Program-made: the position numbers and the translations under genes
In this document: positions 1 to 64,000 of the stretch, in pieces
Position numbering within the stretch: position 1 is the stretch's first letter
How the letters are laid out: each line of letters starts with the position of its first letter
Assembly: GCA_031280685.1 (NCBI GenBank)
Contig: JAITGM010000022.1
Span: 1,656 to 65,655 of the forward strand
From: Christensenellaceae bacterium
Lineage (GTDB): Bacteria > Bacillota > Clostridia > Christensenellales > UBA1750
Reading direction: 5' to 3'
DNA: 64,000 nucleotides
The notes under the pieces: model-generated
What the model was told of the DNA's origin: nothing
Database searches by the model: none
The model's input: the letters and a program-made list of their open reading frames with translations, nothing else

Positions 1-62
1 TTTACGCGGCTCTTATCCCCGTTTTTTAGCAAAAATCAGGGGCATTGAGAGGATGTAAGGGT

Positions 63-1070
63 ATGAAGGTGGTCGTCTTTCAGCAGGAGGCAATCGGCGG
101 GGAGCCAAGGCGCGAGGAATTAATCGCGGAATGGAAGCGGCGGTTCGCCGCCGTTCCCGGCGTGGATGAACTCGTCTTCCACAACCCGCCCGGCATGGAG
201 GGCATAGACGAACTGATTGGCGACGCGGACGCGCTGCTGGGCATGTGGATTCGCGATCACGCCATCAGCGAAGAATTCCTCGGCAGGCACCCGAAGCTCA
301 AATACATCGCGACCCTCGGGCATGGCTTTGGCGCAATCGACAACGATCTGACCCGCGCGCGCGGCCTGACCGTCACCAACACCATCTATGGGGATTGGAC
401 CATCGCGCAGTACGCCATCGCCCTGCTCTTAGATCTTTGCCACAACATCGCCGGGCAGGATGATTTCTATCGCAACAAGGTCTGGTCCCTGCCGCCGCAA
501 GAGGCCGGCCGCCCGCCGATGCGGGTGGTGAGCCGGCAAATCGAGCTGTATGAAAAGACCTTCGGCGTCTGGGGTTTGGGCAGCATCGGCCTTCGAGCCG
601 CGCAGATGGCGGTGGGCCTGGGCATGAAGGTCATCGGCTGCTCGAGGACGAAAAAACAGGGCCCGCAGTGGGATTTCATCGAGCAGGTTCCCCTGAACGA
701 ACTGCTCTTACGCAGCGACGTGATCTCGCTGCACGTGCCGCTCAGCAAAGAGAGCGCGGGAATCGTGAATAAAGAGAGCATCGCCAGGATGAAGGACGGC
801 GTCATCCTCATCAACACCGCGCGCGGCGCCCTCATCGACGAAAACGATCTGATCGAAGCCCTAAAGAGCGGCAAGGTCTATGCCGCGGGGCTTGACGTGC
901 TGGCAGGCGAGCCGCTGAAGGCGCCCGCGCCCATCATGGCCCTGCCCAACACCCGCATAACCCAGCATATCGCCTGGGCGCCGGCGGAGGCCAGGCTGCG
1001 CACCATCCGGGTGGCGGTAGAGAACTTCAAAAACTGGCTTGAGGGCCACCCGACGAGCGTCGTCAACTAG
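63..1070 (+). CDS. D-isomer-specific 2-hydroxyacid dehydrogenase (glycerate dehydrogenase-like)
   Basis: GVWGLGSIG Rossmann motif, SDVISLHVPL, MKDGVILINTARG, GLDVLAGEP, QHIAW (Arg/Glu/His triad intact). ATG at 63 preferred over TTG at 45. Confidence 0.9.
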   Translation: MKVVVFQQEAIGGEPRREELIAEWKRRFAAVPGVDELVFHNPPGMEGIDELIGDADALLGMWIRDHAISEEFLGRHPKLKYIATLGHGFGAIDNDLTRARGLTVTNTIYGDWTIAQYAIALLLDLCHNIAGQDDFYRNKVWSLPPQEAGRPPMRVVSRQIELYEKTFGVWGLGSIGLRAAQMAVGLGMKVIGCSRTKKQGPQWDFIEQVPLNELLLRSDVISLHVPLSKESAGIVNKESIARMKDGVILINTARGALIDENDLIEALKSGKVYAAGLDVLAGEPLKAPAPIMALPNTRITQHIAWAPAEARLRTIRVAVENFKNWLEGHPTSVVN

Positions 1071-1108
1071 GAAACCGAATAGGGCACAAGGATAAGGGGG
1101 CGAAAGGA

Positions 1109-2617
1109 ATGGCCAAGGCAAAAATCACGGACGGCGCCGCAAGAATGGGCAGCCAGGCCTTGCTGCCCCTCCTGCTTTCGATGGCGGGGCCGGGCATCCT
1201 CAGCTCCTTGACCGCCTTCCTTTACATGAACATCAACCGCAAGTTCGTCGGGGATTTCGTGGGCCCCAGCGCGCTTGGCGTCTTTGGGGTGATGAACCCC
1301 ATCACCAACATCGTCACGGCGCTGAGCCTCTTCATCACCGTGGGCGGCGCCTCGATGCTCTCTTTAAGCCTTGGGCGCGGCGACCGCGAGCGGGCAGACA
1401 GGCTCTTTACCAACATCGTGCTGCAGTCCGTCGGGATGGCGGGCATCTTAAGCGCGGTCTTCCTCCTCTTCAAGCATCAGCTGGTCGCCGCCTGCGGCGC
1501 CGCGCCGGGCAGCGAAATTTACGGCTATGCGGTGGAGTATTTAGAGATCACGGCCTGGGGCCAGGTGCCCAATCTCATCAACGTGGGGCTGGCCTCGGTC
1601 ATCCGGGCGCAGGGCAATACACGGTATTCGATGATGGCGACCCTCATCGGCGCCTTCGTCAACGTGGGGCTGAATTTCGTCGTCGTCGCCGGCATGCCCC
1701 TTTCGCTGGGCGTGCGCGGCGCGGCCATGGCTACGGTGGCCAGCCAAACGGTGGGCGCGCTGGTTTCAATCGCCTACTTCGCTTTTGGCAAAAGCCCGCT
1801 CCGCTTCCTGGGGCTGAAGGCCGCAAGCCTTTGGCAAATGCTCTCGATCGCCAAGATGGGGATCGCCCCTTCGATCTTCCAGATGCTGAGCTTCGTTTAT
1901 AACCTCATCATCAACCGAGCCCTGCAAAATTTCGGTGCCCTCGATGCCCGGCTCAACGCCCTGAGCGGCGGCCGCGGCGGCGACTTGGCCCTTTCTATCT
2001 TCACGGTCGTCGCCACGCTCGATGGCTTCGTCGTTACCTTGGGCATGGGCGTAAACCAGGCGGCCTCGCCCATCATCAGCTATAACTACGGCGCGCGGCG
2101 TTTCGCCAGGGTGCGAAAGGCCTCGCTGCTCTCACAGGGCCTGGGCTTCATCTTCGCCATCGGCATTTGGCTGCTCGCCATGCTGGCTCCGGAGCCGATC
2201 TTCCGCTTCTTTGGCATTGCAGACCCCGAGCTTCTGCGCTTTGGCGCGAGCGCCATGCGCCTTTCGAAGCCCTTTCTGCTCTTTGGCATTTTCCAGATGC
2301 TCGTGTCGATGTACTTTTCGGGCATCGGCAAGCCCGAGGTAGCCACGCTGGTTTCGCTCTCGCGCAGCGGTGTCTTCCTCATCCCAGGCCTGCTGATTTT
2401 CCCCCGCTTTTTCGGTCTGGACGGCGTTTTTTACGCAAACCCGGTTTCGGATTGCCTCTCGCTGCTGGTGGTCGGCTTCTTATATTACCGCGAGATGCGG
2501 CGTCTCTCGTCCCTGGAAGAGGGGGAGGCCATCCACGACAAAGGCCTGATCAGGGAACTGGTTTTTGGGAAAAAGCGCAAAAATGGACGCCCCCAGATCG
2601 AACGGGGGCAGGATTAG
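1109..2617 (+). CDS. MATE family efflux transporter
   Basis: About 12 hydrophobic segments; RAQGNT..SM, GVRGAAMATVASQ and PIISYNYGA motifs. Confidence 0.9.
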   Translation: MAKAKITDGAARMGSQALLPLLLSMAGPGILSSLTAFLYMNINRKFVGDFVGPSALGVFGVMNPITNIVTALSLFITVGGASMLSLSLGRGDRERADRLFTNIVLQSVGMAGILSAVFLLFKHQLVAACGAAPGSEIYGYAVEYLEITAWGQVPNLINVGLASVIRAQGNTRYSMMATLIGAFVNVGLNFVVVAGMPLSLGVRGAAMATVASQTVGALVSIAYFAFGKSPLRFLGLKAASLWQMLSIAKMGIAPSIFQMLSFVYNLIINRALQNFGALDARLNALSGGRGGDLALSIFTVVATLDGFVVTLGMGVNQAASPIISYNYGARRFARVRKASLLSQGLGFIFAIGIWLLAMLAPEPIFRFFGIADPELLRFGASAMRLSKPFLLFGIFQMLVSMYFSGIGKPEVATLVSLSRSGVFLIPGLLIFPRFFGLDGVFYANPVSDCLSLLVVGFLYYREMRRLSSLEEGEAIHDKGLIRELVFGKKRKNGRPQIERGQD

Positions 2618-2642
2618 GGTTTCATTCTTCATCATCTCTCGT

Positions 2643-2694
2643 CAACAATGGCGTTGCACGGGGCCGCAAGGCCCCTGGCAGCGCCTTTTTGTTT
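2643..2694 (+). promoter_or_regulatory. Putative ANTAR-type attenuator (hexaloop hairpin overlapping an intrinsic terminator) upstream of opp1; may also terminate the MATE transcript
   Basis: CAAC-AATGGC-GTTG (2643-2656) overlaps the terminator GGCGTTGC..GGGGCC-GCAA-GGCCCC..GCAGCGCC-TTTTTGTTT (2650-2694). Confidence 0.65.
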
Positions 2695-2721
2695 CCAAAC
2701 CAAGCATAGGGGGGAGCCAAG

Positions 2722-3636
2722 ATGCTCAAAACCATCCTCAAGCGGGTTCTCGTCGGCGTGGCGACCATGTTCGTGCTCATCACGGTGACCTTCTTCCTGG
2801 TTCGGCTGATGCCGGGCAGCCCCTTCGAGGCCGAAAACGTTTCAGCCCAGATGATCGCTTCGCTCGAGAAGGAGTACGGCCTTGACCAGCCGCTGCTCAA
2901 CCAATACCTGCTCTATTTAGAAAAGGTTCTGCACGGCGACCTGGGGATCTCTTACAAGAAGAACATCTCCGTGGTCACGCTAATCGGCAGGGGCATGCCG
3001 GCCACGATGCAAATCGGGCTTTTGGCCTTTTTGCTGGCCGCCGTCGTGGGCATCGGCCTTGGCATCTGGCAGGCCAGCACCAAGAGCGGCTTCATCCGCG
3101 GGCTTCTGGTTTCCTACGCGACGCTGGGCGTCAGCCTGCCGGGCTTCGTGACCGCTCTTTTGCTCATCGTGGTGTTCGGGGCCTGGCTGCAGGCGCTGCC
3201 GGTGGTCGGGCTGACCAGCCCCAAGCATTACATCCTGCCGGTGATCGCGCAGGCCTTCGGGCCGATTGCCACGATCTCCAGGCTCGTCAAGAGCAGCTAC
3301 TCAGAGGCCATGCAGATGGACTACGTAACCATGGCCCGGGCCAAGGGCCTGCGGCCCTGGCAGATCTCGCTCAAACACATCCTCAAAAACGCGATTCTGC
3401 CCGTCATCACCTACTTCGGCCCGGCGATCGCCTTCCTGCTCACGGGCTCCTTCGTGGTCGAAAGCCTCTTTTCCATCCCCGGCATCGGCAAGGAATTCGT
3501 CAGCGCCATCTCAAACCGCGATTACACCTTGGTTTTAGGCCTTTCCATCTTCATCGGCGGGGTGATCATCGTCGCGAACCTCGTGGTGGATCTGCTCTGC
3601 GCGGTCGTGGATCCGCGCATCAAGCTCAACGATTAA
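2722..3636 (+). CDS. oppB: Oligopeptide ABC transporter permease
   Basis: PGSPF, YGLDQPLLNQY, DYVTMARAKGL (EAA region), VESLFSIPGIG, DPRI C-terminus. Confidence 0.93.
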   Translation: MLKTILKRVLVGVATMFVLITVTFFLVRLMPGSPFEAENVSAQMIASLEKEYGLDQPLLNQYLLYLEKVLHGDLGISYKKNISVVTLIGRGMPATMQIGLLAFLLAAVVGIGLGIWQASTKSGFIRGLLVSYATLGVSLPGFVTALLLIVVFGAWLQALPVVGLTSPKHYILPVIAQAFGPIATISRLVKSSYSEAMQMDYVTMARAKGLRPWQISLKHILKNAILPVITYFGPAIAFLLTGSFVVESLFSIPGIGKEFVSAISNRDYTLVLGLSIFIGGVIIVANLVVDLLCAVVDPRIKLND

Positions 3637-3653
3637 ACAAGGAGGTGCCCCCA

Positions 3654-4571
3654 ATGGAAACCCCCAAAAAGGGCTTTTGGTTTGAACCCATCGAGCCTGA
3701 GCTGCAAAACAGCGAGTTTATCGCCGTTGAGTCCAAGGGCTTTCTAGCCGAGGCCTCGGCGCGCTTCCTTCGCAACAAGCGCGCGGTGTTTGGCCTGGCC
3801 ATCCTCGTCTTCTTCGCCGCGTTGGCGCTGTTTGGGCCCTTCCTCGTGCCCTACAGCTACGATGGGCAGTCCCCCGCCTTCGTCAACGCGCCGCCTTCCG
3901 CCGCGCACTGGCTCGGGGCGGATAAGTTCGGCAGGGATCTCTTCGTCAGGCTCTGCTACGGCGCGAGAATCAGCCTGTTCATCGGCTTTGCCAGCGCGCT
4001 GATCAACCTGGTCATCGGCTGCGTGCTGGGCGGCATTTCGGGCTACGCGGGCGGCAAGGTCGATCTGATCATCATGCGCGCGGTCGATATCATCTATGCG
4101 GTGCCCTCGATGCTCTATGTCATCCTCATCATGATGGCGCTCGGGGCCAACACCAAGTCCATCCTCATCGGCATCTGCATCCCCGGCTGGATCGGCATGG
4201 CCAGGCAGGTGCGTGGGCAGATCATCTCATTGAAGCAGCAGGAATTTTCGATGGCCGCGCTGGTGCTCGGCGCGGGCGACGGCCGCATCCTCTTTAAGCA
4301 TCTGATGATCAACGCGATCGGCCCGATCATCGTGCAGCTAACCTTCCTGGTGCCGCAGGCGATCTTTACCGAGGCCTTTTTGAGCTTCGTGGGCGTGGGC
4401 ATCTCGGCGCCGCTGGCCTCCTGGGGCTCGATGTGCCAAAGCGCGCGGGAGTTCATCACCCTTTACCCCTTGCAGATGCTCTGGCCCACGCTCTCGATCT
4501 CGCTGACCATCTTCTCGCTGAACTTCCTGGGCGAGGGCATCGGCGACGCGCTGAACCCCCGCAGCAAATAA
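3654..4571 (+). CDS. oppC: Oligopeptide ABC transporter permease
   Basis: HWLGADKFGRDLF, GARISL, TEAFLSFVGVG, GDALNPR. GGAGG RBS at 3641-3645 favours ATG 3654. Confidence 0.93.
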   Translation: METPKKGFWFEPIEPELQNSEFIAVESKGFLAEASARFLRNKRAVFGLAILVFFAALALFGPFLVPYSYDGQSPAFVNAPPSAAHWLGADKFGRDLFVRLCYGARISLFIGFASALINLVIGCVLGGISGYAGGKVDLIIMRAVDIIYAVPSMLYVILIMMALGANTKSILIGICIPGWIGMARQVRGQIISLKQQEFSMAALVLGAGDGRILFKHLMINAIGPIIVQLTFLVPQAIFTEAFLSFVGVGISAPLASWGSMCQSAREFITLYPLQMLWPTLSISLTIFSLNFLGEGIGDALNPRSK

Positions 4572-4590
4572 CGAAAGGAGCGTTCCCTGC

Positions 4591-5685
4591 ATGAGCCTTT
4601 TAGAGATCAGGCACCTTAGCACCCACTTCCAGACCGCCCAGGGCACGGTGAAGGCCCTTCGCGATGTTTCTTTCAGGGTTTCGCCCGGCGAGGTTTTCGG
4701 GCTGGTCGGGGAATCCGGCTCGGGCAAGAGCGTGTCGATGCTCAGCCTGATGGGCCTGCTGGGGGAAAACAGCGTAATCCCCGAGGGGGAGATCCTCTTT
4801 GGCGGCCGCGATATTTCCCCCTCGGAGCTTAACACGAAGAAAAAACGCCGCGAGTACGAAAAAAAGATGCGCAAGCTGCGCGGCGGCGAGATCTCGATGA
4901 TCTTTCAGGACCCGATGACCTTCCTAAACCCCGTTTTGAAGATCGGCACCCAGATCTGCGAGGGCATTTTAGCCCATATCCACTGCTCGCGGGAGGAAGC
5001 GCGGATCCGCGCCATCGAGCTGATGCGCCAGGTGGGCATTCCCAGCCCCGAAAAGCGGCTGGAGCAGTACCCCTTCGAGTTCTCGGGCGGGATGCGGCAG
5101 CGCATCATCATCGCGGCCGCGCTGGCCTGCAAGCCCAAGCTGATCATCGCGGATGAACCCACCACCGCCCTTGACGTAACCGTGCAGGCGCAGATCCTGG
5201 AGCTGATCCAGACCCTCACCGATGAAAGCGGCGCCGCGGTCATCATGATTACCCACGATTTGGGGGTCGTGGCCACGCTTTGCGACCGGATCGCCATCCT
5301 CTATGCCGGGCGGGTGATGGAAGAGGGCCTGACGGAAGAGATCTTCTACAACCCCAAGCACCCCTACACCAGGGGCCTGCTGGGCAGCATCAACAATTCC
5401 GAAAAGGATGGCAACGAGCCCTTGCGGCCCATCCCCGGCACGCCGCCGGACCTGCTGAAGCTGCCCGCGGGCTGCGCCTTCATGCCCAGGTGCCAAGAAG
5501 CCCTGCGCATCTGCGCCGCGCAGGAGCCGCCCGAAAGCTCCTTTTCGGGCACGCATCGCTGCTTCTGCTGGCAAAACTCCATGGATGCTTCGCTCATCAC
5601 GGTTCCCACGCCGGCCGCGGCGAAAAGGGCCCCAAGCGAAGCCGAAGCCCAAAATTTGGCGCTGAGCGCCGCTCGGGAGGGATAA
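4591..5685 (+). CDS. oppD: Oligopeptide ABC transporter ATP-binding protein
   Basis: GESGSGKS, FSGGMRQR, IIADEPTTALD, HPYTRGLL, C-terminal Cys-rich domain. Confidence 0.95.
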   Translation: MSLLEIRHLSTHFQTAQGTVKALRDVSFRVSPGEVFGLVGESGSGKSVSMLSLMGLLGENSVIPEGEILFGGRDISPSELNTKKKRREYEKKMRKLRGGEISMIFQDPMTFLNPVLKIGTQICEGILAHIHCSREEARIRAIELMRQVGIPSPEKRLEQYPFEFSGGMRQRIIIAAALACKPKLIIADEPTTALDVTVQAQILELIQTLTDESGAAVIMITHDLGVVATLCDRIAILYAGRVMEEGLTEEIFYNPKHPYTRGLLGSINNSEKDGNEPLRPIPGTPPDLLKLPAGCAFMPRCQEALRICAAQEPPESSFSGTHRCFCWQNSMDASLITVPTPAAAKRAPSEAEAQNLALSAAREG

Positions 5686-5689
5686 GTCA

Positions 5690-6736
5690 GTGGCTGAAAA
5701 GCTCTTGGAGGTCACCGACCTGTGCAAGTATTTTGAGCTCAAGCGCGGCCTGAAAGGCACGCAGGTAGTCAAGGCCGTAGACCACGTTTCCTTCGAGATC
5801 GCAAAGGGCGAAACCCTGGGCCTTGTGGGCGAGAGCGGCTGCGGCAAGTCCAGTCTCGGGCGCACGCTGCTGCGCATCTACGAGCCCACGGCGGGCGAGA
5901 TCCTCTACTGCGGCAAGGATCTGGCCAGGCTCTCGCGCAGGGGGTTTTTGCCCTACCGCCGCAAAATCCAGATGATCTTTCAGGATCCCTACGCTTCGCT
6001 CAACCCGCGCCTGACCGTGGGCGAGATCATCGGCGAAGGCATGCAGATCCACAAGCTCTGCACGAAGGCCCAGGCCACGCGCCGCGTGCAGGAACTGCTC
6101 GAGCTGGTGGGCCTAAAGCCAGACCATATCCGCCGCTACCCGCATGAGTTCTCGGGCGGGCAGAGGCAGCGCATCTGCATCGCGCGGACGCTGAGCCTCG
6201 ACCCTGAGTTCATCGTCTGCGACGAACCGATCTCGGCGCTTGATGTTTCCATCCAGGCCCAGGTCATCAACCTTTTGGAACTCATCCAGAAGGAGCGCGG
6301 CATCAGCTACCTCTTCATCGCGCACGATTTGGGCATGGTCAAGCACATTTCACACCGCATCGGGGTGATGTATCTGGGCCACATGGTGGAAACCGGCCCC
6401 TCGAACGACGTTTACCACGACCCGCTCCACCCCTACACCCGCGCGCTGCTCTCGGCGGAGCCGATTCCGGACCCTAGGGCGGCCCACTTAAAGAAGCGCA
6501 TCCTCTTGGAGGGCGAGATCCCAAGCCCGATCCATCCGCCAAAGGGCTGCCCCTTCGTCACCCGCTGCCCCTATGCCATGGAGGTCTGCGCGGCCATTCA
6601 GCCGCCGAGCTTCGAGCTGGAAAACCGCAAGGTTTCCTGCTTCCTCTACGAGCAGTGGCGCATCCGCGAGCGCGGGGGCAAAGGCCTGGCCTCCCTTCCC
6701 CAAAAAGCCCCCGCCCAACCGCCCGCAAACGCCTAA
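5690..6736 (+). CDS. oppF: Oligopeptide ABC transporter ATP-binding protein
   Basis: GESGCGKS, FSGGQRQR, VCDEPISALD, HPYTRALLS, GCPFVTRC. Confidence 0.95.
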   Translation: MAEKLLEVTDLCKYFELKRGLKGTQVVKAVDHVSFEIAKGETLGLVGESGCGKSSLGRTLLRIYEPTAGEILYCGKDLARLSRRGFLPYRRKIQMIFQDPYASLNPRLTVGEIIGEGMQIHKLCTKAQATRRVQELLELVGLKPDHIRRYPHEFSGGQRQRICIARTLSLDPEFIVCDEPISALDVSIQAQVINLLELIQKERGISYLFIAHDLGMVKHISHRIGVMYLGHMVETGPSNDVYHDPLHPYTRALLSAEPIPDPRAAHLKKRILLEGEIPSPIHPPKGCPFVTRCPYAMEVCAAIQPPSFELENRKVSCFLYEQWRIRERGGKGLASLPQKAPAQPPANA

Positions 6737-6778
6737 AATAGGCGCGGAGAATAAACACTTACGAGGAGGTTTTCGAAA

Positions 6779-8440
6779 ATGACCCGTTTTGCAAAGCTTT
6801 TGAGCGTTTTTTTGATCCTTTCCCTGCTCGCGCTGAGCTTGGCCGCCTGCGGCGGCGCACAGGCCCCCGAAACAAGCCCGGCAGGCGCTGCCGCCTCCCC
6901 CTCGGGCGGAGGCGAAAGGGAGATCACCATACGCATGGAGCCTGAAACCGGCACCCTGGACCCCGCGGGCAATTCCTCGATCACATACTGGGGCTACGCG
7001 GCCTACGCGCTGGCTCCGCTGGTCGAGCTGGCGCCGGACGGCTCCTACGACTATATCATCGCCGAAAGCTGCGACATCAATGAAGACAATACGGTCTTCA
7101 CCTTCCACTTCCGCGAGGGCGCGGCCTGGTCCGACGGCAGCCCCTGCACCCCCGCGGACTACATCAACACCATGAAAAGGGCTCTTGATCCCGCCTGCGG
7201 CTCGGGCTATTCCGACTTCCTTTTTAAGGTCAAGAACGGCAAGGCCATCTATGAGGGCAGCGCCGACCCCGATACCTTAGGCGTTTCCGCGCCGGATGAC
7301 AAGACCCTGGTCATCACGCTGGAGGAACCCTGCCAGTACTTCCTCGACCTGCTCTTTCTGCCCGTTTTCTACCCTTCTCATGCCGAAAAGGCCACCGAAA
7401 CCAACGGCGACTGGTGCTTTGACCCGGCGCGCAGCCTGGCCAACGGCCCCTTCTACCTGGCCGAGTATGTGCCCGAGCAGTATATCCTGCTAAAGAAGAA
7501 CCCCTACTACGTGCAGAAGGAGCGCATCAGCCTGGATTCCATCAAGCTGCTCGCCATCGCGGATACCCAGTCGGCCATCAGCGCGTATAAGACCGGCGAG
7601 GTGGACGTGACCAGCGCGGACTACACGGTTCTGGCAGAGTATGAGGGCGAGGACGATCTGGTCATCCTGCCGAGCATGACGAGCTACTACACCCTGCTCA
7701 ACTGGGACCGCGAGCCCCTCAGCAACCCGCTGGTGCGCGAGGCGCTCTCTATCTCAATTGATCGCGACGCGATCGCGGCCTCGGCGGGCAAGGGCAGCTA
7801 CGAGCCCACGAGTTTCTTCGTCGCCAGGTACATGACCAGCAAGCTCGGCGGCGGCGAAGGCAAAAAGTGGGGCGAAGAGGTTGACCCCTTGCTGGCGCTG
7901 AATATCGAGCGGGCGCAGCAGCTCCTGGCTGAGGCCGGCTACCCGGGCGGCGAGGGCTTCCCGGAGCTGAGCTTCAAATACCCTGCCATGGAGGTCGAGG
8001 CTGCCATCGCGCAGTCGATGCAGGCGCAATGGAAGCAGAACCTGGGCATCACGGTCAACCTCGAAGCGCAGGAGTACCAGGTCAACATCTCGGACCGCAG
8101 GGCCGGCGATTTCGATATTTGCCGCATGCGCTGGACTGCGGACTATGCGGATCCGACGACCTTCCTGAGCATGTACACGGCCAGCGCCAGCTATAACGAC
8201 AGCGGCGTCGCCAGCGCGAAGTACGAGGAGCTTCTGGCCCTTTCCGAGCGCGAAGGCGAGCCCTCGAAGCGCTTCCAGCTCCTGCACGATACGGAAAAGG
8301 TTCTCGTCGCGGAGGAGTTCGCCTTCATCCCGACGCTGGCCGGCATTGGCGTGACGCTGCGCAGCCCAAAACTTGGAAATATCGTCATCAACCCCAGCCG
8401 CAACACCCCGTTCTATAAATACGCCACCCTCGCGGACTAA
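6779..8440 (+). CDS. oppA: Oligopeptide ABC transporter substrate-binding lipoprotein (family 5)
   Basis: Signal peptide with lipobox LAAC; TLDP, WSDGSP, NGPFYL, WTADYADP motifs. Confidence 0.92.
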   Translation: MTRFAKLLSVFLILSLLALSLAACGGAQAPETSPAGAAASPSGGGEREITIRMEPETGTLDPAGNSSITYWGYAAYALAPLVELAPDGSYDYIIAESCDINEDNTVFTFHFREGAAWSDGSPCTPADYINTMKRALDPACGSGYSDFLFKVKNGKAIYEGSADPDTLGVSAPDDKTLVITLEEPCQYFLDLLFLPVFYPSHAEKATETNGDWCFDPARSLANGPFYLAEYVPEQYILLKKNPYYVQKERISLDSIKLLAIADTQSAISAYKTGEVDVTSADYTVLAEYEGEDDLVILPSMTSYYTLLNWDREPLSNPLVREALSISIDRDAIAASAGKGSYEPTSFFVARYMTSKLGGGEGKKWGEEVDPLLALNIERAQQLLAEAGYPGGEGFPELSFKYPAMEVEAAIAQSMQAQWKQNLGITVNLEAQEYQVNISDRRAGDFDICRMRWTADYADPTTFLSMYTASASYNDSGVASAKYEELLALSEREGEPSKRFQLLHDTEKVLVAEEFAFIPTLAGIGVTLRSPKLGNIVINPSRNTPFYKYATLAD

Positions 8441-8449
8441 ACTTTTTGC

Positions 8450-8478
8450 TTGACTTCGCGCAGGCGCTCGCGTACAAT
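8450..8478 (+). promoter_or_regulatory. Sigma-A-type promoter for the aminotransferase/PatB/GNAT unit
   Basis: TTGACT (8450-8455), 17 bp, TACAAT (8473-8478). Confidence 0.7.
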
Positions 8479-8572
8479 CAAACAAAGCGTGGTAAGCCTA
8501 TCTGTTTACTTTGTTTCCGAGGGGCGAAGGGATTCGCCCCTCGGGGCCTTCCACCCGCAAGGAGGAAAAACC

Positions 8573-9691
8573 ATGCCTGACTTCGAATCGCTCATCAAAC
8601 CCGCGCTTTTGGCCATGCCGCTCTTTCGGCCCTCAGCGGCCGCCGCGGATGTGATGAAGAAATATAACCTAAGCTCCGTAACCAAGCTGAGCATGAACGA
8701 AAACCAGTACGGCCCTTCGCCAAGGGCCATCGAAGCCATGATCGGCGAGGCGAAATCCCACGCCTTCCAATATCCGGATCGCCAGGGCGAACTGCTCCGG
8801 GCAATCGCTCAAAAGCACGGCGTCACGCCGCAAGGCCTCGCCATTTCGGCGGGCGCTTCGGGCATCCTCAACGCAATTGGCGATACCTTCATCCTTCCGG
8901 GCGACGAGGTCATCCTCTCGTCGATGCCCTACCAGCAATATCCCATGGTCGTGGCCCGCAACGATGGAAAGATCGTGACCATCCCCGTGCGGGAGGATTT
9001 AAGGCAGGATTTGGACGCCACGCTTGCCGCCATCGGCGGCAAGACCAAGCTCATCATGCTCTGCAACCCGGGCAATCCAAGCTCCGTAGCCGAAAATACG
9101 GCGGAATTGGAGGCCTTCATCCAAAAAGTGCCCGAAAGGGTCATCCTGATGGTGGATGAAGCCTACCTCGACTTCGCCACCGACCCGGAGCGCAAAAAGT
9201 CCATGATCCCAAACATAGAACGGCACCCCAACCTCATCGTCGTGCGCACCTTTTCCAAGCTCTACGGCCTGGCCGGGCTGCGCATCGGCTACGGCGTTTC
9301 AAGCCCCGAGCTCATCGCCTGCTTATCGCGCGGCGGGGCGCTCAGTTCGGTCAACCGCCTGGCCATGGCGGCCGCCATCGCGGCGCTCGAAGACGAAAGC
9401 TATCAGCGCTTCATCTACGATTCCATCACTGAGGATCGCGAAATGCTCGCCGAGCGCTTCAGGGGCTATGGCTGGGCGGTTTACCCCTCTTCGACGAACT
9501 TCCTCTACTTCAAAACCGGCCTTGACGCGGGCGCCCTGCTGGAAGCGCTGCAAGCGCGCGGCATCCTCATCCGCAATTTCGAGTTCAACCGCATTTCCGT
9601 CGGCACCAGGGAGCAAAACCGCGCGCTGCTCGGCGCGCTTGACGAGATTCTCCACTCGGGCGCGCTAAACAGGGCGGCGCGCAGCGCGTAA
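8573..9691 (+). CDS. Histidinol-phosphate aminotransferase-like PLP-dependent enzyme
   Basis: KLSMNEN, CNPGNP, VDEAY, RTFSKLYGLAGLRIGYG. GGAGG RBS at 8561 fixes the start at 8573. Confidence 0.85.
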   Translation: MPDFESLIKPALLAMPLFRPSAAAADVMKKYNLSSVTKLSMNENQYGPSPRAIEAMIGEAKSHAFQYPDRQGELLRAIAQKHGVTPQGLAISAGASGILNAIGDTFILPGDEVILSSMPYQQYPMVVARNDGKIVTIPVREDLRQDLDATLAAIGGKTKLIMLCNPGNPSSVAENTAELEAFIQKVPERVILMVDEAYLDFATDPERKKSMIPNIERHPNLIVVRTFSKLYGLAGLRIGYGVSSPELIACLSRGGALSSVNRLAMAAAIAALEDESYQRFIYDSITEDREMLAERFRGYGWAVYPSSTNFLYFKTGLDAGALLEALQARGILIRNFEFNRISVGTREQNRALLGALDEILHSGALNRAARSA

Positions 9692-9735
9692 CGTTTCTTA
9701 TGCGCGGGCCGATCCGCGCGGATATAAGGGGGAAT

Positions 9736-10896
9736 ATGACCATGGCGTTTGATTTCGACAAGCCAATCGACCGGAGCGCGACGCGCAGCGGCAAGTGGGC
9801 CGACCCGGAGCTGCTGCCCCTTTGGGTGGCGGATATGGACTTTGAAAGCCCGCCCGTGGTGCAGGAGGCGATCGCGGCGCGCGCCGCGCACAACCTCTAT
9901 GGCTACGACCGCCTGCCCGAGAACTACTTCCCCGCGCTGCAGGGCTGGTTCAAGGCCCGCCAGGGCTACGAACTAAAGGAGGATTGGCTGATCGCCACCT
10001 CGGGGGTGGTGAACGCGCTGCACCTGGCCGTGCAGGCGCTTTCGCTGCCCGGCGACGAGGTCGTCATCCAGCCGCCGGTCTACCATCCCTTCCCCCGCGC
10101 GATTCTAAACAGCGGCCGCCAGCTCGTCACCAGCCCGCTTCGGCGCGTTGAGAGCCGCTACGAGATCGACTTTGACGACCTCGAAGCCAAGTTCGCGCGC
10201 CGCAGGGTGAAGCTCTTCATTCTTTGCAACCCGCACAACCCAATCGGCAAGGTCTATAGCCGCCAAGAGCTTAAGACCATCGGCGAATTGGCCCTCAAGC
10301 ACGGCGTCGTCGTTGTTTCCGACGAGATCCACGGCGATCTCATCCTGCCCGGCCACGAGTTCACGCCCTTCGCCTCACTCGGCGGCGAGCATCTCAACAA
10401 TTCCGTGATCGCCACCGCCCCGAGCAAGACCTTTAACCTCGCGGGCCTTGGCACCTCGAATATCTTCATCGCAAACCCGGGTCTGCGGGACCAATTCGCT
10501 CGCTTTGGCGAAGGGCTGGGCCTGCACGGCGGTTCGCTCTATGGCTTCATCGCCTGCGAGGCAGCCTACCGTGCCGGCGGGCCCTGGCTAGATGAGCTGC
10601 TGGCCTATTTGCAGGGCAACGCCCAGCTCGTGCAGGGCTTTTTCAAGGCTGAGCTTCCCGAAATCAAGGCGGACGAATTGCAGGGCAGCTACCTGCAGTG
10701 GGTCGATTTCAGCGCCCTTGGGCTGGATGACGAGGCCCTGGAAGCCTTGATGCGCGAGCGGGCGAAACTCTGGGTTTCGCCTGGCATCCAGTTCGGCGAA
10801 GGCGGCTCGGGCTTTCTCCGCCTGAACCTGGCCACCCAAAGGTCGAGGCTCCAAACCGCTCTTGAGCGCATCAAGGCCGCGGTGCGCGGGCAATGA
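9736..10896 (+). CDS. MalY/PatB family PLP-dependent C-S lyase (cystathionine beta-lyase-like)
   Basis: LPLWVADMDF, LCNPHNPIG, VSDEIHGD, APSKTFNLAGL, GFLRLNLA. Confidence 0.9.
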   Translation: MTMAFDFDKPIDRSATRSGKWADPELLPLWVADMDFESPPVVQEAIAARAAHNLYGYDRLPENYFPALQGWFKARQGYELKEDWLIATSGVVNALHLAVQALSLPGDEVVIQPPVYHPFPRAILNSGRQLVTSPLRRVESRYEIDFDDLEAKFARRRVKLFILCNPHNPIGKVYSRQELKTIGELALKHGVVVVSDEIHGDLILPGHEFTPFASLGGEHLNNSVIATAPSKTFNLAGLGTSNIFIANPGLRDQFARFGEGLGLHGGSLYGFIACEAAYRAGGPWLDELLAYLQGNAQLVQGFFKAELPEIKADELQGSYLQWVDFSALGLDDEALEALMRERAKLWVSPGIQFGEGGSGFLRLNLATQRSRLQTALERIKAAVRGQ

Positions 10897-11310
10897 TTGG
10901 CTTGGCGCGCTGCGAAGCTGCCGATTGCGGCAGGCTCGCGCTGATGAACCGCCAGCTCATCCAGGATGAGGGCAGCCCAAATCCCATGAGCGCCGAGGAA
11001 TTGGCCCAGCGCATGCAGGGCTTTCTTCAAGGCGAATAGCGCGTTTTTCTTCGAAGACGAGGGGAAAATCATAGGCTACGCCCTGCTGCGCCTCAATGAA
11101 GCGCCTCCCTACCTGCGGCAGTTCTTCATCTGCCGCGAGCGGCGCCGCGAGGGGCTAAGGCGCGCAGCCTTCGGCGCGTTGCTTCGGGAGCTTTCGCTCA
11201 CTTCGCTGCAGCTCGAGGTGCTCGAAGGCAACGCGCGCGGCCTAGCCTTTTGGCAAGCCATGGGCTTTGAGGGCTATAGCCGCAGCCTGCGCCTTTCCGG
11301 GCGGAGATAG
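10893..11310 (+). pseudogene. Frameshifted GNAT family N-acetyltransferase
   Basis: ATGA overlap with the PatB-like stop. Frame 1 reads MIGL..MNRQLIQDEGSPNPMS..GE then TAG at 11037-11039. The GNAT sequence resumes in a shifted frame (AFFFEDEGKIIGYAL..YLRQFFICRERRREGL..LEVLEGNARGLAFWQAMGF) to TAG at 11310. Confidence 0.8.
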
Positions 11311-11352
11311 CGCCGGCGCTCGGCGAATCGCCGCCTAAAACGGGCTGCCTGC

Positions 11353-11385
11353 CCCTGAGGGAGTGCGAGGGAGTTGCTCCCTCGC
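11353..11385 (+). repeat. Dispersed hairpin repeat (GTTGC loop), copy 1
   Basis: CCCTGAGGGAGT-GCGAGGGA-GTTGC-TCCCTCGC; related copy on the minus strand at 40682-40714. Confidence 0.6.
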
Positions 11386-11455
11386 CCTTGGCGCGAAGGC
11401 AAAGCCCTGAGCGCCTTCATTCAAGGGCATTCCGCTTGCGAAATGCCTTCCACGG

Positions 11456-11502
11456 ACTTAAAAGAGCCCGGCCGAGCTTCGCTCGGCCGGGCTCTTTTAA
11501 GT
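11456..11502. terminator. Bidirectional intrinsic terminator between convergent units
   Basis: 22-bp perfect stem ACTTAAAAGAGCCCGGCCGAGC / GCTCGGCCGGGCTCTTTTAAGT with a TTC loop. Confidence 0.85.
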
Positions 11503-11519
11503 GATTTCTCAGGGTTCGG

Positions 11520-12536
11520 TTAGCCCAAGGCGATGGCCTTGTTGCGCACGATGTCGAAGCGCTCGCGGCCAAGATCCGGGGGTACGGTGCAGTCCGCTCC
11601 CAAGATGACGCCGATTTTGCCCGCGTCAGAAAGGATTTTTTCCACTTCGGCTTCGATTTCGGCTCGGCCCCCCTTGTGAAGGAGCTTGCCCGCGCGGTTG
11701 TCGAACCCGCCAATGACCGCCTTGCCGCCAAAGAGCGCCTTCCCTTCGGCCAGGGAAACCCCTTCGATGGCCGTAGCCCAGTTGACCGCCTTGGCGTCGT
11801 AGTCCTTCCAAATGCTCAGGTCGTTCTTGTTGTCGCCATAGCCGCAGCAATGCAGGATGTTATTGGGCGTGAGCGCGTTCGCGGCGGCCAGAACCGCCTT
11901 GTCGCTCGGGGCGATAAACTCGGAGTAATCGGCCGGAGAAATGTGGTTTTCGGGGTTTTGCACGCTCAAATAGATGCCGTCGGCTCCGCCCTCTTCGATG
12001 GCGAGCCTAGCCAGCAGCGAAAGATCCTCCGCGATGACGCCCGCGGCGAAGGCCACGGCAGCCTTATCCTCATTCCAGATGCGGAAAAAAGGCTCGTAGC
12101 CGATGTTGATGCGCAGGATATTCGCGGGGGCGAAAAGATTATAAAAGCAGCAAGCGCCGTCAAGCTTTTCGACCACGCTCTTGACGATTTTGACCTGATC
12201 GCGGATCCAAGGGTGATCGGCGCCGACCGGCTTGAAGCGATAGAGGTCGGCCGCGGTTTGGGGGGCGATCTCGCTCACCCTCGGGTAAAGAAAGTAGCCG
12301 TCAGACATGATCTTGACGAAATCAGGCTCAAAGTCCCCGATATATTTTTGGTGCGCGCTGATGTTTTGCTCCAAAAGGCGGAGCTGCGGGTGCGTCAGCG
12401 CCTGGCTTAATTCTTCTTCGCCAAGAAAATGGAACCAAAAACCAACGGGAACCCGATCTACGGCCTGGTTGTTGAAGGCTTTGAGCACGCGCTCGCGCTT
12501 CGTCATCGCGTTCATATTGAGCCACTCCTTGTCCAA
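11520..12536 (-). CDS. Uroporphyrinogen decarboxylase / MtaA-CmuA-like family protein
   Basis: KRERVLKAF..VDRVPVGFWFHF N-terminus, ILHCCG, ILGADCTVP (His-x-Cys..Cys metal motif). The true start may be a downstream Met. Confidence 0.85.
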   Translation of the reverse strand: MDKEWLNMNAMTKRERVLKAFNNQAVDRVPVGFWFHFLGEEELSQALTHPQLRLLEQNISAHQKYIGDFEPDFVKIMSDGYFLYPRVSEIAPQTAADLYRFKPVGADHPWIRDQVKIVKSVVEKLDGACCFYNLFAPANILRINIGYEPFFRIWNEDKAAVAFAAGVIAEDLSLLARLAIEEGGADGIYLSVQNPENHISPADYSEFIAPSDKAVLAAANALTPNNILHCCGYGDNKNDLSIWKDYDAKAVNWATAIEGVSLAEGKALFGGKAVIGGFDNRAGKLLHKGGRAEIEAEVEKILSDAGKIGVILGADCTVPPDLGRERFDIVRNKAIALG

Positions 12537-12581
12537 TCCATATTGTTATTGAAGAGATTCGTCAAGGAGGCGGCGTTTCCT

Positions 12582-12803
12582 TCATTTTTTCGCCGAAAAG
12601 CCAAGAAAATAATCCGTAGAAACCTTATAGCATCTACAGAGCGTGACCAAATGGCGGAGCGGCAGCTCGTTTACGCCGCGCTCGTAGCGAGCGTACATCG
12701 TCTGGGAGGTGCCCAGCAAGCGCGCGACCTGGGCCTGGGTCATGTCGTGGTCCTCACGAAGGTCGCGCATTCGCTTGAGGTAGTCGAGAGCGTCAAGGCG
12801 CAT
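12582..12803 (-). CDS. XRE family helix-turn-helix transcriptional regulator
   Basis: RMRDLREDHDMTQAQVARLLGTSQTMYARYERG..YKVSTDYFLG. Confidence 0.88.
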   Translation of the reverse strand: MRLDALDYLKRMRDLREDHDMTQAQVARLLGTSQTMYARYERGVNELPLRHLVTLCRCYKVSTDYFLGFSAKK

Positions 12804-12965
12804 GCTTTTCCCACCTTAAAAAAGATTGTCTAACTCTATTTTAGGGAGGAAACGCCGTTTTTATGAGAAAAGGGAAAGATATTTACTGCAATGAAGAATT
12901 CCTCGTCCTTTCAGAGAGGATTTCGACGATAAGAGCCACAAAAAAAGCATAAAGGCGAAGGGAAT

Positions 12966-13007
12966 AAAAAGGCGCCGCTTCCCGGCAACGGGGAGCGGCG
13001 CCCTTTC
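12966..13007 (-). terminator. Intrinsic terminator of the RraA-family gene
   Basis: Minus strand GGCGCCGCTCCCG-TTGC-CGGGAAGCGGCGCC followed by a T-run. Confidence 0.75.
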
Positions 13008-13025
13008 CAAAAGTGACCCGGGCAA

Positions 13026-13955
13026 TTAAATGACGACGTAATCGCCATTGTTCTTGGCAGCGGAATTTTCCGCCCACCACTTCTCGATGCGCTCGCGGTC
13101 CTCTTCGAAAGTGAGGTATTGGAAATTCTTCGTGCTCGGCGCGGTCTTGAACCAGTTGAGGAAGTCCTCGAAAATGTCTTTGCGCCAGACGGAGTGCACC
13201 TCGTGGATGCGGTAGGTGCCCTCATCGAGGCGCTGGAAGCAGAACTCATCCTTGAAGTGGGTCTTTTCGCCCTCGGCGACGACTTCTTCTGCGATGTGCG
13301 GCGGGATGAACAGCACGCCCTGCGCGGTGGCATAGACCACATCGCCGGGCAGGCAGGTCGCGTCGCCCACGCGCACGGGGCCGTTCACGGTGGAAAGCGT
13401 CACGTCGCGGATGCCGGAAGCGTCGTCATCGACATAATAGATCTGCAGCTCGTCCAGCTCGCGGATCTGGCCCACGTCGCGGATGCCGCCCCAGACGACC
13501 AGCCCGCCGCCTTTGGTGTTGTAGGCCACCGCCTTGGCGAGGTTGCCGCCCACGAAGGTGCCCTCTTTAATCTTGCCAAAAAGGTCGATCACGCCCACGT
13601 CGCCTGGCTGCAGGGCATCGACCACCCACTGGTTCTGGCCCGCCTTAAAGCCCATCTTCGTGCCGTAATCCATGATGACCTGATTATAATCCTGGCGCGT
13701 CGGCAGCATGGCGCAGGTATAGGCGCGGCCAACGAGGATCTCTTTTTCGGGCTGCATATGGGTGCGCTTGAGGCCCATCTGGTAGGTCTTGGGGTAGCCA
13801 TACTTCATGTTCATCGGGTCCCAGGCTTCTTCCAGGATGATGTGGCGGAAGCGCTCGAGAATCGCGTCGGATACCTTGGGGCGGCCGTCGTCGAAACGCT
13901 CCCCCTTCCAAAGCGGGGTCAGGGCGATGACTTGTTCCTTCGTGTAGAAATTCAT
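13026..13955 (-). CDS. RraA family protein (HMG/CHA aldolase-like)
   Basis: GERFDDGRPKVSD, GTFVGGNLA, VVWGGIRD, ATCLPGDVV, GVLFIPPH. GGGAGG RBS fixes the start at 13955; the ORF extension to 14357 looks spurious. Confidence 0.85.
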   Translation of the reverse strand: MNFYTKEQVIALTPLWKGERFDDGRPKVSDAILERFRHIILEEAWDPMNMKYGYPKTYQMGLKRTHMQPEKEILVGRAYTCAMLPTRQDYNQVIMDYGTKMGFKAGQNQWVVDALQPGDVGVIDLFGKIKEGTFVGGNLAKAVAYNTKGGGLVVWGGIRDVGQIRELDELQIYYVDDDASGIRDVTLSTVNGPVRVGDATCLPGDVVYATAQGVLFIPPHIAEEVVAEGEKTHFKDEFCFQRLDEGTYRIHEVHSVWRKDIFEDFLNWFKTAPSTKNFQYLTFEEDRERIEKWWAENSAAKNNGDYVVI

Positions 13956-14430
13956 GGTCTTTGCCTCCCTGTTTTCGGCGGGCACAGGCCCGCTTCTATT
14001 GCCTCCATCATAGACCATTCTTTCCGAAAAAGCAATCTTCGTAAAAAGGATTGTTTCATCGATTTCATCAGGCGAAATTCGGGGATTTTTTACACGCAGG
14101 GGCTGCCTTGCCAAGGCCGCGATCACAGCGCGGCCAGCTTTGCCCGCAAAGCCCTCAAGGGCGTTCGCGTCCTGGGTGTTGTGCCGGGCGCAAAGCGCCG
14201 CAATCCCTTCGTTGCCGCGCGGCAAGGGCCTTGCCCTCGTCTTTACCCCCTCCCCCTTTTTTTCGCCCATAATACAATTCAGCATGCCCTTTTGCCGGGC
14301 GTTTTTTGGGGTAAGGAAGTTAAAAAATGTGGCGCGCGGGCTTTCCTCGCCCGCCATCGCTTCCCTTTTTGGGGGCGAAAGCTTATAATAGGCTTGGCAT
14401 GGGCCGCAACCATGGGCTGGAGGGCAAAAA

Positions 14431-15153
14431 ATGGAGTTTCAGGGCTTCCCCACAGCGATGTTCGAGTTCTTCATGGCGATTTCGTTCAACAACAACGTCG
14501 AATTCTTCGAGGCGAACCGCGAGCGCTACGAAAGCGACGTCAAGCGCCCGCTCTATGCCTTCGCCGAGGGCTTGGCGCCCGCCGCGCGGGCAGTGGACGC
14601 GGACATGGAGCTGAGGCCTTCGAAGGCCGTTTCAAGGCTGCGGCGCGATACGAGGTTTACCCGCGACAAGCTCCCCTACCGCGACCACATGTGGATTGGC
14701 TTCCGCAGGCAGGGCAACCCGAAGGGCGAGTGCTTCTCGCTCTATTTCGAGATCGGCTGCGGAGCGCTGCGCTATGGCGCCGGCTGGTATGACGATGACG
14801 CGCGCCGGGCCAAGGCCCTGCGGGCCGCCATCACGCGCAGGCAAAGGGACTTTCAGGCGATCGCCGAAGACCCCGCGCTGACCGGCGAATTTACGCTGAA
14901 AACCAGCCCCTATAAGCGCATCGAGCTGCCAAACGGGCTGCCGCAAAGCCTCATCCCTTATTACACGGCCAAGGGCTTCTATTTTGAGCACGAGGAAAAG
15001 ACCGGCGCGCAGGCGCTGCGCCCCGCGCTCCTTGACCAGGTTTCGAAGGGCTTCCTCGCGCTGAAGCCCGTCTATCAATTCATGTTGGAAGAAACATGGA
15101 AGCTCGGCGAGGAGCCGGAGCGCGAAAAGAGCAGGTGGGAGGGCTTCTTTTGA
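14431..15153 (+). CDS. DUF2461 family protein
   Basis: FNNNVEFFEANRERYE and SRLRRDTRFTRDKLPYR signature. Confidence 0.85.
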   Translation: MEFQGFPTAMFEFFMAISFNNNVEFFEANRERYESDVKRPLYAFAEGLAPAARAVDADMELRPSKAVSRLRRDTRFTRDKLPYRDHMWIGFRRQGNPKGECFSLYFEIGCGALRYGAGWYDDDARRAKALRAAITRRQRDFQAIAEDPALTGEFTLKTSPYKRIELPNGLPQSLIPYYTAKGFYFEHEEKTGAQALRPALLDQVSKGFLALKPVYQFMLEETWKLGEEPEREKSRWEGFF

Positions 15154-16607
15154 GCGAATATTTGGGCCTTTTAAGCGGGAGCGACATCCGCGGAACGGCG
15201 ATTGACCTGGGTGCCGGCGTCGATTTGACGCCCGAAATCGCGGCGATGGCTGCTGCGGCCTTTGCGCGCAGGCTCAAGGCCGGCGGCTGCGCAAACCCCG
15301 CCGTTGCGCTGGGGCGCGACCCGCGGCTTTCGGGCCCGGCGCTGCTCGAGGGCGCTGCGCGGGGCCTTTTGAGCGAGGGCGCGGCCGTGCTGGATCTCGG
15401 CCTTTCGACCACGCCGGCCCTGTTCATGGCCACGCAAGATCTCTCTGCGGACGGCTCCATCATGGTGACGGCCAGCCATCTGCCCTATGAGCGCAACGGC
15501 TTAAAATTCATCACGAAGGGCGGCGGGCTGCCCTCCTCGGCGGTTAAAGCGCTGCTTTGCGATCTGCGGCCGCTTCAACAAGGAAAAATCGATGAAAATC
15601 AGCGTAAAACCGTCGCTTTTCTGCCGCTTTATGCCCAGGGCCTGCTCGACTATATCCGCGCCGAAACCGGCGAGGCCCAGCCGCTGCGCGGCAGACGCAT
15701 CGTGCTCGATGCGGGCAACGGCTCCGGCGGGTTTTTCGCCGAATCCGTTCTAAAGCCCCTCGGCGCCGACATCACGGGCAGCGTAAACCTGCGGCCCGAC
15801 GGCAGCTTCCCGGCCCACAGCCCCAACCCGGAGGATGGCGCCGCCATGGCGGCAGCCGGGCGGGCAGTGCTCGAAGCCAGGGCTGACCTTGGCGTGATTT
15901 TCGACGCGGACTGTGACCGCGCGGCCCTCATCGGCCCCGACGGCGCGCCCGTGAACCGCAACCGGCTCGTGGCGCTGGTCGCCGCCGCCGAGCTGCAAAG
16001 AAACCCCGGCGCCGCCATCGTGACCGACTCCGTGACCAGCCTTGGCCTGACCGCCTTCATCGAAAGCCTGGGCGGCGTGCACCGCCGCTTCAAGCGGGGC
16101 TACAACAACGTCATCGGCGAAGCCCGGCGGCTGAACGAGAGCGGCGTCAACTGCCCGATGGCGATGGAAACCTCGGGGCACTGCGCCTTCCGCGACCATT
16201 TCTTCCTCGACGATGGCGCCTTCATGGTCTGCCGGGCGCTGGCGGCGCTGAACGGCAGAAGGCCCATGGACCTCATTTCCGGCCTGCAAGAGCCCCTGGA
16301 AGAGGGCGAGTTCCGCCTAAGGCTCAAAAACGCGGACTTCCGCGCGGACGGGCAGGCGGCCATCGGCCTTCTTCGCGCCGCCATCGGCCGGGGCGAGTTT
16401 TTGCCCGATGAGGACTTTGAGGGCGTGCGCGCGCTCGACGGGCAGGGCGGCTACATCCTCCTGCGGCTCTCGCTGCACGACCCCGTTCTGCCCGTGAATC
16501 TCGAATCCGCGCAAAAGGGCGGCCTAAATCGCCTAAAAGCGCGCCTTTTCGATCTGCTAAGGCCCCTGGAGGGTGCGATCGGTCTTGAGCCTCTAAGCAA
16601 AGAGTAA
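15150..16607 (+). CDS. Phosphoglucomutase/phosphomannomutase family protein
   Basis: [12 protein letters not shown] (phospho-Ser), DADCDR (metal loop), ETSGH. TTG start overlaps the DUF2461 stop and has a GGGAGG RBS. Confidence 0.9.
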
Positions 16608-16633
16608 CGAATCAAGATATGGAGGGATCCACC

Positions 16634-18610
16634 ATGAAGCAAAACGAGCAAGCATTCATCAACGCCATCCGCAGCCTGTCGGCAGACGCGATCGAAAAGG
16701 CCAAATCCGGCCACCCCGGCACGCCGCTGGGCGCCGCGCCCCTGGCCTACGTCCTGTATGGCCGGGCGATGCGCCATAACCCCTTTGACGCGAACTGGCC
16801 CAATCGCGACCGCTTCGTGCTCTCGGCCGGGCACGCCTCGATGCTGCTCTACAGCCTCAACCATCTTTTGGGCTATGGCCTTTCGATGGATGACATCAAG
16901 GCCTTCCGCCAATGGGGTTCACTGACCCCCGGCCACCCGGAATACGGCCACACGCCCTTCGTGGAGATCACCACCGGGCCGCTCGGGCAGGGCATCGCCA
17001 ACGCGGCGGGCATGGCGATGGCCGAAAAGCTGCTGGCCAAGAAGTTCAACCGCGAAGGCTTTGCCATCGTAGATCATTACAGCTTCGTGCTCATGGGCGA
17101 CGGCTGCATTATGGAGGGCATCTCGGGCGAAGCTTCGTCTTTGGCCGCGACCTTGGGCCTTTCCAAGCTCATCGCGATCTATGACCAAAACGCGGTTTCC
17201 ATCGAGGGCGGGATCGACATCGCCATGGCGGAAAGCGTCGCCAAGCGCTACGAGGCCTACGGCTGGCAGGTGCAGGAATTGCCCGACGGCAACGATGTGG
17301 ACACCCTCGCCGCGGCCCTTGAAAGTGCCAAGGCAGACCCGCGGCCCTCGCTGATCATCGCGCACACCAAAATCGGCGCGTTTTCGCCTAAAGAAGGCTC
17401 AGAAAGCTCCCACGGCGCGCCGCTGGGCGAGGAAAACGTGCGCAAGATGAAGGAAGCGCTGGGCCTGAACCCAGACGAGCACTTTTCCGTGCCCGAGGAG
17501 GCCTACGCCCTGGGCCGCGAGATCGCCCAAAAGGGCGCGGCCGCGCAAAAAGAATGGGAAACCCTTCTGGGCGCCTACGCAAAACAATACCCGGAGCTTT
17601 ACGCAGAATACCAGGCCTGGATGAAGGGTTTTTCGCCGGATCTCCTCCATGACGAAACCTTCTTCGACTTCGACAAGCCCGATTCTACCCGCAGCGCCTC
17701 AAACAAGCTGCTGGGCAGGCTCGCCGAGCGCGTGCCCAACCTCATCGGCGGCTCAGCCGACCTGGCACCCTCGAATATGTCTTACCTCGAGGGGCGCGGG
17801 GACTTTTCGGCCCAAAATCCGCTGGGCATGAACCTGCACTTCGGCGTGCGCGAGCAGGCCATGGCCGCAATCGTTAACGGAATGCAGGCGCATGGCGGCC
17901 TGCAGACCTATTGCGCCACCTTCCTGGTCTTTTCTGACTATTTAAAGGCCGGCATCCGGCTTTCCGCCCTGATGAAGCTGCCCGTGCTCTATGTGCTCAC
18001 CCACGATTCCATCGGCGTGGGCGAGGATGGGCCGACCCACCAGCCCATCGAGCACCTGGCGGCATTGCGCTCAATGCCCGGGGTCACGCTCTTCCGCCCG
18101 GCGGACTGCCGCGAAACCGCGGCCGCCTACGCGCTTTCGCTGACGCGCAAGGGTCCGACCTGCCTTGCGCTCTCTCGCCAAACCCTGCCCCTCTATGAGG
18201 GCAGCGGGAAGGGGGCGCTCAAGGGCGGCTATGTGCTTATTGAGAGCGGCAAGCAAGTGCCCGATCTCATCCTGCTGGCCTCGGGTTCCGAGGTGGAGCT
18301 GATCGTCAAGGCCCGCGAGTTGCTGCTCAAGGAAGGCATCGACGCGCGCGTGGTTTCGATGCCCTCCTTCGAGCTCTTTGAGGAGCAGAGCGAGAGCTAC
18401 AAAGAGAGCGTTCTGCCCAAGGGCCTGCGCGCCCGCGTGGCCGTGGAGGCGGCGACCGGCTTTGGCTGGCACAAATACGCAGGGCTTGACGGCGCCCTGG
18501 TCACCATCGACCATTTTGGCGCTTCCGCCCCGGCAGGCAGGCTGTTTGAGGAGTTCGGCATGACCGCGGACGCGGTCGTGAAGGCCGCCAAGGGCGTTTT
18601 GAAGGGCTAA
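16634..18610 (+). CDS. tkt: Transketolase
   Basis: [53 protein letters not shown]. Confidence 0.97.
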
Positions 18611-18648
18611 ACGAAAAAGCGCACGCCGTCTTCGCGAAAAACGCAGGA

Positions 18649-18847
18649 GGCGCGCTCGCTCCGCTCGCGCGCCGGGGGGCCAGCTCCGCGCTGCGCGCGG
18701 CCTGCCGCTGCGCGGCAGCGGCAGCTTCGCTGCCGGCTGGCCCCACGAGCTGCAGGCCGTGCTGACTGCGCTGGCGCCTCCCCGTTGCCGCCCGCCGGAA
18801 GAGGGACGGCACGCTGGATTGCTTCGGGTTCCCCTCGCAGTAGCGGG
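18649..18847 (+). repeat. Composite dispersed intergenic repeat, copy A
   Basis: 23-bp block GGCGCGCTCGCTCCGCTCGCGCG (18649-18671) is identical to the reverse complement of 33346-33368; block 18812-18847 is near-identical to the reverse complement of 33219-33253. Confidence 0.75.
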
Positions 18848-18910
18848 CAGGATGGAACAAGCTCCGTCGCACACAAGGAGGGCGCCTGCGGGTTTTAGGA
18901 GGAATCTACA

Positions 18911-19279
18911 TTGAACATGCTGATTTTGGGCTTCGCGCTGGACTGCGCCGACGCGGACGCCCTCGCGGACTTTTACGCGAGACTCTTAGGCACTGAAAAA
19001 ACGCTTTCGGGCGGCGGCTGGGCGGGGATTCATTGCCCGCAGGGCTTCATCTTGGCTTTTCAGACGGTTGAAGGCTATATTCCCCCGGTCTGGCCCTGGG
19101 CCGAAGGGGAACAGCAGCAGATGGCGCACATCGACTTCTTCGTCGAGGATCTGCAAGCTGCGGTGGAGCACGCCGTCGCTTGCGGCGCAAAAAAGGCGGG
19201 AGCGCAGTATTTCGAAGAGTCCACCGTGATGCTCGACCCGGCCGGCCACCCCTTCTGCCTCTCTACCACGAAGCAATAG
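18911..19279 (+). CDS. VOC/glyoxalase family protein
   Basis: LDCADADALADFYARLLG, QQMAHIDFFV, VMLDPAGHPFCL; AGGAGG RBS. Confidence 0.9.
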   Translation: MNMLILGFALDCADADALADFYARLLGTEKTLSGGGWAGIHCPQGFILAFQTVEGYIPPVWPWAEGEQQQMAHIDFFVEDLQAAVEHAVACGAKKAGAQYFEESTVMLDPAGHPFCLSTTKQ

Positions 19280-19321
19280 CGGCCTTGGAATCCCCAGCAG
19301 GCGGGTTAAGGGCTAAACAGC

Positions 19322-19362
19322 AAAACGCCCCCGGCGCCGATCGGCGCCGGGGGCGTTTTTTT
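19322..19362. terminator. Bidirectional terminator; perfect 38-bp palindrome
   Basis: AAAACGCCCCCGGCGCCGA|TCGGCGCCGGGGGCGTTTT (19322-19359) followed by further T residues. Confidence 0.8.
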
Positions 19363-19485
19363 CGCGGCCGTCGGCCTGGCCGCGCCCGCTTTGGCAAAAG
19401 GGATTGCCGCGCCGTGCCAGGGCCGCTGTTACAAAAAAAGGCCGCCCACTTAGGCCCGGGGGGCAAGCCGCGCAAAGTGCTGGGG

Positions 19486-20430
19486 ATGCGGCCCTATCTC
19501 TATTCCATTTGCGACCGTTCTGCATGCCGCCCTGTTGCAGTTTGGGCTTGGCTGCGGCGGCCTGTTCGTCTGTTATGTGCGCGAGGGGCCGCGCAGGATG
19601 CTTTACGGCGCCCTGCTGGTGCCGGCGCTTTATTTCAGCGTAACCCAACGGACTGGCGTTGTTCCTGCCCAACCAGCCCCCCTGTCCGGGGGGGGGGATA
19701 AAGCTTCGGCGCGCCGCTCACGCGCAGGGAAAGACTCTCGGTGGCGTATATTTTGCCCCTGGCCTTCGGGCTGGCCGGCATCGCATGGCCGCTTTCGTAT
19801 CTCTTCCTCCTTTTTTATGCTCCTGAATTCGTCGGAGCCGCCGCTGACCCTGATGCGAATCCAGCCCACGCTTTCTGAAGTTTCACCCTATGTGCCGGGA
19901 ATGCTGGCCGCCGTGCTGTTCCAGTCGCTGGTGTATGCCGCGCTGCCAAAGCCTAAGGCCTGCGGTTTCATCCTGGTGCCGGGCGCGGGGTTCAGGGCGG
20001 CGAAGCCGTGACGCCCCTGCTCGCGAACCGGCTCGACCGGGCAATCCGCCGGCAAAAAAGCGGCTTCGTTCGTGGTTTCGGGCGGGCAAGGCCCGGATGA
20101 ACGGGTTTCGGAGACCTTCACCATGAGGCAGTACCTGCCGAAGAGGGGCATCCCCGGCGAGCAAATCATCTTGGAGGATCGCTCGAGGAACACCAACGAA
20201 AATACCCGCTTTTCAAAGGCGATCATGAGCCAAAAAAGAAGGAAGGCTTTTGCTGCGCGATCGCCACCTGCAGCTACCGCGTGCCGCGCGCTGTAATCCT
20301 GGCCAAAAATCGCGTGCCGGACGCGCAGGGCATCGGCGGCAGAACCGCGCCGTATTCCCTGCCCGCAGCCTTCATTCGCGAATACGCCGCGATCCTCCTG
20401 GCTTCGCTCCCCAGGCTGCTGCTATAGGGG
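19486..20430 (+). pseudogene. Multiply frameshifted YdcF/DUF218 (ElyC-like) membrane protein
   Basis: Fragments in different frames: RRERLSVAYILPLAFG; CGFILVPGAG; VTPLLANRLDRAI; VVSGGQGPDE..SE..M..GIP..IILEDRSRNTNENTRFS; AFIREYAAI. Boundaries are approximate. Confidence 0.8.
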
Positions 20431-21327
20431 CGGCGGCGCGCCGGCTTCGTCGAGGCCTTCGTTTAAAAGGCCGCGGAGTTCGTCTGCCGTCAGCCTATAT
20501 TTCTTGTTGCAAAAGTGGCAGGAAAGCTCGGCGCCGCCCTGCTTTTTGATCATGTCCTCCAGCTCGGCCGCGCCCATCGAAAGAAGAGCGCGCTGGATGC
20601 GCTCCATCGAGCAGTCACAGCGCCAGACTGGTTTGACGGATTCGAGGATCTCGTATTCGAGCCCGGGCAGGCAGAGCGCCGTCAGCTCGGCCGCGGAGCC
20701 GCCGGCTTCCTTGCTGAGGTTTGAGATGTTCGCAAGGCGCTCGGCCAGCCCCTCGAGCCTTTGCAAAAGCTCTTCGCCGCAGCCGGGCAGGGGCTGGATG
20801 AGCACGCCGCCGGAGCTTACGACCTTGCCCTCCTCAAGGCGAACGCCCAGGGCCAGGAGCGAGGGCGTTTGCTCTGAAGCGCTCAGATATAGGGCGATAT
20901 CCTCGGCAATTTCGCCCGAAACCAGCCGGGTTTGCCCCACGTAAGGCTCGCGCAGGCCAAGATCGCGCACCACGATGAGCCTGCCTTCGCGGCCCACGCC
21001 GCCGCCCACGTCCAGCTTGCCATTGGGCTTTAAGGGCAATTCGAGCGAGCCGTTTTCGAGGTAGCCCTTGACCTCCCCCTTGCCGTTGCCCAGCACCACC
21101 ACCGGGGAAAGCGGGCCGTCGCCGCGAAAGGTCATGGTCAAGCGGTCTTTTTCGTTCTTTTGCAGGGCGCCCAGCATGGCGGCGCCCGTCAAGGCGCGGC
21201 CAAGCGCCGCCGACGCCAGGTGCGAAAGGCCGTGGATGCGCTGGGCCTCGGCCGCCAGCGCGCTCGAAACGCAGACCAGCGCGCGGGCCTGTCCAAGCTC
21301 GATTTCAACATGCAGAATCTCATCCAT
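20422..21327 (-). CDS. hslO: Hsp33 redox-regulated chaperone
   Basis: SAALGRALTG, GKLDVGGGVG, SGEIAEDIALYL..SEQ, CDC..CHFC zinc motif. Confidence 0.93.
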   Translation of the reverse strand: MDEILHVEIELGQARALVCVSSALAAEAQRIHGLSHLASAALGRALTGAAMLGALQKNEKDRLTMTFRGDGPLSPVVVLGNGKGEVKGYLENGSLELPLKPNGKLDVGGGVGREGRLIVVRDLGLREPYVGQTRLVSGEIAEDIALYLSASEQTPSLLALGVRLEEGKVVSSGGVLIQPLPGCGEELLQRLEGLAERLANISNLSKEAGGSAAELTALCLPGLEYEILESVKPVWRCDCSMERIQRALLSMGAAELEDMIKKQGGAELSCHFCNKKYRLTADELRGLLNEGLDEAGAPPPL

Positions 21328-21362
21328 ATCGCTTTAAAGCTTCCTTTCAGAGGAGGTTTTCG

Positions 21363-22106
21363 CTAACGAAGGGGCTTGCGGCAGAGGAAGTGCACGCGCT
21401 CGTCGCCCTTTTTGGGCTCCTCGCGGGTCATGCGCGAAAAGACCTGCACATCCGCAAAGCCACTTTCGGTCAAAATCTGGCTAAGCTCGGCGATCTCATG
21501 CGCGCGCTGCAGCTGCGATTCGTAGAATTTTCGATAAAGCCCGCCCTCCTGACGGACGAAGACGCTCAAATCCATCTGCAGAAGGTTCGTTTCGCGCTCG
21601 AAGCGGTTAAACCAGAGGTAGCTGATCTCGACGCGATCCTCGCCATACATCTGCGAATCCATCAACAGAAGCTTGCCGAAGGTCGAAACATCGAAGCAGA
21701 AGCGGCCGCCCGGCTCGAGATTCTGAAAGACCGAGGCGAAGCAGCCGCGCACGGCCTTTAAGCTGGTTAGGTAGTTGACCACGTCGCAGGGCGCGATGAT
21801 GACCGGCACCTGCCTTGGAAGATCTAGATTTTCGATGTTTTGGCGTGCAAATTGCGGCTTCAGCCCCGCCGCCCTGGCCTTTTCCTGCGCGACGCCGAGC
21901 ATGCGGTAGGAAAGATCGAGCCCGAGCACCTCAAAGTCCATCTTCGCCAGGCGCAACGAGAAGTTGCCGGTGCCGCAGCCCAGCTCCACGATGCGTGAAC
22001 GGGGCGTGGGCTGGGTGAGCTCCAGGTAGTATTTAAGCCAGCGGTCGTAATTGATGTCGTCCATCAGCAAATCGTAAACATGGGCAAAATCCGTGTAGGA
22101 AGGCAT
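21363..22106 (-). CDS. Class I SAM-dependent methyltransferase
   Basis: YTDFAHVYDLLM, VELGCGTG, GLDLS..ML, LEPGGRFCFDV. Confidence 0.9.
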   Translation of the reverse strand: MPSYTDFAHVYDLLMDDINYDRWLKYYLELTQPTPRSRIVELGCGTGNFSLRLAKMDFEVLGLDLSYRMLGVAQEKARAAGLKPQFARQNIENLDLPRQVPVIIAPCDVVNYLTSLKAVRGCFASVFQNLEPGGRFCFDVSTFGKLLLMDSQMYGEDRVEISYLWFNRFERETNLLQMDLSVFVRQEGGLYRKFYESQLQRAHEIAELSQILTESGFADVQVFSRMTREEPKKGDERVHFLCRKPLR

Positions 22107-22139
22107 GGTCCTCGCCCCTTTCGCGCCATTTTTTTGCCC

Positions 22140-23069
22140 TTACTTCTTGGGCTCATCCTCGTATTCGTCATCGTCAATATCGACGTATTCGTATTCGTCC
22201 TCAGGCGGCTTGTACATACCCCTGCCGATCTCCGCACCCTCGACGCGGGGGTTGATGTAAAGATCGAAGGCGCTGTTGGTGTAAGAAACGTTAACGAAGG
22301 CGTGGAAGGCATAGCCAATAAGGAAATAATAGACCAGGGCGATGGGGAAAAAAAGGCAGATCACGGCCGGAACCAGCCCGATGATAAAATAGAGCAGGGT
22401 GAAGGGCAGCCTGCCAATGGCCATGATCAGCGAGTTCTGCAGGATGGCGCGCAGCCCCATCTCGTAGCCCACCAGCATGGGCCAGGCATAGAGGTTGACG
22501 AAGTAGGCGATCAGGGCGATGAGCCCCACCAAAACCTCAAGAACGAAATAGAGCAGCCCCTGGGCGGCCATGCCGCTGTAGAACAGGAAGGCGAAGGGCA
22601 GGAGCAGGAAGAGCAGGCCGTTGAGCAGCCCCAGCAGCAGCCCTTGCTTGAGGTTGGCGCGGAAGGCATACCAAAAGTCGCTCCAGGCGGAGGCGTGGTC
22701 GTCCATGGCCCACTTGCGCACGAGGTATTTCAGCGCCGCCTTCGCGGGGCCCTGCAGCAACAGGCAGGGCACCATGGCGATGAGGAAGACCGCCATGTAC
22801 CCCTCACTGAAGAAGGGGCGGATGCCTTCGAGCGTCATCCCGTCGGCCGAAGCCTGGGCCATGTCGATCAGGATGCGCGCATGCGCCCAAATGTTGATCC
22901 ACATCGGGATGGTGAAGAGGAAATAGATAGAATTTGCCTTCACGAGGTTCCAAAGGTTGAGCTTGAGCATCTCAAAAAAGAGCTCTCGGCGGTTCTTTGG
23001 CAGCATCTCCTTGGTGAATTCCGCCTTGTTAGGGTTGCCGGTGAAGAAGTTTTGAAAAAAGCCGGCCAT
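22140..23069 (-). CDS. DUF624/YesL-like membrane protein
   Basis: GPAKAAL..VRK..DFWYAFRANLKQ pattern, several TM segments, acidic C-terminal tail. Confidence 0.75.
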   Translation of the reverse strand: MAGFFQNFFTGNPNKAEFTKEMLPKNRRELFFEMLKLNLWNLVKANSIYFLFTIPMWINIWAHARILIDMAQASADGMTLEGIRPFFSEGYMAVFLIAMVPCLLLQGPAKAALKYLVRKWAMDDHASAWSDFWYAFRANLKQGLLLGLLNGLLFLLLPFAFLFYSGMAAQGLLYFVLEVLVGLIALIAYFVNLYAWPMLVGYEMGLRAILQNSLIMAIGRLPFTLLYFIIGLVPAVICLFFPIALVYYFLIGYAFHAFVNVSYTNSAFDLYINPRVEGAEIGRGMYKPPEDEYEYVDIDDDEYEDEPKK

Positions 23070-23099
23070 GGGCAGTCCTCCTTCGAAGTCCTTTTGGCC

Positions 23100-24239
23100 C
23101 TAGGGGTTTTGGGCCAGGCGAAGATAGAAATCCAGCGCGGGGAGCAGCGCTTCCTCGTCAAAGCAGAATCGGTCGGAGTGCAGGGGCGCATCGTCTTCGC
23201 CCCGGCCGACGCCCGCGAAGGCGAAAAAGCCCGGGCGCTCGTTTAAGTAGCACGAAAAATCCTCGGCAATCATCTGGCGGGGCTGGGGAAGGAGCAGCCC
23301 TTCAGGCAGCAGAGGCAGCGCCCTGCCCACCGCCGCCTGGTCGTTGACCACGGGAGGGTACTGCCTTTCGTCAAAGAGGACTTCGGCGCGGGCGCCAAAG
23401 CTGGCGGCCGCGGCAGCCGAGCACTCCTTGATGACCGCGTGCAGTTCGTCGCGGCGTTTCAGGCTGAAATAGCGCAGCGTGCCGCGGAGCGTCGTCTCGC
23501 CCGCGAGCTGGTTGCGCACGGCGCCGCCCTGAATCTGCCCGAAGGTCAGAAGCGAGGGTTCCTCGGCCGAAAGGCGGGTGAGCCGCGCCTCTAAGCTCAG
23601 GGCGACCTGCGCGGCCGCCAAAATCGAATCCACGCCAAGATGCGGAGCGGCGCCGTGGGCGCTTCTGCCCAGCACGCGGATGTCCAGGCTTGTGTTGCCC
23701 GCCATGACCGGCCCTGCCGAAAGACCGATGGTGCCCGCCCTGTAGCTTGGCATCACGTGCAGGCCGTAGATTTCATCTATGCGGGGATCTTCCAAAATGC
23801 CGGCGCGCACCATATCCCGCGCGCCGAGGAGGTTTTCTTCGCCCGGCTGGAAGATGGCCGCGATATTGTGGGGAAGTTCCCGCCGCCGGGCGGAAATCAG
23901 GCCTAAAAAGGTCAATAGAAGCGCCATGTGCCCATCGTGCCCGCAGGCGTGCATAAAGCCCGGGTTTTGCGAGCAAAAGGGCAGGCCGGTTTGCTCCAAA
24001 ATGGGCAGCGCGTCCATATCCGCGCGGAAGCCCAGGGTTTTTGCCCCCTCTTTGCCGCAAAAGAACACGGCTTTGATCCCGGTGCCGCCATAGCAGCGCA
24101 AAAGATCCGGCTTCAGCGCGTGCAGCGCCTTTAAAAGAAACTTCTTGGTTTCAAATTCGCCATTGGCGATTTCTGGAATGCGGTGCAGGGCGCGCCGATG
24201 CGCGCGAAGGGTTTCCAGGGCGTTTTCTCGGCCTTGCAC
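23100..24239 (-). CDS. M20 family amidohydrolase (N-acetyl-diaminopimelate deacetylase/hippuricase-like)
   Basis: RRALHRIPE, FRADMDALP, MHACGHDGH, FQPGEE, AEDF, LHS. Confidence 0.9.
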   Translation of the reverse strand: MQGRENALETLRAHRRALHRIPEIANGEFETKKFLLKALHALKPDLLRCYGGTGIKAVFFCGKEGAKTLGFRADMDALPILEQTGLPFCSQNPGFMHACGHDGHMALLLTFLGLISARRRELPHNIAAIFQPGEENLLGARDMVRAGILEDPRIDEIYGLHVMPSYRAGTIGLSAGPVMAGNTSLDIRVLGRSAHGAAPHLGVDSILAAAQVALSLEARLTRLSAEEPSLLTFGQIQGGAVRNQLAGETTLRGTLRYFSLKRRDELHAVIKECSAAAAASFGARAEVLFDERQYPPVVNDQAAVGRALPLLPEGLLLPQPRQMIAEDFSCYLNERPGFFAFAGVGRGEDDAPLHSDRFCFDEEALLPALDFYLRLAQNP

Positions 24240-24305
24240 GGCGGCGTCCCCCTTCTTTCGTTTTGCCTATGGTACCATGTTTTTGGCCAAAATGAAAGAG
24301 TGCCG

Positions 24306-24334
24306 TTGACGGAGGGCGGGGTTTGTGCTAATCT
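24306..24334 (+). promoter_or_regulatory. Upstream promoter P1 of opp2 (extended -10)
   Basis: TTGACG (24306-24311), 17 bp, TAATCT (24329-24334) preceded by TG at 24326-24327. Confidence 0.6.
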
Positions 24335-24340
24335 GCCCCT

Positions 24341-24385
24341 GTGACGATGGGGTCGCGCCGAAAAAGGCGCGACCCCTTTTGTTTT
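24341..24385 (+). promoter_or_regulatory. Putative ANTAR-type attenuator immediately after P1
   Basis: GTGAC-GATGGG-GTCGC (24341-24356) overlaps the terminator GGGGTCGCGCC-GAAAAA-GGCGCGACCCC-TTTTGTTTT (24349-24385). Confidence 0.55.
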
Positions 24386-24440
24386 ACCTTGCCCCATCCC
24401 AAGAACACGAAAACTTTACAGGGCGCGAAACAAAAAGAGA

Positions 24441-24468
24441 TTGACATAGCCGCGGGCGTGCATATACT
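24441..24468 (+). promoter_or_regulatory. Promoter P2 of opp2
   Basis: TTGACA (24441-24446), 16 bp, TATACT (24463-24468). Confidence 0.7.
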
Positions 24469-24633
24469 GGTGATAAACTAACCAAACAAGTATGAATGAT
24501 ATGTTTTATGAGAAGGAGGAAGTTCGATGGGCAGGCCATGGCGCCCCAGCCTAAAGGAGCGATGTCGCGGCTTCAGGCAAAAAGGCTATTCTTGCAATCC
24601 CAGCACATCCAAAGCAATAGGAGGAACCACACG

Positions 24634-26340
24634 ATGATCAATACGACCAAAAAAGCACTTTCCCTGCTGCTGGCGCTGGCGCTCCTGGCCATACTGGCCG
24701 GCTGCGCCACGCCCAGCGCCACGCCCGCATCCTCGGCCCCGGCCGCAAGCGCGGGCGAAACCGCCACGGCCGAACCCGAATCCTCCGCGCCGTCCGAAGG
24801 CGGCCAGACGCGCCCGAACATCGTGCACCTTGCCCTCGAGGGCGAGGCCGCCACGCTCGACACCCTGAAGGCGGAAGACACCATCGCCCTGACCGTGAGC
24901 GGCGCGCTGAACGTGGGCCTGTATATCCGCGACGCGGATGGCGTAGCCCGCCTTGCGCTGGCCGAGAGCGTGGATAAGAGCGAAGATAACCTCGTTTTCA
25001 CCTACCACCTAAAGGACGCGGTTTGGTCAAACGGCGAGGCCATCACCGCCCACGACTTCGTCTTTTCCTGGCGCGAGCTGGCGGATCCGGCAAACGCCCT
25101 GCAATACTCCATCCTGCTGCGCACGGCGGCCGTGCTCAACGCCAACCAGGTCATCGACGGCGAGCTGCCCAAGGAAGAGCTCGGCATCAGCGCCCTGGAC
25201 GATAAAACCCTGGAAGTGCGCTTTGAAAGGCCGATTCCTTACGTAGAAACCGTGCTTTCGATGGGCAGCTTCTTCCCCGTGAACGAAGCCTTTTACAAGG
25301 CGCAGGGCGACAGCTACGGCACCTCGCCCGAAACCACGCTTTCAAACGGCGCCTTCCTGCTCAAGAGCTACCAGCCCTCTGCCACCTTCATCGAAATGAC
25401 CAAAAACCCGGATTACGTCTTCGCAGAGCGCATCAGCGTGGACGGGCTGACCTACCAGGTCGTCAAAGATAGCCAGCAGGCCGTTTTGGCCTATGAAAAC
25501 GGCGATATCGATGTGGTGGTTCTGGGCGGCGAGCAGGCCGAGCTTTATAGCGACGCCCCTGAGTTCACCCCGGTTTTGACCGGCGCGCTCTGGTTTCTGA
25601 GCCCGAACGTCGCGGTTCCCGGGCTCGATAATCTCAACCTGCGCAAGGCGCTCGCCCTCTCGTTCGATAAGGAGGCGCTGGTCAAGACCGTCCTGAAGGA
25701 CGGCTCCATCCCGGCCGACTATGTCGTGACCAGGCTCACCCACGTCACCGCGGACGGAGCGGACTTCCGCGACCTAACGCAGCCCATTTTGCAGGCCGAC
25801 AAGGCGCTGGCCAAGGAATTTTGGCAAAAGGCCCAGGAGGAGCTTGGCCTGAGCGAGGTTAGCTTCACCCTGCTGGTGGAAGATAACGAAGCCACCATAA
25901 ACGCCTCGCAATACCTGCAGGCGCAGATTCAAGAGAACCTGCCCGGCGTGACCATCACCATCGAGCAGATGCCCAAAAAGAACCGCGTCGAGCGGATGGC
26001 GGCGCAGGACTATGAGCTGGCGCTGACCCGCTGGGGCCCCGACTATTCCGACGCCACGACCTTCCTGGACCTCTTCCTGACCGGCAGCACCTATAACTAC
26101 GGCGGCTGGTCAAACGCGGAATACGACGGCCTGGTCAAGGCAGCCTCGGCAGAGCTGGTGAACGACATCCCGGCGCGCCTGAAAGCCTTGCAGGATGCCG
26201 AGCAGATCATCGGCGCGGAGGCAGCAATCTTCCCCGTTTACCAGAAGGCCAATGCCTACCTCATCAAGCCCTACGTGAAGGGCATCGAGTTCACGACCAC
26301 CGGCGCGCTGATCTCGCGCTATGCCGTGATCGAGCAATAA
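24634..26340 (+). CDS. oppA: Oligopeptide ABC transporter substrate-binding lipoprotein
   Basis: Lipobox LAGC, WSNGEAITAHDFVFSW, SNGAFLL, RWGPDYSD. AGGAGG RBS fixes the start at 24634. Confidence 0.93.
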   Translation: MINTTKKALSLLLALALLAILAGCATPSATPASSAPAASAGETATAEPESSAPSEGGQTRPNIVHLALEGEAATLDTLKAEDTIALTVSGALNVGLYIRDADGVARLALAESVDKSEDNLVFTYHLKDAVWSNGEAITAHDFVFSWRELADPANALQYSILLRTAAVLNANQVIDGELPKEELGISALDDKTLEVRFERPIPYVETVLSMGSFFPVNEAFYKAQGDSYGTSPETTLSNGAFLLKSYQPSATFIEMTKNPDYVFAERISVDGLTYQVVKDSQQAVLAYENGDIDVVVLGGEQAELYSDAPEFTPVLTGALWFLSPNVAVPGLDNLNLRKALALSFDKEALVKTVLKDGSIPADYVVTRLTHVTADGADFRDLTQPILQADKALAKEFWQKAQEELGLSEVSFTLLVEDNEATINASQYLQAQIQENLPGVTITIEQMPKKNRVERMAAQDYELALTRWGPDYSDATTFLDLFLTGSTYNYGGWSNAEYDGLVKAASAELVNDIPARLKALQDAEQIIGAEAAIFPVYQKANAYLIKPYVKGIEFTTTGALISRYAVIEQ

Positions 26341-26432
26341 CCCAAACGCAAAGCGCTTCGCCGGGGAGAAAGGGGCCAAAGGCCTTTTTCTCCCCGCGGC
26401 ATAAAAAAGACTGAAAAAGGAGGGCTGAAGGC

Positions 26433-27374
26433 ATGGCGGCCTACATCTTTAAGCGGGCCTTGATCGCGGTGCTGACGCTCTTGCTCATCGTGTTGATCCT
26501 CTTCGTGCTGATGGCCTTTCTGCCAGGCTCCCCATTCAACGACGAGCGGCTCACCGTTGAGCAAATCGCCACGCTTCGGGCAAAATACGGGCTGGATCAA
26601 CCCCTTTTGGCGCAGTTTTGGAGCTTCGTCAAAAACACCTTCAGCGGTGATTTCGGCGTTTCCTACGCGATTCAAAAAAACGTGCCCATCTCGAGCCTTT
26701 TAAGCGGCAGGCTGCCGGTTTCCATGCGCATCGGCGGCCAGGCCATCCTGCTGGGCAGCCTTTTGGGGCTGGTTCTGGGCGTTATCGCGGCGCTGAAGCA
26801 CAACACCGTTTGGGATACTTTCTGCACGGTGCTCTCGGTTGTGGGGGTGAGCATTCCCTCGTATGTGTTCGCGCTTGGGCTTTCGTATCTCTTCGGCTTC
26901 AAGCTCAAGTGGTTCCCCATCCTCTATCAGTCCGCCCTGCCCTTTCACTCCTCGGTGCTGGCGACGGTGGCCCTGAGCCTCTTTACCATGGCCTCCATCG
27001 CGCGCTTTACCCGCACCGAGCTTTTAGAGGTCCTAAGCTCGGACTATATCCTCTTCGCGCAGAGCCGCGGCATCGACGGCTTCCGCCTCATCGCCCGCCA
27101 TGCGCTGCGCAACGCGCTCATCCCCGTCATCACGGTGCTCGCTCCCCTCGTCGTGGGGCTGATGACCGGCAGCCTGGTGGTCGAGCGCATCTTCTCGGTG
27201 CCCGGGGTCGGCCAGCTCTTGGTCGAGGGCATTCAGGCCAACGATTATTCGGTGGTCACGGCGCTTTCCTTCGTCTATAGCCTGATCTACATCGCCATCA
27301 TGCTGGGCGTAGACATCCTCTATGGCGTCATCGATCCAAGGATCCGCCTGGCGAAGGGGGAGGTGCAGCCATGA
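26433..27374 (+). CDS. oppB: Oligopeptide ABC transporter permease
   Basis: PGSPFN, YGLDQP, VVERIFSVPGVG, DPRIRL. Confidence 0.93.
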   Translation: MAAYIFKRALIAVLTLLLIVLILFVLMAFLPGSPFNDERLTVEQIATLRAKYGLDQPLLAQFWSFVKNTFSGDFGVSYAIQKNVPISSLLSGRLPVSMRIGGQAILLGSLLGLVLGVIAALKHNTVWDTFCTVLSVVGVSIPSYVFALGLSYLFGFKLKWFPILYQSALPFHSSVLATVALSLFTMASIARFTRTELLEVLSSDYILFAQSRGIDGFRLIARHALRNALIPVITVLAPLVVGLMTGSLVVERIFSVPGVGQLLVEGIQANDYSVVTALSFVYSLIYIAIMLGVDILYGVIDPRIRLAKGEVQP

Positions 27375-28462
27375 CGATGCAAGCCGAAAAAAAGGCCGAA
27401 AATTCGGCCGCCGAAGCGCTCGCGGCTGAGGAATTCGCGTTTGACGAGCACGATTTCGAGTTCGCCGCGCAGGGCGTGGCCGCGGTTCGCGCGGCGGAGC
27501 CGGTTCTGCCCGTTTCCTTCACCAAGGAGGCGCTCCTGCGCCTGGCGAAGAACCGGGGCGCGCTCTGCTCGCTCTTCTTCATCCTCCTCATCGTGCTGCT
27601 GGCCCTCGTCGGCCCGCTCGTCAGCGGCTACGGCTACAGCCAGCAGCTCACCGGGCACGACAACATGGCCCCGCGCATCCAGGGGCTTGAGAAGCTGGGT
27701 ATTTTTAATGGCAGCGAGGCCGTGCCGATGGCGACCGGCGTGAAGATCGTCAACAAATACGAAAAGCTCCAAGGCGGCGAGAAGGTCTACCACTGGTTCG
27801 GCACCGACGTGCTCGGCCGCGACCTCTTCACCAGAACCTGGGAGGGCACCAGGATCTCGCTGTTCATCGCGCTGGTCGCCGTGCTGATCGATATGCTCTT
27901 TGGCATGAGCTACGGGCTGATCTCGGGCTATTTCGGCGGCAAGGTCGATCTGGTCATGCAGCGCATCGTAGAGGTTCTGCACGGCATCCCCAACCTCATC
28001 ATCATCACCCTGCTCATCATCGTCCTAAAGCCCGGCCTGCCCACCATCATCCTGGCGCTGATGCTCACTGGCTGGATCGGCATGAGCCGCGTCGCAAGGG
28101 CGCAGATGCTCAAGCTCAAGGAGCAGGAATTCGTGCTGGCGGCGCGCACCCTGGGCGCCAGGCCCTTCTTCCTCATTTCCAAGGAGGTACTGCCCAACAT
28201 CATCGGCCAGCTGCTGGTCATGTCGATGTTCTCGATCCCCAGCGCGATCTTTTCAGAGGCCTTTCTGGCCTTCATCGGCATCGGCATCCCCGTGCCGATG
28301 GCTTCGCTCGGCACCATCATTTCAGACTCGTTCAAGTCCCTCACCGCCCACCCCTACATGATGGCCTTTCCCGTGGTGGTGCTGGGGCTTTTGATGCTGA
28401 GCTTCAATCTTCTGGCGGACGGGCTTCGCGACGCGCTCGACCCCAGGATGAAGGATAGGTGA
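27371..28462 (+). CDS. oppC: Oligopeptide ABC transporter permease
   Basis: HWFGTDVLGRDLFTR, EQEFVLAARTLGA, DGLRDALDPR. Confidence 0.93.
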   Translation: MTMQAEKKAENSAAEALAAEEFAFDEHDFEFAAQGVAAVRAAEPVLPVSFTKEALLRLAKNRGALCSLFFILLIVLLALVGPLVSGYGYSQQLTGHDNMAPRIQGLEKLGIFNGSEAVPMATGVKIVNKYEKLQGGEKVYHWFGTDVLGRDLFTRTWEGTRISLFIALVAVLIDMLFGMSYGLISGYFGGKVDLVMQRIVEVLHGIPNLIIITLLIIVLKPGLPTIILALMLTGWIGMSRVARAQMLKLKEQEFVLAARTLGARPFFLISKEVLPNIIGQLLVMSMFSIPSAIFSEAFLAFIGIGIPVPMASLGTIISDSFKSLTAHPYMMAFPVVVLGLLMLSFNLLADGLRDALDPRMKDR

Positions 28463-29559
28463 GCGGAATGAGCGATCAAAAACGAGCGGATTCTGCGCAA
28501 AACGAGCTGTTTTTGGCCGAAAATGCGCTGCTTTCGGTGCGGAACCTCACGGTGCGGTTCAAGACTGGCTACGGCGTGGTGGGCGCCGTGCGCGGCGTGG
28601 ATTTTGACCTGAAAAAGGGTAAAACCCTGGCCATCGTGGGCGAGAGCGGCAGCGGCAAGTCGGTGACGGTGAAGGCGCTGGCCGGCCTGCTGGGCGAGAA
28701 CGCCGCAATCGAATCCGGCAGCGCGGTTCTGCGCGGCCCAAATGGCGAAAAAACCGATCTTTTTTCGCTAAAACGCCGCGAAATGCGCCGCCAGATCAAC
28801 GGCAGGCGCATCGCCATGGTGTTTCAGGATCCGATGACCTCACTCGACCCCACGATGCCCATCGGCAAGCAATTGATGGAAGGCCTGCGCGACCATCTTC
28901 ACTTGGGGCGCGAAAAGGCGACGGAAGAAGCCGTCCGCCTGCTCAAGCTGGTCGAGATTCCGGAGGCGGAAAGCCGCATGCGCAGCTACCCGCACCAGCT
29001 CTCGGGCGGGATGCGGCAAAGGGTGGTCATCGCGATGGCGCTTTCGTGCAACCCGGAAATCCTCATCTGCGACGAGCCGACCACGGCGCTTGACGTGACG
29101 ATTCAGTCGCGCATTCTTGAATTGATTCAGGATCTGCAGCGAAAGCTCGGCCTTTCGGTGATCTACATCACCCACGACCTGGGCGTCGTAGCCAAGGTGG
29201 CCGACGAAATCGCCGTAATGTATGCCGGGCGCATCGTGGAAAGGGGCCTTGCGGACGAGATCTTTTACGATCCGCGCCACCCCTATACCTGGGGCCTGCT
29301 CCTGGCCATGCCGGATGTGGAGATGGACTCGGGCGAGCTGTACACCATCCCCGGCAACCCGCCCAATATGGTGGGGCAAACCGTGGGCGAACCCTTCGCC
29401 CCGCGCAACGAATACGCCCTGAACATCGACTTTAGGCGCGAAGCGCCGATGTTTAAGCTGAGCGAAACGCATTACGCCGCGACCTGGCTCCTGCACGAAA
29501 AAGCGCCCGAAGTCGCGCGGCCGGCGCGCTTTGGCAGGCCGCCAAAACGCCTTAATTAA
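28459..29559 (+). CDS. oppD: Oligopeptide ABC transporter ATP-binding protein
   Basis: GESGSGKS, LSGGMRQR, ICDEPTTALD, HPYTWGLL. The start may be ATG 28468. Confidence 0.94.
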   Translation: MSGMSDQKRADSAQNELFLAENALLSVRNLTVRFKTGYGVVGAVRGVDFDLKKGKTLAIVGESGSGKSVTVKALAGLLGENAAIESGSAVLRGPNGEKTDLFSLKRREMRRQINGRRIAMVFQDPMTSLDPTMPIGKQLMEGLRDHLHLGREKATEEAVRLLKLVEIPEAESRMRSYPHQLSGGMRQRVVIAMALSCNPEILICDEPTTALDVTIQSRILELIQDLQRKLGLSVIYITHDLGVVAKVADEIAVMYAGRIVERGLADEIFYDPRHPYTWGLLLAMPDVEMDSGELYTIPGNPPNMVGQTVGEPFAPRNEYALNIDFRREAPMFKLSETHYAATWLLHEKAPEVARPARFGRPPKRLN

Positions 29560-29572
29560 GGAGGGAAAGCGG

Positions 29573-30526
29573 ATGGAGCCCTTACTGGAAGTAAAGGACT
29601 TGAAGCAGCATTTTAGGCCGAGCAAGAAGCTGACCGTCAAGGCGGTGGATGGGGTGAGCTTTTCGATTGAACGCGGGCAGACCTACGGGCTGGTGGGCGA
29701 AAGCGGCAGCGGCAAATCCACCATCGGGCGCTCGCTGATCCGCCTTTATACGCCCACGGCGGGGCGGATTCGCTTCAACGGCAAGGAAATCGCGGGCAGG
29801 CTCGACGGCGAAACCAGCAAGATGCTCCGCCTGAAAATGCAGATGATCTTTCAGGACCCTTCGGCCTCGCTGAACCCACGCCGCAAGGTGCTCGACCTCA
29901 TCGCCGAGGGCCTGGACATCAATCGGCTTTGCAGCAGCGCGGCCGAGCGCAAAGAAAGGGTCTTTTCGCTGCTTGAGCGGGTCGGCCTGAGCCCCGAGCA
30001 CGCCCTGCGCTTCCCGCACCAATTTTCGGGTGGGCAAAAGCAGCGCGTGGGCATCGCGCGGGCGCTGATCATGAACCCCGACCTCATCATCGCGGACGAG
30101 GCGATCTCCGCGCTCGACGTTTCGGTGCAGGCGCAGGTGGTGAACCTCATGAAGGCCATCCAGCGCGAAACCGGGATCGCGCTCCTGTTCATCTCGCACG
30201 ACCTTTCCATGGTCAAATACATCTCGGATCAAATCGGCGTGCTGCACCGGGGCAAGCTCGTGGAATACGGCCCGACCGAGGCGATTTTTCAAAACCCCGT
30301 GCATCCCTATACCCGGTCGCTGCTCAGCGCCATCCCCAGGCCCGACCCAAGGCTGGAGCGCATCCGCAAAACCCTGCGCTACGACCCCCGCGCGGAAGGG
30401 ATTGACTACGGTGAGGGCGAATACCATGGGGCCGGGGAAGGGCACTTCGTTCTGGCCACGGACGATGCGTTCAGGCGCTGGGGCGAGAACCCCTGGAATC
30501 AAGGCTTGGAGGCGAACTTCATATGA
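29573..30526 (+). CDS. oppF: Oligopeptide ABC transporter ATP-binding protein
   Basis: GESGSGKS, FSGGQKQR, IADEAISALD, HPYTRSLLS; AGGAGG RBS. Confidence 0.94.
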   Translation: MEPLLEVKDLKQHFRPSKKLTVKAVDGVSFSIERGQTYGLVGESGSGKSTIGRSLIRLYTPTAGRIRFNGKEIAGRLDGETSKMLRLKMQMIFQDPSASLNPRRKVLDLIAEGLDINRLCSSAAERKERVFSLLERVGLSPEHALRFPHQFSGGQKQRVGIARALIMNPDLIIADEAISALDVSVQAQVVNLMKAIQRETGIALLFISHDLSMVKYISDQIGVLHRGKLVEYGPTEAIFQNPVHPYTRSLLSAIPRPDPRLERIRKTLRYDPRAEGIDYGEGEYHGAGEGHFVLATDDAFRRWGENPWNQGLEANFI

Positions 30527-31629
30527 GCTGGGCCATTTTTGAAAGCCGCATCCGTCGCACGCAGGCGGAAATGCAGGGGCTTGGAATCGACCTCTTCGTG
30601 GCGGGCGCGTCCTCGAACCTCTTCTATTTGACGGGCTACCCCCCGCGCGGGGACGAGCGGCTGCTCGCCCTCGTGCTGCCAAGGGAGGGGGAGCCCTTTT
30701 TCATCGCCAACCTGCTCTATCGCCTGCAGGTCGAGCGCCTGCCCGTGAAGGAGCAGCTCTATTGGGCGGATGGCCAAGACCCTTATGGCCTGCTCAAATC
30801 CGCGGTCGAAGCGCGCGGATTCAAGACTGGCAAGGTCGCACTGGAAGCTTCGCTGCCCGCGCGCTTCGCGCTGGCGATTCAACAAGCCCTGAAGGGTTCG
30901 AGCTTCCTCCTGGGCGACGCCTTGACCGAAAACCAGCGCCTGATCAAGGATGAAAGCGAGCTTTCGGCCATCCGCAGGGCGAGCGCCGGGGCGGACGAAG
31001 CCCTCCGCGCCGTCTTAAAACGCGGACGGGCATGGATCGGCGAGACCGAGAGGGCGTTTTCAGACGCGCTGACCGCCGAAATGCGCGCGCTGGGCCTTGA
31101 AGCCTACGGCGCGCTGATCGCCGTGGGCGCGGGCGCGGCGGAACCGCACCACCGCACGGGCGAAACCAAAATCGAGGATGGAAGCTGCCTTCTGGCCGAC
31201 TTTGGCGGCCGGGTGGAAGGCTATTGCAGCGACATCACGCGCACGGTGCACTTTGGCAAGCCCTGCCCCGAATTTGAAAGGGTCTACGGCATCGTTTTGG
31301 AGGCGCATCTGCGCGCCGAGGCGGCCGCCAGGCCCGGCGGCATCCTGGGCGAGGTGGACGACGCCGCGCGGGAGTACATCGCAGGCCAGGGCTATGGCGA
31401 AGCCTTCACGCACCGGCTAGGCCACGGCATCGGCCTGGACGTGCACGAGGGCCCCTCGGCGGTGCGCGGCGAAAAAACCGTCATTCGCCCTGGCATGGTG
31501 TTTTCGAACGAGCCCGGCATCTATTTGCCCGGGCGTTTTGGCGTGCGGATAGAGAACCTGCTGGCGATCGGCCAAAGCGGTGCCGAGGCGCTGAACCGCT
31601 TCCCCCGGGAGCTGGTCGTGATCGGCTAA
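30523..31629 (+). CDS. Xaa-Pro peptidase (M24 family)
   Basis: NLFYLTG, DFGG..GYCSDITRT, HRLGHGIGLDVHE, NEPGIY..GVRIE. Confidence 0.92.
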   Translation: MSWAIFESRIRRTQAEMQGLGIDLFVAGASSNLFYLTGYPPRGDERLLALVLPREGEPFFIANLLYRLQVERLPVKEQLYWADGQDPYGLLKSAVEARGFKTGKVALEASLPARFALAIQQALKGSSFLLGDALTENQRLIKDESELSAIRRASAGADEALRAVLKRGRAWIGETERAFSDALTAEMRALGLEAYGALIAVGAGAAEPHHRTGETKIEDGSCLLADFGGRVEGYCSDITRTVHFGKPCPEFERVYGIVLEAHLRAEAAARPGGILGEVDDAAREYIAGQGYGEAFTHRLGHGIGLDVHEGPSAVRGEKTVIRPGMVFSNEPGIYLPGRFGVRIENLLAIGQSGAEALNRFPRELVVIG

Positions 31630-31662
31630 AGGCCGGTCTTAAAATAACAAGGAGGGCGCAAC

Positions 31663-33102
31663 ATGGGCGAAGAAACGCGGAAAAAGGTGCGCGGCTGGCT
31701 GGAAGAAAAAAGGCCGCAGATCGTTCAAAACATCCTCAGGCTGGCGCGAATCCCAAGCGTCAGCGTTTCGGGCGCACAGCCCGGCCCCTACGGCCAGGCC
31801 TGCCGCGACGCGCTGGATGAAGCTCTGAAGCTGGGCGCGGAGCTCGGTTTCTTCACGCAAAACTACGATTACAGGGTCGGCGCGCTCTGGCTGGGCGAAG
31901 GCGAAACCGCGGGCGGCAGCGTCGGCATCTGGGGGCATCTCGACGTGGTTCCCCCAGGCGGGAACTGGCTGCATACGGAGCCTTTTTCGCCAATTGAAAA
32001 GCAGGGTTATCTCATCGGCCGCGGCGTGGGCGACAATAAGGGCCCCGCAGTCGCCGCGCTCTATGCCGCGCTGGCCATGAAGGAGCTTGGCCTTCGGCCC
32101 GCAAAGCCCCTGCGCATCTTCCTTGGCTGCAGCGAAGAAACCGGCATGGACGACGTGACGCATTACGTCGCCCATTACGAAGCCCCGGCGCTTTCGCTGG
32201 TGGCGGACGGCGCCTTCCCCGTGGGCTTTGCCGAAAAGGGCATCATCGAGGTCAATCTGCTGGGCGATGCGCCCCTAAGCGAAAGCGTTTTGGCGCTGAG
32301 TGGCGGGCAGGCCAGCAACATCGTGCCGGATCTGGCACAAATCGAGTTGAAAGCGAACGAGGCGCTCGCCGAAAGGCTCAAAAATGGTCTTCCCGAAGGC
32401 CTTGAAGCACAAGTGGGCGAAAACGCCGTCACCATTCGCGCGCACGGCGTGGCCAGCCACTCGGCCAGGCCCGAGGCCGGCGTGAACGCCATCCAAAAGC
32501 TGCTGCGGGGGCTGTTCTTCGCGGGGATCTTAAGCGATGAGGACGAAAGCGCGCTGGCCTTTTTGCTCAAGGCGGGCATCGGCACCGGCGGCCATGGCCT
32601 TGGCATCGCCTGCGCGGACGAGATCAGCGGCGCGCTGACCGCCGTGGGCAGCCTTTTGCGCCTTGACGCGCGGCGGCAGCCCATCCTGCACCTCAATATC
32701 CGCTACCCGGTCACGGCGAGGCTGGAAGGGCTTTTGGCGGGCATCGCTAAGGCTTGCGAGCAGGGCGGCTACAAGGCGCAGCTTACGCAGGCGAACAAGC
32801 CCAACCACTTCCCCAAGGAAAGCCCTGCGGTGGCTGCGCTGACGAAGGCCTTTAACGAGGTCGCGGGCGCGCAGGCCGAGCCTTACGCCATGAGCGGCGG
32901 CACCTACGCGCGCAAGCTGCCCAACGGGTTGGTCTTTGGCATGGGCCTGCCCAAGGGCCTGGGGCATGAAAACGACCCCTCTCTCTTCCCGCCCGGGCAC
33001 GGCGGCGCCCACGCGCCGGACGAAGCCCTTTTCATCGACGACTTGCTCAAGGGCATGGAAATCTATATTTTGGCGCTCACGGAGTGGTCGGGCGAGATCT
33101 AA
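31663..33102 (+). CDS. M20 family dipeptidase (PepV/Sapep-like)
   Basis: GHLDVVP, GRGVGDNKGP, SEETG, GGTYARK, GAHAPDE. Confidence 0.9.
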   Translation: MGEETRKKVRGWLEEKRPQIVQNILRLARIPSVSVSGAQPGPYGQACRDALDEALKLGAELGFFTQNYDYRVGALWLGEGETAGGSVGIWGHLDVVPPGGNWLHTEPFSPIEKQGYLIGRGVGDNKGPAVAALYAALAMKELGLRPAKPLRIFLGCSEETGMDDVTHYVAHYEAPALSLVADGAFPVGFAEKGIIEVNLLGDAPLSESVLALSGGQASNIVPDLAQIELKANEALAERLKNGLPEGLEAQVGENAVTIRAHGVASHSARPEAGVNAIQKLLRGLFFAGILSDEDESALAFLLKAGIGTGGHGLGIACADEISGALTAVGSLLRLDARRQPILHLNIRYPVTARLEGLLAGIAKACEQGGYKAQLTQANKPNHFPKESPAVAALTKAFNEVAGAQAEPYAMSGGTYARKLPNGLVFGMGLPKGLGHENDPSLFPPGHGGAHAPDEALFIDDLLKGMEIYILALTEWSGEI

Positions 33103-33218
33103 GCCTGGCCGCGCCCCTCCAGGGCTTTGAATGGGGACGCTGCGCCGTGCGCGCGGACCGGGCGCGCGCACGCGTAGCGTTGCGTAAACGAGGCGGGGAG
33201 CGCGCAAAACGGCCTCTT

Positions 33219-33368
33219 CCCGTCATTGCGAGGGGAACCGAAGCAAGCCAGCGCGCTTCCTTCCTGAGGAAGCGCGCTTTTCCAGGCAAAGCCCGCTACT
33301 TCGGCGCGTCGCCCCCGCGCCTGGCAATGGCGGCGGGAAGCAGTCCGCGCGAGCGGAGCGAGCGCGCC
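33219..33368 (-). repeat. Composite dispersed intergenic repeat, copy B
   Basis: Same two blocks as 18649-18847, in the same order on the minus strand. Confidence 0.75.
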
Positions 33369-33476
33369 GCCCGCTATAACCCCTCCTCAAAATGACAGCG
33401 GGAAGTCGTCGGTGCGCGAAGGGGATCTCCGCTCCCCACGCGAAAGTCCGGAGAGCCGCGCAGTGTCGAAGGTTAA

Positions 33477-33566
33477 AATCCTATAAAACGAATCGGAATA
33501 GCTTGACGGCTCGGACGGGCCGTGCTATCCTAAGGCCGTAAAAATCCGATGGTTTCACTCGGCATT
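33477..33566 (+). promoter_or_regulatory. isc operon promoter flanked by two candidate Rrf2/IscR operators
   Basis: TTGACG (33503), 17 bp, TATCCT (33526-33531) with an extended -10 TG. Pseudo-palindromes AATCCTAT..ATCGGAAT (33477-33499) and AATCCGAT..CTCGGCATT (33543-33566). Confidence 0.6.
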
Positions 33567-33578
33567 GGAGGGGATGAA

Positions 33579-34028
33579 ATGAAGCTTTCCACGAAGGGCC
33601 GCTATGGCGTGCGGGCAATGTATGAGCTGGCGCTGGGCTTTGGCAGCGGGCCGCTCTCGGTCAAGGAGATTGCCGGGCGGCAGGGCGTGCCGGAAGCGTA
33701 TCTGGAACAGCTCGTTGCCCCTCTGCGGCGCGCGGGGCTGGTGAAGTCGATTCGAGGAGCGCAGGGCGGCTACGAGCTGGCCAAGCCCCCTGATGAGATC
33801 TCGGCTTACGCGATAATCACGGCGCTGGAAGGCCCGACGGCCCCGGCCAACTGCGTGCTCGACGAAGAGCAGTGCGAAAACAGCATGAATTGCGCAATGC
33901 ACAGCCTTTGGCAGCGCATTCACGACGGGGTAAACGACGTTTTGCTCTCAATCACCCTGCAGGATCTGCTTAAAGACGCTTCCCCGGCAGCGCTCTGCGC
34001 CGAGGAATCCCAAAAGCTCGGCGTTTAA
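33579..34028 (+). CDS. iscR: Rrf2 family Fe-S cluster regulator
   Basis: MKLSTKGRYG, YLEQL, SIRGAQGGY, three Cys plus His (C..C..CAMH); lies upstream of iscS. Confidence 0.85.
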   Translation: MKLSTKGRYGVRAMYELALGFGSGPLSVKEIAGRQGVPEAYLEQLVAPLRRAGLVKSIRGAQGGYELAKPPDEISAYAIITALEGPTAPANCVLDEEQCENSMNCAMHSLWQRIHDGVNDVLLSITLQDLLKDASPAALCAEESQKLGV

Positions 34029-34070
34029 GCGGCGCCGCCGCGAGCCCATCAACAGAGGAGGCAGCAAGCC

Positions 34071-35249
34071 ATGAATAGGATTTATCTCGACAACGCGGCC
34101 ACCACGAGAGTGCGCCCCGAGGTTCTGGAAGCCATTCTGCCCACGCTGCAGAACGACTTTGGCAACCCCTCGAGCGTGTACTCGACCGGCCGCGAGGCCA
34201 AGCGAAGGCTTGAGGAGGCCCGTGAAAAGGTCGCCAAGGCCCTGGGCGCGGCCAAGGAAGAGATTTACTTCACTTCGGGCGGCAGCGAAGCCGATAACTG
34301 GGCCATCAAGGGCGTGGCGCACAGGGCGGGTAAGGGCCACATCATCACCAGCGCGATCGAGCACCACGCGGTGCTCCACACCTGCGAGACGCTGGCGAAG
34401 GAAGGCTTTGAGGTTAGCTACCTTCCGGTGGACGAGTTCGGCCTGATCAGCCTGGAGGGGCTAGAAAAAGCCCTGCGGCCCGATACGATCCTGGTTTCGA
34501 TCATGACCGCCAACAACGAGATCGGCACCATTGAGCCCATCGCCGAAATCGGCGCCCTCTGCAAGAGCAGGGGTATCCCCTTCCACACCGATGCCGTGCA
34601 GGCCATCGGCCACATGGCCATCGACGTCAAAGCCCAAAACATCGACCTGCTCTCGCTCTCGGGCCACAAGATCGGCGCGCCAAAGGGCATCGGGGCGCTC
34701 TACGTCCGCAAGGGGCTGCGCCTGGCCAACCTCATCGACGGCGGCGGGCAGGAACGCTCCCGCAGGGCCGGAACCGAGAACATGCCCGGCATCGTGGCCC
34801 TTGGCACGGCCATCGAGTTGGCCGCCAAAGAGATGGGCGAGAGCGTCGGCAAAGAGAGCGAGCTGCGCGACTACCTCATCCAAAGCCTTTTAGAAAAGAT
34901 CCCGGATGTCAGGCTCAACGGCCACCCGACGCTGCGGCTGCCGGGCAACGTCAACGTCTGCATTCGCTTCATCGAAGGCGAATCGCTCCTCCTGCTGCTC
35001 GATTTGGCGGGCATCGCGGCCTCGTCCGGCTCCGCCTGCACCTCGGGCTCGCTCGATCCATCGCACGTGCTGCTGGCCATCGGCCTGCCGCACGAGATAG
35101 CGCACGGCTCGTTGCGATTGACCCTCTCGAAGGAGAACACCAGGGAAGAAATCGACGCCACCGTGGAGGAACTCATCAAAATCGTCGAGCGGCTCCGGCA
35201 AATGTCGCCGCTCTTTAGCCAAGAAAAGGGAGGCGCTCAGCTTGTATAG
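34071..35249 (+). CDS. iscS: Cysteine desulfurase
   Basis: [29 protein letters not shown]. Confidence 0.96.
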
Positions 35250-35667
35250 CGAAAAGGTCATGGATCACTTCATGCACCCGAGAAACGTGGGCGAAATCGA
35301 AAACGCTTCGGGTCAGGGCACTGTGGGCAACGCCAAGTGCGGCGACATCATGCAAATGTTTTTGAAGATTGACGATAATGTGATTACCGACGTCAAGTTC
35401 AAGACCTTCGGCTGCGGCGCCGCGATCGCGACCAGCTCGATGGCCACGGAATTGGTCATAGGCAAAACGATCAGCGAAGCGCTAAAGCTCACCAACGCAG
35501 CCGTGGCCGAAGCTTTGGATGGCCTGCCGCCCGTAAAGATGCACTGCTCGCTGCTGGCCGAGCAGGCCCTGAAAACCGCGCTGGAAGACTACTTCAACAA
35601 GAATAATATCCCCCTTCCCGAGGGCTTTTCCAAGCCCAATGTGGACGAAGACGAGGATGAGGAGTAG
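35242..35667 (+). CDS. iscU: Fe-S cluster scaffold protein (IscU/NifU)
   Basis: [34 protein letters not shown]. Confidence 0.95.
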
Positions 35668-35670
35668 GCC

Positions 35671-36498
35671 ATGAACCTGCAGAGCGGCATCCCCCTTTCG
35701 AGCGGCTATGAGATGCCGATTTTGGGGCTCGGCGTGTTCAAGGCCCAGGGCGAAGAGGCCTACACCGCCGTACGCTGGGCGCTCGAAAATGGCTACCGCC
35801 ACATCGACACGGCGGCCTATTACGGCAACGAAGAAGATGTGGGAAGGGCCGTTCGCGAGAGCGGCCTTCCCCGCGAGGAAATCTTCGTGACGACGAAGCT
35901 CTGGAACCAGCGCATTCGCGACCACGAGGAGGAAGCGGCCTTTGAAGAAAGCCTCCAAAAGCTCGATATCGGCTATATCGACCTTTTCTTGATCCATTGG
36001 CCCGTGCGCGAAGAAAATGGCTACCTGCGGGCCTGGCCACTGCTCGAAAAACTGCAAAGAGGCGGAAAATTGCGCTCCATTGGCGTTTCGAACTACAATA
36101 TCCGCCATCTGGAGGAGCTTTTCCGCATCTGCGAGGTCAAACCCGCTGTAAACCAGGTCGAATGCCACCCCGAGCTTAGCCAGACCGAGCTTGCTCGGTT
36201 CTGCCAGCAAAACGGCGTCGTCTTTGAGCCCTGGAGCCCGCTTGGGCGGGGTAAGGTGCTGAGCGACCCCGTTTTGGCCGCCATCGCGGCCGCGCACGGC
36301 AAAAGCTCCGCACAAGTCGTGCTGCGCTGGGGGCTGCAGAGGGGCTTTGTGAACATCCCCAAGTCCATCCACAAGGAAAGGATTTTAGAAAATGCCGACC
36401 TGTTCGACTTTGAACTGAGCGCGGCCGAGATGGAGCGCATCTTTGCGCTGAACAAAAACGAGCGCATCGGTGCCGATCCAGAAACCTTCCCCTTTTAA
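35671..36498 (+). CDS. Aldo/keto reductase
   Basis: GYRHIDTAAYY, FVTTKLWN, LIHWP, SIGVSN, IPKS. Confidence 0.94.
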   Translation: MNLQSGIPLSSGYEMPILGLGVFKAQGEEAYTAVRWALENGYRHIDTAAYYGNEEDVGRAVRESGLPREEIFVTTKLWNQRIRDHEEEAAFEESLQKLDIGYIDLFLIHWPVREENGYLRAWPLLEKLQRGGKLRSIGVSNYNIRHLEELFRICEVKPAVNQVECHPELSQTELARFCQQNGVVFEPWSPLGRGKVLSDPVLAAIAAAHGKSSAQVVLRWGLQRGFVNIPKSIHKERILENADLFDFELSAAEMERIFALNKNERIGADPETFPF

Positions 36499-36519
36499 GC
36501 CAAAAACGCAAGGCGAAGC

Positions 36520-36559
36520 CCCAAAAGGCCGGCCCGGAATTCCGGGCCGGCCTTTTGGG
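36520..36559. terminator. Terminator; perfect 40-bp palindrome
   Basis: CCCAAAAGGCCGGCCCGGAA|TTCCGGGCCGGCCTTTTGGG, 21 bp after the aldo/keto reductase stop. Confidence 0.8.
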
Positions 36560-36793
36560 ATCACAGAAAATCGCCCTGCCCGCAATGTTAAAAAACATCG
36601 GCCAATTTATAAAAGAACAAGTAAAAATGTTGAAATATTAATATTAATGCTCTTTCAAAAATAGATAATCCTCTCTTATAAGCGCTTCGAACCCACGGGC
36701 CTTTAGATGATTTAACGCGCAATATAAAGGGTTTTTTATCAAATTCCATCGGAAGCTTGAGGATTTCGCCCCTCAAAGGTGAAATCGGGAGAA

Positions 36794-36848
36794 TTATTCT
36801 TAGCTTTCCTCCTTGACAGTTCGGTAACCTAAGAATAACATAGATTAC
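36794..36848 (+). promoter_or_regulatory. Promoter of the sugar ABC operon with overlapping inverted repeats
   Basis: TTGACA (36813-36818), 17 bp, TAACAT (36836-36841). TTATTCTTAG (36794-36803) / CTAAGAATAA (36829-36838) form a perfect inverted repeat. Confidence 0.55.
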
Positions 36849-36900
36849 ACTTCCATAGATGATTGGGATGGATTTGAGAGCTTGAGGAGGAGGAAAAGGG

Positions 36901-37854
36901 ATGACCGCACAGTCTTTGGCCGGCTTGCGCAGGGCGCGCAGGAATATTTGGCGGGAGATCTACAACTACCGCTGGATCTACCTGATGATCATTCCCACAC
37001 TGGTCTTCATCTTTTTGTTTAAATACGTGCCGATGTACGGCATCCAGCTCGCCTTTAAGAATTATAAGCTCGCTGGCATCGCCGCGAGCCCCTGGAACGA
37101 CCTTGCCCACTTCAAATACATGATGAACGAGCCTGAGTTCCTGCCCGCGTTGCGCAACACGGTCGTGATTTCCTTCATGCGCATCCTGGTGGGCTTCCCC
37201 TTCCCGATCTTTTTGGCGCTGCTCATCAACGAGTGCTATACGCCGCGCTACCGCCGCGTTCTGCAAACGGTTTACACCTTCCCCCACTTCCTTTCGTGGG
37301 TGCTGCTGGCCGGCATCATGCTCAACCTGCTGGGCTCGACGGGCATGGTGCGCAAAGTGGTCATGATCATCAACCCCGAGATGGGCCAGAATTGGAACTT
37401 CCTCTACGACGGGAACATCTACCGCTGGGTGCTGGTTCTTTCCGACGTGTGGAAGGAGGCCGGCTGGGGCACGATCATCTACCTGGCCGCGATTTCCGGC
37501 ATCGACCAATCCCTTTACGAGGCCGCTGTGATCGACGGCTGCAACCGCTGGCACAAGATCCTCTACATTACCCTGCCGGGCATCGTGAGCATGATCTCAA
37601 TCCAGTTCGTGCTGCGCGTGGGCTACATCATGGAGGGTGGCTTCGACCAGGTTTTTAACACCTACACCCCGCCCGTGTATGAAAAGGGCGACATTATCGA
37701 CACCTACATATACAGAATCTCGTTTGTGCGCACCTCGGGCGTGGACTTGGGCTTTTCCACCGCCGTTGGCCTGTTTAAGAACGTCATCAACTTCATCATG
37801 ATGCTCTCGGGCAACCTCTTCGTGCGCTCGCTTGGCCAGGAAGCCGTTCTGTAA
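36901..37854 (+). CDS. Carbohydrate ABC transporter permease (LplB/YteP-like)
   Basis: YVPMYGIQLAFK, PHFLSWV, WKEAGWGTIIYLAAISGIDQSLYEAA..DG. Confidence 0.92.
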   Translation: MTAQSLAGLRRARRNIWREIYNYRWIYLMIIPTLVFIFLFKYVPMYGIQLAFKNYKLAGIAASPWNDLAHFKYMMNEPEFLPALRNTVVISFMRILVGFPFPIFLALLINECYTPRYRRVLQTVYTFPHFLSWVLLAGIMLNLLGSTGMVRKVVMIINPEMGQNWNFLYDGNIYRWVLVLSDVWKEAGWGTIIYLAAISGIDQSLYEAAVIDGCNRWHKILYITLPGIVSMISIQFVLRVGYIMEGGFDQVFNTYTPPVYEKGDIIDTYIYRISFVRTSGVDLGFSTAVGLFKNVINFIMMLSGNLFVRSLGQEAVL

Positions 37855-37867
37855 GGAGGGAAGAAAG

Positions 37868-38791
37868 ATGGCACAAACCGCAATCACCAAGTCTGTGACC
37901 GACAGGGTTCTAAAAGAGAATCGCATCCGACGCTTTGGCGCCATTGATTTCGTCATCCTGTTGTTTTTGAGCCTTTGGGGGCTGCTCATCCTTTATCCCT
38001 TCTATAACGCCGTGCTGGTTTCCATCGTGCCAAACACGGTCTACCAGCGCTATCAGGGCTTCATGCTCCTGCCGCCCGCGGTCACCTGGGATTCCTACGC
38101 CTTCACCTTCAAAAACTCCCTCATCTGGACGGGTTACCGCACCACCCTCGCCGTAACCGTGCTGGGCACCGCCTACAACATGGCCATGACCATCCTCTGC
38201 GGCTACGCGCTAACCAAAACCGCCATGCCGGGCATCAAGGTCATGCGCTTTTTGCTGGTTTTCACCATGTGGTTCTCGGGCGGGCTGATCCCCTACTACC
38301 TGCAGATTAAGAACCTGCACCTGACCGATAATCTCCTCGTCATGGTGTTGCCCATGGGCGTCAATTTGATGTATCTGCTCATCATTTCAGATAATTTCCG
38401 CTCCATCCCGGCTTCGCTCGAGGAATCGGCCAAGATCGACGGCGCAAACGACTGGACGGTCCTCATCCGCATCATCCTGCCCCTTTGCCTGCCGCTGCTG
38501 GCCACCTTTACGCTCTATTACGCCGTCGAGCGCTGGAATGAATGGTACCACGCCATGCTCTTCATCAAGACCTCGAGCAAGTGGCCGCTGCAAAACGTGC
38601 TGCGCACCATCATCAACGATGTCAACATGCTCGCCACAATGAACATCCCCGGCCAGGTCAGGCCGGACGTGCAGGGCGATTCCATCAAGATGAGCTCCAT
38701 CGTCGTTTCGATGCTGCCCATGATGTGCCTCTACCCCTTCCTGCAGCGCTACTTCCTTTCGGGCCTCACCCTCGGCGCCGTGAAGGAATAG
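37868..38791 (+). CDS. Carbohydrate ABC transporter permease (LplC/YtcP-like)
   Basis: FSGGLIPYY, SLEESAKIDGA, YPFLQRYF..G..LGAVKE. Confidence 0.92.
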   Translation: MAQTAITKSVTDRVLKENRIRRFGAIDFVILLFLSLWGLLILYPFYNAVLVSIVPNTVYQRYQGFMLLPPAVTWDSYAFTFKNSLIWTGYRTTLAVTVLGTAYNMAMTILCGYALTKTAMPGIKVMRFLLVFTMWFSGGLIPYYLQIKNLHLTDNLLVMVLPMGVNLMYLLIISDNFRSIPASLEESAKIDGANDWTVLIRIILPLCLPLLATFTLYYAVERWNEWYHAMLFIKTSSKWPLQNVLRTIINDVNMLATMNIPGQVRPDVQGDSIKMSSIVVSMLPMMCLYPFLQRYFLSGLTLGAVKE

Positions 38792-38857
38792 CCTTCCCCC
38801 CTTTTTTCGCCCCTTATGAAGGGAACCCCTTTTTTAGATACCGAGAGGAGGAGAATC

Positions 38858-40537
38858 ATGAAAAGATTGTTGACCTTGGGCCTGGCGCTCTTGCTCGTGC
38901 TGAGCATGGCGGCCTGCCAATCCCCGTCGCCCGGTGGCGAGCCCACGGCGGCCCCGGCGACCGATAAGCCGGCGACCAGCGCCCCGGCCACCGGCGACGC
39001 GACCGAAGCCCCGGCAGCCGGCCCGGACTACAGCACCCCGCTGACGGTTTCAATGAACGTGCTCAACGCCGAAAAGAATGGCATCGACGTGCGGCATGAG
39101 ATCGTCAAAGAGATCTTCAACCTGAGCTTTGACTATGTTCCCATCGACTGGAGCGACTGGAACACGAAGATTTCGACCTGGGTCGCCACTGACGATGCCC
39201 CCGACCTGATTTGGTGGGATCTTAAGGGCGCGCAGGCCCAGCAGTTCGCCGATTGGGCCCGCCAGGGCGCCTTCGCCCCGCTGGACGCGCAATACTTCAG
39301 CGAAAGCCGCCCTAACCTCAAGCAGACCTACGATACCTCCAAGTCAATCGATGCGCTGAGCGTTGATGGCACCCTGTATGCCTGGCCTGCGATGCGCGCT
39401 AACTCCCCCGAGGCGCAGAACTGCTATACCTCGCACTGGTCCTATCGCAGGGACTGGGCGAGGGCGGTCGGCCTGTATAAGGAGGGCGATATCTACACCT
39501 GGGATGAGTGGATAGCCCTGCTCACCGCCATCCGCGATCAGGATCCCGGCGGAAACAAGGACGCCAACGCGGTTTTGGTCATGCCTACCTGGGGCTTCCC
39601 GCACGCTGCTGCCTTGTTCATCGGCCCGCCCGCAGCGGAAGGCAACGAAACCAGCTCCTACATCAAGGACGCCAGCGGCAAGTATATTTGGCCCTGCGCA
39701 ACCGAGGATTTCAAAAAGGGCGTCAAGATCACCTACGACATGTACCAGCAAGGCCTGATCTACAAGGATAATATCCTGTTCAACGCCTCAGAAGCCGAGA
39801 ACATGATCAAGTCGGGCTTGGCCTTTGCCAACTACAACGTCACCGGCTCCCTCAATGCCTGGACCGACACCATGATCACGGATGGCGTCATCAAAGAGCG
39901 CTCTGATTTTGGTATCGCAATCGTTCAGGCTTGGGATGGCAACTGGTACATGACCCAGACCGAGGATTACTGGACCGTCACCGCCATGAGCCACAAAATC
40001 AGCGAAGAGAAAATCAATCGCGTTTTGGACTTCTGGGAGTATCTGCACACCACAGACGGCATGCGGATGCGTACCTGGGGCCGCGAGGGCGTGGACTTTG
40101 AAGTCACCGGGCCGGATCCCGTGGATGTGAAGATCCTCTGGCCCTTCGATGAAAGCCTGCAGGCCTATATCAACCCCTTCACCAATATTTCTGAGTTTGG
40201 CGAATCGAACGCGGCCTGCGGCAGCAAGATCAACTCCCTCCTCATCGGGCCGGATGCCATTCCCTACATGTTCGAGGAACGCAACAGGCTCTGGAGCACC
40301 ATGGGCGCGGGCGAAATTCCCGTGGTCATCAAGGAATTCGACTATGACGTTTCCTTCGGCTCCGCCCCGAACAAAGACAAGAATGGTTCCTTCGGCTCCA
40401 CCTCGAAAGAAAAGCTGGTCGCCCTGCTGGCACAGCCCGGTATCGACATCGAGGCCGAGTGGGATAAGGTCGTTGCCTCCATGATGCCCGAAGTGCAAAA
40501 GGTTCTGGACGAACTCAACAACGGCGAGCTTAAGTAA
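38858..40537 (+). CDS. Carbohydrate ABC transporter substrate-binding lipoprotein (LplA-like)
   Basis: Lipobox MAAC, Ala/Pro/Thr-rich linker, YRRDW..GL, DPGGN, WGREGVDF; operon context. Confidence 0.88.
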   Translation: MKRLLTLGLALLLVLSMAACQSPSPGGEPTAAPATDKPATSAPATGDATEAPAAGPDYSTPLTVSMNVLNAEKNGIDVRHEIVKEIFNLSFDYVPIDWSDWNTKISTWVATDDAPDLIWWDLKGAQAQQFADWARQGAFAPLDAQYFSESRPNLKQTYDTSKSIDALSVDGTLYAWPAMRANSPEAQNCYTSHWSYRRDWARAVGLYKEGDIYTWDEWIALLTAIRDQDPGGNKDANAVLVMPTWGFPHAAALFIGPPAAEGNETSSYIKDASGKYIWPCATEDFKKGVKITYDMYQQGLIYKDNILFNASEAENMIKSGLAFANYNVTGSLNAWTDTMITDGVIKERSDFGIAIVQAWDGNWYMTQTEDYWTVTAMSHKISEEKINRVLDFWEYLHTTDGMRMRTWGREGVDFEVTGPDPVDVKILWPFDESLQAYINPFTNISEFGESNAACGSKINSLLIGPDAIPYMFEERNRLWSTMGAGEIPVVIKEFDYDVSFGSAPNKDKNGSFGSTSKEKLVALLAQPGIDIEAEWDKVVASMMPEVQKVLDELNNGELK

Positions 40538-40681
40538 GCTTCCGAATTCGGTGAAAACGATCCCCTCCTGGCCCCAAAGCTATGCTTTGGGGCCCGTTTT
40601 ATGCAGCTCCGTCGCTTCGCGGGGCACGTTGCCCTCCGCGCAACCCCAACTGGATGCCTCTCACACTTTATTCCACCCCAA

Positions 40682-40714
40682 GCGGGGAAGCAACTTCCCC
40701 GCACCCCTTCAGGG
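40682..40714 (-). repeat. Dispersed hairpin repeat (GTTGC loop), copy 2
   Basis: Minus strand CCCTGAAGGGGT-GCGGGGAA-GTTGC-TTCCCCGC; two compensatory base-pair changes relative to the 11353 copy. Confidence 0.6.
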
Positions 40715-40852
40715 ATGGGCCTAGGGCAATTCTCGCTTCGCGAAACGCTGTTTTAGGCCTAACAAACTCTTCGAGCCCGCCGCCTGCGGGCGGGATTTAA
40801 CCACACGAAGCGTCTAGCGAACGAAAGCGAGATTAAATCGGCCTGAATCCAC

Positions 40853-41024
40853 AAAAAAACGCCGCCCTTGCCAGTTGCGCAGCCATGGCATGCGGCGGCA
40901 AGCTCAGCGATGGTGCACGAGTTACGCCCTCGGGGGGCGGGCCCGGAAGTTCCTACCGGGGGCGGCTGCATAAAGGCTCAGGCCGACCCCACAGGTTCGA
41001 AGCCTGAGCCTTTATGCAGCCGCC
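40853..41024. other. Highly structured intergenic element (multi-hairpin domain plus 23-bp perfect hairpin); possible ncRNA or terminator
   Basis: Perfect inverted repeat 40961-40983 / 41002-41024; closing stem GCCGCCC (40861-40867) / GGGCGGC (40960-40966); T7 tract on the minus strand. Confidence 0.45.
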
Positions 41025-41156
41025 AGCCGCGCGACGCGCGGCGCCCGCCCATTGGCGCGCTCGCGGAAGCGAGCCCGCCTTCGTTCCCTTGCCCCCCTCA
41101 GCGACGAAACGGATCGCGCCGGGAAGCTTTATTCCCAGAAGCGAGCCAAAATCGGC

Positions 41157-42335
41157 CTAGAATGGAGCCTTTTGAATGCGTTCCATGGCTTCGAGCACGG
41201 CCTCGCGCTCGCCGAAGGCGGTCAGCCGCAAGTAGCCTTCGCCCATCTTGCCAAAGCCCGCGCCCGGCGTGCCCACGATCTGCAGATCATTGAGCAGGTA
41301 ATCGAAATAGGCCCAGGATTTCAGGCCATTCGGGCACTTCAGCCAGATATAGGGCGACTGGGAACCACCAAAGTACTTCGTGAAGGAGCCGATGGCCTTG
41401 CCCATGATGGCCGCGTTCTCTTTATAAAAGGCGATGGCCTCCATGCACTGGGCATAGCCCTCCTTGCCAAAGGCAGCCTCGGCGCCGCGCTGCACCGGGT
41501 AGGAAACACCGTTGAACTTGGTGGCCTGGCGGCGCAGCCAAAGCGCGCCGATGCTCTGCCCGCCGCGGGAAAGCTCCTTGGGGATGATGGTATAGCCGCA
41601 GCGCACGCCGGTGAACCCAGCGGTCTTTGACATGGAGCACATCTCGACCGCGCAAGTGCGCGCACCTTCGATCGAGAAGATGCTGCGCGGCAGGGCGGGA
41701 TCTGAAATAAAGGCCTCGTAGGCAGCGTCATAGAGGATGACAGCGCCCTGATCATTCGCGTAATCGACCCAAGCCTTCAAGCCTTCCCTGGTGTAGACCG
41801 CGCCGGTCGGGTTGTTGGGCGAGCAAAGGTAGATAATGTCTGCCCGCACGCTCGGATCCGGCAAGGGCAGGAAGCCGTTTTCTTCGCTTCCGTTCATGTA
41901 GAGGATGCGGCGGCCGCTCATGAGATTGGAGTCGAGATAGACCGGGTAGACCGGATCCGGCATCAAAACCGCGTTGTCCACATCGAAAATATCGCCAAAA
42001 TTACCCGCGTCGGACTTCGCTCCGTCGTTGACGTAGACCTCTGAAGGGTCAGTCCGAACCCCCAGGGTGGCGTAGTAGGCGGCGATGGCCTCGCGGAGGA
42101 AGTCATAACCCTCATAGGGCGGGTAGCCCCTGAAGCCCTGCTTTTGGCCAAGCTCGGCAGCGGCCTTTTGCATGGCTTCGACCACGACGGGCGCGAGCGG
42201 GCCCGACACATCGCCGATGCCCATGCGCAGCACCTTCTTGCCGGGGTTTGCCTTAACGTAGTCGCTCGTGCGCTTGCCGACCTCGGCAAAGAGGTAGTTT
42301 TGGGGCATCTTCTCGAAGTTTGTGTTGATCTTCAT
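41157..42335 (-). CDS. dapL: LL-diaminopimelate aminotransferase
   Basis: YLFAEV, MGIGDV, DGAKSD, CSPNNPTG, YDAAY, SKTAGFTGVRCGY, W.RRQATKFNG. Confidence 0.95.
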   Translation of the reverse strand: MKINTNFEKMPQNYLFAEVGKRTSDYVKANPGKKVLRMGIGDVSGPLAPVVVEAMQKAAAELGQKQGFRGYPPYEGYDFLREAIAAYYATLGVRTDPSEVYVNDGAKSDAGNFGDIFDVDNAVLMPDPVYPVYLDSNLMSGRRILYMNGSEENGFLPLPDPSVRADIIYLCSPNNPTGAVYTREGLKAWVDYANDQGAVILYDAAYEAFISDPALPRSIFSIEGARTCAVEMCSMSKTAGFTGVRCGYTIIPKELSRGGQSIGALWLRRQATKFNGVSYPVQRGAEAAFGKEGYAQCMEAIAFYKENAAIMGKAIGSFTKYFGGSQSPYIWLKCPNGLKSWAYFDYLLNDLQIVGTPGAGFGKMGEGYLRLTAFGEREAVLEAMERIQKAPF

Positions 42336-42361
42336 GCGCGGAATCCTCCTAATTTGGGGTT

Positions 42362-43957
42362 TTACTCCTCAAGCGTGGCCTGAATGAAGGCCCTAAAGAG
42401 CGGATGCGCCCGGTTGGGGCGGGATTTGAACTCGGGGTGGTATTGCACCCCTACGAAGAAGCGCTGCCCGGGCAGCTCAATGGCTTCGACCAGGCGGCCA
42501 TCGGGCGAAAGGCCGCTCAAGAGCATGCCGTGCTTGGTCATTTCCTCGCGGTAGTCGTTGTTGAACTCGTAGCGGTGGCGGTGGCGCTCGGCGATGAGGG
42601 GCAGGCCGTAGGCTTCCGCCATCCTGGAGCCAGGCGCGATGGCGCAGGGGTAGGCGCCCAGGCGCATGGTGCCGCCCTTGGGCAGGTTGCCCTGTTGGTC
42701 GGGCATCAGGTCGATCACGCTGCGCAGGCCGTTTTCGGCGAACTCGCTCGAGTTTGCGTCAGGCATGTTCAGCACGTGGCGGGCAAACTCGATCACCGCG
42801 ATTTGCAGCCCCAGGCAGATGCCCAGGTAGGGGGTTTTGTTTTCCCTCGCGTAGCGCGCCGCCAGGATCATCCCCTCGATGCCGCGCTCGCCAAAGCCGC
42901 CGGGCACCAGGATGCCATCGCAAGAGGCCAAAATCTCGCCCACGTTCGCCGGGCTGATCTCCTCCGCGTCGATCCAGTCGATCTCGACCGTGGCCGCGTT
43001 TTCGTAGCCCGCGTGCTGCAGCGCCTCCGCGACCGAAAGGTAGGCGTCGTGCAACTTGATGTACTTGCCCACCAAGGCGATTTTTACGCTCTTGCTGCGC
43101 GCGCGGATGCGGCCGAGCATGTCGTACCAATCGCTCAAATCGGGGCCCTTGTTGGTCAGGCCAAGCTCGCGCAGCACGTTGCGCGCAAGGCCGGCGTCTT
43201 CGAGCATGATGGGGCACTCATAGAGCACCGGCAGGGTGATGTTGGGAATGACGCAATCTGGCTTGACGTTGCAAAACAGCGAGATCTTGCGCACAATATC
43301 GTCCTGCAGGGGCTCATCGCAGCGGGCCACGATGATATCGGGGAAGATGCCCATGGCCTGCAGCTCCCTGACCGAATGCTGCGTGGGCTTGGATTTATAT
43401 TCGCCGCTCGATTTGATGTAGGGCACCAGGGTGACGTGGATGAAAAGGCAGTTATCGCGGCCATGCTCGATCGCCACCTGGCGGATTGCCTCTAAAAAGG
43501 GCTGGCTCTCGATATCGCCAATGGTGCCGCCCAGCTCGGTTAGAACGATCTCCGCACCCGATCGCTCGGCCACGGAATGGATAAAGCCCTTGATCTCGTT
43601 GGTGATGTGCGGAATGACCTGCACGGTTTCGCCCAGAAACTCTCCGCTTCTTTCCTTCGTGAGGACGTTCCAATAGACCTTGCCCATGGTCAGGTTCGAG
43701 AACGTGTTGAGGTCTTCATCGATGAAGCGCTCATAGTGGCCAAGGTCGAGGTCGGTTTCCGCGCCATCCTCGGTGACGAAGACTTCCCCGTGCTGATAAG
43801 GGCTCATGGTGCCCGGATCGACGTTGATGTAGGGGTCGAGCTTCTGCGCGCTGACCTTGAAGCCGCGGGCCTTGAGCAGCCTGCCCAGCGAAGCTGCCGT
43901 GATTCCCTTGCCCAGGCCCGAAACGACGCCGCCAGTTATGAAGATGTACTTCACCAT
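42362..43957 (-). CDS. pyrG: CTP synthase
   Basis: [34 protein letters not shown]; start at 43957 after GGAGG. Confidence 0.97.
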
Positions 43958-44013
43958 TACCCCGAGTCCTCCTTCGAAATTCCCTTGTTTAAAGATAAAG
44001 ATCAGGCAGAGCC

Positions 44014-44583
44014 CTAAATATACAAATCCAAAATGTCTTGCGCAGCCTGCCGCTTGGGGATGCGCTGATCCATGGCCTGTTTTTCGATGAAATGGTGGGC
44101 CTGCGGCTCGGTCAGGCCGCGCTGCTCGATCAGCAGCCATTTCGCGCGGTTTACCAGGCGCTGTTCGTCTAAGCGCTCGTACAACCTGCGGTTTTCTTCC
44201 CGCAGGGCGGCGATCTTGACGTGCGCGGCCAGCGCAAGGCGCACCGCCTGCAAAAAGTTTTGCCCGTTGATCGGCTTGCCCAGGGTCAGCACCCCGGAAT
44301 CGCCCATCGAGGCGGCCGCGCCGTCAAGCTCTTCCTGACGAACGAGCAAGAGCGAGGCAAGACCCAGAGTAGAAGCCGCAAAAAGGGCGAGCTCCGGGCC
44401 GTTTTCTCCGTTTAAAGGAGCGTTGACCACCACGATGGAAAAGGGCCTGTTCGTGAGCAGCCGCCTGGCCTCGCTGCCGGAGGCCGCGGTTTCGATGGAG
44501 GGAAGGCGAATCTCTTCCAGCAGCGAGCGAAGGGCTAGGCGCCCCTTTTCGCTGGAGGAAATCAGCAAAGCGCCGCCGGTCAA
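44014..44583 (-). CDS. ANTAR-domain antiterminator with a pseudo-receiver domain (NitR/AmiR-like)
   Basis: Receiver-like N-terminus with SS in place of the acidic pocket and Asn (IVVVNAPL) at the phospho-acceptor position; coiled coil; [29 protein letters not shown] motif. Confidence 0.9.
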
Positions 44584-44616
44584 AGTTGCACCCCCTTTCC
44601 GGTTCAGCGGGGAGGA

Positions 44617-45891
44617 TCAAATCACGGGGAAGTCGTTTTCGATCTCGAAGCTCTCGGCGTCGCCCGAGCGGAACATCCTCTCGTACTCGCTGAGCTTGTG
44701 CGAAAGGAAGGGCCCCGCAAAGCGCTGGGGCAGGGCTTTTTTAACCAGATCCGAGCGCCGCGCCAGGCTCACCGCCTCTTCCAGACTGGCCGGCAGGCTG
44801 CCCAGCACCTCGCCCTCAGGCTCAAGCGCAAGCCGCCTTTCGATGCCCTCGGCCCCAGCCTCGAGCAGCAGCGCAAAGCCGATGTAGGGGTTCATGGCAG
44901 GGTCTGGCGAGCGAAGCTCGATGTGGGCGCTCCCGCCGCCCGCCTGCGGCACGCGCAAGAGCTGCGCCAGGTTCTGGTTCGACCAGGCGATCTCGCCCGG
45001 GGCATCAAATCGCCCGAGGCGCGAATACGAACCCGGCAGTGGGTTTAAGAAGGCGCTGATCTCGGCCACGCGCGAGAGAATGCCCTGCATGAAGGCCTGG
45101 GCGACCTCGGTCAGGCCATTTTCGCCCTTGATGACGTTCTCGCCGTCCTTTTCCAGGGCGATGGAAACGTGCAGGCCGCTGCCACTCTGCTCCTTGAGCG
45201 GCTTGGGGAGGAGCGACGCGTAAAGCCCAAAGCTTGAAGCCACGGTTTTGGCCACGTTCGTGAAGGCGACGTAAGCGTCCGCCATCTTGATCGGGCTTCT
45301 GCGGTGCAGGTCGATCTCGTTTTGCCCGGGGCCGGACTCGTGCAGCGAGGAGGAAGGCCTAATGCCCATCTGCTCAAGATTCAGGCAGATCTCACGGCGG
45401 ACGTTTTCGCCCTTATCGAGCGGAGCGAAGTCCAGATAGCCGGCCTGGTCGTGCGGCGCGAGGATGGGCTGGCCCTGATCGCCCAAATTGAAGAGGTAAA
45501 ACTCGCACTCCAGGGCGATCTTTGCCGTGTAGCCAAGCGCGAAAAGGCGCTTTACGCTGCTCTTGAGGATGCGCCTGCCGTCGAGTTCGAAGGGCTCGCC
45601 GCTGGAATAGAGGATGTCGCAATACACCCTGGCGACCCTGCCGCCCTGCTGCGGGCGCCAGGGAAGCAGCGCCATGGTTGAAAGATCCGGCATCAAGATG
45701 AGGTCGGATCCCTTGGTATCGACAAAGCCAAAGATGCCCGAGGCATCGAAGCTCTTGCCGAAGGCCGCCACGTTCTCGAACTCGTCTGCCATGATGGAGA
45801 TGCTCTTGAGCCTGCCGAACAGATCACAGAAAGCCAGTCGGATGAACTTCACGTCGTTTTCGCCCAAAAATGCGCCGGTGTCTTCGGTCAT
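44617..45891 (-). CDS. Type I (GSI-alpha) glutamine synthetase-like protein with altered catalytic motifs
   Basis: VKFIRLAFCD, LECEFYLF, HESGPGQNEID, PKP..GSGLH and IELRSPD are present, but it has FDAP and QNLAQLLRVP where active enzymes have YEAP and NRSPLIRIP. Confidence 0.88.
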   Translation of the reverse strand: MTEDTGAFLGENDVKFIRLAFCDLFGRLKSISIMADEFENVAAFGKSFDASGIFGFVDTKGSDLILMPDLSTMALLPWRPQQGGRVARVYCDILYSSGEPFELDGRRILKSSVKRLFALGYTAKIALECEFYLFNLGDQGQPILAPHDQAGYLDFAPLDKGENVRREICLNLEQMGIRPSSSLHESGPGQNEIDLHRRSPIKMADAYVAFTNVAKTVASSFGLYASLLPKPLKEQSGSGLHVSIALEKDGENVIKGENGLTEVAQAFMQGILSRVAEISAFLNPLPGSYSRLGRFDAPGEIAWSNQNLAQLLRVPQAGGGSAHIELRSPDPAMNPYIGFALLLEAGAEGIERRLALEPEGEVLGSLPASLEEAVSLARRSDLVKKALPQRFAGPFLSHKLSEYERMFRSGDAESFEIENDFPVI

Positions 45892-45994
45892 GGCCTATTC
45901 CTCCTTCATGGCTCGTAAAATAGAAGGCCCCGCGGCGCCTTTGGCGGAGGAGCGGGGCGATGAGCGCTGTGCTTTGGGCCAAGGCCCAGTCTAT

Positions 45995-46025
45995 TTTAAA
46001 AGATGCGGCGAAAAGTTGCAAGCGG
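45995..46025 (-). promoter_or_regulatory. Internal promoter for the GS-like/ANTAR/pyrG/dapL unit
   Basis: Minus strand TTGCAA, 17 bp, TAAAAT; coordinates are approximate. Confidence 0.55.
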
Positions 46026-46064
46026 CTTTTGCGGCCGGGCCGTAAAAAGCTGCTTTTTGAAGGC

Positions 46065-46781
46065 CTAATAAACGGTATAGAGCCGCTTATAGGGGTTTTT
46101 GGAGTTCGGGCTGAGCAGGGTGAACTCCCCTTGCAAAATCGCGCCCGCATCGCCGCCGAAGGCAGCGCAAAAGGCCTCGACATCGCCGCGAATCAGCTCC
46201 AGGTCGGCCCTTTCGGCGGATCTAGCCTCGACCTGGCTGGGCAGCACCGCGCTGCCCAGGCCGCCGCGCACATAGATGCGGCCGCCGTGCATCCCCGTGG
46301 CGCAAAAATCGCCCACCGGGGTTGCACCGGCGAGGTTCAGCACCACGATGCGCCCGCCCGCCTGGTACTCGCCCAGGAAGGAGCCTGCCCTGCCGCCCAT
46401 GACGATGACGGGCACCTTCTCTCTATATTCCTTCATGTGGATGCCGCAGCGGTAACCCACGTTGCCCTTGATCAGAATGCGCCCGCCGCGCATCGCGTAG
46501 CCCACGGCATCGCCGCAAGAGCCGTTGACCACGATCTCGCCATCGTTCATCGTGTCGCCCACGGCATCCTGCGCGTTGCCGCCCACGAGGATGCGCGCGC
46601 CGTTCATGTAGGCGCCCAGCGCGTTGCCGGGCACGCCCTGCAGCCTGAGCGTCTTGCCCGAAAGCCCGGCGCCGATGTAGCGCTGCCCCGTGACCCCGGT
46701 CACGGTCAGCTCCGCCGCGGAAGCCGCCTTAATCTCTTCGTTTAAGGCCCTGAAGACCTTGCCGCTTGCCTGAATCGTCAT
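46065..46781 (-). CDS. Glutamate synthase GXGXG (C-terminal beta-helix) domain protein
   Basis: Repeated G-x-G-x-G units: GQRYIGAG, GNALGAYMNG, GDAVGYAMRGG, GSFLGEYQAGG. Confidence 0.9.
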   Translation of the reverse strand: MTIQASGKVFRALNEEIKAASAAELTVTGVTGQRYIGAGLSGKTLRLQGVPGNALGAYMNGARILVGGNAQDAVGDTMNDGEIVVNGSCGDAVGYAMRGGRILIKGNVGYRCGIHMKEYREKVPVIVMGGRAGSFLGEYQAGGRIVVLNLAGATPVGDFCATGMHGGRIYVRGGLGSAVLPSQVEARSAERADLELIRGDVEAFCAAFGGDAGAILQGEFTLLSPNSKNPYKRLYTVY

Positions 46782-48016
46782 GCTTTGTTCCCTCCAGCCA
46801 GCATTTTCGCCCTCTCGGCCTTGGAAAAGGCCATGAGCTGGGGCTTTTGCGCGATGAGCCCAAAGTCGATGGTGCTCAAGGGCGTCTGGTCGCGAATCAA
46901 GGACGTGTAGATGCCCGCGCGGCGCACATCGCCCAGCAAAAGGTAGCCCACGAGCCTGTCATCCTTGATAAAGAGCTTCTTAACGCCGCCCTCGTTGGGC
47001 AAAATAAGGCATTCGCCCTGGTAGCTGCCCGCCGTGATGAGATGCAGGCCGAAAAAGCCGCCGGCGTTCATGGGGAAGGCGTTTTCGAAGTTTGAAGCCA
47101 GGCCCGCCATGTTCTGCCCGGCGGTATAGCCCTGGGTGTAGGCATTGGGCAGCACCGCCAGGACTTTTTCGCTGCCGCCGTCACTGACATCGTGGCTCAG
47201 GGTCAAATCGCCTGCCGCGTAGACGCCGGGCAGGCTGGTCTGCATGTGGGAATCGACCTTCACGCCGCGCGCGATCTCGGCGCCCGCAGCCTGAAGCAAC
47301 GCCGTGTTCGGCCGCACGCCGACCGCCAGCACCAGCACGTCGAATTCGACGGTCTCGCCGCTCTTGAGTTTTGCACTGTTGCCCGTGAAGCGCTCGACCG
47401 AATCGCCTAAGTAAAAACGGCAGTTGTTTTCTTCCATTTTGGCCTGCACGATGGCCGCGCAGTCCTCATCGAGCACGGCGGGCAACACCCGCGGCATCAT
47501 CTCGACGATGGAAACCGAGGCCACGCGCTCGGCGATGCCCTCGGCGCACTTGGTGCCGATGAGCCCCGCGCCGATGATGAGCACGCGGCTTTTTTCGTTG
47601 ATCAGGCTCTCGAGCCGCAGGGCATCGTCAAGGTTTAGAAAGCCGGCCTTTTTTTCGACGCTCTCTAGCCCCTCCATCGGCGGCACGAAGGGCACCGAAC
47701 CCGTCGCCACAAGAAGCTTATCGTAGGGGATTTCCTCGCCGGCCGCAGTGCGAACCGTCTTTTGGGCCGCGTCGATAGATAAAACCTCGGTGTTCAGGCG
47801 CAGTTCCGCCCCATGGTCGGCAAAGAAGCTCTCGGGCCTGTAGGAGATGTGCTCTAGGTCCGTCTTGCCTTCTAAATAGTACGAGATCAGCGGCCTGCCG
47901 TAGGGCCTGTGCCCTTCTTTTGAAAGCAGGGTGATCTGCCCTTCCGCATCCTGGGAGCGGATGCCCTCCACGCAGGCAATGCCCGCGTGCGAGGCCCCGA
48001 TGATGAGATACTTCAC
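46778..48016 (-). CDS. NAD(P)/FAD-dependent oxidoreductase (glutamate synthase electron-donor subunit candidate)
   Basis: IIGASHAG, LLVATGS, IIGAGLIG, TSLPGVYAAGD. Confidence 0.9.
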   Translation of the reverse strand: MKYLIIGASHAGIACVEGIRSQDAEGQITLLSKEGHRPYGRPLISYYLEGKTDLEHISYRPESFFADHGAELRLNTEVLSIDAAQKTVRTAAGEEIPYDKLLVATGSVPFVPPMEGLESVEKKAGFLNLDDALRLESLINEKSRVLIIGAGLIGTKCAEGIAERVASVSIVEMMPRVLPAVLDEDCAAIVQAKMEENNCRFYLGDSVERFTGNSAKLKSGETVEFDVLVLAVGVRPNTALLQAAGAEIARGVKVDSHMQTSLPGVYAAGDLTLSHDVSDGGSEKVLAVLPNAYTQGYTAGQNMAGLASNFENAFPMNAGGFFGLHLITAGSYQGECLILPNEGGVKKLFIKDDRLVGYLLLGDVRRAGIYTSLIRDQTPLSTIDFGLIAQKPQLMAFSKAERAKMLAGGNKA

Positions 48017-48459
48017 GCAAACGCCTCCCTGTCTTCAAAGATGATGGCGCGGTTTGGGCAGCCTTCCACGCAGGCCGGGATGCCCTGATGGTTTTGCATG
48101 CACAGGTCGCATTTTTGCACCGCAGTGCCATCCGAGGGCATCACGGCGCCGAAGGGGCAGGCCATGATGCAGGAATAGCAGCCCACGCACTTTTCCTGAT
48201 CGATGGTCACCTGGCCGTTTTCGAACTTGAGCGCCCCCGAAATGCAGGCCTTTTGGCAGAAGGGATCGTCACAATGGCGGCAGGAAACCGCAAAGGAGAT
48301 GCCGCCACCCTCCTCGATGCGGATGCGGGGATTGATCTCGCGATCCTTGAGCGCCTTGGCCATATCGTCCCTGCCGGACGTGGCGTTGGCAAAGGCGCAG
48401 TTGTACTCGCATAAACGGCAGCCCAGGCACCACTTTTCATCCACATAGATGCGTTTCAT
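48013..48459 (-). CDS. 4Fe-4S dicluster ferredoxin-like protein
   Basis: CLGCRLCEYNC, CRHCDDPFCQKAC, CVGCYSCIMACP, CDLC..CVEGCP; start at 48459. Confidence 0.92.
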   Translation of the reverse strand: MKRIYVDEKWCLGCRLCEYNCAFANATSGRDDMAKALKDREINPRIRIEEGGGISFAVSCRHCDDPFCQKACISGALKFENGQVTIDQEKCVGCYSCIMACPFGAVMPSDGTAVQKCDLCMQNHQGIPACVEGCPNRAIIFEDREAFA

Positions 48460-48463
48460 CGCT

Positions 48464-49738
48464 TTACCCCCTCTTGATGTAGGCAGACCGCTCGGGCCCG
48501 ACGGAAACATACTCGATCGGCACGCCGATCTTCTCTTCCACGAAGGCGATATAGTCGCGCGCAGCCCGGGGAAGCTCCTCCTCGCTGCGGCAGGCGGAAA
48601 TGTCTTCCTTCCAGCCGGGCAGGGTTCGCAAAATCGGCTTGGCGCGGGTCAATTTGGCGCCGTAGGGGAAATCCGTGACGCGTTCGCCGTCGATCTCATA
48701 GGCCACGCAGACCCGAATCTCGTCCATGAACGAGAGCACGTCGAGCAGGGTCAGCGCGATGGAATCCGCGCCCTGCACCCTGGCGCCATAGGCCGTGGCC
48801 ACCGCGTCAAAGGCGCCCACGCGCCTTGGCCTGCCCGTGGCCGCGCCATATTCGTGCCCGGCCTCGCGCAGGGCATGCGCCTCTTCGCCGAAGAACTCGG
48901 CCACGAAGGGGCCTTCGCCCACGCAGCTTGAATAGGCCTTGGCCACGCCCAGCGTTTTCTCTACGCGCAGGTTGGGCGCGCCCGCCCCGATTGGCGCGTA
49001 GGCGGCCAGGGTCTGCGAAGACGTGGTGTAGGGGTAGATGCCAAAATCGATGTCGCGCAGGGTGCCTAGCTGGGCCTCAAAAAGGATCTCCTTGCCCTGG
49101 CTTGCTGCGTCGGTCAGGAAGCGGCCCGCGTCGATGACGTGCTTTTGAAGGGGCAGGGCGTAGGTTTTGAGCCAATCCAGGGTTTCGTCAAGGGAGATCC
49201 CCTCCGCGCCATACACGCCGGACACGCTGAGGTTCTTCCACTCGATCAAGCCCTTCATGGTCTTTACAAGGGCATCCCAATCGCCCAAGTCGCCGAAGCG
49301 AATGGCCTTTTTCATGTATTTATCACCATAGACGTAGGCGATGCCACGCCTGGTGGAGCCGAACTTGGCGTCGCCCAGACGGTCTTCCTCCAAGCCGTCC
49401 ATCAGGACGTGATAGGGCAGGCAGATCACCGCGCGGTCGCTGATTTTTAGGTTGTTTTCGTCGATGGTCACGCCCTTTTCGCGCAGGGACGCGATTTCGC
49501 CGGCGAGGTGCCGGGCATCCACCACCATGCCGGTGCCAAGCAGGTTGACGCAGGCTGGGTTGAAGATGCCGCAAGGGATGAGGTTCAGGGCGAACTTGCC
49601 CAGGGGGTTGACCACGGTATGGCCCGCGTTGTTGCCGCCCTGGTAGCGCACCACGATATCCGCCTGCTGGGCGTGCAGATCGACCATCCTGCCCTTGCCT
49701 TCATCGCCCCAGTTCACCCCGACGATTGCCTTCAGCAT
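48464..49738 (-). CDS. purA: Adenylosuccinate synthetase
   Basis: WGDEGKG, GGNNAGHT, GSTRRGI, GIYPYTTSS, EYGAATGRPRRVG, VSVGPER. Confidence 0.96.
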   Translation of the reverse strand: MLKAIVGVNWGDEGKGRMVDLHAQQADIVVRYQGGNNAGHTVVNPLGKFALNLIPCGIFNPACVNLLGTGMVVDARHLAGEIASLREKGVTIDENNLKISDRAVICLPYHVLMDGLEEDRLGDAKFGSTRRGIAYVYGDKYMKKAIRFGDLGDWDALVKTMKGLIEWKNLSVSGVYGAEGISLDETLDWLKTYALPLQKHVIDAGRFLTDAASQGKEILFEAQLGTLRDIDFGIYPYTTSSQTLAAYAPIGAGAPNLRVEKTLGVAKAYSSCVGEGPFVAEFFGEEAHALREAGHEYGAATGRPRRVGAFDAVATAYGARVQGADSIALTLLDVLSFMDEIRVCVAYEIDGERVTDFPYGAKLTRAKPILRTLPGWKEDISACRSEEELPRAARDYIAFVEEKIGVPIEYVSVGPERSAYIKRG

Positions 49739-49765
49739 GAATTTCTCCCCCCTTCAATTGAGTTG

Positions 49766-51274
49766 TTATTCGCCCGCGTGCTTAATGCCCAGGATCTCAA
49801 GCTCCTTTTCGCTCAGGCCCACGCCGCGGAGCATCAAGCGGTTGCCGCGCAGGGATTCGATTGCGTTGATGCCCATGCCGCCCATCATTTCCATGATCTC
49901 GTGCTCCCAGGCGTGGACGAGGTTGACCAGGCGCTGGTAGCCGATATCGGGATTCAGGCGGCGAACCAGATCGGCCCGCTGGGTGGCGATGCCCCAGTTG
50001 CACTTGCCCACCTGGCAGGCACGGCAGAGGTGGCAGCCAAGGGCGATGAGCGCGGCCGAAGCGATATACACAGCGTCGGCCCCCAGGGCGATGGCTTTGA
50101 TCACATCGGCGCTTGATCTGACCGAGCCGCCGATGACCAGGGAGATATTGTTGCGAATGCCCTCGTCGCGCAGGCGCTTATCGACGGCGGCCAGCGCAAG
50201 CTCGATGGGGATGCCCACGTTATCGCGGATGCGGGTAGGCGCCGCGCCGGTCCCGCCGCGGAAGCCGTCGATGGCGATAATGTCGGCCCCACTCCTTGCG
50301 ATGCCGGAGGCGATGGCCGCCACGTTATGCACCGCCGCGATCTTGACGATGACCGGCTTTTCGTAGTTCGTGGCCTCTTTTAAGGAGTGCACGAGCTGGT
50401 GCAGATCCTCGATGGAATAAATATCGTGGTGCGGCGCCGGGGAAATCGCGTCGGTTCCTTCCGGAATCATTCTGGTGCGCGAAACTTCGGCGTTGATCTT
50501 TTCGCCGGGGAGATGCCCGCCAATGCCGGGCTTTGCGCCCTGGCCCATCTTGATTTCGATGGCGGCTGCGGCGTTTAAATACTCGGGGTGCACGCCGAAG
50601 CGACCGGAGGCCACCTGCACGATGGTGTTTTTATCGTAGCGGTAAAAGTCCTGATGCAGGCCGCCTTCGCCGGTGTTATAGAAGGTGCCCAGGGCCTCCG
50701 CCGCCCGCGCCAGGGACTCGTGCGCGTTGTAGGAAATGGAGCCGTAGCTCATGGCCGAAAAGAGGATGGGCACATTGAGCTTGAGCTGCGGGGCCGTCTT
50801 GGTGATGATCTTGCCATTGGGGCCGCGCTTGATCTCAACGCTCTTCTTGCCAAGGAAGGTGACGCCCTCCATCGGCTCGCGCAGCGGGTCGATGGAGGGG
50901 TTGGTGACCTGGGAGGCGTTGATGAGGATCTTATCCCAATAGACGGGGAAATCCTCGGGGTTGCCCATGGAAGAAAGCAGCACGCCGCCGGTCGCTGCCT
51001 GGCGGTAGATCTCCTCAATCTTGTTTTGCTGCCAGTTGTGGTTCTTTTTAAAGGCGTTGGTGGTCGGCTCGATCTTCAGCGCGCGGGTAGGGCAGAGCGA
51101 AACGCAACGCTGGCAATTGACGCAGTTATCGTCCTGGCTGACCATCATTTTCAGCTCCTGGTCGTAGTGGTGCACCTCGTTGGCGCACTGCTGCTGGCAG
51201 GCGCGGCAGCTTATGCAGCGATTTTGGTTGCGGGCGACCTCGTAGGCAGGGTAGATATAGTGAATGCCTGGCAT
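49766..51274 (-). CDS. Archaeal-type glutamate synthase FMN-binding subunit with N-terminal 2x[4Fe-4S]
   Basis: MSYGSIS, NTGEGG, QVASGRFG, EIKMGQGAKPGIGGHLPGEK, ISPAPHHDIYSIEDL, CHLCRACQVGKCNWGIATQ. Confidence 0.95.
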   Translation of the reverse strand: MPGIHYIYPAYEVARNQNRCISCRACQQQCANEVHHYDQELKMMVSQDDNCVNCQRCVSLCPTRALKIEPTTNAFKKNHNWQQNKIEEIYRQAATGGVLLSSMGNPEDFPVYWDKILINASQVTNPSIDPLREPMEGVTFLGKKSVEIKRGPNGKIITKTAPQLKLNVPILFSAMSYGSISYNAHESLARAAEALGTFYNTGEGGLHQDFYRYDKNTIVQVASGRFGVHPEYLNAAAAIEIKMGQGAKPGIGGHLPGEKINAEVSRTRMIPEGTDAISPAPHHDIYSIEDLHQLVHSLKEATNYEKPVIVKIAAVHNVAAIASGIARSGADIIAIDGFRGGTGAAPTRIRDNVGIPIELALAAVDKRLRDEGIRNNISLVIGGSVRSSADVIKAIALGADAVYIASAALIALGCHLCRACQVGKCNWGIATQRADLVRRLNPDIGYQRLVNLVHAWEHEIMEMMGGMGINAIESLRGNRLMLRGVGLSEKELEILGIKHAGE

Positions 51275-51277
51275 GAT

Positions 51278-52366
51278 CTAGTTCCCCCTTTGGCCTGTGG
51301 TGATGATGACCGGCTCGCCGCCCACCGGCGACCAGATTTTTACGTCCTCCTCAAGCACGCGGATGGCGCACTCCTCGCTAGAGATGTAGGTGCGGCTCTT
51401 TCCCTCGCCCACGACCATGGAACGGAGCTTGAGCCTGTCGTTCAGGGCCATCAGGCCGCCGCTGAAGCCGTAAAGGATCGAAAACGGCCCGGTGATGAGC
51501 AGGCTTGGGAACATCGAGCGCAAATAGGTCAGTTCCTCGCGCTCTTCCTTCTCCATCAGCTCGATTTTTTCCCAAAAGGGCGCCGCGATGACCTTTGAAG
51601 CCTCGGTGAGCGTCAATCCCTGCCGCCTAGTTAAGAAATCGAGGATGTAGGTGATGACCTCGGTGTCTGTCAGCAAGGTGCAGGCATAGCCGAACATTTC
51701 GATAAAGCGGCGGTTGGCGTCGTAGGACGAAATCTCGCCGTTGTGAACGATGGTAGAATCGAGCAGGGCAAAGGGGTGCGCGCCGCCCCACCAGCCCGGG
51801 GTGTTGGTCGGGTAGCGGCCGTGCGCCGTCCAGACCAGGCCCTCGTATTCGTCGAGCCTGTAGAATTCGCCCACGTCTTCCGGGTAGCCCACCGCCTTGA
51901 ACACGCCCATGTTCTTGCCCGATGAAAAGACGTAGGCGCCCTCGATCGTGCCGTTGATGGCAAAGGTCGCCCGCACGACGAACTCCTTTTCATCAAGCTG
52001 GGAAACGGCGAGCTTATCGGGCCTGGGCTTTGCGAAATAGCGCCAAATCAGCGGCTCCGAAGTGATGTTCTTGTGCTTTTTGGTAGGGATGACGCCGCTT
52101 TCCTGCACCTCGAAATGATCGAGCAGAAACCTTTCGCCGCGAAGCCTGGCCGCCTCATCGTCAAAGATGAGGTGCAGGGCGTATTCGTCCCTGTGCTTTG
52201 GGTAGATGCCGTAGCCCGCAAAGCCGCCGCCCAGGCCGTTCGATCTGTCGTGCATCGTGGCGATGGAGCGGATCATCTCGCCTCCGCTGATGGGCCTGCC
52301 GTCGTGCGAAACGACGCCCGAAATGGCACAGCCCGCAGGGATGCGCTCTTGCCCCTCTCTGATCAT
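51278..52366 (-). CDS. Class II glutamine amidotransferase (glutamate synthase amidotransferase subunit)
   Basis: Propeptide then N-terminal nucleophile GCAISG; HGRYPTN, AHPF, HNGEI, TDTE, DRLKLR. AAGGAGG RBS fixes the start at 52366. Confidence 0.92.
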   Translation of the reverse strand: MIREGQERIPAGCAISGVVSHDGRPISGGEMIRSIATMHDRSNGLGGGFAGYGIYPKHRDEYALHLIFDDEAARLRGERFLLDHFEVQESGVIPTKKHKNITSEPLIWRYFAKPRPDKLAVSQLDEKEFVVRATFAINGTIEGAYVFSSGKNMGVFKAVGYPEDVGEFYRLDEYEGLVWTAHGRYPTNTPGWWGGAHPFALLDSTIVHNGEISSYDANRRFIEMFGYACTLLTDTEVITYILDFLTRRQGLTLTEASKVIAAPFWEKIELMEKEEREELTYLRSMFPSLLITGPFSILYGFSGGLMALNDRLKLRSMVVGEGKSRTYISSEECAIRVLEEDVKIWSPVGGEPVIITTGQRGN

Positions 52367-52592
52367 GGAACACCCTCCTTGAGTTGACTTGGGGGAAAGG
52401 GCCCGCGCCCTTGCCCGTACCGGGTTGTTTAAAGGAGACGCGGCCTCGTTTTTTCTTGATTCGGGAATCCGCCGCCGGCGAACTGCCCCGAGAAAGGGGC
52501 TTGCCTTGCATTTTGGGCTGTTTGGCCATAAAAAGCGTTTCCGGGAAGGAAAGAAGGCCGAAAGCCGGAATTCGCGACTGAAACCCAAAAGT

Positions 52593-52621
52593 AGTTTAGG
52601 GGCAATCGCGGAACTTGTCAA
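52593..52621 (-). promoter_or_regulatory. Promoter of the glutamate synthase/purA operon
   Basis: Minus strand TTGACA (52621-52616), 17 bp, TAAACT (52598-52593). Confidence 0.7.
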
Positions 52622-52653
52622 TGTGTGAGGAAGCGGCTCTCTGTTATCTTTCT

Positions 52654-52693
52654 GCAAATCTGCAGGATGGCACCGATCATCCTGCAGATTTGC
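52654..52693. promoter_or_regulatory. 16-bp perfect inverted repeat centred between divergent promoters; candidate operator
   Basis: GCAAATCTGCAGGATG-N8-CATCCTGCAGATTTGC. Confidence 0.55.
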
Positions 52694-52727
52694 GTTGTTA
52701 TTTCCATATTAACCGCCAAACTGGGGG

Positions 52728-52756
52728 TTGACGTCCCCCTTTCGCCGGCGTATACT
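52728..52756 (+). promoter_or_regulatory. Promoter of type III glnA
   Basis: TTGACG (52728-52733), 17 bp, TATACT (52751-52756). Confidence 0.75.
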
Positions 52757-52765
52757 GCTTTTAAC

Positions 52766-52823
52766 CAGCAAAGACGCTGAAGCATGGCCTTGGTCTGTGC
52801 CTTTCAGGTCTTTTTTGTTTTTT
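52766..52823 (+). promoter_or_regulatory. Putative ANTAR-type attenuator in the type III glnA leader
   Basis: CAGC-AAAGAC-GCTG (52766-52779) overlaps the terminator stem 52773-52810, which is followed by TTTTTTGTTTTTT. Confidence 0.75.
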
Positions 52824-52865
52824 CTAAGGTCAACGATGAAAATTTCGAGTTTGGAGGAAGGTCAA

Positions 52866-54959
52866 ATGACGAAAGTCCCCGAGTTGTTCGGCAGCCTGGT
52901 CTTCGATGAATCGACGATGCGCGAGCTACTGCCCAAGGATGCCTATAGGGCTCTGAAGGCCGCGATCGCCCAAAGCAAACCCCTCACCCCCGATGTAGCG
53001 AACGTAGTCGCCGCCGCGATGAAGAGCTGGGCCCTTGAAAAGGGCGCGACCCACTTCACCCACTGGTTCCAGCCGATGACCGGCATCACCGCCGAAAAGC
53101 ACGATTCCTTCATCTCCCCCACGGGCGATGGCCGCGTCATCATGGAGTTTTCGGGCAAGGAACTCATCAAGGGCGAGCCCGACGCCTCCTCCTTCCCCTC
53201 GGGCGGCCTGCGCGCCACCTTCGAGGCCCGCGGCTACACCGCCTGGGATCCTTCCTCCTTTGCCTTCATCAAGGATAACACGCTCTGCATCCCCACAGCG
53301 TTCTGCTCCTATTCGGGCGAGGCGCTCGATAAGAAGACCCCCCTCCTGCGCTCGATGGAGGCGGTTTCCAGGCAGGCCGTGCGCGTCTTGCACCTACTGG
53401 GCAAGACCCAGGTTAAAAACGTCAAGTCCACCGTTGGCGCCGAGCAGGAATACTTCCTGATCGACAAGGAAGTCTACCTCAAGCGCAAGGATCTCATCTA
53501 CACCGGCCGCACGCTCTTCGGCGCGGAGCCGCCCAAGGGCCAGCAGCTCGAAGACCACTACTTCGGCGCGATCAAACCCCGCGTGGCCGCCTTCATGCAG
53601 GAGCTGGACGAGGAGCTTTGGAAGCTCGGCGTGCCCTCGAAGACCCGCCATAACGAGGTCGCCCCGGCCCAGCACGAGATGGCCCCGGTCTTTAACACCA
53701 CCAACGTCGCCACAGACCAAAATCAGCTCGCTATGGAGCTGATGAAAAAGGTCGCGGCACGCCACGGTATGGTCTGCCTCCTGCACGAAAAGCCCTTCGC
53801 GGGCGTCAACGGCTCGGGCAAGCACAACAACTGGTCCCTTTCGACCGACAGCGGCGAAAACCTCCTCGATCCGGGCTCTACCCCCTATGAAAACGCTCAA
53901 TTCCTGCTCTTTTTGGCAGCGGTGATCAAGGCCGTGGATGACCACCAGGATCTTTTGCGCGTTTCCGTCGCCTCGGCCGGCAACGACCACCGCCTGGGCG
54001 CCAACGAAGCGCCGCCCGCCATCGTGTCGATGTTCCTGGGCGACGAGCTCACCGGCATTCTCGAAGCCATCGAGCAGGGCTCGGGCTACAACTCGAAGGC
54101 CTCCTCAGAAATCGCCATCGGCGCCGATGTGCTGCCCACCTTCCCGCGCGACAACACCGACCGCAACCGCACTTCGCCCTTTGCCTTCACCGGCAACAAG
54201 TTCGAGTTCCGCATGCTGGGCTCCTCGTTCTCGGTGGCGGACTCCAACACCGTGCTCAACACCATCGTGGCCGAGGCGCTTTCGCTCTTTGCGGCCGATC
54301 TTGAAAAGGCTTCCGACATCAACGCGGCCATCGCGGACATTGTGGCCCGCACGATGAAGGAGCATAAGCGCATCATTTTCAACGGCAATAACTACGCGGC
54401 CGAATGGGTTGTGGAGGCAGAAAAGCGCGGCCTGCTCAACCTGCGCTCCACGCCCGAAGCCCTCAAGCGCTTCGCGACCGAGCAAAACGCCAAGCTGTTC
54501 GAAAAGCATGGCGTGCTCAGCCGCACGGAGCTGCACTCCAGGCAGGAAATCTTCTTCGAAGGCTATTCGAAGATCATCGCCATCGAGGCTAGCTGCCTGG
54601 TTTCCATCACCCGCAAGCGCTTGCTGCCCGCAGTTCTTGAGTATTCCAAGGAGCTGGCGGCCACCGCCTTGGCCAAAAAGCAGCTCTCGCAAGCCATCGA
54701 CACCGGCGTAGAGGAAAGGCAGGTCACCAAGCTTTCGGCCCTGGCCACCAAGCTGGACGAGAAGCTGAACCAGCTCATCACCGCCATTGCAGACAGCGAA
54801 AAGCTCAGCGACGGCGCCGAGCTTGCGGACTTTTCGCACGATAAGGTCTTTGCCTCGATGGAGGCTCTCCGCATCGTGATCGACGAGGTCGAGCTGATCG
54901 TGGCCAAGAAATATTGGCCGGTGCCCACCTACGGCGATCTGCTTTTCAGCGTGCAGTAA
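52866..54959 (+). CDS. glnA: Glutamine synthetase type III
   Basis: About 697 aa; [89 protein letters not shown]; GGAGG RBS. Confidence 0.96.
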
Positions 54960-55031
54960 GCCAGCCACAAAAACGCCGTTGGCGGCGCTTCGCGCCGCCA
55001 ACGAGGGGCCTACCGCCCGCTTACGCGGGCT

Positions 55032-55099
55032 AGCCGCAAAGCAAAGAGGAAGCCGCACGGGGCTATGCCACCGTGCGGCTTCCTCTTTGCTTTGCGGCT
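55032..55099. repeat. 29-bp perfect inverted repeat between convergent genes (a 12-bp hairpin lies at 54977-55003)
   Basis: AGCCGCAAAGCAAAGAGGAAGCCGCACGG-N10-CCGTGCGGCTTCCTCTTTGCTTTGCGGCT. Confidence 0.8.
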
Positions 55100-55184
55100 G
55101 GGCGGCTTCGCCGCCCGGTGGGCCCCCCTGGAGCCTCGTTCGAGCTTGCATCAAAAAACGCGGCGCCTCCGCCGGGCGGAGCGC

Positions 55185-56612
55185 TCAGGCGCCCATCAGG
55201 GCTTGAAGCGCTTCAAGCAGCGCATCTTCAGCGCCGACGTTGCCGGGGAAGATCACCAGCGGCAGGCCGGGGAAGCGGCTGCCCTCGCCCGTCTGCCAGA
55301 CGGGCACGCCGGGCAGGATCTGCCCCAAAACCGTCGCCTTTTCAACCCGTAGCGCCTTCACGCCGATTTCGCTGGAGGTGATGCCGCCCTTGGCGACCAA
55401 GAAGCCCGGTCGTACGGGGAGCTCCGCCACGATTGAGGTCAGCGCGTCCGCGATTTGGAGCGAAAGCCTGAGCTTTTCCTCGGCATTGAAGCCCTCTGGC
55501 GCGACGAGCTGCCGCGAGGTGTAGACCACGGCGCTCTCGCCCTTGGCGATGAGAGAGGCGCAGCCCTCGCGAATCCGCATGGCTTGCTCCATGAGGCCGC
55601 CACTCAGCGCCAGGGAGGCGTCGAGCTCGAAGAAATAGAGCGGCAGGGTGCTTTGGCGCAGGGCTTCGAGCTGCGCCGTGGTCTTTTGCACGTGGGAGCC
55701 GACGACAACAAGGCCGCCGCCGCGTTCGCCGGGCAAGCGCATTTCACCACGGGTTAAAAGTGGCTTTTCGGCGATCATCCCCAACGCCTTGGGCACGGCG
55801 GCCGCCGTGCGCAGCAGGAATTCCTTACCGGCCGCGAAGGCGCGCAGGAGCGCCGCGCAAAAGGCCCAAACGTCGGCGTCCGCGCAGGCGTTGACGATGA
55901 CCTTTTGAAACCCTTCCACTTTAAGAAGCTTATTTGCGATGCCCTCGATATCGAGCGCGCGCAGCTCACCCAACGAGACCGAAACGCAGCCCTCGGCCGC
56001 AAAGCGCCCGGCCGTCTTTTCCTCGACCCAAGCCTTGAGGTCTGAGGAGGCGTAGCCGAAGGTCTTATCCTTGGCGAACTCGGTTTCCCCGGCGGGCACG
56101 AGCATTTCGCCCTCGAGCACATAGTGGGTATCGCCATAGGTGAAGCGGCCACCCTCCTTAAAGTAGGGCAGCAAAACCTCGCCCGAAAAGAGCTTTTTCC
56201 CCTCGTTTTCGATGGTTTTGCGCAGGATTTCGGTTTCCATCGGATAATGGCCGCGCAGGGTCGAGTCGCTGCGGCTGATGAGCAGAAAATCCTTGCCCGT
56301 TTGGGCCGAAACCCGCACCAGATTGCGCGCGATTTGCTCGTGCAGGGCCTGCGATTCGGCCGCCGGCAGCCCGCGCGAGTTCGTAAGCAAAAAGAAGAGC
56401 GGCGAAGCTTCGACAAAGGCCTCGAGCAGAGCCTTTTCGCCAAACGAAGTGTAGACGCTCACGCCGTGCACGGTCTGCACGCCGGTGGGGTCGTCGTCGA
56501 GCACGACGATCTTGCGGCCGAAGACCTCGGCCTGGGCCTTGAGCAGGGCTAAGGCTTCGCTGGGCCTCTCGGCAGGCAGCTTCGCGAAGGCTTGGGCCTT
56601 CAAAAGGCTCAC
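55185..56612 (-). CDS. Four-carbon acid sugar kinase family protein (DUF1537)
   Basis: VVLDDDPTG, TNSRG, SRSDSTLRGH, VVGSHV..TT.Q, VAKGGITSS, FPGNVG. Confidence 0.92.
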   Translation of the reverse strand: MSLLKAQAFAKLPAERPSEALALLKAQAEVFGRKIVVLDDDPTGVQTVHGVSVYTSFGEKALLEAFVEASPLFFLLTNSRGLPAAESQALHEQIARNLVRVSAQTGKDFLLISRSDSTLRGHYPMETEILRKTIENEGKKLFSGEVLLPYFKEGGRFTYGDTHYVLEGEMLVPAGETEFAKDKTFGYASSDLKAWVEEKTAGRFAAEGCVSVSLGELRALDIEGIANKLLKVEGFQKVIVNACADADVWAFCAALLRAFAAGKEFLLRTAAAVPKALGMIAEKPLLTRGEMRLPGERGGGLVVVGSHVQKTTAQLEALRQSTLPLYFFELDASLALSGGLMEQAMRIREGCASLIAKGESAVVYTSRQLVAPEGFNAEEKLRLSLQIADALTSIVAELPVRPGFLVAKGGITSSEIGVKALRVEKATVLGQILPGVPVWQTGEGSRFPGLPLVIFPGNVGAEDALLEALQALMGA

Positions 56613-57268
56613 GCGCCGATGACCTCCTTGAGATATTCCACGCCGAGCCGGGGGCTAGAAAGCACCGGCTTTTCGATGTGCTTCAGGTAGGGCAGCAGCA
56701 CGACCATCGAGCCCTGCGCCAGTACGATCACGTCGTTTTCCTTTGCTGCGGCCTCGATCTCGCCCAAGACCATCTGGTTGTGCTTTTCGACGTTGCCCTC
56801 CTCGATGAGCACCATCATCGCGCCCTTAACCAGCCGAATATCGAGCTCAATTTCCTCGCCGGCTTCCTTCGCCGCGCTCTCAATCAGCCGCGAGCTGGGC
56901 CCCACGGTCGAGGCGACGGTGGCGATCATGGCGATCTTCTTGCCCAGGGAAACCGCCTTGCGGGCCATGGCTTCGTCGATCTTGACCACGGGCACGTCCA
57001 CAAAGGGGCGCAAACTATCCGCCACCTCGCCCACGGAGGAGCACTGGTTGAAGATCGCGTCCACGCCGAGGGATTCGGCCTGCTGGTAGTAGGAATACAT
57101 CCTGCGGCGCACGCCGTCGGTCGGCGCGCCGTTGGCGTTCACCTCGCGGATCAGGCTCTCGTCCACGATCTGGGTCACGGTCACATCCGGCATGATCTCG
57201 GCGCAAAGCGCCTTTAAAACCTCATAGGATACGAAGCTCGTTTCCACGATGGCGACGGATTTTCCCAT
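56609..57268 (-). CDS. Asp/Glu/hydantoin racemase-fold protein
   Basis: NQCSSVG, VPVVKIDEAM, IATVASTVGPS, DVIVLAQGSM; GGAGG RBS puts the start at 57268. Confidence 0.8.
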   Translation of the reverse strand: MGKSVAIVETSFVSYEVLKALCAEIMPDVTVTQIVDESLIREVNANGAPTDGVRRRMYSYYQQAESLGVDAIFNQCSSVGEVADSLRPFVDVPVVKIDEAMARKAVSLGKKIAMIATVASTVGPSSRLIESAAKEAGEEIELDIRLVKGAMMVLIEEGNVEKHNQMVLGEIEAAAKENDVIVLAQGSMVVLLPYLKHIEKPVLSSPRLGVEYLKEVIGA

Positions 57269-57444
57269 GTTGAGTTCCTCCCTTTGGCCTTGCGGCCTGT
57301 TTTGCTTCAAGTATACATCGCCCGGGGCCGGAAGGAAAGGGCGAAGTTCCCGCGCGGCTTTATTGGAAGGGTTTTGGCAATAAACGCAGAATTATTGAGG
57401 GCGAGAGAGGATTTTGCGGGGAGGAAATGCGGATGCCGGCATGA

Positions 57445-57627
57445 TTGCAGGCGGTTTTGGACTGGGCGGGGGACGACACGGCGAAGTGGACGCTGATTTG
57501 GACTGCATTCGCCGGAACGGTCGCGATGCTCGGCGGGGCGGTGGCGGGAATCGCCAAGGCCGCCGGGTTTTTCATCAAGCTGCGGCACGAGTGGAAGATA
57601 AAAGAGTGGGAAAAGGCCGAAAGATAG
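57445..57627 (+). pseudogene. Short single-TM ORF; probable detached N-terminus of the TPR gene
   Basis: 60 aa with a hydrophobic segment (WTLIWTAFAGTVAMLGGAVAGIA); stops 71 bp before the TPR ORF and out of frame with it. Confidence 0.4.
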
Positions 57628-57698
57628 GCCCAAAGGCCGTAATTCCTCTCGATTGAGCCAAGCCTTTCGCCTGCGCGGAAGGCCTTAAGCTTGGCCAA

Positions 57699-58622
57699 GT
57701 GGAATATGACGCCGCGGAATACGAGAAGGCCAGGGCACACTTTGAAGAAGCGCTGGCGGAGCAAAAAAGGCTGACCAACGGGCACGACAACCTGGAGACC
57801 GCGGCGATTTATAACGCCCTGGGCATGGCGGCGGGCGCTTTGGCGGACTATGACGGGGCGATTGAAGGCTTTCGGAACGCGCTGGTGATTTACGACGAAA
57901 ACGGGCCGGAAGAGAGCAACGCAGACCTGGCGATGATGAACAATAACCTGGCGATCGTCCTCTTTCGGCAAGGGAAGTACGACGCGGCGCTTAGGGGTTA
58001 CGAGAAGGCCTTGGCGGTGAAGGAAAAGGTCTTGGGGAAGGAGCACCCCGACACGGCGGGCAGCTACTTGGGCATTGCCAATGTTTATTATGCCCAAAAG
58101 GAGTACGGCCAGGCGCTGGAGTGGCACAAGAAGGCCCTGGCGGCGAAGGAAAAGGCCTTGGGGAAGGAGCACCCCGACACGGCGAGCAGCTACAACAACA
58201 TTGCGGTTGTTTATGCTGAGCAAAGGGAGTACGACCAGGCGCTGGAGTGGCACAAGAAGGCCCTGGCGGTGAAGGAAAAGGTCTTGGGTACGGAGCACCC
58301 CTCCACGGCGGCGAGTTACAACAACATCGCCAATGTTTATTATGCCCAAAAGGAGTACGGCCAGGCGCTGGAGTGGCACAAGAAGGCTTTGGCGGTGCGC
58401 GAAAAGGTCTTGGGTACGGAGCACCCCGACACGGCGGCGAGCTACAACAACATCGGGGAAGTTTATTGCGCACAAGGCAGGCATGACGAAGCCAAGTGCT
58501 ATTATGACAAGGCCTTGGCCATCTTCTCCAGAGCCTTTGACGAAAGCCATCCCTATGTGCAAGAAGTGCGCCGCAACCTCGCCCTGCTCGAAGCGGCGCG
58601 GGGCAGTTCCGCGCCCGGCTAG
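57699..58622 (+). CDS. Tetratricopeptide-repeat protein (42-aa kinesin-light-chain-like repeats), probably 5'-truncated
   Basis: Tandem KAL..EKVLG.EHP.TA.SYNNIA.VY repeats; no clear RBS before GTG 57699. Confidence 0.8.
   Translation: MEYDAAEYEKARAHFEEALAEQKRLTNGHDNLETAAIYNALGMAAGALADYDGAIEGFRNALVIYDENGPEESNADLAMMNNNLAIVLFRQGKYDAALRGYEKALAVKEKVLGKEHPDTAGSYLGIANVYYAQKEYGQALEWHKKALAAKEKALGKEHPDTASSYNNIAVVYAEQREYDQALEWHKKALAVKEKVLGTEHPSTAASYNNIANVYYAQKEYGQALEWHKKALAVREKVLGTEHPDTAASYNNIGEVYCAQGRHDEAKCYYDKALAIFSRAFDESHPYVQEVRRNLALLEAARGSSAPG
58005..58508 (+). repeat. Four tandem 126-bp coding repeats
   Basis: AAGGC register recurs at 58005, 58131, 58257, 58383 and 58509. Confidence 0.9.
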
Positions 58623-58654
58623 GGGCTATGGCCTGCTCTTGCGGGCCCCGTTCC

Positions 58655-58776
58655 CCGTCATTGCGATTGCCGCGTCGCTTCGCTCCTCGCAACGACGGCG
58701 AAGTGACCCAGGGTTCCTCCTTCTTGCAGGGGTCTTCTCTGGATTGCCGCGTCGCTAACGCTCCTCGCAATGACGG
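58655..58776 (+). repeat. Two REP-like repeats (GATTGCCGCGTCGCT..CGCTCCTCGCAA.GACGG)
   Basis: Copies at 58665-58698 and 58742-58776; related degenerate copies at 60371-60402, 60434-60468 (minus), 18812-18847 and 33219-33253 (minus). Confidence 0.8.
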
Positions 58777-58852
58777 CAAGGCCCATGCGTCAGTCATGGG
58801 CAGGTGACAAGCCCCTTCCCCCTGCCTTTTCGCGGATTTAAAGCACAGGCTC

Positions 58853-58882
58853 TTGACTTGAGGGCGCCCCACGCCCTATGAT
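58853..58882 (+). promoter_or_regulatory. purF promoter
   Basis: TTGACT, 18 bp, TATGAT. Confidence 0.55.
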
Positions 58883-58909
58883 GGAGGAAAAAAAGGGGGG
58901 CGAATCGCT

Positions 58910-60370
58910 TTGCACGAGGAATGCGGCGTCTTTGGCGCCTATGGGCTTGCCTCCGCCGCCGAGCGGACGGCCATCGCGCTTTATGCCCTGCAGCATCGCG
59001 GGCAGGAGGGCTGTGGCATCGCCACCTACGATGAAAAAAGCGCCGCCATTCACATGGTCAAAAACCTGGGCCAGGTCAAGGACGTGTTTGGCCCGAAGGA
59101 TTTTCTTGCGCTGCCGGGCGATAAGGCGGTCGGGCACGTGCGCTATTCCACTACGGGTGGCAATCTGCCGCGCAATACCCAGCCCATGCTGGCGGGCACC
59201 CGCGAGGGCACGCTGGCGCTGGTGCACAACGGCAACCTCTCGAACGCCGCGGCGCTGCGCGAGGCGCTCGAAGCCAAAGGGCTGATCTTCCAGACGGATT
59301 CCGACACCGAAGTGATCGCTTACCTGCTGGCGGGCGAGCTCATCCGCACGAAGGACATTGTGGCCGCCCTGCAGGCCGCAATGGGGCAAATGGAAGGCAG
59401 CTACTCGCTGGTGATGCTCCTGGGCGGCACCATGCTCGCCGTGCGCGACCCCTTCGGCATGCGCCCGCTGTGCATGGGGGAGGTTGACGGCAACCCGGTC
59501 TTCGCCTCAGAAAGCTGCGCGATTTCCGCCGTGCGCGGCCGCTTCGTGCGCGATTTGCGGCCCGGTGAAATCGTCCGCGTTCAGGATGGCAAGCTCGACG
59601 CCTTCCTTGGCGGCAAGCGCAGCTCCGGCGCGCTCTGCATTTTTGAGCATATTTACTTCGCCCGGCCGGATTCCGTCATCGACGGCCAAAGCGTTTACGA
59701 AGCTCGTCTGCGCGCGGGGCGAATTGCCGCCGAAAGCCACCCAGTCGAGGCCGATTTGGTCGTTGGCGTGCCCAATTCGGGGCTGATCGCGGCCATCGGC
59801 TATGCCGAAGGCTCGGGCATTCCCTACGGCGAGGCTTTTGTGATGAACCGCTACGTCGGCCGCACCTTCATCGAGCCCACACAAGAGATGCGGGCCTTAA
59901 AGGTGGGGCTAAAATTAAGCGTTCTTCGCCAGGCGGTTGCGGGCAAGCGCTTGGTGATGGTGGAAGATTCTCTGGTGCGCGCCACCACCACGGATCAAGT
60001 CGTGGCGTTGCTCAAGCGCGCCGGCGCCACCGAGGTGCACGTGCGCATCTGCGCGCCGCCATTCCTCTACCCCTGCTATTTCGGCACTGACGTGCCCTCG
60101 CGCGAGCTGCTCGCCTCGGTGCGCTGGAGCAACGAAGAGCTCACCCGCCACATTGGGGCGGACTCATTGCGCTTCCTGCCGCTCGAACGGCTGGGCGAGA
60201 TTGCGCCAAACTCCGCCCTTGGCTTTTGCGAAGGCTGCTTTTCGGGCCAGTACCCCTACGGCCCTCCGGGCCTTCGCGGGCAGGGTGCTGCGGTACCCCC
60301 GCATGCCCCCCGTAAGGAAGCGGCCAACCTAGCGCACGGAACGCATCCCCCCTTTTCGTCCGCTCTCTGA
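58910..60370 (+). CDS. purF: Amidophosphoribosyltransferase
   Basis: EECGVFG, LQHRGQE, GHVRYST, HNGNL, CIFEHIYFARPDS, YVGRTFI, MVEDSLVR, PCYFG, FCEGCFSGQYP. Confidence 0.95.
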   Translation: MHEECGVFGAYGLASAAERTAIALYALQHRGQEGCGIATYDEKSAAIHMVKNLGQVKDVFGPKDFLALPGDKAVGHVRYSTTGGNLPRNTQPMLAGTREGTLALVHNGNLSNAAALREALEAKGLIFQTDSDTEVIAYLLAGELIRTKDIVAALQAAMGQMEGSYSLVMLLGGTMLAVRDPFGMRPLCMGEVDGNPVFASESCAISAVRGRFVRDLRPGEIVRVQDGKLDAFLGGKRSSGALCIFEHIYFARPDSVIDGQSVYEARLRAGRIAAESHPVEADLVVGVPNSGLIAAIGYAEGSGIPYGEAFVMNRYVGRTFIEPTQEMRALKVGLKLSVLRQAVAGKRLVMVEDSLVRATTTDQVVALLKRAGATEVHVRICAPPFLYPCYFGTDVPSRELLASVRWSNEELTRHIGADSLRFLPLERLGEIAPNSALGFCEGCFSGQYPYGPPGLRGQGAAVPPHAPRKEAANLAHGTHPPFSSAL

Positions 60371-60617
60371 ATTGGCGCGTCACATCGCTCCTTGCAGGGA
60401 CGAACGGCGAAGCGATCTGCACGGCCTCCCTTTCGCTATTGCGGGGAGGGCGGCAGTGACGCAATCCGCTCTGTTGAAAAAGGGAGCGGCCGGGTTATTT
60501 CTTTGCCCCGCACAATGATGAAGGGTGCCCGCAAGGCAGAACGGCAGCGCTTGCCGGCGGCGGCGCGCCCTTCGCCGGCCCTTTTGCGCCCCGCGAAGAC
60601 GGGCCCTCGCCGCGCGA

Positions 60618-60647
60618 TTGACAGCTCCGCGTTTTTGCCCGTATAAT
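60618..60647 (+). promoter_or_regulatory. Consensus sigma-A promoter of proA
   Basis: TTGACA (60618-60623), 18 bp, TATAAT (60642-60647). Confidence 0.8.
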
Positions 60648-60687
60648 GAACGGTATTCCTTTGCGTTAAACGGGGAGGCGGCAATGA

Positions 60688-61938
60688 ATGATGAAAGAAT
60701 TGACCCAAATCGGAAAAGAAGCGCGAGAAGCGGCGATTAAGCTGGCGATTTCCGGCATTGAGCGGCGAAATGCGGCGCTGCGCCTGATGGCAGGCGCCCT
60801 GCGGGCAGGCGAAAAGGCCATTCTTTCGGCCAACGCGGAGGATATCCGCAACGCGAAAGAGGCGGGCAAGAACGCGGCTTTTATCGAGCGGCTGACCCTG
60901 AACCCCGCGCGCGTGGAGGCGATGGCCGTGGGGCTTGAAAAGGTCGCGGCGCTCGAAGATCCGCTCGGCAGGGTTTTGGGCGGCTGGAAGCGCCCCAATG
61001 GCCTGGAGATCCGCAAGCTGAGCGTGCCGCTGGGCGTGATCGGCATCATCTATGAGTCGCGGCCCAATGTGACCGCGGACGCTGCCGCCCTGTGCCTCAA
61101 ATCGGGCAATGCCTGCATTCTGCGCGGTGGGTCGGACTCGATTCGCTCGAATTTGGCCATCGCGGAGCTTCTTCGCGGCGCGATCGAGCAGGCAGGCCTG
61201 CCGGCAGGCAGCGTTTCGATTCTGCGCGACCCCTCCCGCGAGGCCGCGGTCGCCCTGATGCGCATGCATGAACACCTCGATCTGCTCATCCCAAGGGGCG
61301 GCGCGTCGCTGATTCAAAATGTGATCAAAAACGCCAGGGTGCCCGTGATCGAAACCGGCACCGGCAACTGCCATATCTATGTGGATCAGGGCTGTGCGGA
61401 TTTGAAGATGGCCGAAGAGGTCGTCGTCAACGCCAAGGTTTCCAGGCCGTCGGTCTGCAACGCGGCGGAAACGCTGCTGGTGCACTCGGCGGTCGCCAAG
61501 GCGTTTTTGCCGGGCTGCGTCAAGCGCCTTCAGGCCCAGGGGGTAGAAATTCGCGGCTGCGCCAAAACCCAGCGGCTTTGCCCGGGGATAAAACGCGCCA
61601 CGCAAGCCGATTATTACGCGGAATTTCTCGATTTGATCCTGGCCGTGCGCATCGTGCCGGATCTGGACTCCGCGATTGCCCACGTCAACAAATACGGCAC
61701 GAAGCATTCCGAGGCGATTCTCACGCAGGATCTGGACTCCGCAGCGAAGTTCCAGGCGGCGGTGGATGCGGCCGTCGTCTACGTCAATGCCTCGACGCGC
61801 TTTACCGACGGGGGCGAGTTCGGCTTCGGCGCCGAAATCGGCATCAGCAACCAAAAGCTGCACGCGCGCGGCCCGATGGGCCTGGAGCAGCTAACCACGA
61901 TCAAGTACCTGGTGCAGGGCGGCGGGCAGGTTCGTTAA
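60688..61938 (+). CDS. proA: Gamma-glutamyl phosphate reductase
   Basis: VPLGVIGIIYESRPNV, IPRGG, SVCNAAE, NASTRFTDG..G.GAEIGIS..KLHARGPMG. Confidence 0.96.
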   Translation: MMKELTQIGKEAREAAIKLAISGIERRNAALRLMAGALRAGEKAILSANAEDIRNAKEAGKNAAFIERLTLNPARVEAMAVGLEKVAALEDPLGRVLGGWKRPNGLEIRKLSVPLGVIGIIYESRPNVTADAAALCLKSGNACILRGGSDSIRSNLAIAELLRGAIEQAGLPAGSVSILRDPSREAAVALMRMHEHLDLLIPRGGASLIQNVIKNARVPVIETGTGNCHIYVDQGCADLKMAEEVVVNAKVSRPSVCNAAETLLVHSAVAKAFLPGCVKRLQAQGVEIRGCAKTQRLCPGIKRATQADYYAEFLDLILAVRIVPDLDSAIAHVNKYGTKHSEAILTQDLDSAAKFQAAVDAAVVYVNASTRFTDGGEFGFGAEIGISNQKLHARGPMGLEQLTTIKYLVQGGGQVR

Positions 61939-61993
61939 AAGCCGCCCCCGGGCGGCTTGCAACGGCTTTGCCCGCGGAATCGTTAGAAAGGAC

Positions 61994-62500
61994 GTGAGGG
62001 CCCTGCAGGATATGGATCGCTTGGTGCGCGAATACGGCACGATGGTGCTCAAGCAGGCCTTCTTCTATTTGAAAGACAAGCAAAAGGCGGAGGATGTATG
62101 CCAGGAGGTCTTCCTGCGCATCTATAAAAAGCAGCCCAAGCTGCCCGATGAGCGCAGCGAGCGGGCCTACCTTTTGCGCGTGACCATCAACCTTTGCAAG
62201 GATGTGCTAAAGAGCGCATGGAGCCGCCGGGTTTTGCCCATGGCCGAGGGATTTGACGCCCCAAGCTCCGATCCCGGGCCGGAGACTGAGCTGATCGCAA
62301 GCGAGGAGCGCGTGCGGATCTATGACGCCGTGCTGGAGCTCCCGCCCATCTATAAGGATGTAATCCTGCTGTTTTATTATCACGACTTGCCGGCCGGCGA
62401 GGTCGCGCGCGTGCTGCGCATCCCCGAAGTTACGGTGCGCACGCGCCTGATGCGCGCCCGGAACCGGCTCGCCGCCGCGTTGGAAGGAAAAAAGGCATGA
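61994..62500 (+). CDS. ECF family RNA polymerase sigma factor
   Basis: AEDVCQEVFL, YLLRVTINLCKD, LPPIYKDVILLFYY..EVARVL..TVRTRLMRAR. Confidence 0.92.
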   Translation: MRALQDMDRLVREYGTMVLKQAFFYLKDKQKAEDVCQEVFLRIYKKQPKLPDERSERAYLLRVTINLCKDVLKSAWSRRVLPMAEGFDAPSSDPGPETELIASEERVRIYDAVLELPPIYKDVILLFYYHDLPAGEVARVLRIPEVTVRTRLMRARNRLAAALEGKKA

Positions 62501-63069
62501 TGAAGGAAAAGGAAGCAAATTCGATGCTGGAAGCCGAGCTAAAGCGCCTTAAGGAGGCCGCGGCCGAGCCGACTGGCGGGCTTTGCGCCGATGAGCGCAT
62601 GGTCGCGCGGGTTCGCGCTGCGATTGCTGCGAGCCCGCGGCAAAGGCAGCGGCCCCGCCTGCTCTACGCGGTGGCGGCGCTCTGCTTTTGCGGCATGGTC
62701 GCCTCTGGCCTGGTCTTGCTGGGTTCCCCCTGGCCGCCGCTTGCGCCGCAGGCAAGCGCCGCGCCCAGGCTGGCCGCTGTCAGCACCGCGCCGCAGGCGA
62801 TCTCCTCCACGGGCTCGTCCTACACCAGCAGCGGCGAGGTTTTGCCCTACGCCGTGGCCGAAATCGGCGAATACGCGGAGGGCTATGCTGCCGCCCTGGC
62901 CAGCAACGGCTATTATGGCTATGTGGATGAAAACGGCCTCTGGGTTCGCCCGGCCATCTTCCGCGAGGCAGAGGCCGTTCAAAACGGCCAGGCCCGCGTG
63001 CGGATGATGAGTGGCGAAAGCGCCGTGATCTTGATCGAGGACGACGGTGCGGAGGGTGCGAAGCCATGA
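62497..63069 (+). CDS. Putative anti-sigma factor: single TM segment plus a WG-repeat-like C-terminus
   Basis: ATGA overlap with the sigma gene; TM segment LLYAVAALCFCGMVASGLVLL; YAEGYAAA..GYYGYVDENG..FREA..NGQARV. Confidence 0.65.
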   Translation: MMKEKEANSMLEAELKRLKEAAAEPTGGLCADERMVARVRAAIAASPRQRQRPRLLYAVAALCFCGMVASGLVLLGSPWPPLAPQASAAPRLAAVSTAPQAISSTGSSYTSSGEVLPYAVAEIGEYAEGYAAALASNGYYGYVDENGLWVRPAIFREAEAVQNGQARVRMMSGESAVILIEDDGAEGAKP

Positions 63070-63473
63070 ACCCCCTCGATTTGATGAACGCCGTGCGCTT
63101 TTTTACCGCCGCCCTGGCCGATCTGCGCGCGGCGAGCGTGATGGCCGAGGGCGCGGCCCCGCATGCGGCGCTGGTCTGCTTCCACTGCAGGCTGGCCGCG
63201 CTGCAAATGCTCAAGGGGCTGCTCGCCTTCCATGGCTCTTCCGCCCCGCAAACGCAGAGCGTGCAGGCCCTGCTCGAGCTCCCGGCCCTGCATGCCGCCC
63301 TTGGCCAAGCCGCGCCCGAAGGCCTTTTGGAGCTTGACCAGTATGGCGACGAGCTTTACCTAAGCGGCGCGCTGCGCGTCGCCCCCGGCGAGATGCGGCG
63401 CAGCGTCGAAGCCGTAACCGCCCTGAAGGAACGCCTTGCGGGAATGGGCTACCCCTTGCCCACGGAAGGCTGA
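63066..63473 (+). CDS. Degenerate HEPN-domain protein (COG2250-like)
   Basis: A..DLRAA..VCFHC..AA..MLKGLL..G...P.T pattern; the usual QQAAEK, KTHDL and RY motifs read RLAALQ, QTQSV and LY. Confidence 0.7.
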   Translation: MNPLDLMNAVRFFTAALADLRAASVMAEGAAPHAALVCFHCRLAALQMLKGLLAFHGSSAPQTQSVQALLELPALHAALGQAAPEGLLELDQYGDELYLSGALRVAPGEMRRSVEAVTALKERLAGMGYPLPTEG

Positions 63474-63501
63474 CCCGCCGCCTTCCTTGCCAAACAGGCC
63501 T

Positions 63502-63540
63502 AAAAGGCGCCCGCTCCACCCCTGGAGCGGGCGCCTTTTT
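63502..63540. terminator. Bidirectional intrinsic terminator
   Basis: AAAAGGCGCCCGCTCCA-CCCC-TGGAGCGGGCGCCTTTTT. Confidence 0.85.
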
Positions 63541-63638
63541 ATCTTTTGACCAAACTTAAAGGGAATAGCGGCACGAATTCGCGCCGTTCCATGGGGTTTT
63601 GCGGGAATGGGCCGCCCGCCGAAGGCGCCCCGCCGCGT

Positions 63639-64000
63639 TCAACCCTCGCCGGGCAAAGGCCGCAGCCTTTTGGCCATGTAAATATCGGGCTTGCCAGGGC
63701 CGTTCGCGTCGGGGATGGTTCCGACGATGGCAAAGCCCCGCTTCTGGTAGAACTCGAAGGGGTGGCGGCGCAAATTCACGATGTTTTGCAGCTTTTCGAG
63801 GGGGTTTTCGAATAAATCGCCCTGCGAGAGCGAGGTTTTTCCCTCCTCGTCGTCGGTGCCCAGGTAGAGCGTGACGCAACCCCGCTCCGCGCACGCCTTT
63901 TCGAGGGCCTTCACCAGCGCGGAGCCGACTCCCCGGCCGCGGAAGCCCTCGCGCACGGCGAGGGGGTGCAGTTCCCAGCCGGTGACGCCGTATTGCGGAA
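63639..64000 (-). CDS. AAC(6')-I-like GNAT acetyltransferase (5' end outside the window)
   Basis: PQYGVTGWELHPLAV, LYLGTDD, HPFEFYQK.GF.IVG.IPDANG.GKPDIYMAK. Confidence 0.85.
   Translation of the reverse strand, partial: PQYGVTGWELHPLAVREGFRGRGVGSALVKALEKACAERGCVTLYLGTDDEEGKTSLSQGDLFENPLEKLQNIVNLRRHPFEFYQKRGFAIVGTIPDANGPGKPDIYMAKRLRPLPGEG

Follow-up and report, generated by a model that had tools for sequence, protein, structure and literature searches.

Hexaloop hairpins fused to terminators before nitrogen-assimilation genes in Clostridia: candidate single-hairpin targets of an ANTAR protein

Genes and hairpin-terminator sites in the window

The stretch of DNA analysed here (the window) comprises 64,000 nucleotides from a Christensenellaceae bacterium, whose genome is referred to as G000. 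It contains three leaders, sites 1, 2 and 3, in which a small hairpin overlaps a terminator, together with the following genes:

45..2617, plus strand: 2-hydroxyacid dehydrogenase and MatE genes, between an attenuator at the left edge of the window and site 1
2722..10896, plus strand: target operon 1, an Opp-type peptide ABC importer and two aminotransferases
24631..33102, plus strand: target operon 2 (uncertain), a binding protein, two permeases, two ATPases and M24 and M20 peptidases
44014..44583, minus strand: ANTAR protein with a pseudo-receiver, a coiled coil and an ANTAR domain
44617..45891, minus strand: type I glutamine synthetase gene (glnA), directly upstream of the ANTAR gene
52866..54959, plus strand: type III glutamine synthetase (GSIII) gene, target of site 3

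The importer of operon 1 is made up of two permeases, two ATPases and a binding protein, and one long operon probably begins with the 2-hydroxyacid dehydrogenase and MatE genes. The regulatory features are:

1..27, plus strand: an additional attenuator (3' arm and T tract), preceding the 2-hydroxyacid dehydrogenase gene
2643-2656, plus strand: site 1 hairpin CAAC-AATGGC-GTTG, with consensus loop and closing C-G pair
2650..2695, plus strand: site 1 terminator and T tract (stem 2650-2685, -30.1 kcal/mol)
24306..24334, plus strand: promoter-like TTGACG-17-TAATCT of site 2 (8/12), identical in the sister genome G001
24341-24356, plus strand: site 2 hairpin GTGAC-GATGGG-GTCGC, with G at loop position 1, outside the consensus
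24349..24385, plus strand: site 2 terminator and T tract (stem 24349-24376, -26.3 kcal/mol)
24441..24468, plus strand: TTGACA-16-TATACT, a strong second promoter that follows the site 2 terminator
52728..52756, plus strand: promoter TTGACG-17-TATACT of the GSIII gene (10/12)
52766-52779, plus strand: site 3 hairpin CAGC-AAAGAC-GCTG
52773..52823, plus strand: site 3 terminator and T tract (stem 52773-52810, -12.2 kcal/mol)

Sequence and folding bear out the hairpins that the first-pass annotation had placed at these three positions, each overlapping a T-tailed terminator. The 5' arm of the terminator begins at loop base 4 in all three, as had been claimed, so that hairpin and terminator are mutually exclusive. 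Folded alone, the hairpins are weak (-2.6, -7.0 and -5.2 kcal/mol for sites 1, 2 and 3), with stems of 4, 5-6 and 4 bp, within the minimum of at least 3 bp in the dual-hexaloop definition. The A1 and G4 of that hexaloop are present in site 1 (AATGGC) and site 3 (AAAGAC), while site 2 (GATGGG) lacks A1. Transcription starts had been predicted just before two of the sites, and a matching promoter was found by promoter scan for site 3; the box before site 2 reaches only 8/12 and was not reported by the scan of that leader. Between the end of the -10 box and the hairpin there are 6 nt at site 2 and 9 nt at site 3. Site 1 is located 26 nt past the MatE stop codon, where the promoter scan gave no match, and as no promoter was found between site 1 and the opp genes, read-through would be needed to reach them. 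The hairpin of the attenuator at the left edge, TTATC-AACGGG-GATAA, lies 7-27 nt to the left of the window start (G000:C9:1629-1649) and is preceded by TTGACA-17-TATTAT.

The ANTAR gene is the only one in G000 (PF03861, 63.8 bits in the genome search and 60.6 bits on the protein). In its product, which matches the AmiR structure 1qo0, the acceptor Asp is replaced by an Asn that aligns with the phospho-acceptor of Rv1626; this N54 is nearly invariant (at least 90% of 93 orthologues), and the acidic pair near the N-terminus is changed to Ser. The protein thus has a C-terminal ANTAR domain behind a receiver-like domain that lacks the phospho-acceptor, as in AmiR-like regulators, and not the phosphorylatable receiver with a cognate kinase of the GnfR type. 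Since Asn replaces the phosphorylated Asp, the nitrogen signal would have to reach the regulator by way of a partner, either a protein or a ligand, and not through a kinase. The pairing of glnA with the ANTAR gene is kept in 93 of 104 loci.

A conserved motif before nitrogen-assimilation genes

The hairpin-terminator elements before nitrogen-assimilation genes are real and widely conserved, and they probably act as switches. GSIII leaders carry a hairpin fused to a terminator in 19 of 30 loci from 41 relatives (20 instances), and the element was also found in 18 of 23 loci with ammonium-transporter (amt) leaders, whose stems differ from each other (GCAC/GTGC, GACAC/GTGTC, GAAC/GTTT, TTGAC/GTCAA). 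Forty hairpins, selected by a filter for a closing C-G pair, at least three pairs and A at loop position 1, were aligned. All 40 have the closing C-G pair and, as the filter demanded, A at loop position 1. The inner pairs covary: one position has CG 17, AU 8, GC 7 and UA 2, and the next ones AU 23, CG 8, GC 5 and GU 3, followed by GC 25, AU 12 and GU 3. Paired cells make up 88% of the alignment vs 10-54% with the partner slid, a percentage that is partly built in because the filter required the closing pair and at least three pairs.

The strict motif is a closing C-G pair and a loop A-A-N-G-R-N on a covarying stem of 3-8 bp fused to a terminator; sites 1 and 3 match it, and site 2, with its G at loop position 1, does not. 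The first-pass annotation had held that equal frequency of its motif at unrelated terminators would speak against it. The bare geometry (4-bp stem, hexaloop, loop-4 register) occurs at 34 of 1333 terminator-like hairpins of G000 (2.6%), and since other registers of the same geometry give similar rates (1.1-3.4%) it is not enriched. The specific C-AANGRN-G motif behaves differently, with 94 matches in 1.28 Mb around 80 ANTAR orthologues from Clostridia vs 4 in the reversed sequences, a control that is poorer in terminators than real sequence. A single change at loop position 1, 2 or 4 or at the closing pair reduces the count to 0-11, vs 0-10 in the control. Loops with G1 are accordingly not enriched, either in the 80 loci (11 vs 8 in the control) or in G000 (27 vs 19). 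Among terminators starting in AANGRN-G in the ANTAR loci, stem lengths peak at 4-6 bp (83 with at least 4 bp), whereas over the whole G000 genome they show a near-geometric decay. Hairpin-only covariance models did not separate the true sites from GC-rich coding sequence in a search of G000, and no match to the element was found in Rfam. Loop position 4 is where the terminator 5' arm begins in 22 of the 43 instances (the 40 hairpins of relatives and the three G000 sites) and in 54 of the 94 wider matches, and folding energies span 0 to -9.7 kcal/mol for hairpins and -12 to -39 kcal/mol for terminators.

An upstream partner hairpin had not been found in the first pass, and the wider set agrees: a partner with A1 and G4 lies upstream in 3 of 93 matches vs 5.2 expected. 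Downstream, the figure is 12 of 94 vs 7.4 expected, so the two tandem hairpins of the dual-hexaloop definition are not seen here. A promoter scoring at least 10/12 was found within 80 nt of the hairpin in 66 of 93 matches, with 4-22 nt between the end of the -10 box and the hairpin (4-14 nt in 64 of the 66). As the hairpin usually lies close behind the -10 box and no partner is enriched, the single-hairpin reading holds.

The ORFs that follow the matches in the 80 loci (n=91) are led by GSIII (26), the first gene of GOGAT (16), glnA (13) and Amt (7), followed by AsnA (6), AsnB (5), HAD hydrolase (5), CTP synthase (2), adenylosuccinate synthetase (2), and GMP synthase, NAD synthase, GDH and DAP epimerase (1 each), with 5 of no family. 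The functional enrichment in this list is partly built in, because selection of the loci started from the ANTAR gene, itself a member of nitrogen-assimilation clusters. The motif was also present in the examined GSIII and amt leaders of 22 of 24 ANTAR-positive relatives vs 1 of 9 examined ANTAR-negative ones, counts in which the relatives are not independent of one another. The exceptions are G010, which is ANTAR-negative and retains the motif, and the ANTAR-positive G029 and G030, with no motif in the leaders examined. In all, at least 581 relatives of the regulator were found, and the 94 sites fall in 54 of the 80 loci.

Proposed mechanism and alternative explanations

The best explanation of these data, which we consider probable, is that sites 1 and 3 and their relatives are protein-dependent transcription attenuators under the single ANTAR protein. 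It builds on the anatomy, the conservation, the covariation, the co-occurrence with ANTAR genes and the absence of a partner. The nascent RNA would first fold the weak hairpin (a 3-8 bp stem with an invariant closing C-G and the loop A-A-N-G-R-N), whose first base mostly lies only a few nucleotides from the transcription start and which has no second recruitment hairpin. Loop bases 4-6 and the entire 3' arm of the hairpin would double as the foot of an intrinsic terminator that is far more stable, and without the regulator this terminator would win and the transcript end at a length of about 45-60 nt. Under nitrogen shortage, an ANTAR dimer, whose binding we infer together with the direction of the response and its signal, would hold the hairpin shut by contacting the hexaloop and closing pair; the terminator could then not nucleate, and the polymerase would read through into the GSIII and ammonium-transporter genes, joined in this genus by the peptide importer with its aminotransferases.

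As part of the same explanation, the attenuator family probably takes in sites 1 and 3 and at least four more sites in G000. Two of these precede the ammonium-transporter/PII genes (the fourth and fifth motif sites), one the 2-hydroxyacid dehydrogenase gene and one a divergent aminotransferase gene. The GOGAT-glnA-ANTAR operon of G000 has no canonical site of its own. The regulon had originally been outlined as GSIII and both peptide importers. From this outline GSIII stands, and so does the first importer for this genus only, with the second importer doubtful. The chances that site 2 belongs to the family appear evenly balanced from its sequence, because G1 is outside the consensus, yet present in rare canonical leaders.

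A narrower reading takes site 2 for nothing more than a common terminator or a unit giving a short transcript, with a chance hairpin in front, and with less likelihood extends this to site 1, leaving GSIII and the ammonium transporters as the only members of the regulon. Such hairpins occur at about 2.6% of terminators by chance, and about 7 of the 19 G000 matches with stems of at least 4 bp are expected by chance; the lack of enrichment of G1 loops and the strong promoter after the terminator fit this reading for site 2, as does for site 1 its position where a MatE terminator is expected. Importer membership is in addition confined to this genus, the Opp orthologues having the site in the sister genome only. 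We nevertheless find this reading unlikely, as site 1 has the full consensus, its hairpin is kept in the sister genome with only the free loop position 3 changed while the spacer has diverged, and a twin stem-loop, GAAC-AATGGC-GTTT, is found in an amt leader of G017. The site 2 hairpin likewise survives in the sister genome despite a diverged spacer and terminator loop, and G1 variants are present in L107, L168 and L170, promoter-proximal leaders of fully canonical form.

Binding of the ANTAR protein to the hairpin is a prediction, and the hairpin might instead be read by another factor, such as an RNA-binding protein, a PII-type protein or a small ligand, with the ANTAR link reflecting a shared nitrogen neighbourhood. 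The retention of the motif in G010, in which the search for an ANTAR gene gave nothing, would agree with this, and with the ANTAR gene embedded in the same clusters throughout, co-occurrence could be indirect. Nevertheless, the A1 and G4 of the hexaloop are ANTAR recognition features (PMC3369931), the loop and closing pair equal those of the RNA bound in vitro by GnfR (PMC2995071), the motif was unseen in 8 of 9 ANTAR-negative relatives examined, and a hairpin of 14-16 nt without an Rfam match is too small for a ligand pocket, which makes another reader quite improbable. The inverted repeat could also work as DNA, with a repressor using it as its operator at +1 to +20 in nitrogen-gene promoters, the terminator overlap being incidental. 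Its usual place 4-14 nt after the -10 box is a classic repressor position, and a separate conserved TCCTGCA box upstream shows that there is DNA-level control here as well. However, the half-sites vary freely around a conserved asymmetric loop, which is the reverse of a palindromic operator, and G-U wobbles preserve the stem (3+3+1 cells at the inner pairs). The element also occurs within operons far from promoters (between GSIII and amt, and at site 1), always with the terminator on its 3' side, and we regard an operator as very improbable. Attenuation under the ANTAR protein is thus the reading that we retain. The original proposal of nitrogen control by ANTAR through a single-hairpin site keeps its core, a single hexaloop element that covaries and is tied to ANTAR by co-occurrence, with a sole ANTAR gene in the genome, and is weakened at site 2, for the importers beyond this genus and in its novelty.

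Comparison with known antitermination systems

ANTAR antitermination is understood almost wholly from EutV, where it needed both hairpins (PMC3369931, PMC8934654). A structural paper in which an ANTAR dimer contacts a single hexaloop redefined the minimal site as one hexaloop and asked if single-hexaloop sites exist and what they regulate (Walshe, 2022; PMC8934654). The present family would supply concrete examples of such sites, conserved and in large number, in the most demanding setting of direct fusion to terminators, and a sharp sequence rule, C-AANGRN-G, small enough for a 16-nt RNA. It also outlines a nitrogen regulon for uncultured gut Oscillospiraceae-like Clostridia, with GSIII, ammonium transporters and, in this genus, the peptide importer and aminotransferases. 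A further claim goes beyond this: that one hexaloop hairpin at the 5' end of the transcript suffices for ANTAR antitermination, without a recruitment hairpin and with the terminator only 30-45 nt on, read by a kinase-less pseudo-receiver ANTAR protein co-transcribed with glutamine synthetase, and that this is the main nitrogen switch in much of Clostridia. We see this claim as standing at about even chances. If true, the one-hairpin design would do away with the rule of two hairpins derived from EutV and point to a new route by which an ANTAR protein receives the nitrogen signal, possibly via glutamine synthetase itself.

EutV/EutW share with the present elements the A1/G4 hexaloop, the short stem, the importance of closing pairs, the terminator overlap and a dimer on one hexaloop at a time. 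They differ in having two hairpins 5-12 nt apart, where the present leaders have no partner and often no room for one, and in that EutV is phosphorylated; A2 and the closing C-G are also fixed here (PMC3369931, PMC8934654). Like the protein described here, AmiR of the AmiC/AmiR system (Pseudomonas aeruginosa) and NasT of NasS/NasT have an unphosphorylatable receiver-like domain, controlled there by a partner encoded next to it, but what is encoded next to the ANTAR gene here is a type I glutamine synthetase and not a periplasmic-binding-protein-like sensor (PMC2995071, PMC3795266). ANTAR-type regulators ending a GOGAT/glnA cluster, with a proposed ammonia response, are described for Clostridium acetobutylicum (nitR, a glnA-linked antiterminator) and C. 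thermocellum (Clo1313_2030; PMC4676874).

A close likeness is also seen to GnfK/GnfR of Geobacter sulfurreducens. The ANTAR regulator of this pair, GnfR, was shown to bind RNA that contains CAGGCAAGGGCGCC; such sites overlap terminators in the leaders of nitrogen genes, glnK and amtB among them (Ueki and Lovley, 2010; PMC2995071). The single conserved RNA site, CAGGCAANGGCGCC, lies upstream of and overlaps an intrinsic terminator, and written as a hairpin it becomes GGC-AANGGC-GCC, with the same loop and closing C-G as here. AANGGC and the C-G pair are identical in site 1 and most relatives, while the stems differ (CAAC/GTTG and CAGC/GCTG here) and site 3 has AAAGAC. GnfR differs in being phosphorylatable with a kinase, GnfK, where our protein has Asn at the acceptor; the Geobacter genes are for nitrogen fixation with RpoN promoters, where sigma-70-like promoters abut the hairpin here; the phylum differs; and where they describe the site, its authors gave a sequence, not a hairpin (PMC2995071). 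For Clostridia, table S2 of Ramesh (2012) contains matches before glutamine synthetase and ammonium-transporter genes (PMC3369931). The elements are therefore less novel than had been claimed, as the GnfR site has the same loop and closing pair (PMC2995071) and ANTAR nitrogen regulons of Clostridia were predicted in 2012 (PMC3369931). By this comparison the control principle is already known, and what the present leaders appear to add is its stripped-down, one-hairpin form.

Three hairpin-terminator elements in the window

Three small hexaloop hairpins, each overlapping a T-tailed terminator, had been placed by the first-pass annotation before two peptide importers and the type III glutamine synthetase gene (GSIII). 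All three match the sequence exactly, and the observation of hairpin-terminator elements is confirmed. The window spans C9:1656-65655 of the draft genome (G000), which comprises 2.24 Mb in 50 contigs with 60% G+C. The features in the window are as follows.

2643-2656, plus strand: site 1 hairpin, CAAC-AATGGC-GTTG (-2.6 kcal/mol folded alone)
2650-2685, plus strand: site 1 terminator, T-tailed (-30.1 kcal/mol)
2722-10896, plus strand: site 1 target, an Opp-type peptide importer followed by two aminotransferases
24341-24356, plus strand: site 2 hairpin, GTGAC-GATGGG-GTCGC (-7.0 kcal/mol folded alone)
24349-24376, plus strand: site 2 terminator, T-tailed (-26.3 kcal/mol)
From 24631, plus strand: site 2 target, a second Opp-type importer with M24 and M20 peptidases
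44014-44583, minus strand: ANTAR gene, last in a long minus-strand cluster, where it directly follows the type I glutamine synthetase gene
52766-52779, plus strand: site 3 hairpin, CAGC-AAAGAC-GCTG (-5.2 kcal/mol folded alone)
52773-52810, plus strand: site 3 terminator, T-tailed (-12.2 kcal/mol)
52866-54959, plus strand: site 3 target, the GSIII gene

At all three sites the small hairpins are weak whereas the terminators are strong, and in the minimum-energy folds loop position 4 is the start of the terminator 5' arm (3/3 sites), as had been claimed.

The bare geometry (4-bp stem, hexaloop and exact register) occurs in 34 of the 1333 terminator-like hairpins genome-wide in G000 (2.6%), and other registers of the same geometry give 1.1-3.4%. 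Geometry by itself is therefore no more than chance. The terminator survey did reveal a fourth site of the same anatomy, which suggested that the signal lies in the sequence and not in the geometry. The sequence motif (closing C-G pair, loop AANGRN) proved to be enriched around ANTAR orthologues. Each of the two ammonium-transporter/PII fusion genes of G000 has its own promoter-proximal hairpin-terminator module.

G000:C30:120715-120760: fourth site, AAGC-AAAGAT-GCTT (L031/L032), immediately preceded by a TTGACA-17-TATAAC promoter and followed 44 nt further on by an ammonium-transporter/PII fusion gene (582 aa)
G000:C48:2360-2410: promoter-proximal ammonium-transporter/PII module, AGC-AAGGGC-GCT (L052)

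Covariance models of the hairpin alone were built from 20 GSIII leaders (R1) and 40 leaders (R2) and searched over G000 at E up to 10, giving 26 and 34 matches, respectively. Only the GSIII site stood before a terminator with R1, and only GSIII, amt2 and site 1 with R2; the remaining matches were nearly all inside GC-rich ORFs of at least 130 aa (top 18 of 26 inspected for R1, 33 of 34 for R2). The hairpin alone is thus too short for searching. The IUPAC pattern CAANGGCG-N18-48-CGCCTTT was too noisy over 41 genomes for a comparison of ANTAR-positive and ANTAR-negative genomes, many of its matches being coding sequence or A-tract/GC-stem terminators.

Other kinds of element were also considered. 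A riboswitch was rejected, as the element is too small and lacks an Rfam match: the whole window gave zero matches at gathering scores, and two leaders gave nothing relevant at E up to 1. That the sites act as DNA operators was weighed as well, and rejected as highly improbable.

A conserved one-hairpin family in relatives

The GSIII gene was fetched from 41 relatives within the genus, family and order. The element is present in 19 of 30 GSIII loci (20 instances), in a leader composed of a promoter, a spacer of 7-19 nt and ACAGC-AA[AGT]G[GA]C-GCTGT fused to a terminator. It was also found in 18 of 23 ammonium-transporter (amt) loci, where the stems differ widely (GCAC/GTGC, GACAC/GTGTC, GAAC/GTTT, AAGC/GCTT, GGAC/GTTC, TTGAC/GTCAA), and as an internal attenuator between GSIII and amt. 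Across 40 aligned hairpins the closing C-G pair and loop residues A1 and G4 are invariant, A2 is nearly so, and the three inner stem pairs covary. Paired cells amount to 88% versus 10-54% with a slid 3' partner, but because the 40 rows were preselected by a filter demanding the closing pair and at least 3 pairs, the variety of pair types is informative and the percentage less so.

A profile of 23 orthologues identified at least 581 relatives of the ANTAR regulator in the genome collection, and the best 80 of these loci (1.28 Mb in total) were scanned. They belong mostly to Oscillospiraceae, Ruminococcaceae, Christensenellaceae, Sedimentibacter, Romboutsia, Intestinibacter and Lachnospiraceae, with a few Spirochaetes MAGs. 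Cultivable carriers of the regulator include Harryflintia acetispora DSM 100433, Clostridium methylpentosum DSM 5476, Sedimentibacter saalensis DSM 13558 and Yeguia hominis. A descriptor consisting of the closing C-G pair, the loop AANGRN, a stem of at least 3 bp and a terminator 5' arm starting by loop position 7 gave 94 matches in 54 of the 80 loci, versus 4 in reversed sequences. As reversed sequence contains fewer terminators, two controls on real sequence were added. A single change at loop position 1, 2 or 4 or in the closing pair left 0-11 matches in the 80 loci (controls 0-10). Terminators beginning in AANGRN-G in the ANTAR loci have a bimodal stem length peaking at 4-6 bp (at least 4 bp in 83 of 269), compared with a near-geometric decay over the whole G000 genome. 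In 54 of the 94 matches loop position 4 marks the beginning of the 5' arm, which makes the register noted for the window the family norm.

Among the 91 ORFs that follow matches in these loci, GSIII (26), the first gene of the glutamate synthase operon (16), glnA (13) and Amt (7) are followed by AsnA (6), AsnB-type (5), HAD hydrolase (5), CTP synthase (2), adenylosuccinate synthetase (2), and GMP synthase, NAD synthase, glutamate dehydrogenase and DAP epimerase (1 each); 5 have no family. This enrichment before nitrogen genes is partly built in, since the loci were chosen around a gene living in nitrogen-assimilation clusters.

A promoter matching at least 10/12 positions, with its -10 box ending 7-19 nt before the hairpin, was found in 25 of the relatives' 40 instances. 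Promoters of this quality precede 66 of 93 hairpins in the wider set, and for 64 of them the distance from the end of the -10 box to the hairpin is 4-14 nt. With this spacing the hairpin starts within a few bases of the likely transcription start, too close for a partner to fit upstream. At 3-20 nt upstream, 3 of 93 cases have an A1/G4 hexaloop hairpin versus 5.2 expected from shuffles, in agreement with the earlier description of a single hairpin, and 12 of 94 have one between the motif hairpin and the T tract versus 7.4 expected. Tandem stacks of two complete hairpin-terminator modules are found in five relatives (G003, G005, G021, G022 and G031). The only recurrent candidate for a partner hairpin is CAAA-ACGGCG-TTTG, ∼21 nt upstream of the conserved hairpin in three amt leaders of one genus (L043, L046 and L047); it lies inside the 3' end of the preceding gene, and its conservation may simply be due to coding sequence.

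Membership of the individual sites

Site 3 is a core member of the family. Site 1 has the full consensus and, although not among the leaders used to build model R2, reached 17.1 bits with it. The sister genome G001 has CAAC-AAAGGC-GTTG, with only the free loop position changed; around it (permease 94% identical) there is divergence in the upstream MatE 3' end and in parts of the terminator. Beyond the genus the Opp search gave only paralogues at ≤44% identity, without the motif. The stretch from the MatE gene to site 1 yielded no promoter, and a further attenuator with its own promoter lies just before the window. The favored interpretation of site 1 is therefore an attenuator inside a long operon that encodes 2-hydroxyacid dehydrogenase, MatE, the Opp importer and the aminotransferases.

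Just before the window start: further attenuator TTATC-AACGGG-GATAA, after a TTGACA-17-TATTAT promoter, with its terminator ending at window position 21
G000:C9:1380-1460, minus strand: divergent module GGC-AAGGGA-GCC plus terminator (L101), after a TTGACA-17-TATGCT promoter and 35 nt before a 396-aa aminotransferase gene

The stem of L101 is only 3 bp; it is a probable further member of the regulon. A DNA search for this left-edge divergent region gave no match in G001, which is 88% complete and whose contig begins inside MatE.

Site 2 has a G at loop position 1, and this class is not enriched (11 versus 8 in the 80 loci, 27 versus 19 in G000). Its promoter matches at only 8/12 positions, and a strong TTGACA-16-TATACT promoter lies downstream of its terminator. 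G001 keeps the site as GTGAC-GATGAG-GTCGC despite divergence in the spacer and the terminator loop, and G1 variants occur in three fully canonical promoter-proximal leaders (L107, L168 and L170, from two independent sequences). We consider its membership an even question. The proposed regulon is substantially right as regards GSIII and the first peptide importer, and may extend to the second.

The strong second promoter is followed by a 5' untranslated region of ∼155 nt (24470-24630) that leads to the binding-protein gene and is partly conserved in G001. Translation of this protein probably does not begin at 24496, where the ORF is listed to start; a good ribosome-binding site and a lipoprotein signal go with the ATG at 24631.

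The divergent GOGAT-operon and GSIII promoters have an 18-bp inverted repeat (52653-52694) at their midpoint, with 32 and 34 nt separating it from their -35 boxes. Each arm contains a TCCTGCA box, which also stands 160-225 nt ahead of the GSIII start codon at 8 of 30 relatives' loci; a ninth (L016) has it only at -52 (∼1 expected by chance). The repeat is a candidate site for a DNA-binding regulator, and hence for a second layer of control.

The ANTAR regulator and known systems

G000 has one ANTAR-domain gene, and the minus-strand cluster that it ends also contains archaeal-type glutamate synthase pieces, purA and pyrG. The gene is present in 24 of the 41 genomes, and for 22 of these 24 the GSIII or amt leaders that were examined showed the motif, the exceptions being G029 and G030 (51% complete). 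Leaders were available for 9 of the 17 ANTAR-negative genomes: the motif is present in one (G010), a relic remains in its congener G004, and it is absent in 7. The co-occurrence spans many families, although relatives are not independent. The immediate upstream same-strand neighbor of the ANTAR gene is glnA in 93 of 104 loci. A predicted complex of glutamine synthetase and the ANTAR protein (score 0.03, mark 0.32) weighs neither way.

Two other leaders in the window were inspected. The glnA-ANTAR leader (45892-46010, minus strand) has a near-motif, CGCC-AAAGGC-GCCG (45933-45946), with one C-C stem mismatch, located inside the loop of a terminator-like hairpin (GCCCCGC...GCGGGGC then CTTCTATTTT) and not overlapping its 5' arm; 13 other Clostridia have a canonical site in this leader. 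The glutamate synthase operon leader (52528-52592, minus strand) follows a TTGACA-17-TAAACT promoter and has a terminator-like hairpin (GCG..TTCCGG / CCGGAA..CGC) whose T run abuts the ATG. The C-AANGRN-G hairpin is absent from it, whereas 16 relatives have the motif before the same gene.

The ANTAR protein aligns with Rv1626 (1s8n), AmiR (1qo0) and EutV (6wsh). The phospho-acceptor Asp position of its receiver is Asn, nearly invariant in 93 orthologues, which makes it a pseudo-receiver of the type seen in AmiR, to which a kinase cannot supply the signal.

In the definition of Ramesh et al. (PMC3369931) the ANTAR substrate consists of a pair of hexaloop hairpins, each with A1 and G4; they predict nitrogen regulons in many bacteria, and their table S2 has matches before glutamine synthetase and ammonium-transporter genes of Clostridia, among them the C. 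thermocellum amt leader (NC_009012.1 1820473-1820517). According to Walshe et al. (PMC8934654), the ANTAR dimer contacts one hexaloop, EutV still requires both hairpins, and single-hexaloop sites should be searched for. Our full-text literature search, with subscription journals mostly outside its scope, found no published description of a one-hairpin family in Clostridia. In Geobacter, Ueki and Lovley (PMC2995071) report CAGGCAANGGCGCC upstream of and overlapping terminators in the nifH, glnK and amtB leaders, and binding of RNA with such a site by phosphorylated GnfR. Read as GGC-AANGGC-GCC, this sequence has the loop and closing pair of the present motif. The known ANTAR nitrogen switch thus takes a one-hairpin form here, with a kinase-less regulator; binding by this regulator, the signal and the direction in which the switch responds are inferred.

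Follow-up and report, generated by a model that had tools for sequence, protein, structure and literature searches.

A glutamine synthetase-like protein paired with an ANTAR antiterminator: a candidate nitrogen control module in a Christensenellaceae bacterium

If the receiver-like domain of an ANTAR antiterminator cannot accept a phosphate, where does its signal come from, and could it come from the glutamine synthetase (GS)-like protein encoded just ahead of it? This question is raised by a stretch of 64,000 nucleotides from a Christensenellaceae genome (the 'window'), in which the two reading frames lie on the minus strand, separated by 33 nt (Table 1). A first-pass annotation, made from the sequence alone, had suggested that the GS-like protein may have become a glutamine-sensing pseudoenzyme that sequesters or releases the antiterminator. 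Its observations were correct at every coordinate, whether for the two reading frames, their spacing, a Leu codon at 44968-44970 or an Asn codon at 44422-44424, and its interpretation is partly supported by the present analysis. We conclude that the GS-ANTAR pair probably monitors nitrogen status and turns on genes for nitrogen scavenging.

Table 1. Features of the window; position 1 is its first nucleotide
Feature	Position	Strand	Description	Remark
Leader of the peptide ABC operon	2640..2692	+	second P1-plus-terminator leader, CAAC-AATGGC-GTTG	ahead of the operon
ABC transporter operon	2722..8440	+	five genes: two permeases, two ATPases, family-5 solute-binding protein	last gene assigned by Pfam (SBP_bac_5), the other four from translations
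pyrG	42362..43955	-	CTP synthase, glutamine amidotransferase	about 58 nt past the ANTAR stop
NitR-type antiterminator gene	44014..44583	-	189 aa, TTG start; pseudo-receiver, coiled coil, ANTAR domain	
GSI-like gene	44617..45891	-	424 aa, ATG start	reading frame fits the earlier coordinates
Terminator-like hairpin in the GS-like leader	45917..45958	-	GCCCCGC...GCGGGGC then CTTCTATTTT, apex C-AAAGGC-G	putative function
Promoter-like site	45993..46021	-	TTGCAA-17-TAAAAT, in the 173-nt gap that precedes the GS-like gene	consensus match only
Split glutamate-synthase cluster	46065..52370	-	GATase_2, Glu_synthase with Fer4, purA, Fer4, Pyr_redox_2, GXGXG	upstream of the GS-like gene
GSIII leader	52763..52818	+	P1 = CAGC-AAAGAC-GCTG (52766-52779)	proposed ANTAR target
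Type III glutamine synthetase (GSIII)	52866..54959	+	697 aa; GSIII_N, Gln-synt_C, Gln-synt_C-ter	about 7 kb away

The ANTAR domain of the 189-aa protein scores 60.6 bits against a Pfam cut-off of 27.3, and the protein profile matches Rv1626 over its full length (E 2.7e-25) as well as AmiR (E 2.9e-14). The Response_reg match is weak (22.1 bits, under the cut-off of 30.2). When the receiver is aligned to that of Rv1626, Ser-Ser-Ser is found at the acidic pocket and Asn54 at the phospho-Asp position; the Lys is retained. This holds for the family: among 107 ANTAR proteins, 98 have Asn at the phospho-site, 7 have Asp and 2 have Ser, and the acidic-pocket positions are Ser, Gly, Ala or Thr in nearly all. 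The protein thus lacks the acidic pocket and the phospho-acceptor Asp of phosphorylated response regulators of the EutV or Rv1626 type, and these alignments strongly support its designation as an ANTAR antiterminator with a receiver-like domain incapable of phosphorylation, as first proposed. The first-pass annotation had also noted the absence of a histidine kinase from the window, and indeed none of the 15 HATPase_c matches of the genome falls on the window's contig. The ANTAR gene is the only one in the genome. Its product carries the ANTAR domain behind a receiver-like domain and a coiled coil, and the gene immediately follows that of a type I GS, close to glutamate synthase (GOGAT) genes, all of which is characteristic of the NitR type.

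The GS-like protein has the architecture of a type I-alpha GS (Gln-synt_N, 81.8 bits; Gln-synt_C, 252.8 bits), and the solved chains that match it best are GSI-alpha enzymes (7TDP and others, E 7.7e-88). Its score against the GlnA equivalog TIGR00653 is 297.6 bits, below the curated cut-off of 429.15. In the alignment to the solved chains, SGSGLH faces NGSGMH, RFDAP faces YEAP and NQNLAQLLRVP faces SASNRSPMIRIP, which places Asp296 at the flap Glu and Leu308, encoded by CTG, at the first Arg; both losses had been recognized at the outset, as had the retention of the metal-ligand motifs, which are ECEF, HE..GQNEID, H241 and IELR. A 13-residue loop is deleted, at a place where relatives read ..P.NLNLY... 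Catalytic integrity was assessed on a set of 12 core residues (D50', E129, E131, E212, E220, H269, R321, E327, R339, R344, E357 and R359, in what we take to be Salmonella GS numbering). Ten of them are retained, including all six metal ligands; the two that are altered are E327 (Asp296) and R339, the ATP-site Arg (Leu308). R291 and R327, the equivalents of R321 and R359, are kept. With ten core residues and all metal ligands in place, and with Asp a conservative substitute for Glu, the protein may well have kept some ligase activity or acquired an altered one. The reading frame is uninterrupted, and dN/dS relative to the sister genome G001 is 0.084 (dS 0.52), indicating purifying selection.

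A sequencing error had been suspected at the Leu308 codon. This is not the case: the G001 orthologue, 92% identical, likewise has CTG at this position, and its neighbouring codons show synonymous differences. The probable source run, assembled separately, gives the same sequence across 44000-46100 (word depth 15); because it derives from the same sample, it does not count as independent support.

The GS proteins linked to ANTAR genes were placed in a tree, where they formed a clade of their own. At 72 of the 79 named loci that could be judged, the GS gene is directly upstream of the ANTAR gene on the same strand. An ANTAR gene is carried by 38 of 61 relatives, and in 31 of these 38 it adjoins a GSI-type gene. 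In all 27 genomes with a GS gene of the clade, an ANTAR gene accompanies it, and GSIII is present too. The genome collection contains at least 595 loci of this GS-ANTAR family, which is common in gut, rumen and cellulolytic Clostridia and includes C. thermocellum, where product yields change on nitrogen deregulation; orthologues of the GS-like protein are retained across the order and far beyond. A search for longer proteins, weak evidence in itself, gave no fused GS-ANTAR protein at E <= 1e-10.

The clade proved to be heterogeneous in its catalytic residues. Among 96 ANTAR-linked GS proteins, 35 keep all 12 core residues, 32 have lost one and 29 have lost two to five. In total, 61 members lack at least one core residue. 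For the window's own copy, the proposed status of a pseudoenzyme is not established, and with 35 intact members the clade is not uniformly pseudoenzymatic. An alignment of ANTAR-linked homologues had been suggested as a check of the original idea, and it reveals recurrent loss of the flap Glu (50 of 96). Metal ligands are lost as well, at E129 (to Lys, Ala or Gly) in 24 proteins, E212 in 12, H269 in 11 and E357 in 4; R321 and R359 are retained in all 96, and E131 and E220 in 95. SGSGLH, initially read as a sign of degeneracy, is instead the clade norm, N264 being Ser in 50 proteins and Asn in only 4. On the tree, a quick FastTree reconstruction with 37 of 95 forks unresolved and with sampled kin that are not independent, at least 12 changes of the flap Glu and at least 15 passages from intact to degenerate are counted. 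Frames at six high-GC loci were set by tblastn. The median root-to-tip path of degenerate clade members is 1.19, compared to 0.80, and in related genomes, all 19 unlinked GSI paralogues are intact. This comparison supports the view that catalysis has become dispensable in the clade while the protein is retained, presumably for a regulatory, sensor-like role.

Metal-ligand losses on this scale are better explained by lost catalysis than by a new substrate, and they weigh against the alternative that has to be taken most seriously, namely that the GS-like protein is a plain enzyme, either a low-activity or specialised GS or a gamma-glutamyl ligase, which is merely co-expressed with the regulator. 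The ANTAR protein would then sense alone, for example through a metabolite bound by its pseudo-receiver, and gene adjacency would reflect autoregulation only, as described for glnA-nitR. The well-preserved core of the window's copy and the intact third of the clade agree with such an enzyme, and GSI paralogues that ligate other amines are described (PMC13740247). Eight ANTAR-bearing genomes in which no GSI-like gene was found point the same way: G007, G058, G054 and five named genomes, these being five of five named genomes whose ANTAR gene lacks a GS neighbour, judged on assemblies that may be incomplete. The GS partner is thus not obligatory for the antiterminator, and as the leader motif of GSIII (see below) persists in G007, G058 and G054, a signal would be obtainable without it. 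A plain enzyme, however, accounts poorly for a gene that suffers losses of many kinds, with at least 12 to 15 origins, and yet remains intact, under purifying selection and always beside an ANTAR gene, when unlinked copies are spared. We regard this alternative as possible but, on balance, doubtful.

We then turn to the sites at which the antiterminator may act. In this genome, the leaders of the GSIII gene, of two amtB-PII fusion genes and of the peptide ABC operon begin with a hairpin, P1, made of a 4-6 bp stem closed by C-G and a hexaloop A-N-N-G-R-Y. In every one of them, a far stronger intrinsic terminator takes its 5' arm from the loop and 3' arm of P1; in the GSIII leader, a T-run comes after the terminator. 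P1 and terminator were found upstream of GSIII in the genome itself, in 18 of the first 20 ANTAR-bearing relatives and in five of five more (two by eye), compared to one clear and one degenerate case among 12 relatives without ANTAR. The P1 columns are paired in 94.8% of cells, as against 16 to 50% when the partner columns are slid, and four of the five pairs change on both sides. The terminator starts at the first loop base of P1; it comprises 16 pairs, 10 with compensatory changes, and in 23 of 23 sequences its minimum free energy is -18 to -37 kcal/mol, versus -3 to -8 kcal/mol for P1 alone. A model built without the second amtB-PII leader still recovers that leader, with 29.7 bits. Published ANTAR RNA matches lie ahead of genes for P-II, ammonium transporters, GS and GOGAT, and in Alkaliphilus before a GS-ANTAR operon (PMC3369931). 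The predicted targets share with those of NitR-type regulators a hexaloop hairpin (A1, G4) that overlaps a terminator in the leaders of nitrogen genes, and P1 hairpins are the probable RNA targets of the ANTAR protein, with one conserved hairpin evident per leader where the published target is a hairpin pair.

Other searches delimit this set. The GOGAT leader showed no P1-type hairpin, nor did one appear as an alternative structure in the leader of the GS-like gene, whose terminator-like hairpin is conserved in G001. A dual-hairpin scan of the genome gave 127 matches, mostly spurious, and was discarded; with looser settings, a scan for single hairpins produced 60. The covariance model R1 also matches plain terminators without the P1 3' arm, such as C9:20969, and is therefore insufficient alone to define the regulon. 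An Rfam search of the window at gathering thresholds returned no matches.

The type III GS reported about 7 kb away is indeed intact, with its three GSIII domains; it and the GS-like gene are the only GS-family genes of the genome, and GSIII is likely its working GS. Downstream of the pair, no terminator-like site was found between the ANTAR stop and pyrG, whose true start is probably the ATG at 43955.

The pair can accordingly be pictured as follows. Since the loop and 3' arm of P1 are shared with the terminator, a protein holding P1 would block termination, and nitrogen scavenging would be switched on. The co-transcribed GSI-like protein, in which glutamate- and metal-binding residues are kept and the ammonium and ATP site is weakened, would serve as the signal input, reading the glutamine/glutamate (and nucleotide) state and, through direct contact, holding the antiterminator or letting it go. 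When glutamine is abundant, the antiterminator would be sequestered and the terminators would act; when glutamine is scarce, the antiterminator would be released. Bulk catalysis would be left to GSIII. We infer this direction of switching from the genes that the regulon contains. Binding of the GS-like to the ANTAR protein may be direct and glutamine-dependent; a complex prediction with two GS-like chains (residues 8-410) and the ANTAR protein, from alignments of 23 rows each, gave it no support (score 0.12, mark 0.32) and counts neither for nor against it. That the pair forms a NitR-type nitrogen control module, with the GSI-like protein as input to an ANTAR antiterminator acting on P1 leaders, seems to us to have close to an even chance. 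Extending it to the whole clade is put forward tentatively, at somewhat under an even chance: its members would be GS-derived glutamine/nucleotide sensors, over half of them pseudoenzymes, and would bind a pseudo-receiver antiterminator directly and so gate it; the clade occurs in hundreds of Clostridia as well as in some other anaerobes.

The antiterminator could also be controlled by another nitrogen sensor, either GSIII or the P-II domains fused to the two AmtB proteins, the GS-like protein being a bystander or minor modulator. Both fusion genes carry the leader motif, and the only other P-II candidate of the genome is a weak third match (32.6 bits); as for GSIII, it accompanies the clade GS in every genome, and at two named loci the ANTAR gene lies divergently beside it, GSI being absent. 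No third gene, however, is conserved with the pair (downstream gene clusters number 13, 10, 8 and 6 among 64 loci), and such a sensor would leave unexplained both the tight GS-ANTAR linkage and its asymmetry, clade GS never occurring without ANTAR. We consider it unlikely. As for a redundant GS-like copy decaying to a pseudogene while GSIII does the work, the two altered residues, the deleted loop and the faster evolution of degenerate clade members would suit it, but the selection data contradict it, and the intact frame, the wide retention of orthologues and the invariance of R321 and R359 make it highly improbable.

With the GSI-like protein as input, a concrete candidate sensor is available for NitR-type regulators, suggested by the repeated loss of catalytic residues in GS copies linked to the antiterminator, by intact unlinked paralogues and by the absence of clade GS without an antiterminator. 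The comparison also yields a defined set of candidate RNA targets. The pair belongs to the widespread clostridial glnA-nitR module: in C. saccharobutylicum and C. acetobutylicum (glnA-nitR) and in C. thermocellum (Clo1313_2030 ANTAR, 2031 GSI, 2032-2036 GOGAT), as here, a receiver-ANTAR gene comes after that of a type I GS, beside glutamate-synthase genes, with nitrogen control by antitermination (PMC6316151, PMC4676874, PMC9888227). In those organisms, the GS is treated as a working enzyme, whereas in the present copy the flap Glu and one ATP-site Arg are replaced. Nitrogen sensing by NitR was called not fully understood in a 2018 review (PMC6316151), and the word glutamine is absent from a 2025 review of RNA-binding antiterminators (PMC12591593). 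Our literature search, whose coverage did not extend to Stutz et al. 2007 and Rydzak et al. 2017, returned no proposal of GS-ANTAR binding or of a GS pseudoenzyme partner.

Three known systems invite comparison. The ANTAR target RNAs of Ramesh et al. 2012 resemble P1 in their A1/G4 hexaloop, their overlap with an intrinsic terminator and their position upstream of nitrogen genes; they differ in that their motif is a hairpin pair, the second hairpin overlapping the terminator, whereas P1 itself is overlapped. In AmiC-AmiR of Pseudomonas and in NasS-NasT, an unphosphorylated receiver-like ANTAR protein is described as sequestered by a ligand-binding partner encoded alongside (PMC12591593, PMC3795266); here, the parallel consists of adjacency and co-occurrence, and the candidate partner has a GS fold rather than that of a periplasmic-binding-protein sensor. 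Bacillus GSI-alpha is described as reporting glutamine excess to TnrA and GlnR by direct binding (PMC9249791, PMC6316151). That GS is fully active, and its partners, repressors of the MerR type, bind DNA and carry a C-terminal tail that binds GS; in our case the partner binds RNA, and the GS is a separate paralogue that has partly degenerated. If the proposed module is real, the glutamine synthetase family would gain a pseudoenzyme case, and the principles of GS-TnrA/GlnR and AmiC-AmiR would be joined. Should the tentative clade-wide reading hold as well, it would explain how NitR-type regulators sense nitrogen and would be a third, RNA-level route by which the GS fold reports nitrogen status.

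The glutamine synthetase (GS)-like protein encoded directly upstream of the ANTAR antiterminator gene was aligned to solved GSI-alpha chains. It retained the metal-ligand motifs, and had FDAP opposite YEAP, which puts Asp296 in place of the flap Glu, NLA opposite NRS, where Leu308 (codon CTG at 44968-44970) replaces an Arg, and SGSGLH opposite NGSGMH; a 13-residue loop was absent. Each motif reading of the first-pass annotation was thus confirmed. Ten of the 12 core catalytic residues are present, all metal ligands among them, and the protein scores 297.6 bits with the GlnA equivalog model, below its cut-off of 429.15. A full-length profile alignment of the ANTAR protein, encoded 33 nt further on, to the true receiver Rv1626 gave a Ser-Ser-Ser acidic pocket and Asn54 at the phospho-Asp position, as had been read from the sequence. 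The presence of a type III GS (GSIII) nearby also stood, as did the absence of a histidine kinase from the window: none of the 15 histidine-kinase ATPase matches of the genome (2.24 Mb, 97% complete) fell on the window's contig. The only GS-family genes in this genome are the GS-like gene and GSIII, and there is one ANTAR gene. The features are collected in the table.

Features of the GS-like/ANTAR locus and candidate leader elements (window positions unless a contig of the same genome, C9, C30 or C48, is named; C9 is the window's contig)
Feature	Position	Strand	Remarks
GSI-like ORF, 424 aa	44617-45891	minus	Pfam Gln-synt_N + Gln-synt_C
ANTAR ORF, 189 aa	44014-44583	minus	TTG start; Pfam ANTAR + sub-threshold receiver match
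pyrG	42362-43955	minus	downstream of ANTAR gene
Split glutamate-synthase cluster		same as GS-like gene	upstream of GS-like gene; GATase_2, Glu_synthase with Fer4, purA, Fer4, Pyr_redox_2, GXGXG
purA	48464-49738	minus	inside this cluster
GSIII	52866-54959
GSIII leader hairpin CAGC-AAAGAC-GCTG	52766-52779		directly after promoter-like site
Inverted repeat, perfect, 18 bp	52653-52694	plus	TGCAAATCTGCAGGATGG ... CCATCCTGCAGATTTGCA
Motif ahead of peptide ABC operon	2640-2692		five genes
Motif ahead of AmtB-P-II fusion gene	C30:120708-120753
Motif ahead of second AmtB-P-II gene	C48:2362-2414		29.7 bits; model not trained on this site
Hairpin TTATC-AACGGG-GATAA	C9:1620-1690	plus	across window's first bases; strong terminator overlapping

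Leu308 is genuine. The suspicion that its CTG codon was a sequencing error was dispelled by the orthologue in the sister genome (92% protein identity), which carries the same CTG amid adjacent codons that differ synonymously; the region was also identical, at word depth 15, in the contigs assembled separately from what is probably the source run (same sample, hence not independent). Compared with this orthologue, the GS-like gene has a dN/dS of 0.084 at dS 0.52, and is under purifying selection. Within the upstream cluster, the purA ORF and the ferredoxin-like ORF after it share 47 nt. The next gene after ANTAR is often a glutamine amidotransferase: in 64 named loci (L055-L134), carA-like genes were found 13 times, pyrG 10 and purF-like genes 8, with dapF at 6.

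A GS gene lies immediately upstream of ANTAR in 72 of the 79 named loci that could be judged. Among 61 relatives, 38 have an ANTAR gene, adjoined by a GSI-type gene in 31. In a quick FastTree phylogeny, the ANTAR-linked GS proteins formed one clade (support 100), separate from canonical GSI. The 12 core catalytic positions were scored in 96 of these proteins: 35 lacked none, 32 one, 8 two, 6 three, 12 four and 3 five. The flap Glu was retained in only 46, and replaced by Lys (20), Asp (7), Ser (6), Gly (6) or other residues (the remainder). Metal ligands were lost at E129 (24), E212 (12), H269 (11) and E357 (4), in Salmonella GS numbering, while the glutamate-side R321 and R359 were invariant and E131 and E220 were kept in 95. 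SGSGLH, first taken as a sign of degeneracy, proved to be the norm throughout the clade. By parsimony, the flap state changed at least 12 times and the intact or degenerate state at least 15 times, both rough minima on a FastTree topology with 37 of 95 forks unresolved. Degenerate members had longer root-to-tip paths (median 1.19 vs 0.80, in rows that are not independent). Of the clade members from relatives, 22 of the 26 scored were without at least one core residue; unlinked GSI paralogues of the same relatives were intact in 19 of 19, a count of fetched sequences that leaves out two further matches, in genomes G013 and G018, and row L023, whose N-terminal part lies in another frame. Clade-type GS adjoined ANTAR in 27 of 27 genomes. 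Two ANTAR-adjacent genes, L178 (389 aa, genome G003) and L183 (413 aa, genome G057), are extremely degenerate, several metal ligands being replaced or missing.

The antiterminator belongs to a wide family. When each species was represented by a single genome, a scan detected relatives at no fewer than 595 loci, whose hosts, among the matches listed, were Oscillospiraceae, Ruminococcaceae, Lachnospiraceae, Clostridiaceae, Sedimentibacter, Peptococcaceae, Defluviitalea, and a few Spirochaete and Bacteroidota MAGs. In a sample of 107 members (27 from relatives, 80 from named genomes), the phospho-site was Asn in 98, Asp in 7 and Ser in 2, and the acidic pocket was Ser, Gly, Ala or Thr in nearly all, with the Lys retained. 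Judged by these residues, the family overall is one of pseudo-receivers, and no cognate kinase is to be expected. In an Oscillospiraceae MAG, a single 301-aa ORF (L077:2653-3555, plus strand) encodes the receiver-ANTAR protein fused to what is left of a GS N-terminal domain, without the D50 motif and without the catalytic domain; its appearance suggests the residue of a deletion more than a purposeful fusion.

Leaders of nitrogen genes contain likely RNA targets of this protein. In the GSIII leader, the hairpin loop and 3' arm also supply the 5' strand of a terminator stem, and a T-run comes after the terminator. Of 20 ANTAR-bearing relatives fetched, 18 had this arrangement 5' of GSIII, and in the other two GSIII lies within an operon; it was also present in five of five further ones (two judged by eye); in 12 relatives without ANTAR, it was clear in one and degenerate in one. 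In two genomes of one genus in which no ANTAR gene was found, G010 (L138) retains hairpin and terminator, and in G004 (L136) the loop is degenerate and the terminator remains; the regulator may have been lost recently, or the assemblies may be incomplete. Hairpin pairing held in 94.8% of cells, compared to 16-50% in slid controls, and four of five pairs vary on both sides (for example, CAGC/GCTG vs AAGGC/GTCTT). The RNAalifold terminator has 16 pairs, 10 of them compensatory, and begins at the first loop base of the hairpin. In 23 of 23 sequences it was far more stable (-18 to -37 kcal/mol) than the hairpin alone (-3 to -8 kcal/mol), so that the hairpin would be expected to prevail only with the help of a protein. 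The C9 hairpin, a possible further member of the regulon, precedes genes for a D-2-hydroxyacid dehydrogenase and a MatE protein (window 45-2617). The inverted repeat is flanked by the promoter-like sites of the divergent GOGAT and GSIII genes, and several relatives (L034, L035, L036, L039, L043, L047) have its core, ATCCTGCA, 5' of their GSIII promoter; a DNA-binding regulator may use it as its operator, which would add another layer of control.

The glutamate and metal pocket is kept, ammonium- and ATP-side residues are repeatedly lost, the gene is under selection, and it was never found apart from the antiterminator; from these sequence patterns, the clade protein is best read as having a function tied to the antiterminator. 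We tentatively favour a nitrogen sensor, which may hold the antiterminator at high glutamine and let it go at low glutamine, a direction suggested by a regulon of scavenging genes, while catalysis would be left to GSIII. The sensor role proposed in the first-pass annotation is partly supported, by catalytic loss, selection and linkage, and widened from one gene to a clade; the near-complete catalytic set of the present copy and its normal SGSGLH speak against it. The retained catalytic residues, together with the mildness of Glu to Asp and the intact third of the clade, leave a real, if lesser, chance that the protein is still an enzyme, possibly active, and that the antiterminator senses by itself. 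Eight genomes have an ANTAR relative and no detectable GSI-like gene, three of them still bearing the GSIII leader motif, so the antiterminator can work without a GS-like partner. Control of the antiterminator by P-II or GSIII is unlikely. GSIII is present in all 27 clade-GS genomes, and so offers no contrast within the clade for the correlation with GSIII envisaged earlier. Decay of the GS-like gene, given the selection on it, is highly improbable.

The literature searched, whose coverage did not include Stutz 2007 and Rydzak 2017, yielded no proposal of a sensor pair made up of GS and an ANTAR protein. As far as excerpts of the sources go, GOGAT genes, a type I GS gene and an ANTAR gene follow one another in Clostridium thermocellum (Clo1313_2036-2030; PMC4676874, PMC9888227) as they do in our locus, which also shares its GS-ANTAR pairing with glnA-nitR of C. 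saccharobutylicum, where NitR is an antiterminator of a mechanism 'not fully understood' (PMC6316151). In excerpts of Ramesh et al. (PMC3369931), ANTAR target matches precede genes for P-II, ammonium transporters, GS and GOGAT, and, in Alkaliphilus, an operon of GS and ANTAR genes. Our leaders resemble that target in loop positions A1 and G4 and in overlapping a terminator, and this part of the system is therefore of a known kind; the published motif has two hairpins, whereas one was seen here. The sensor proposal draws on the precedents closest to our pair: in Bacillus, TnrA and GlnR are informed of glutamine excess through contact with GS, and AmiR and NasT are kept sequestered by their partners AmiC and NasS.
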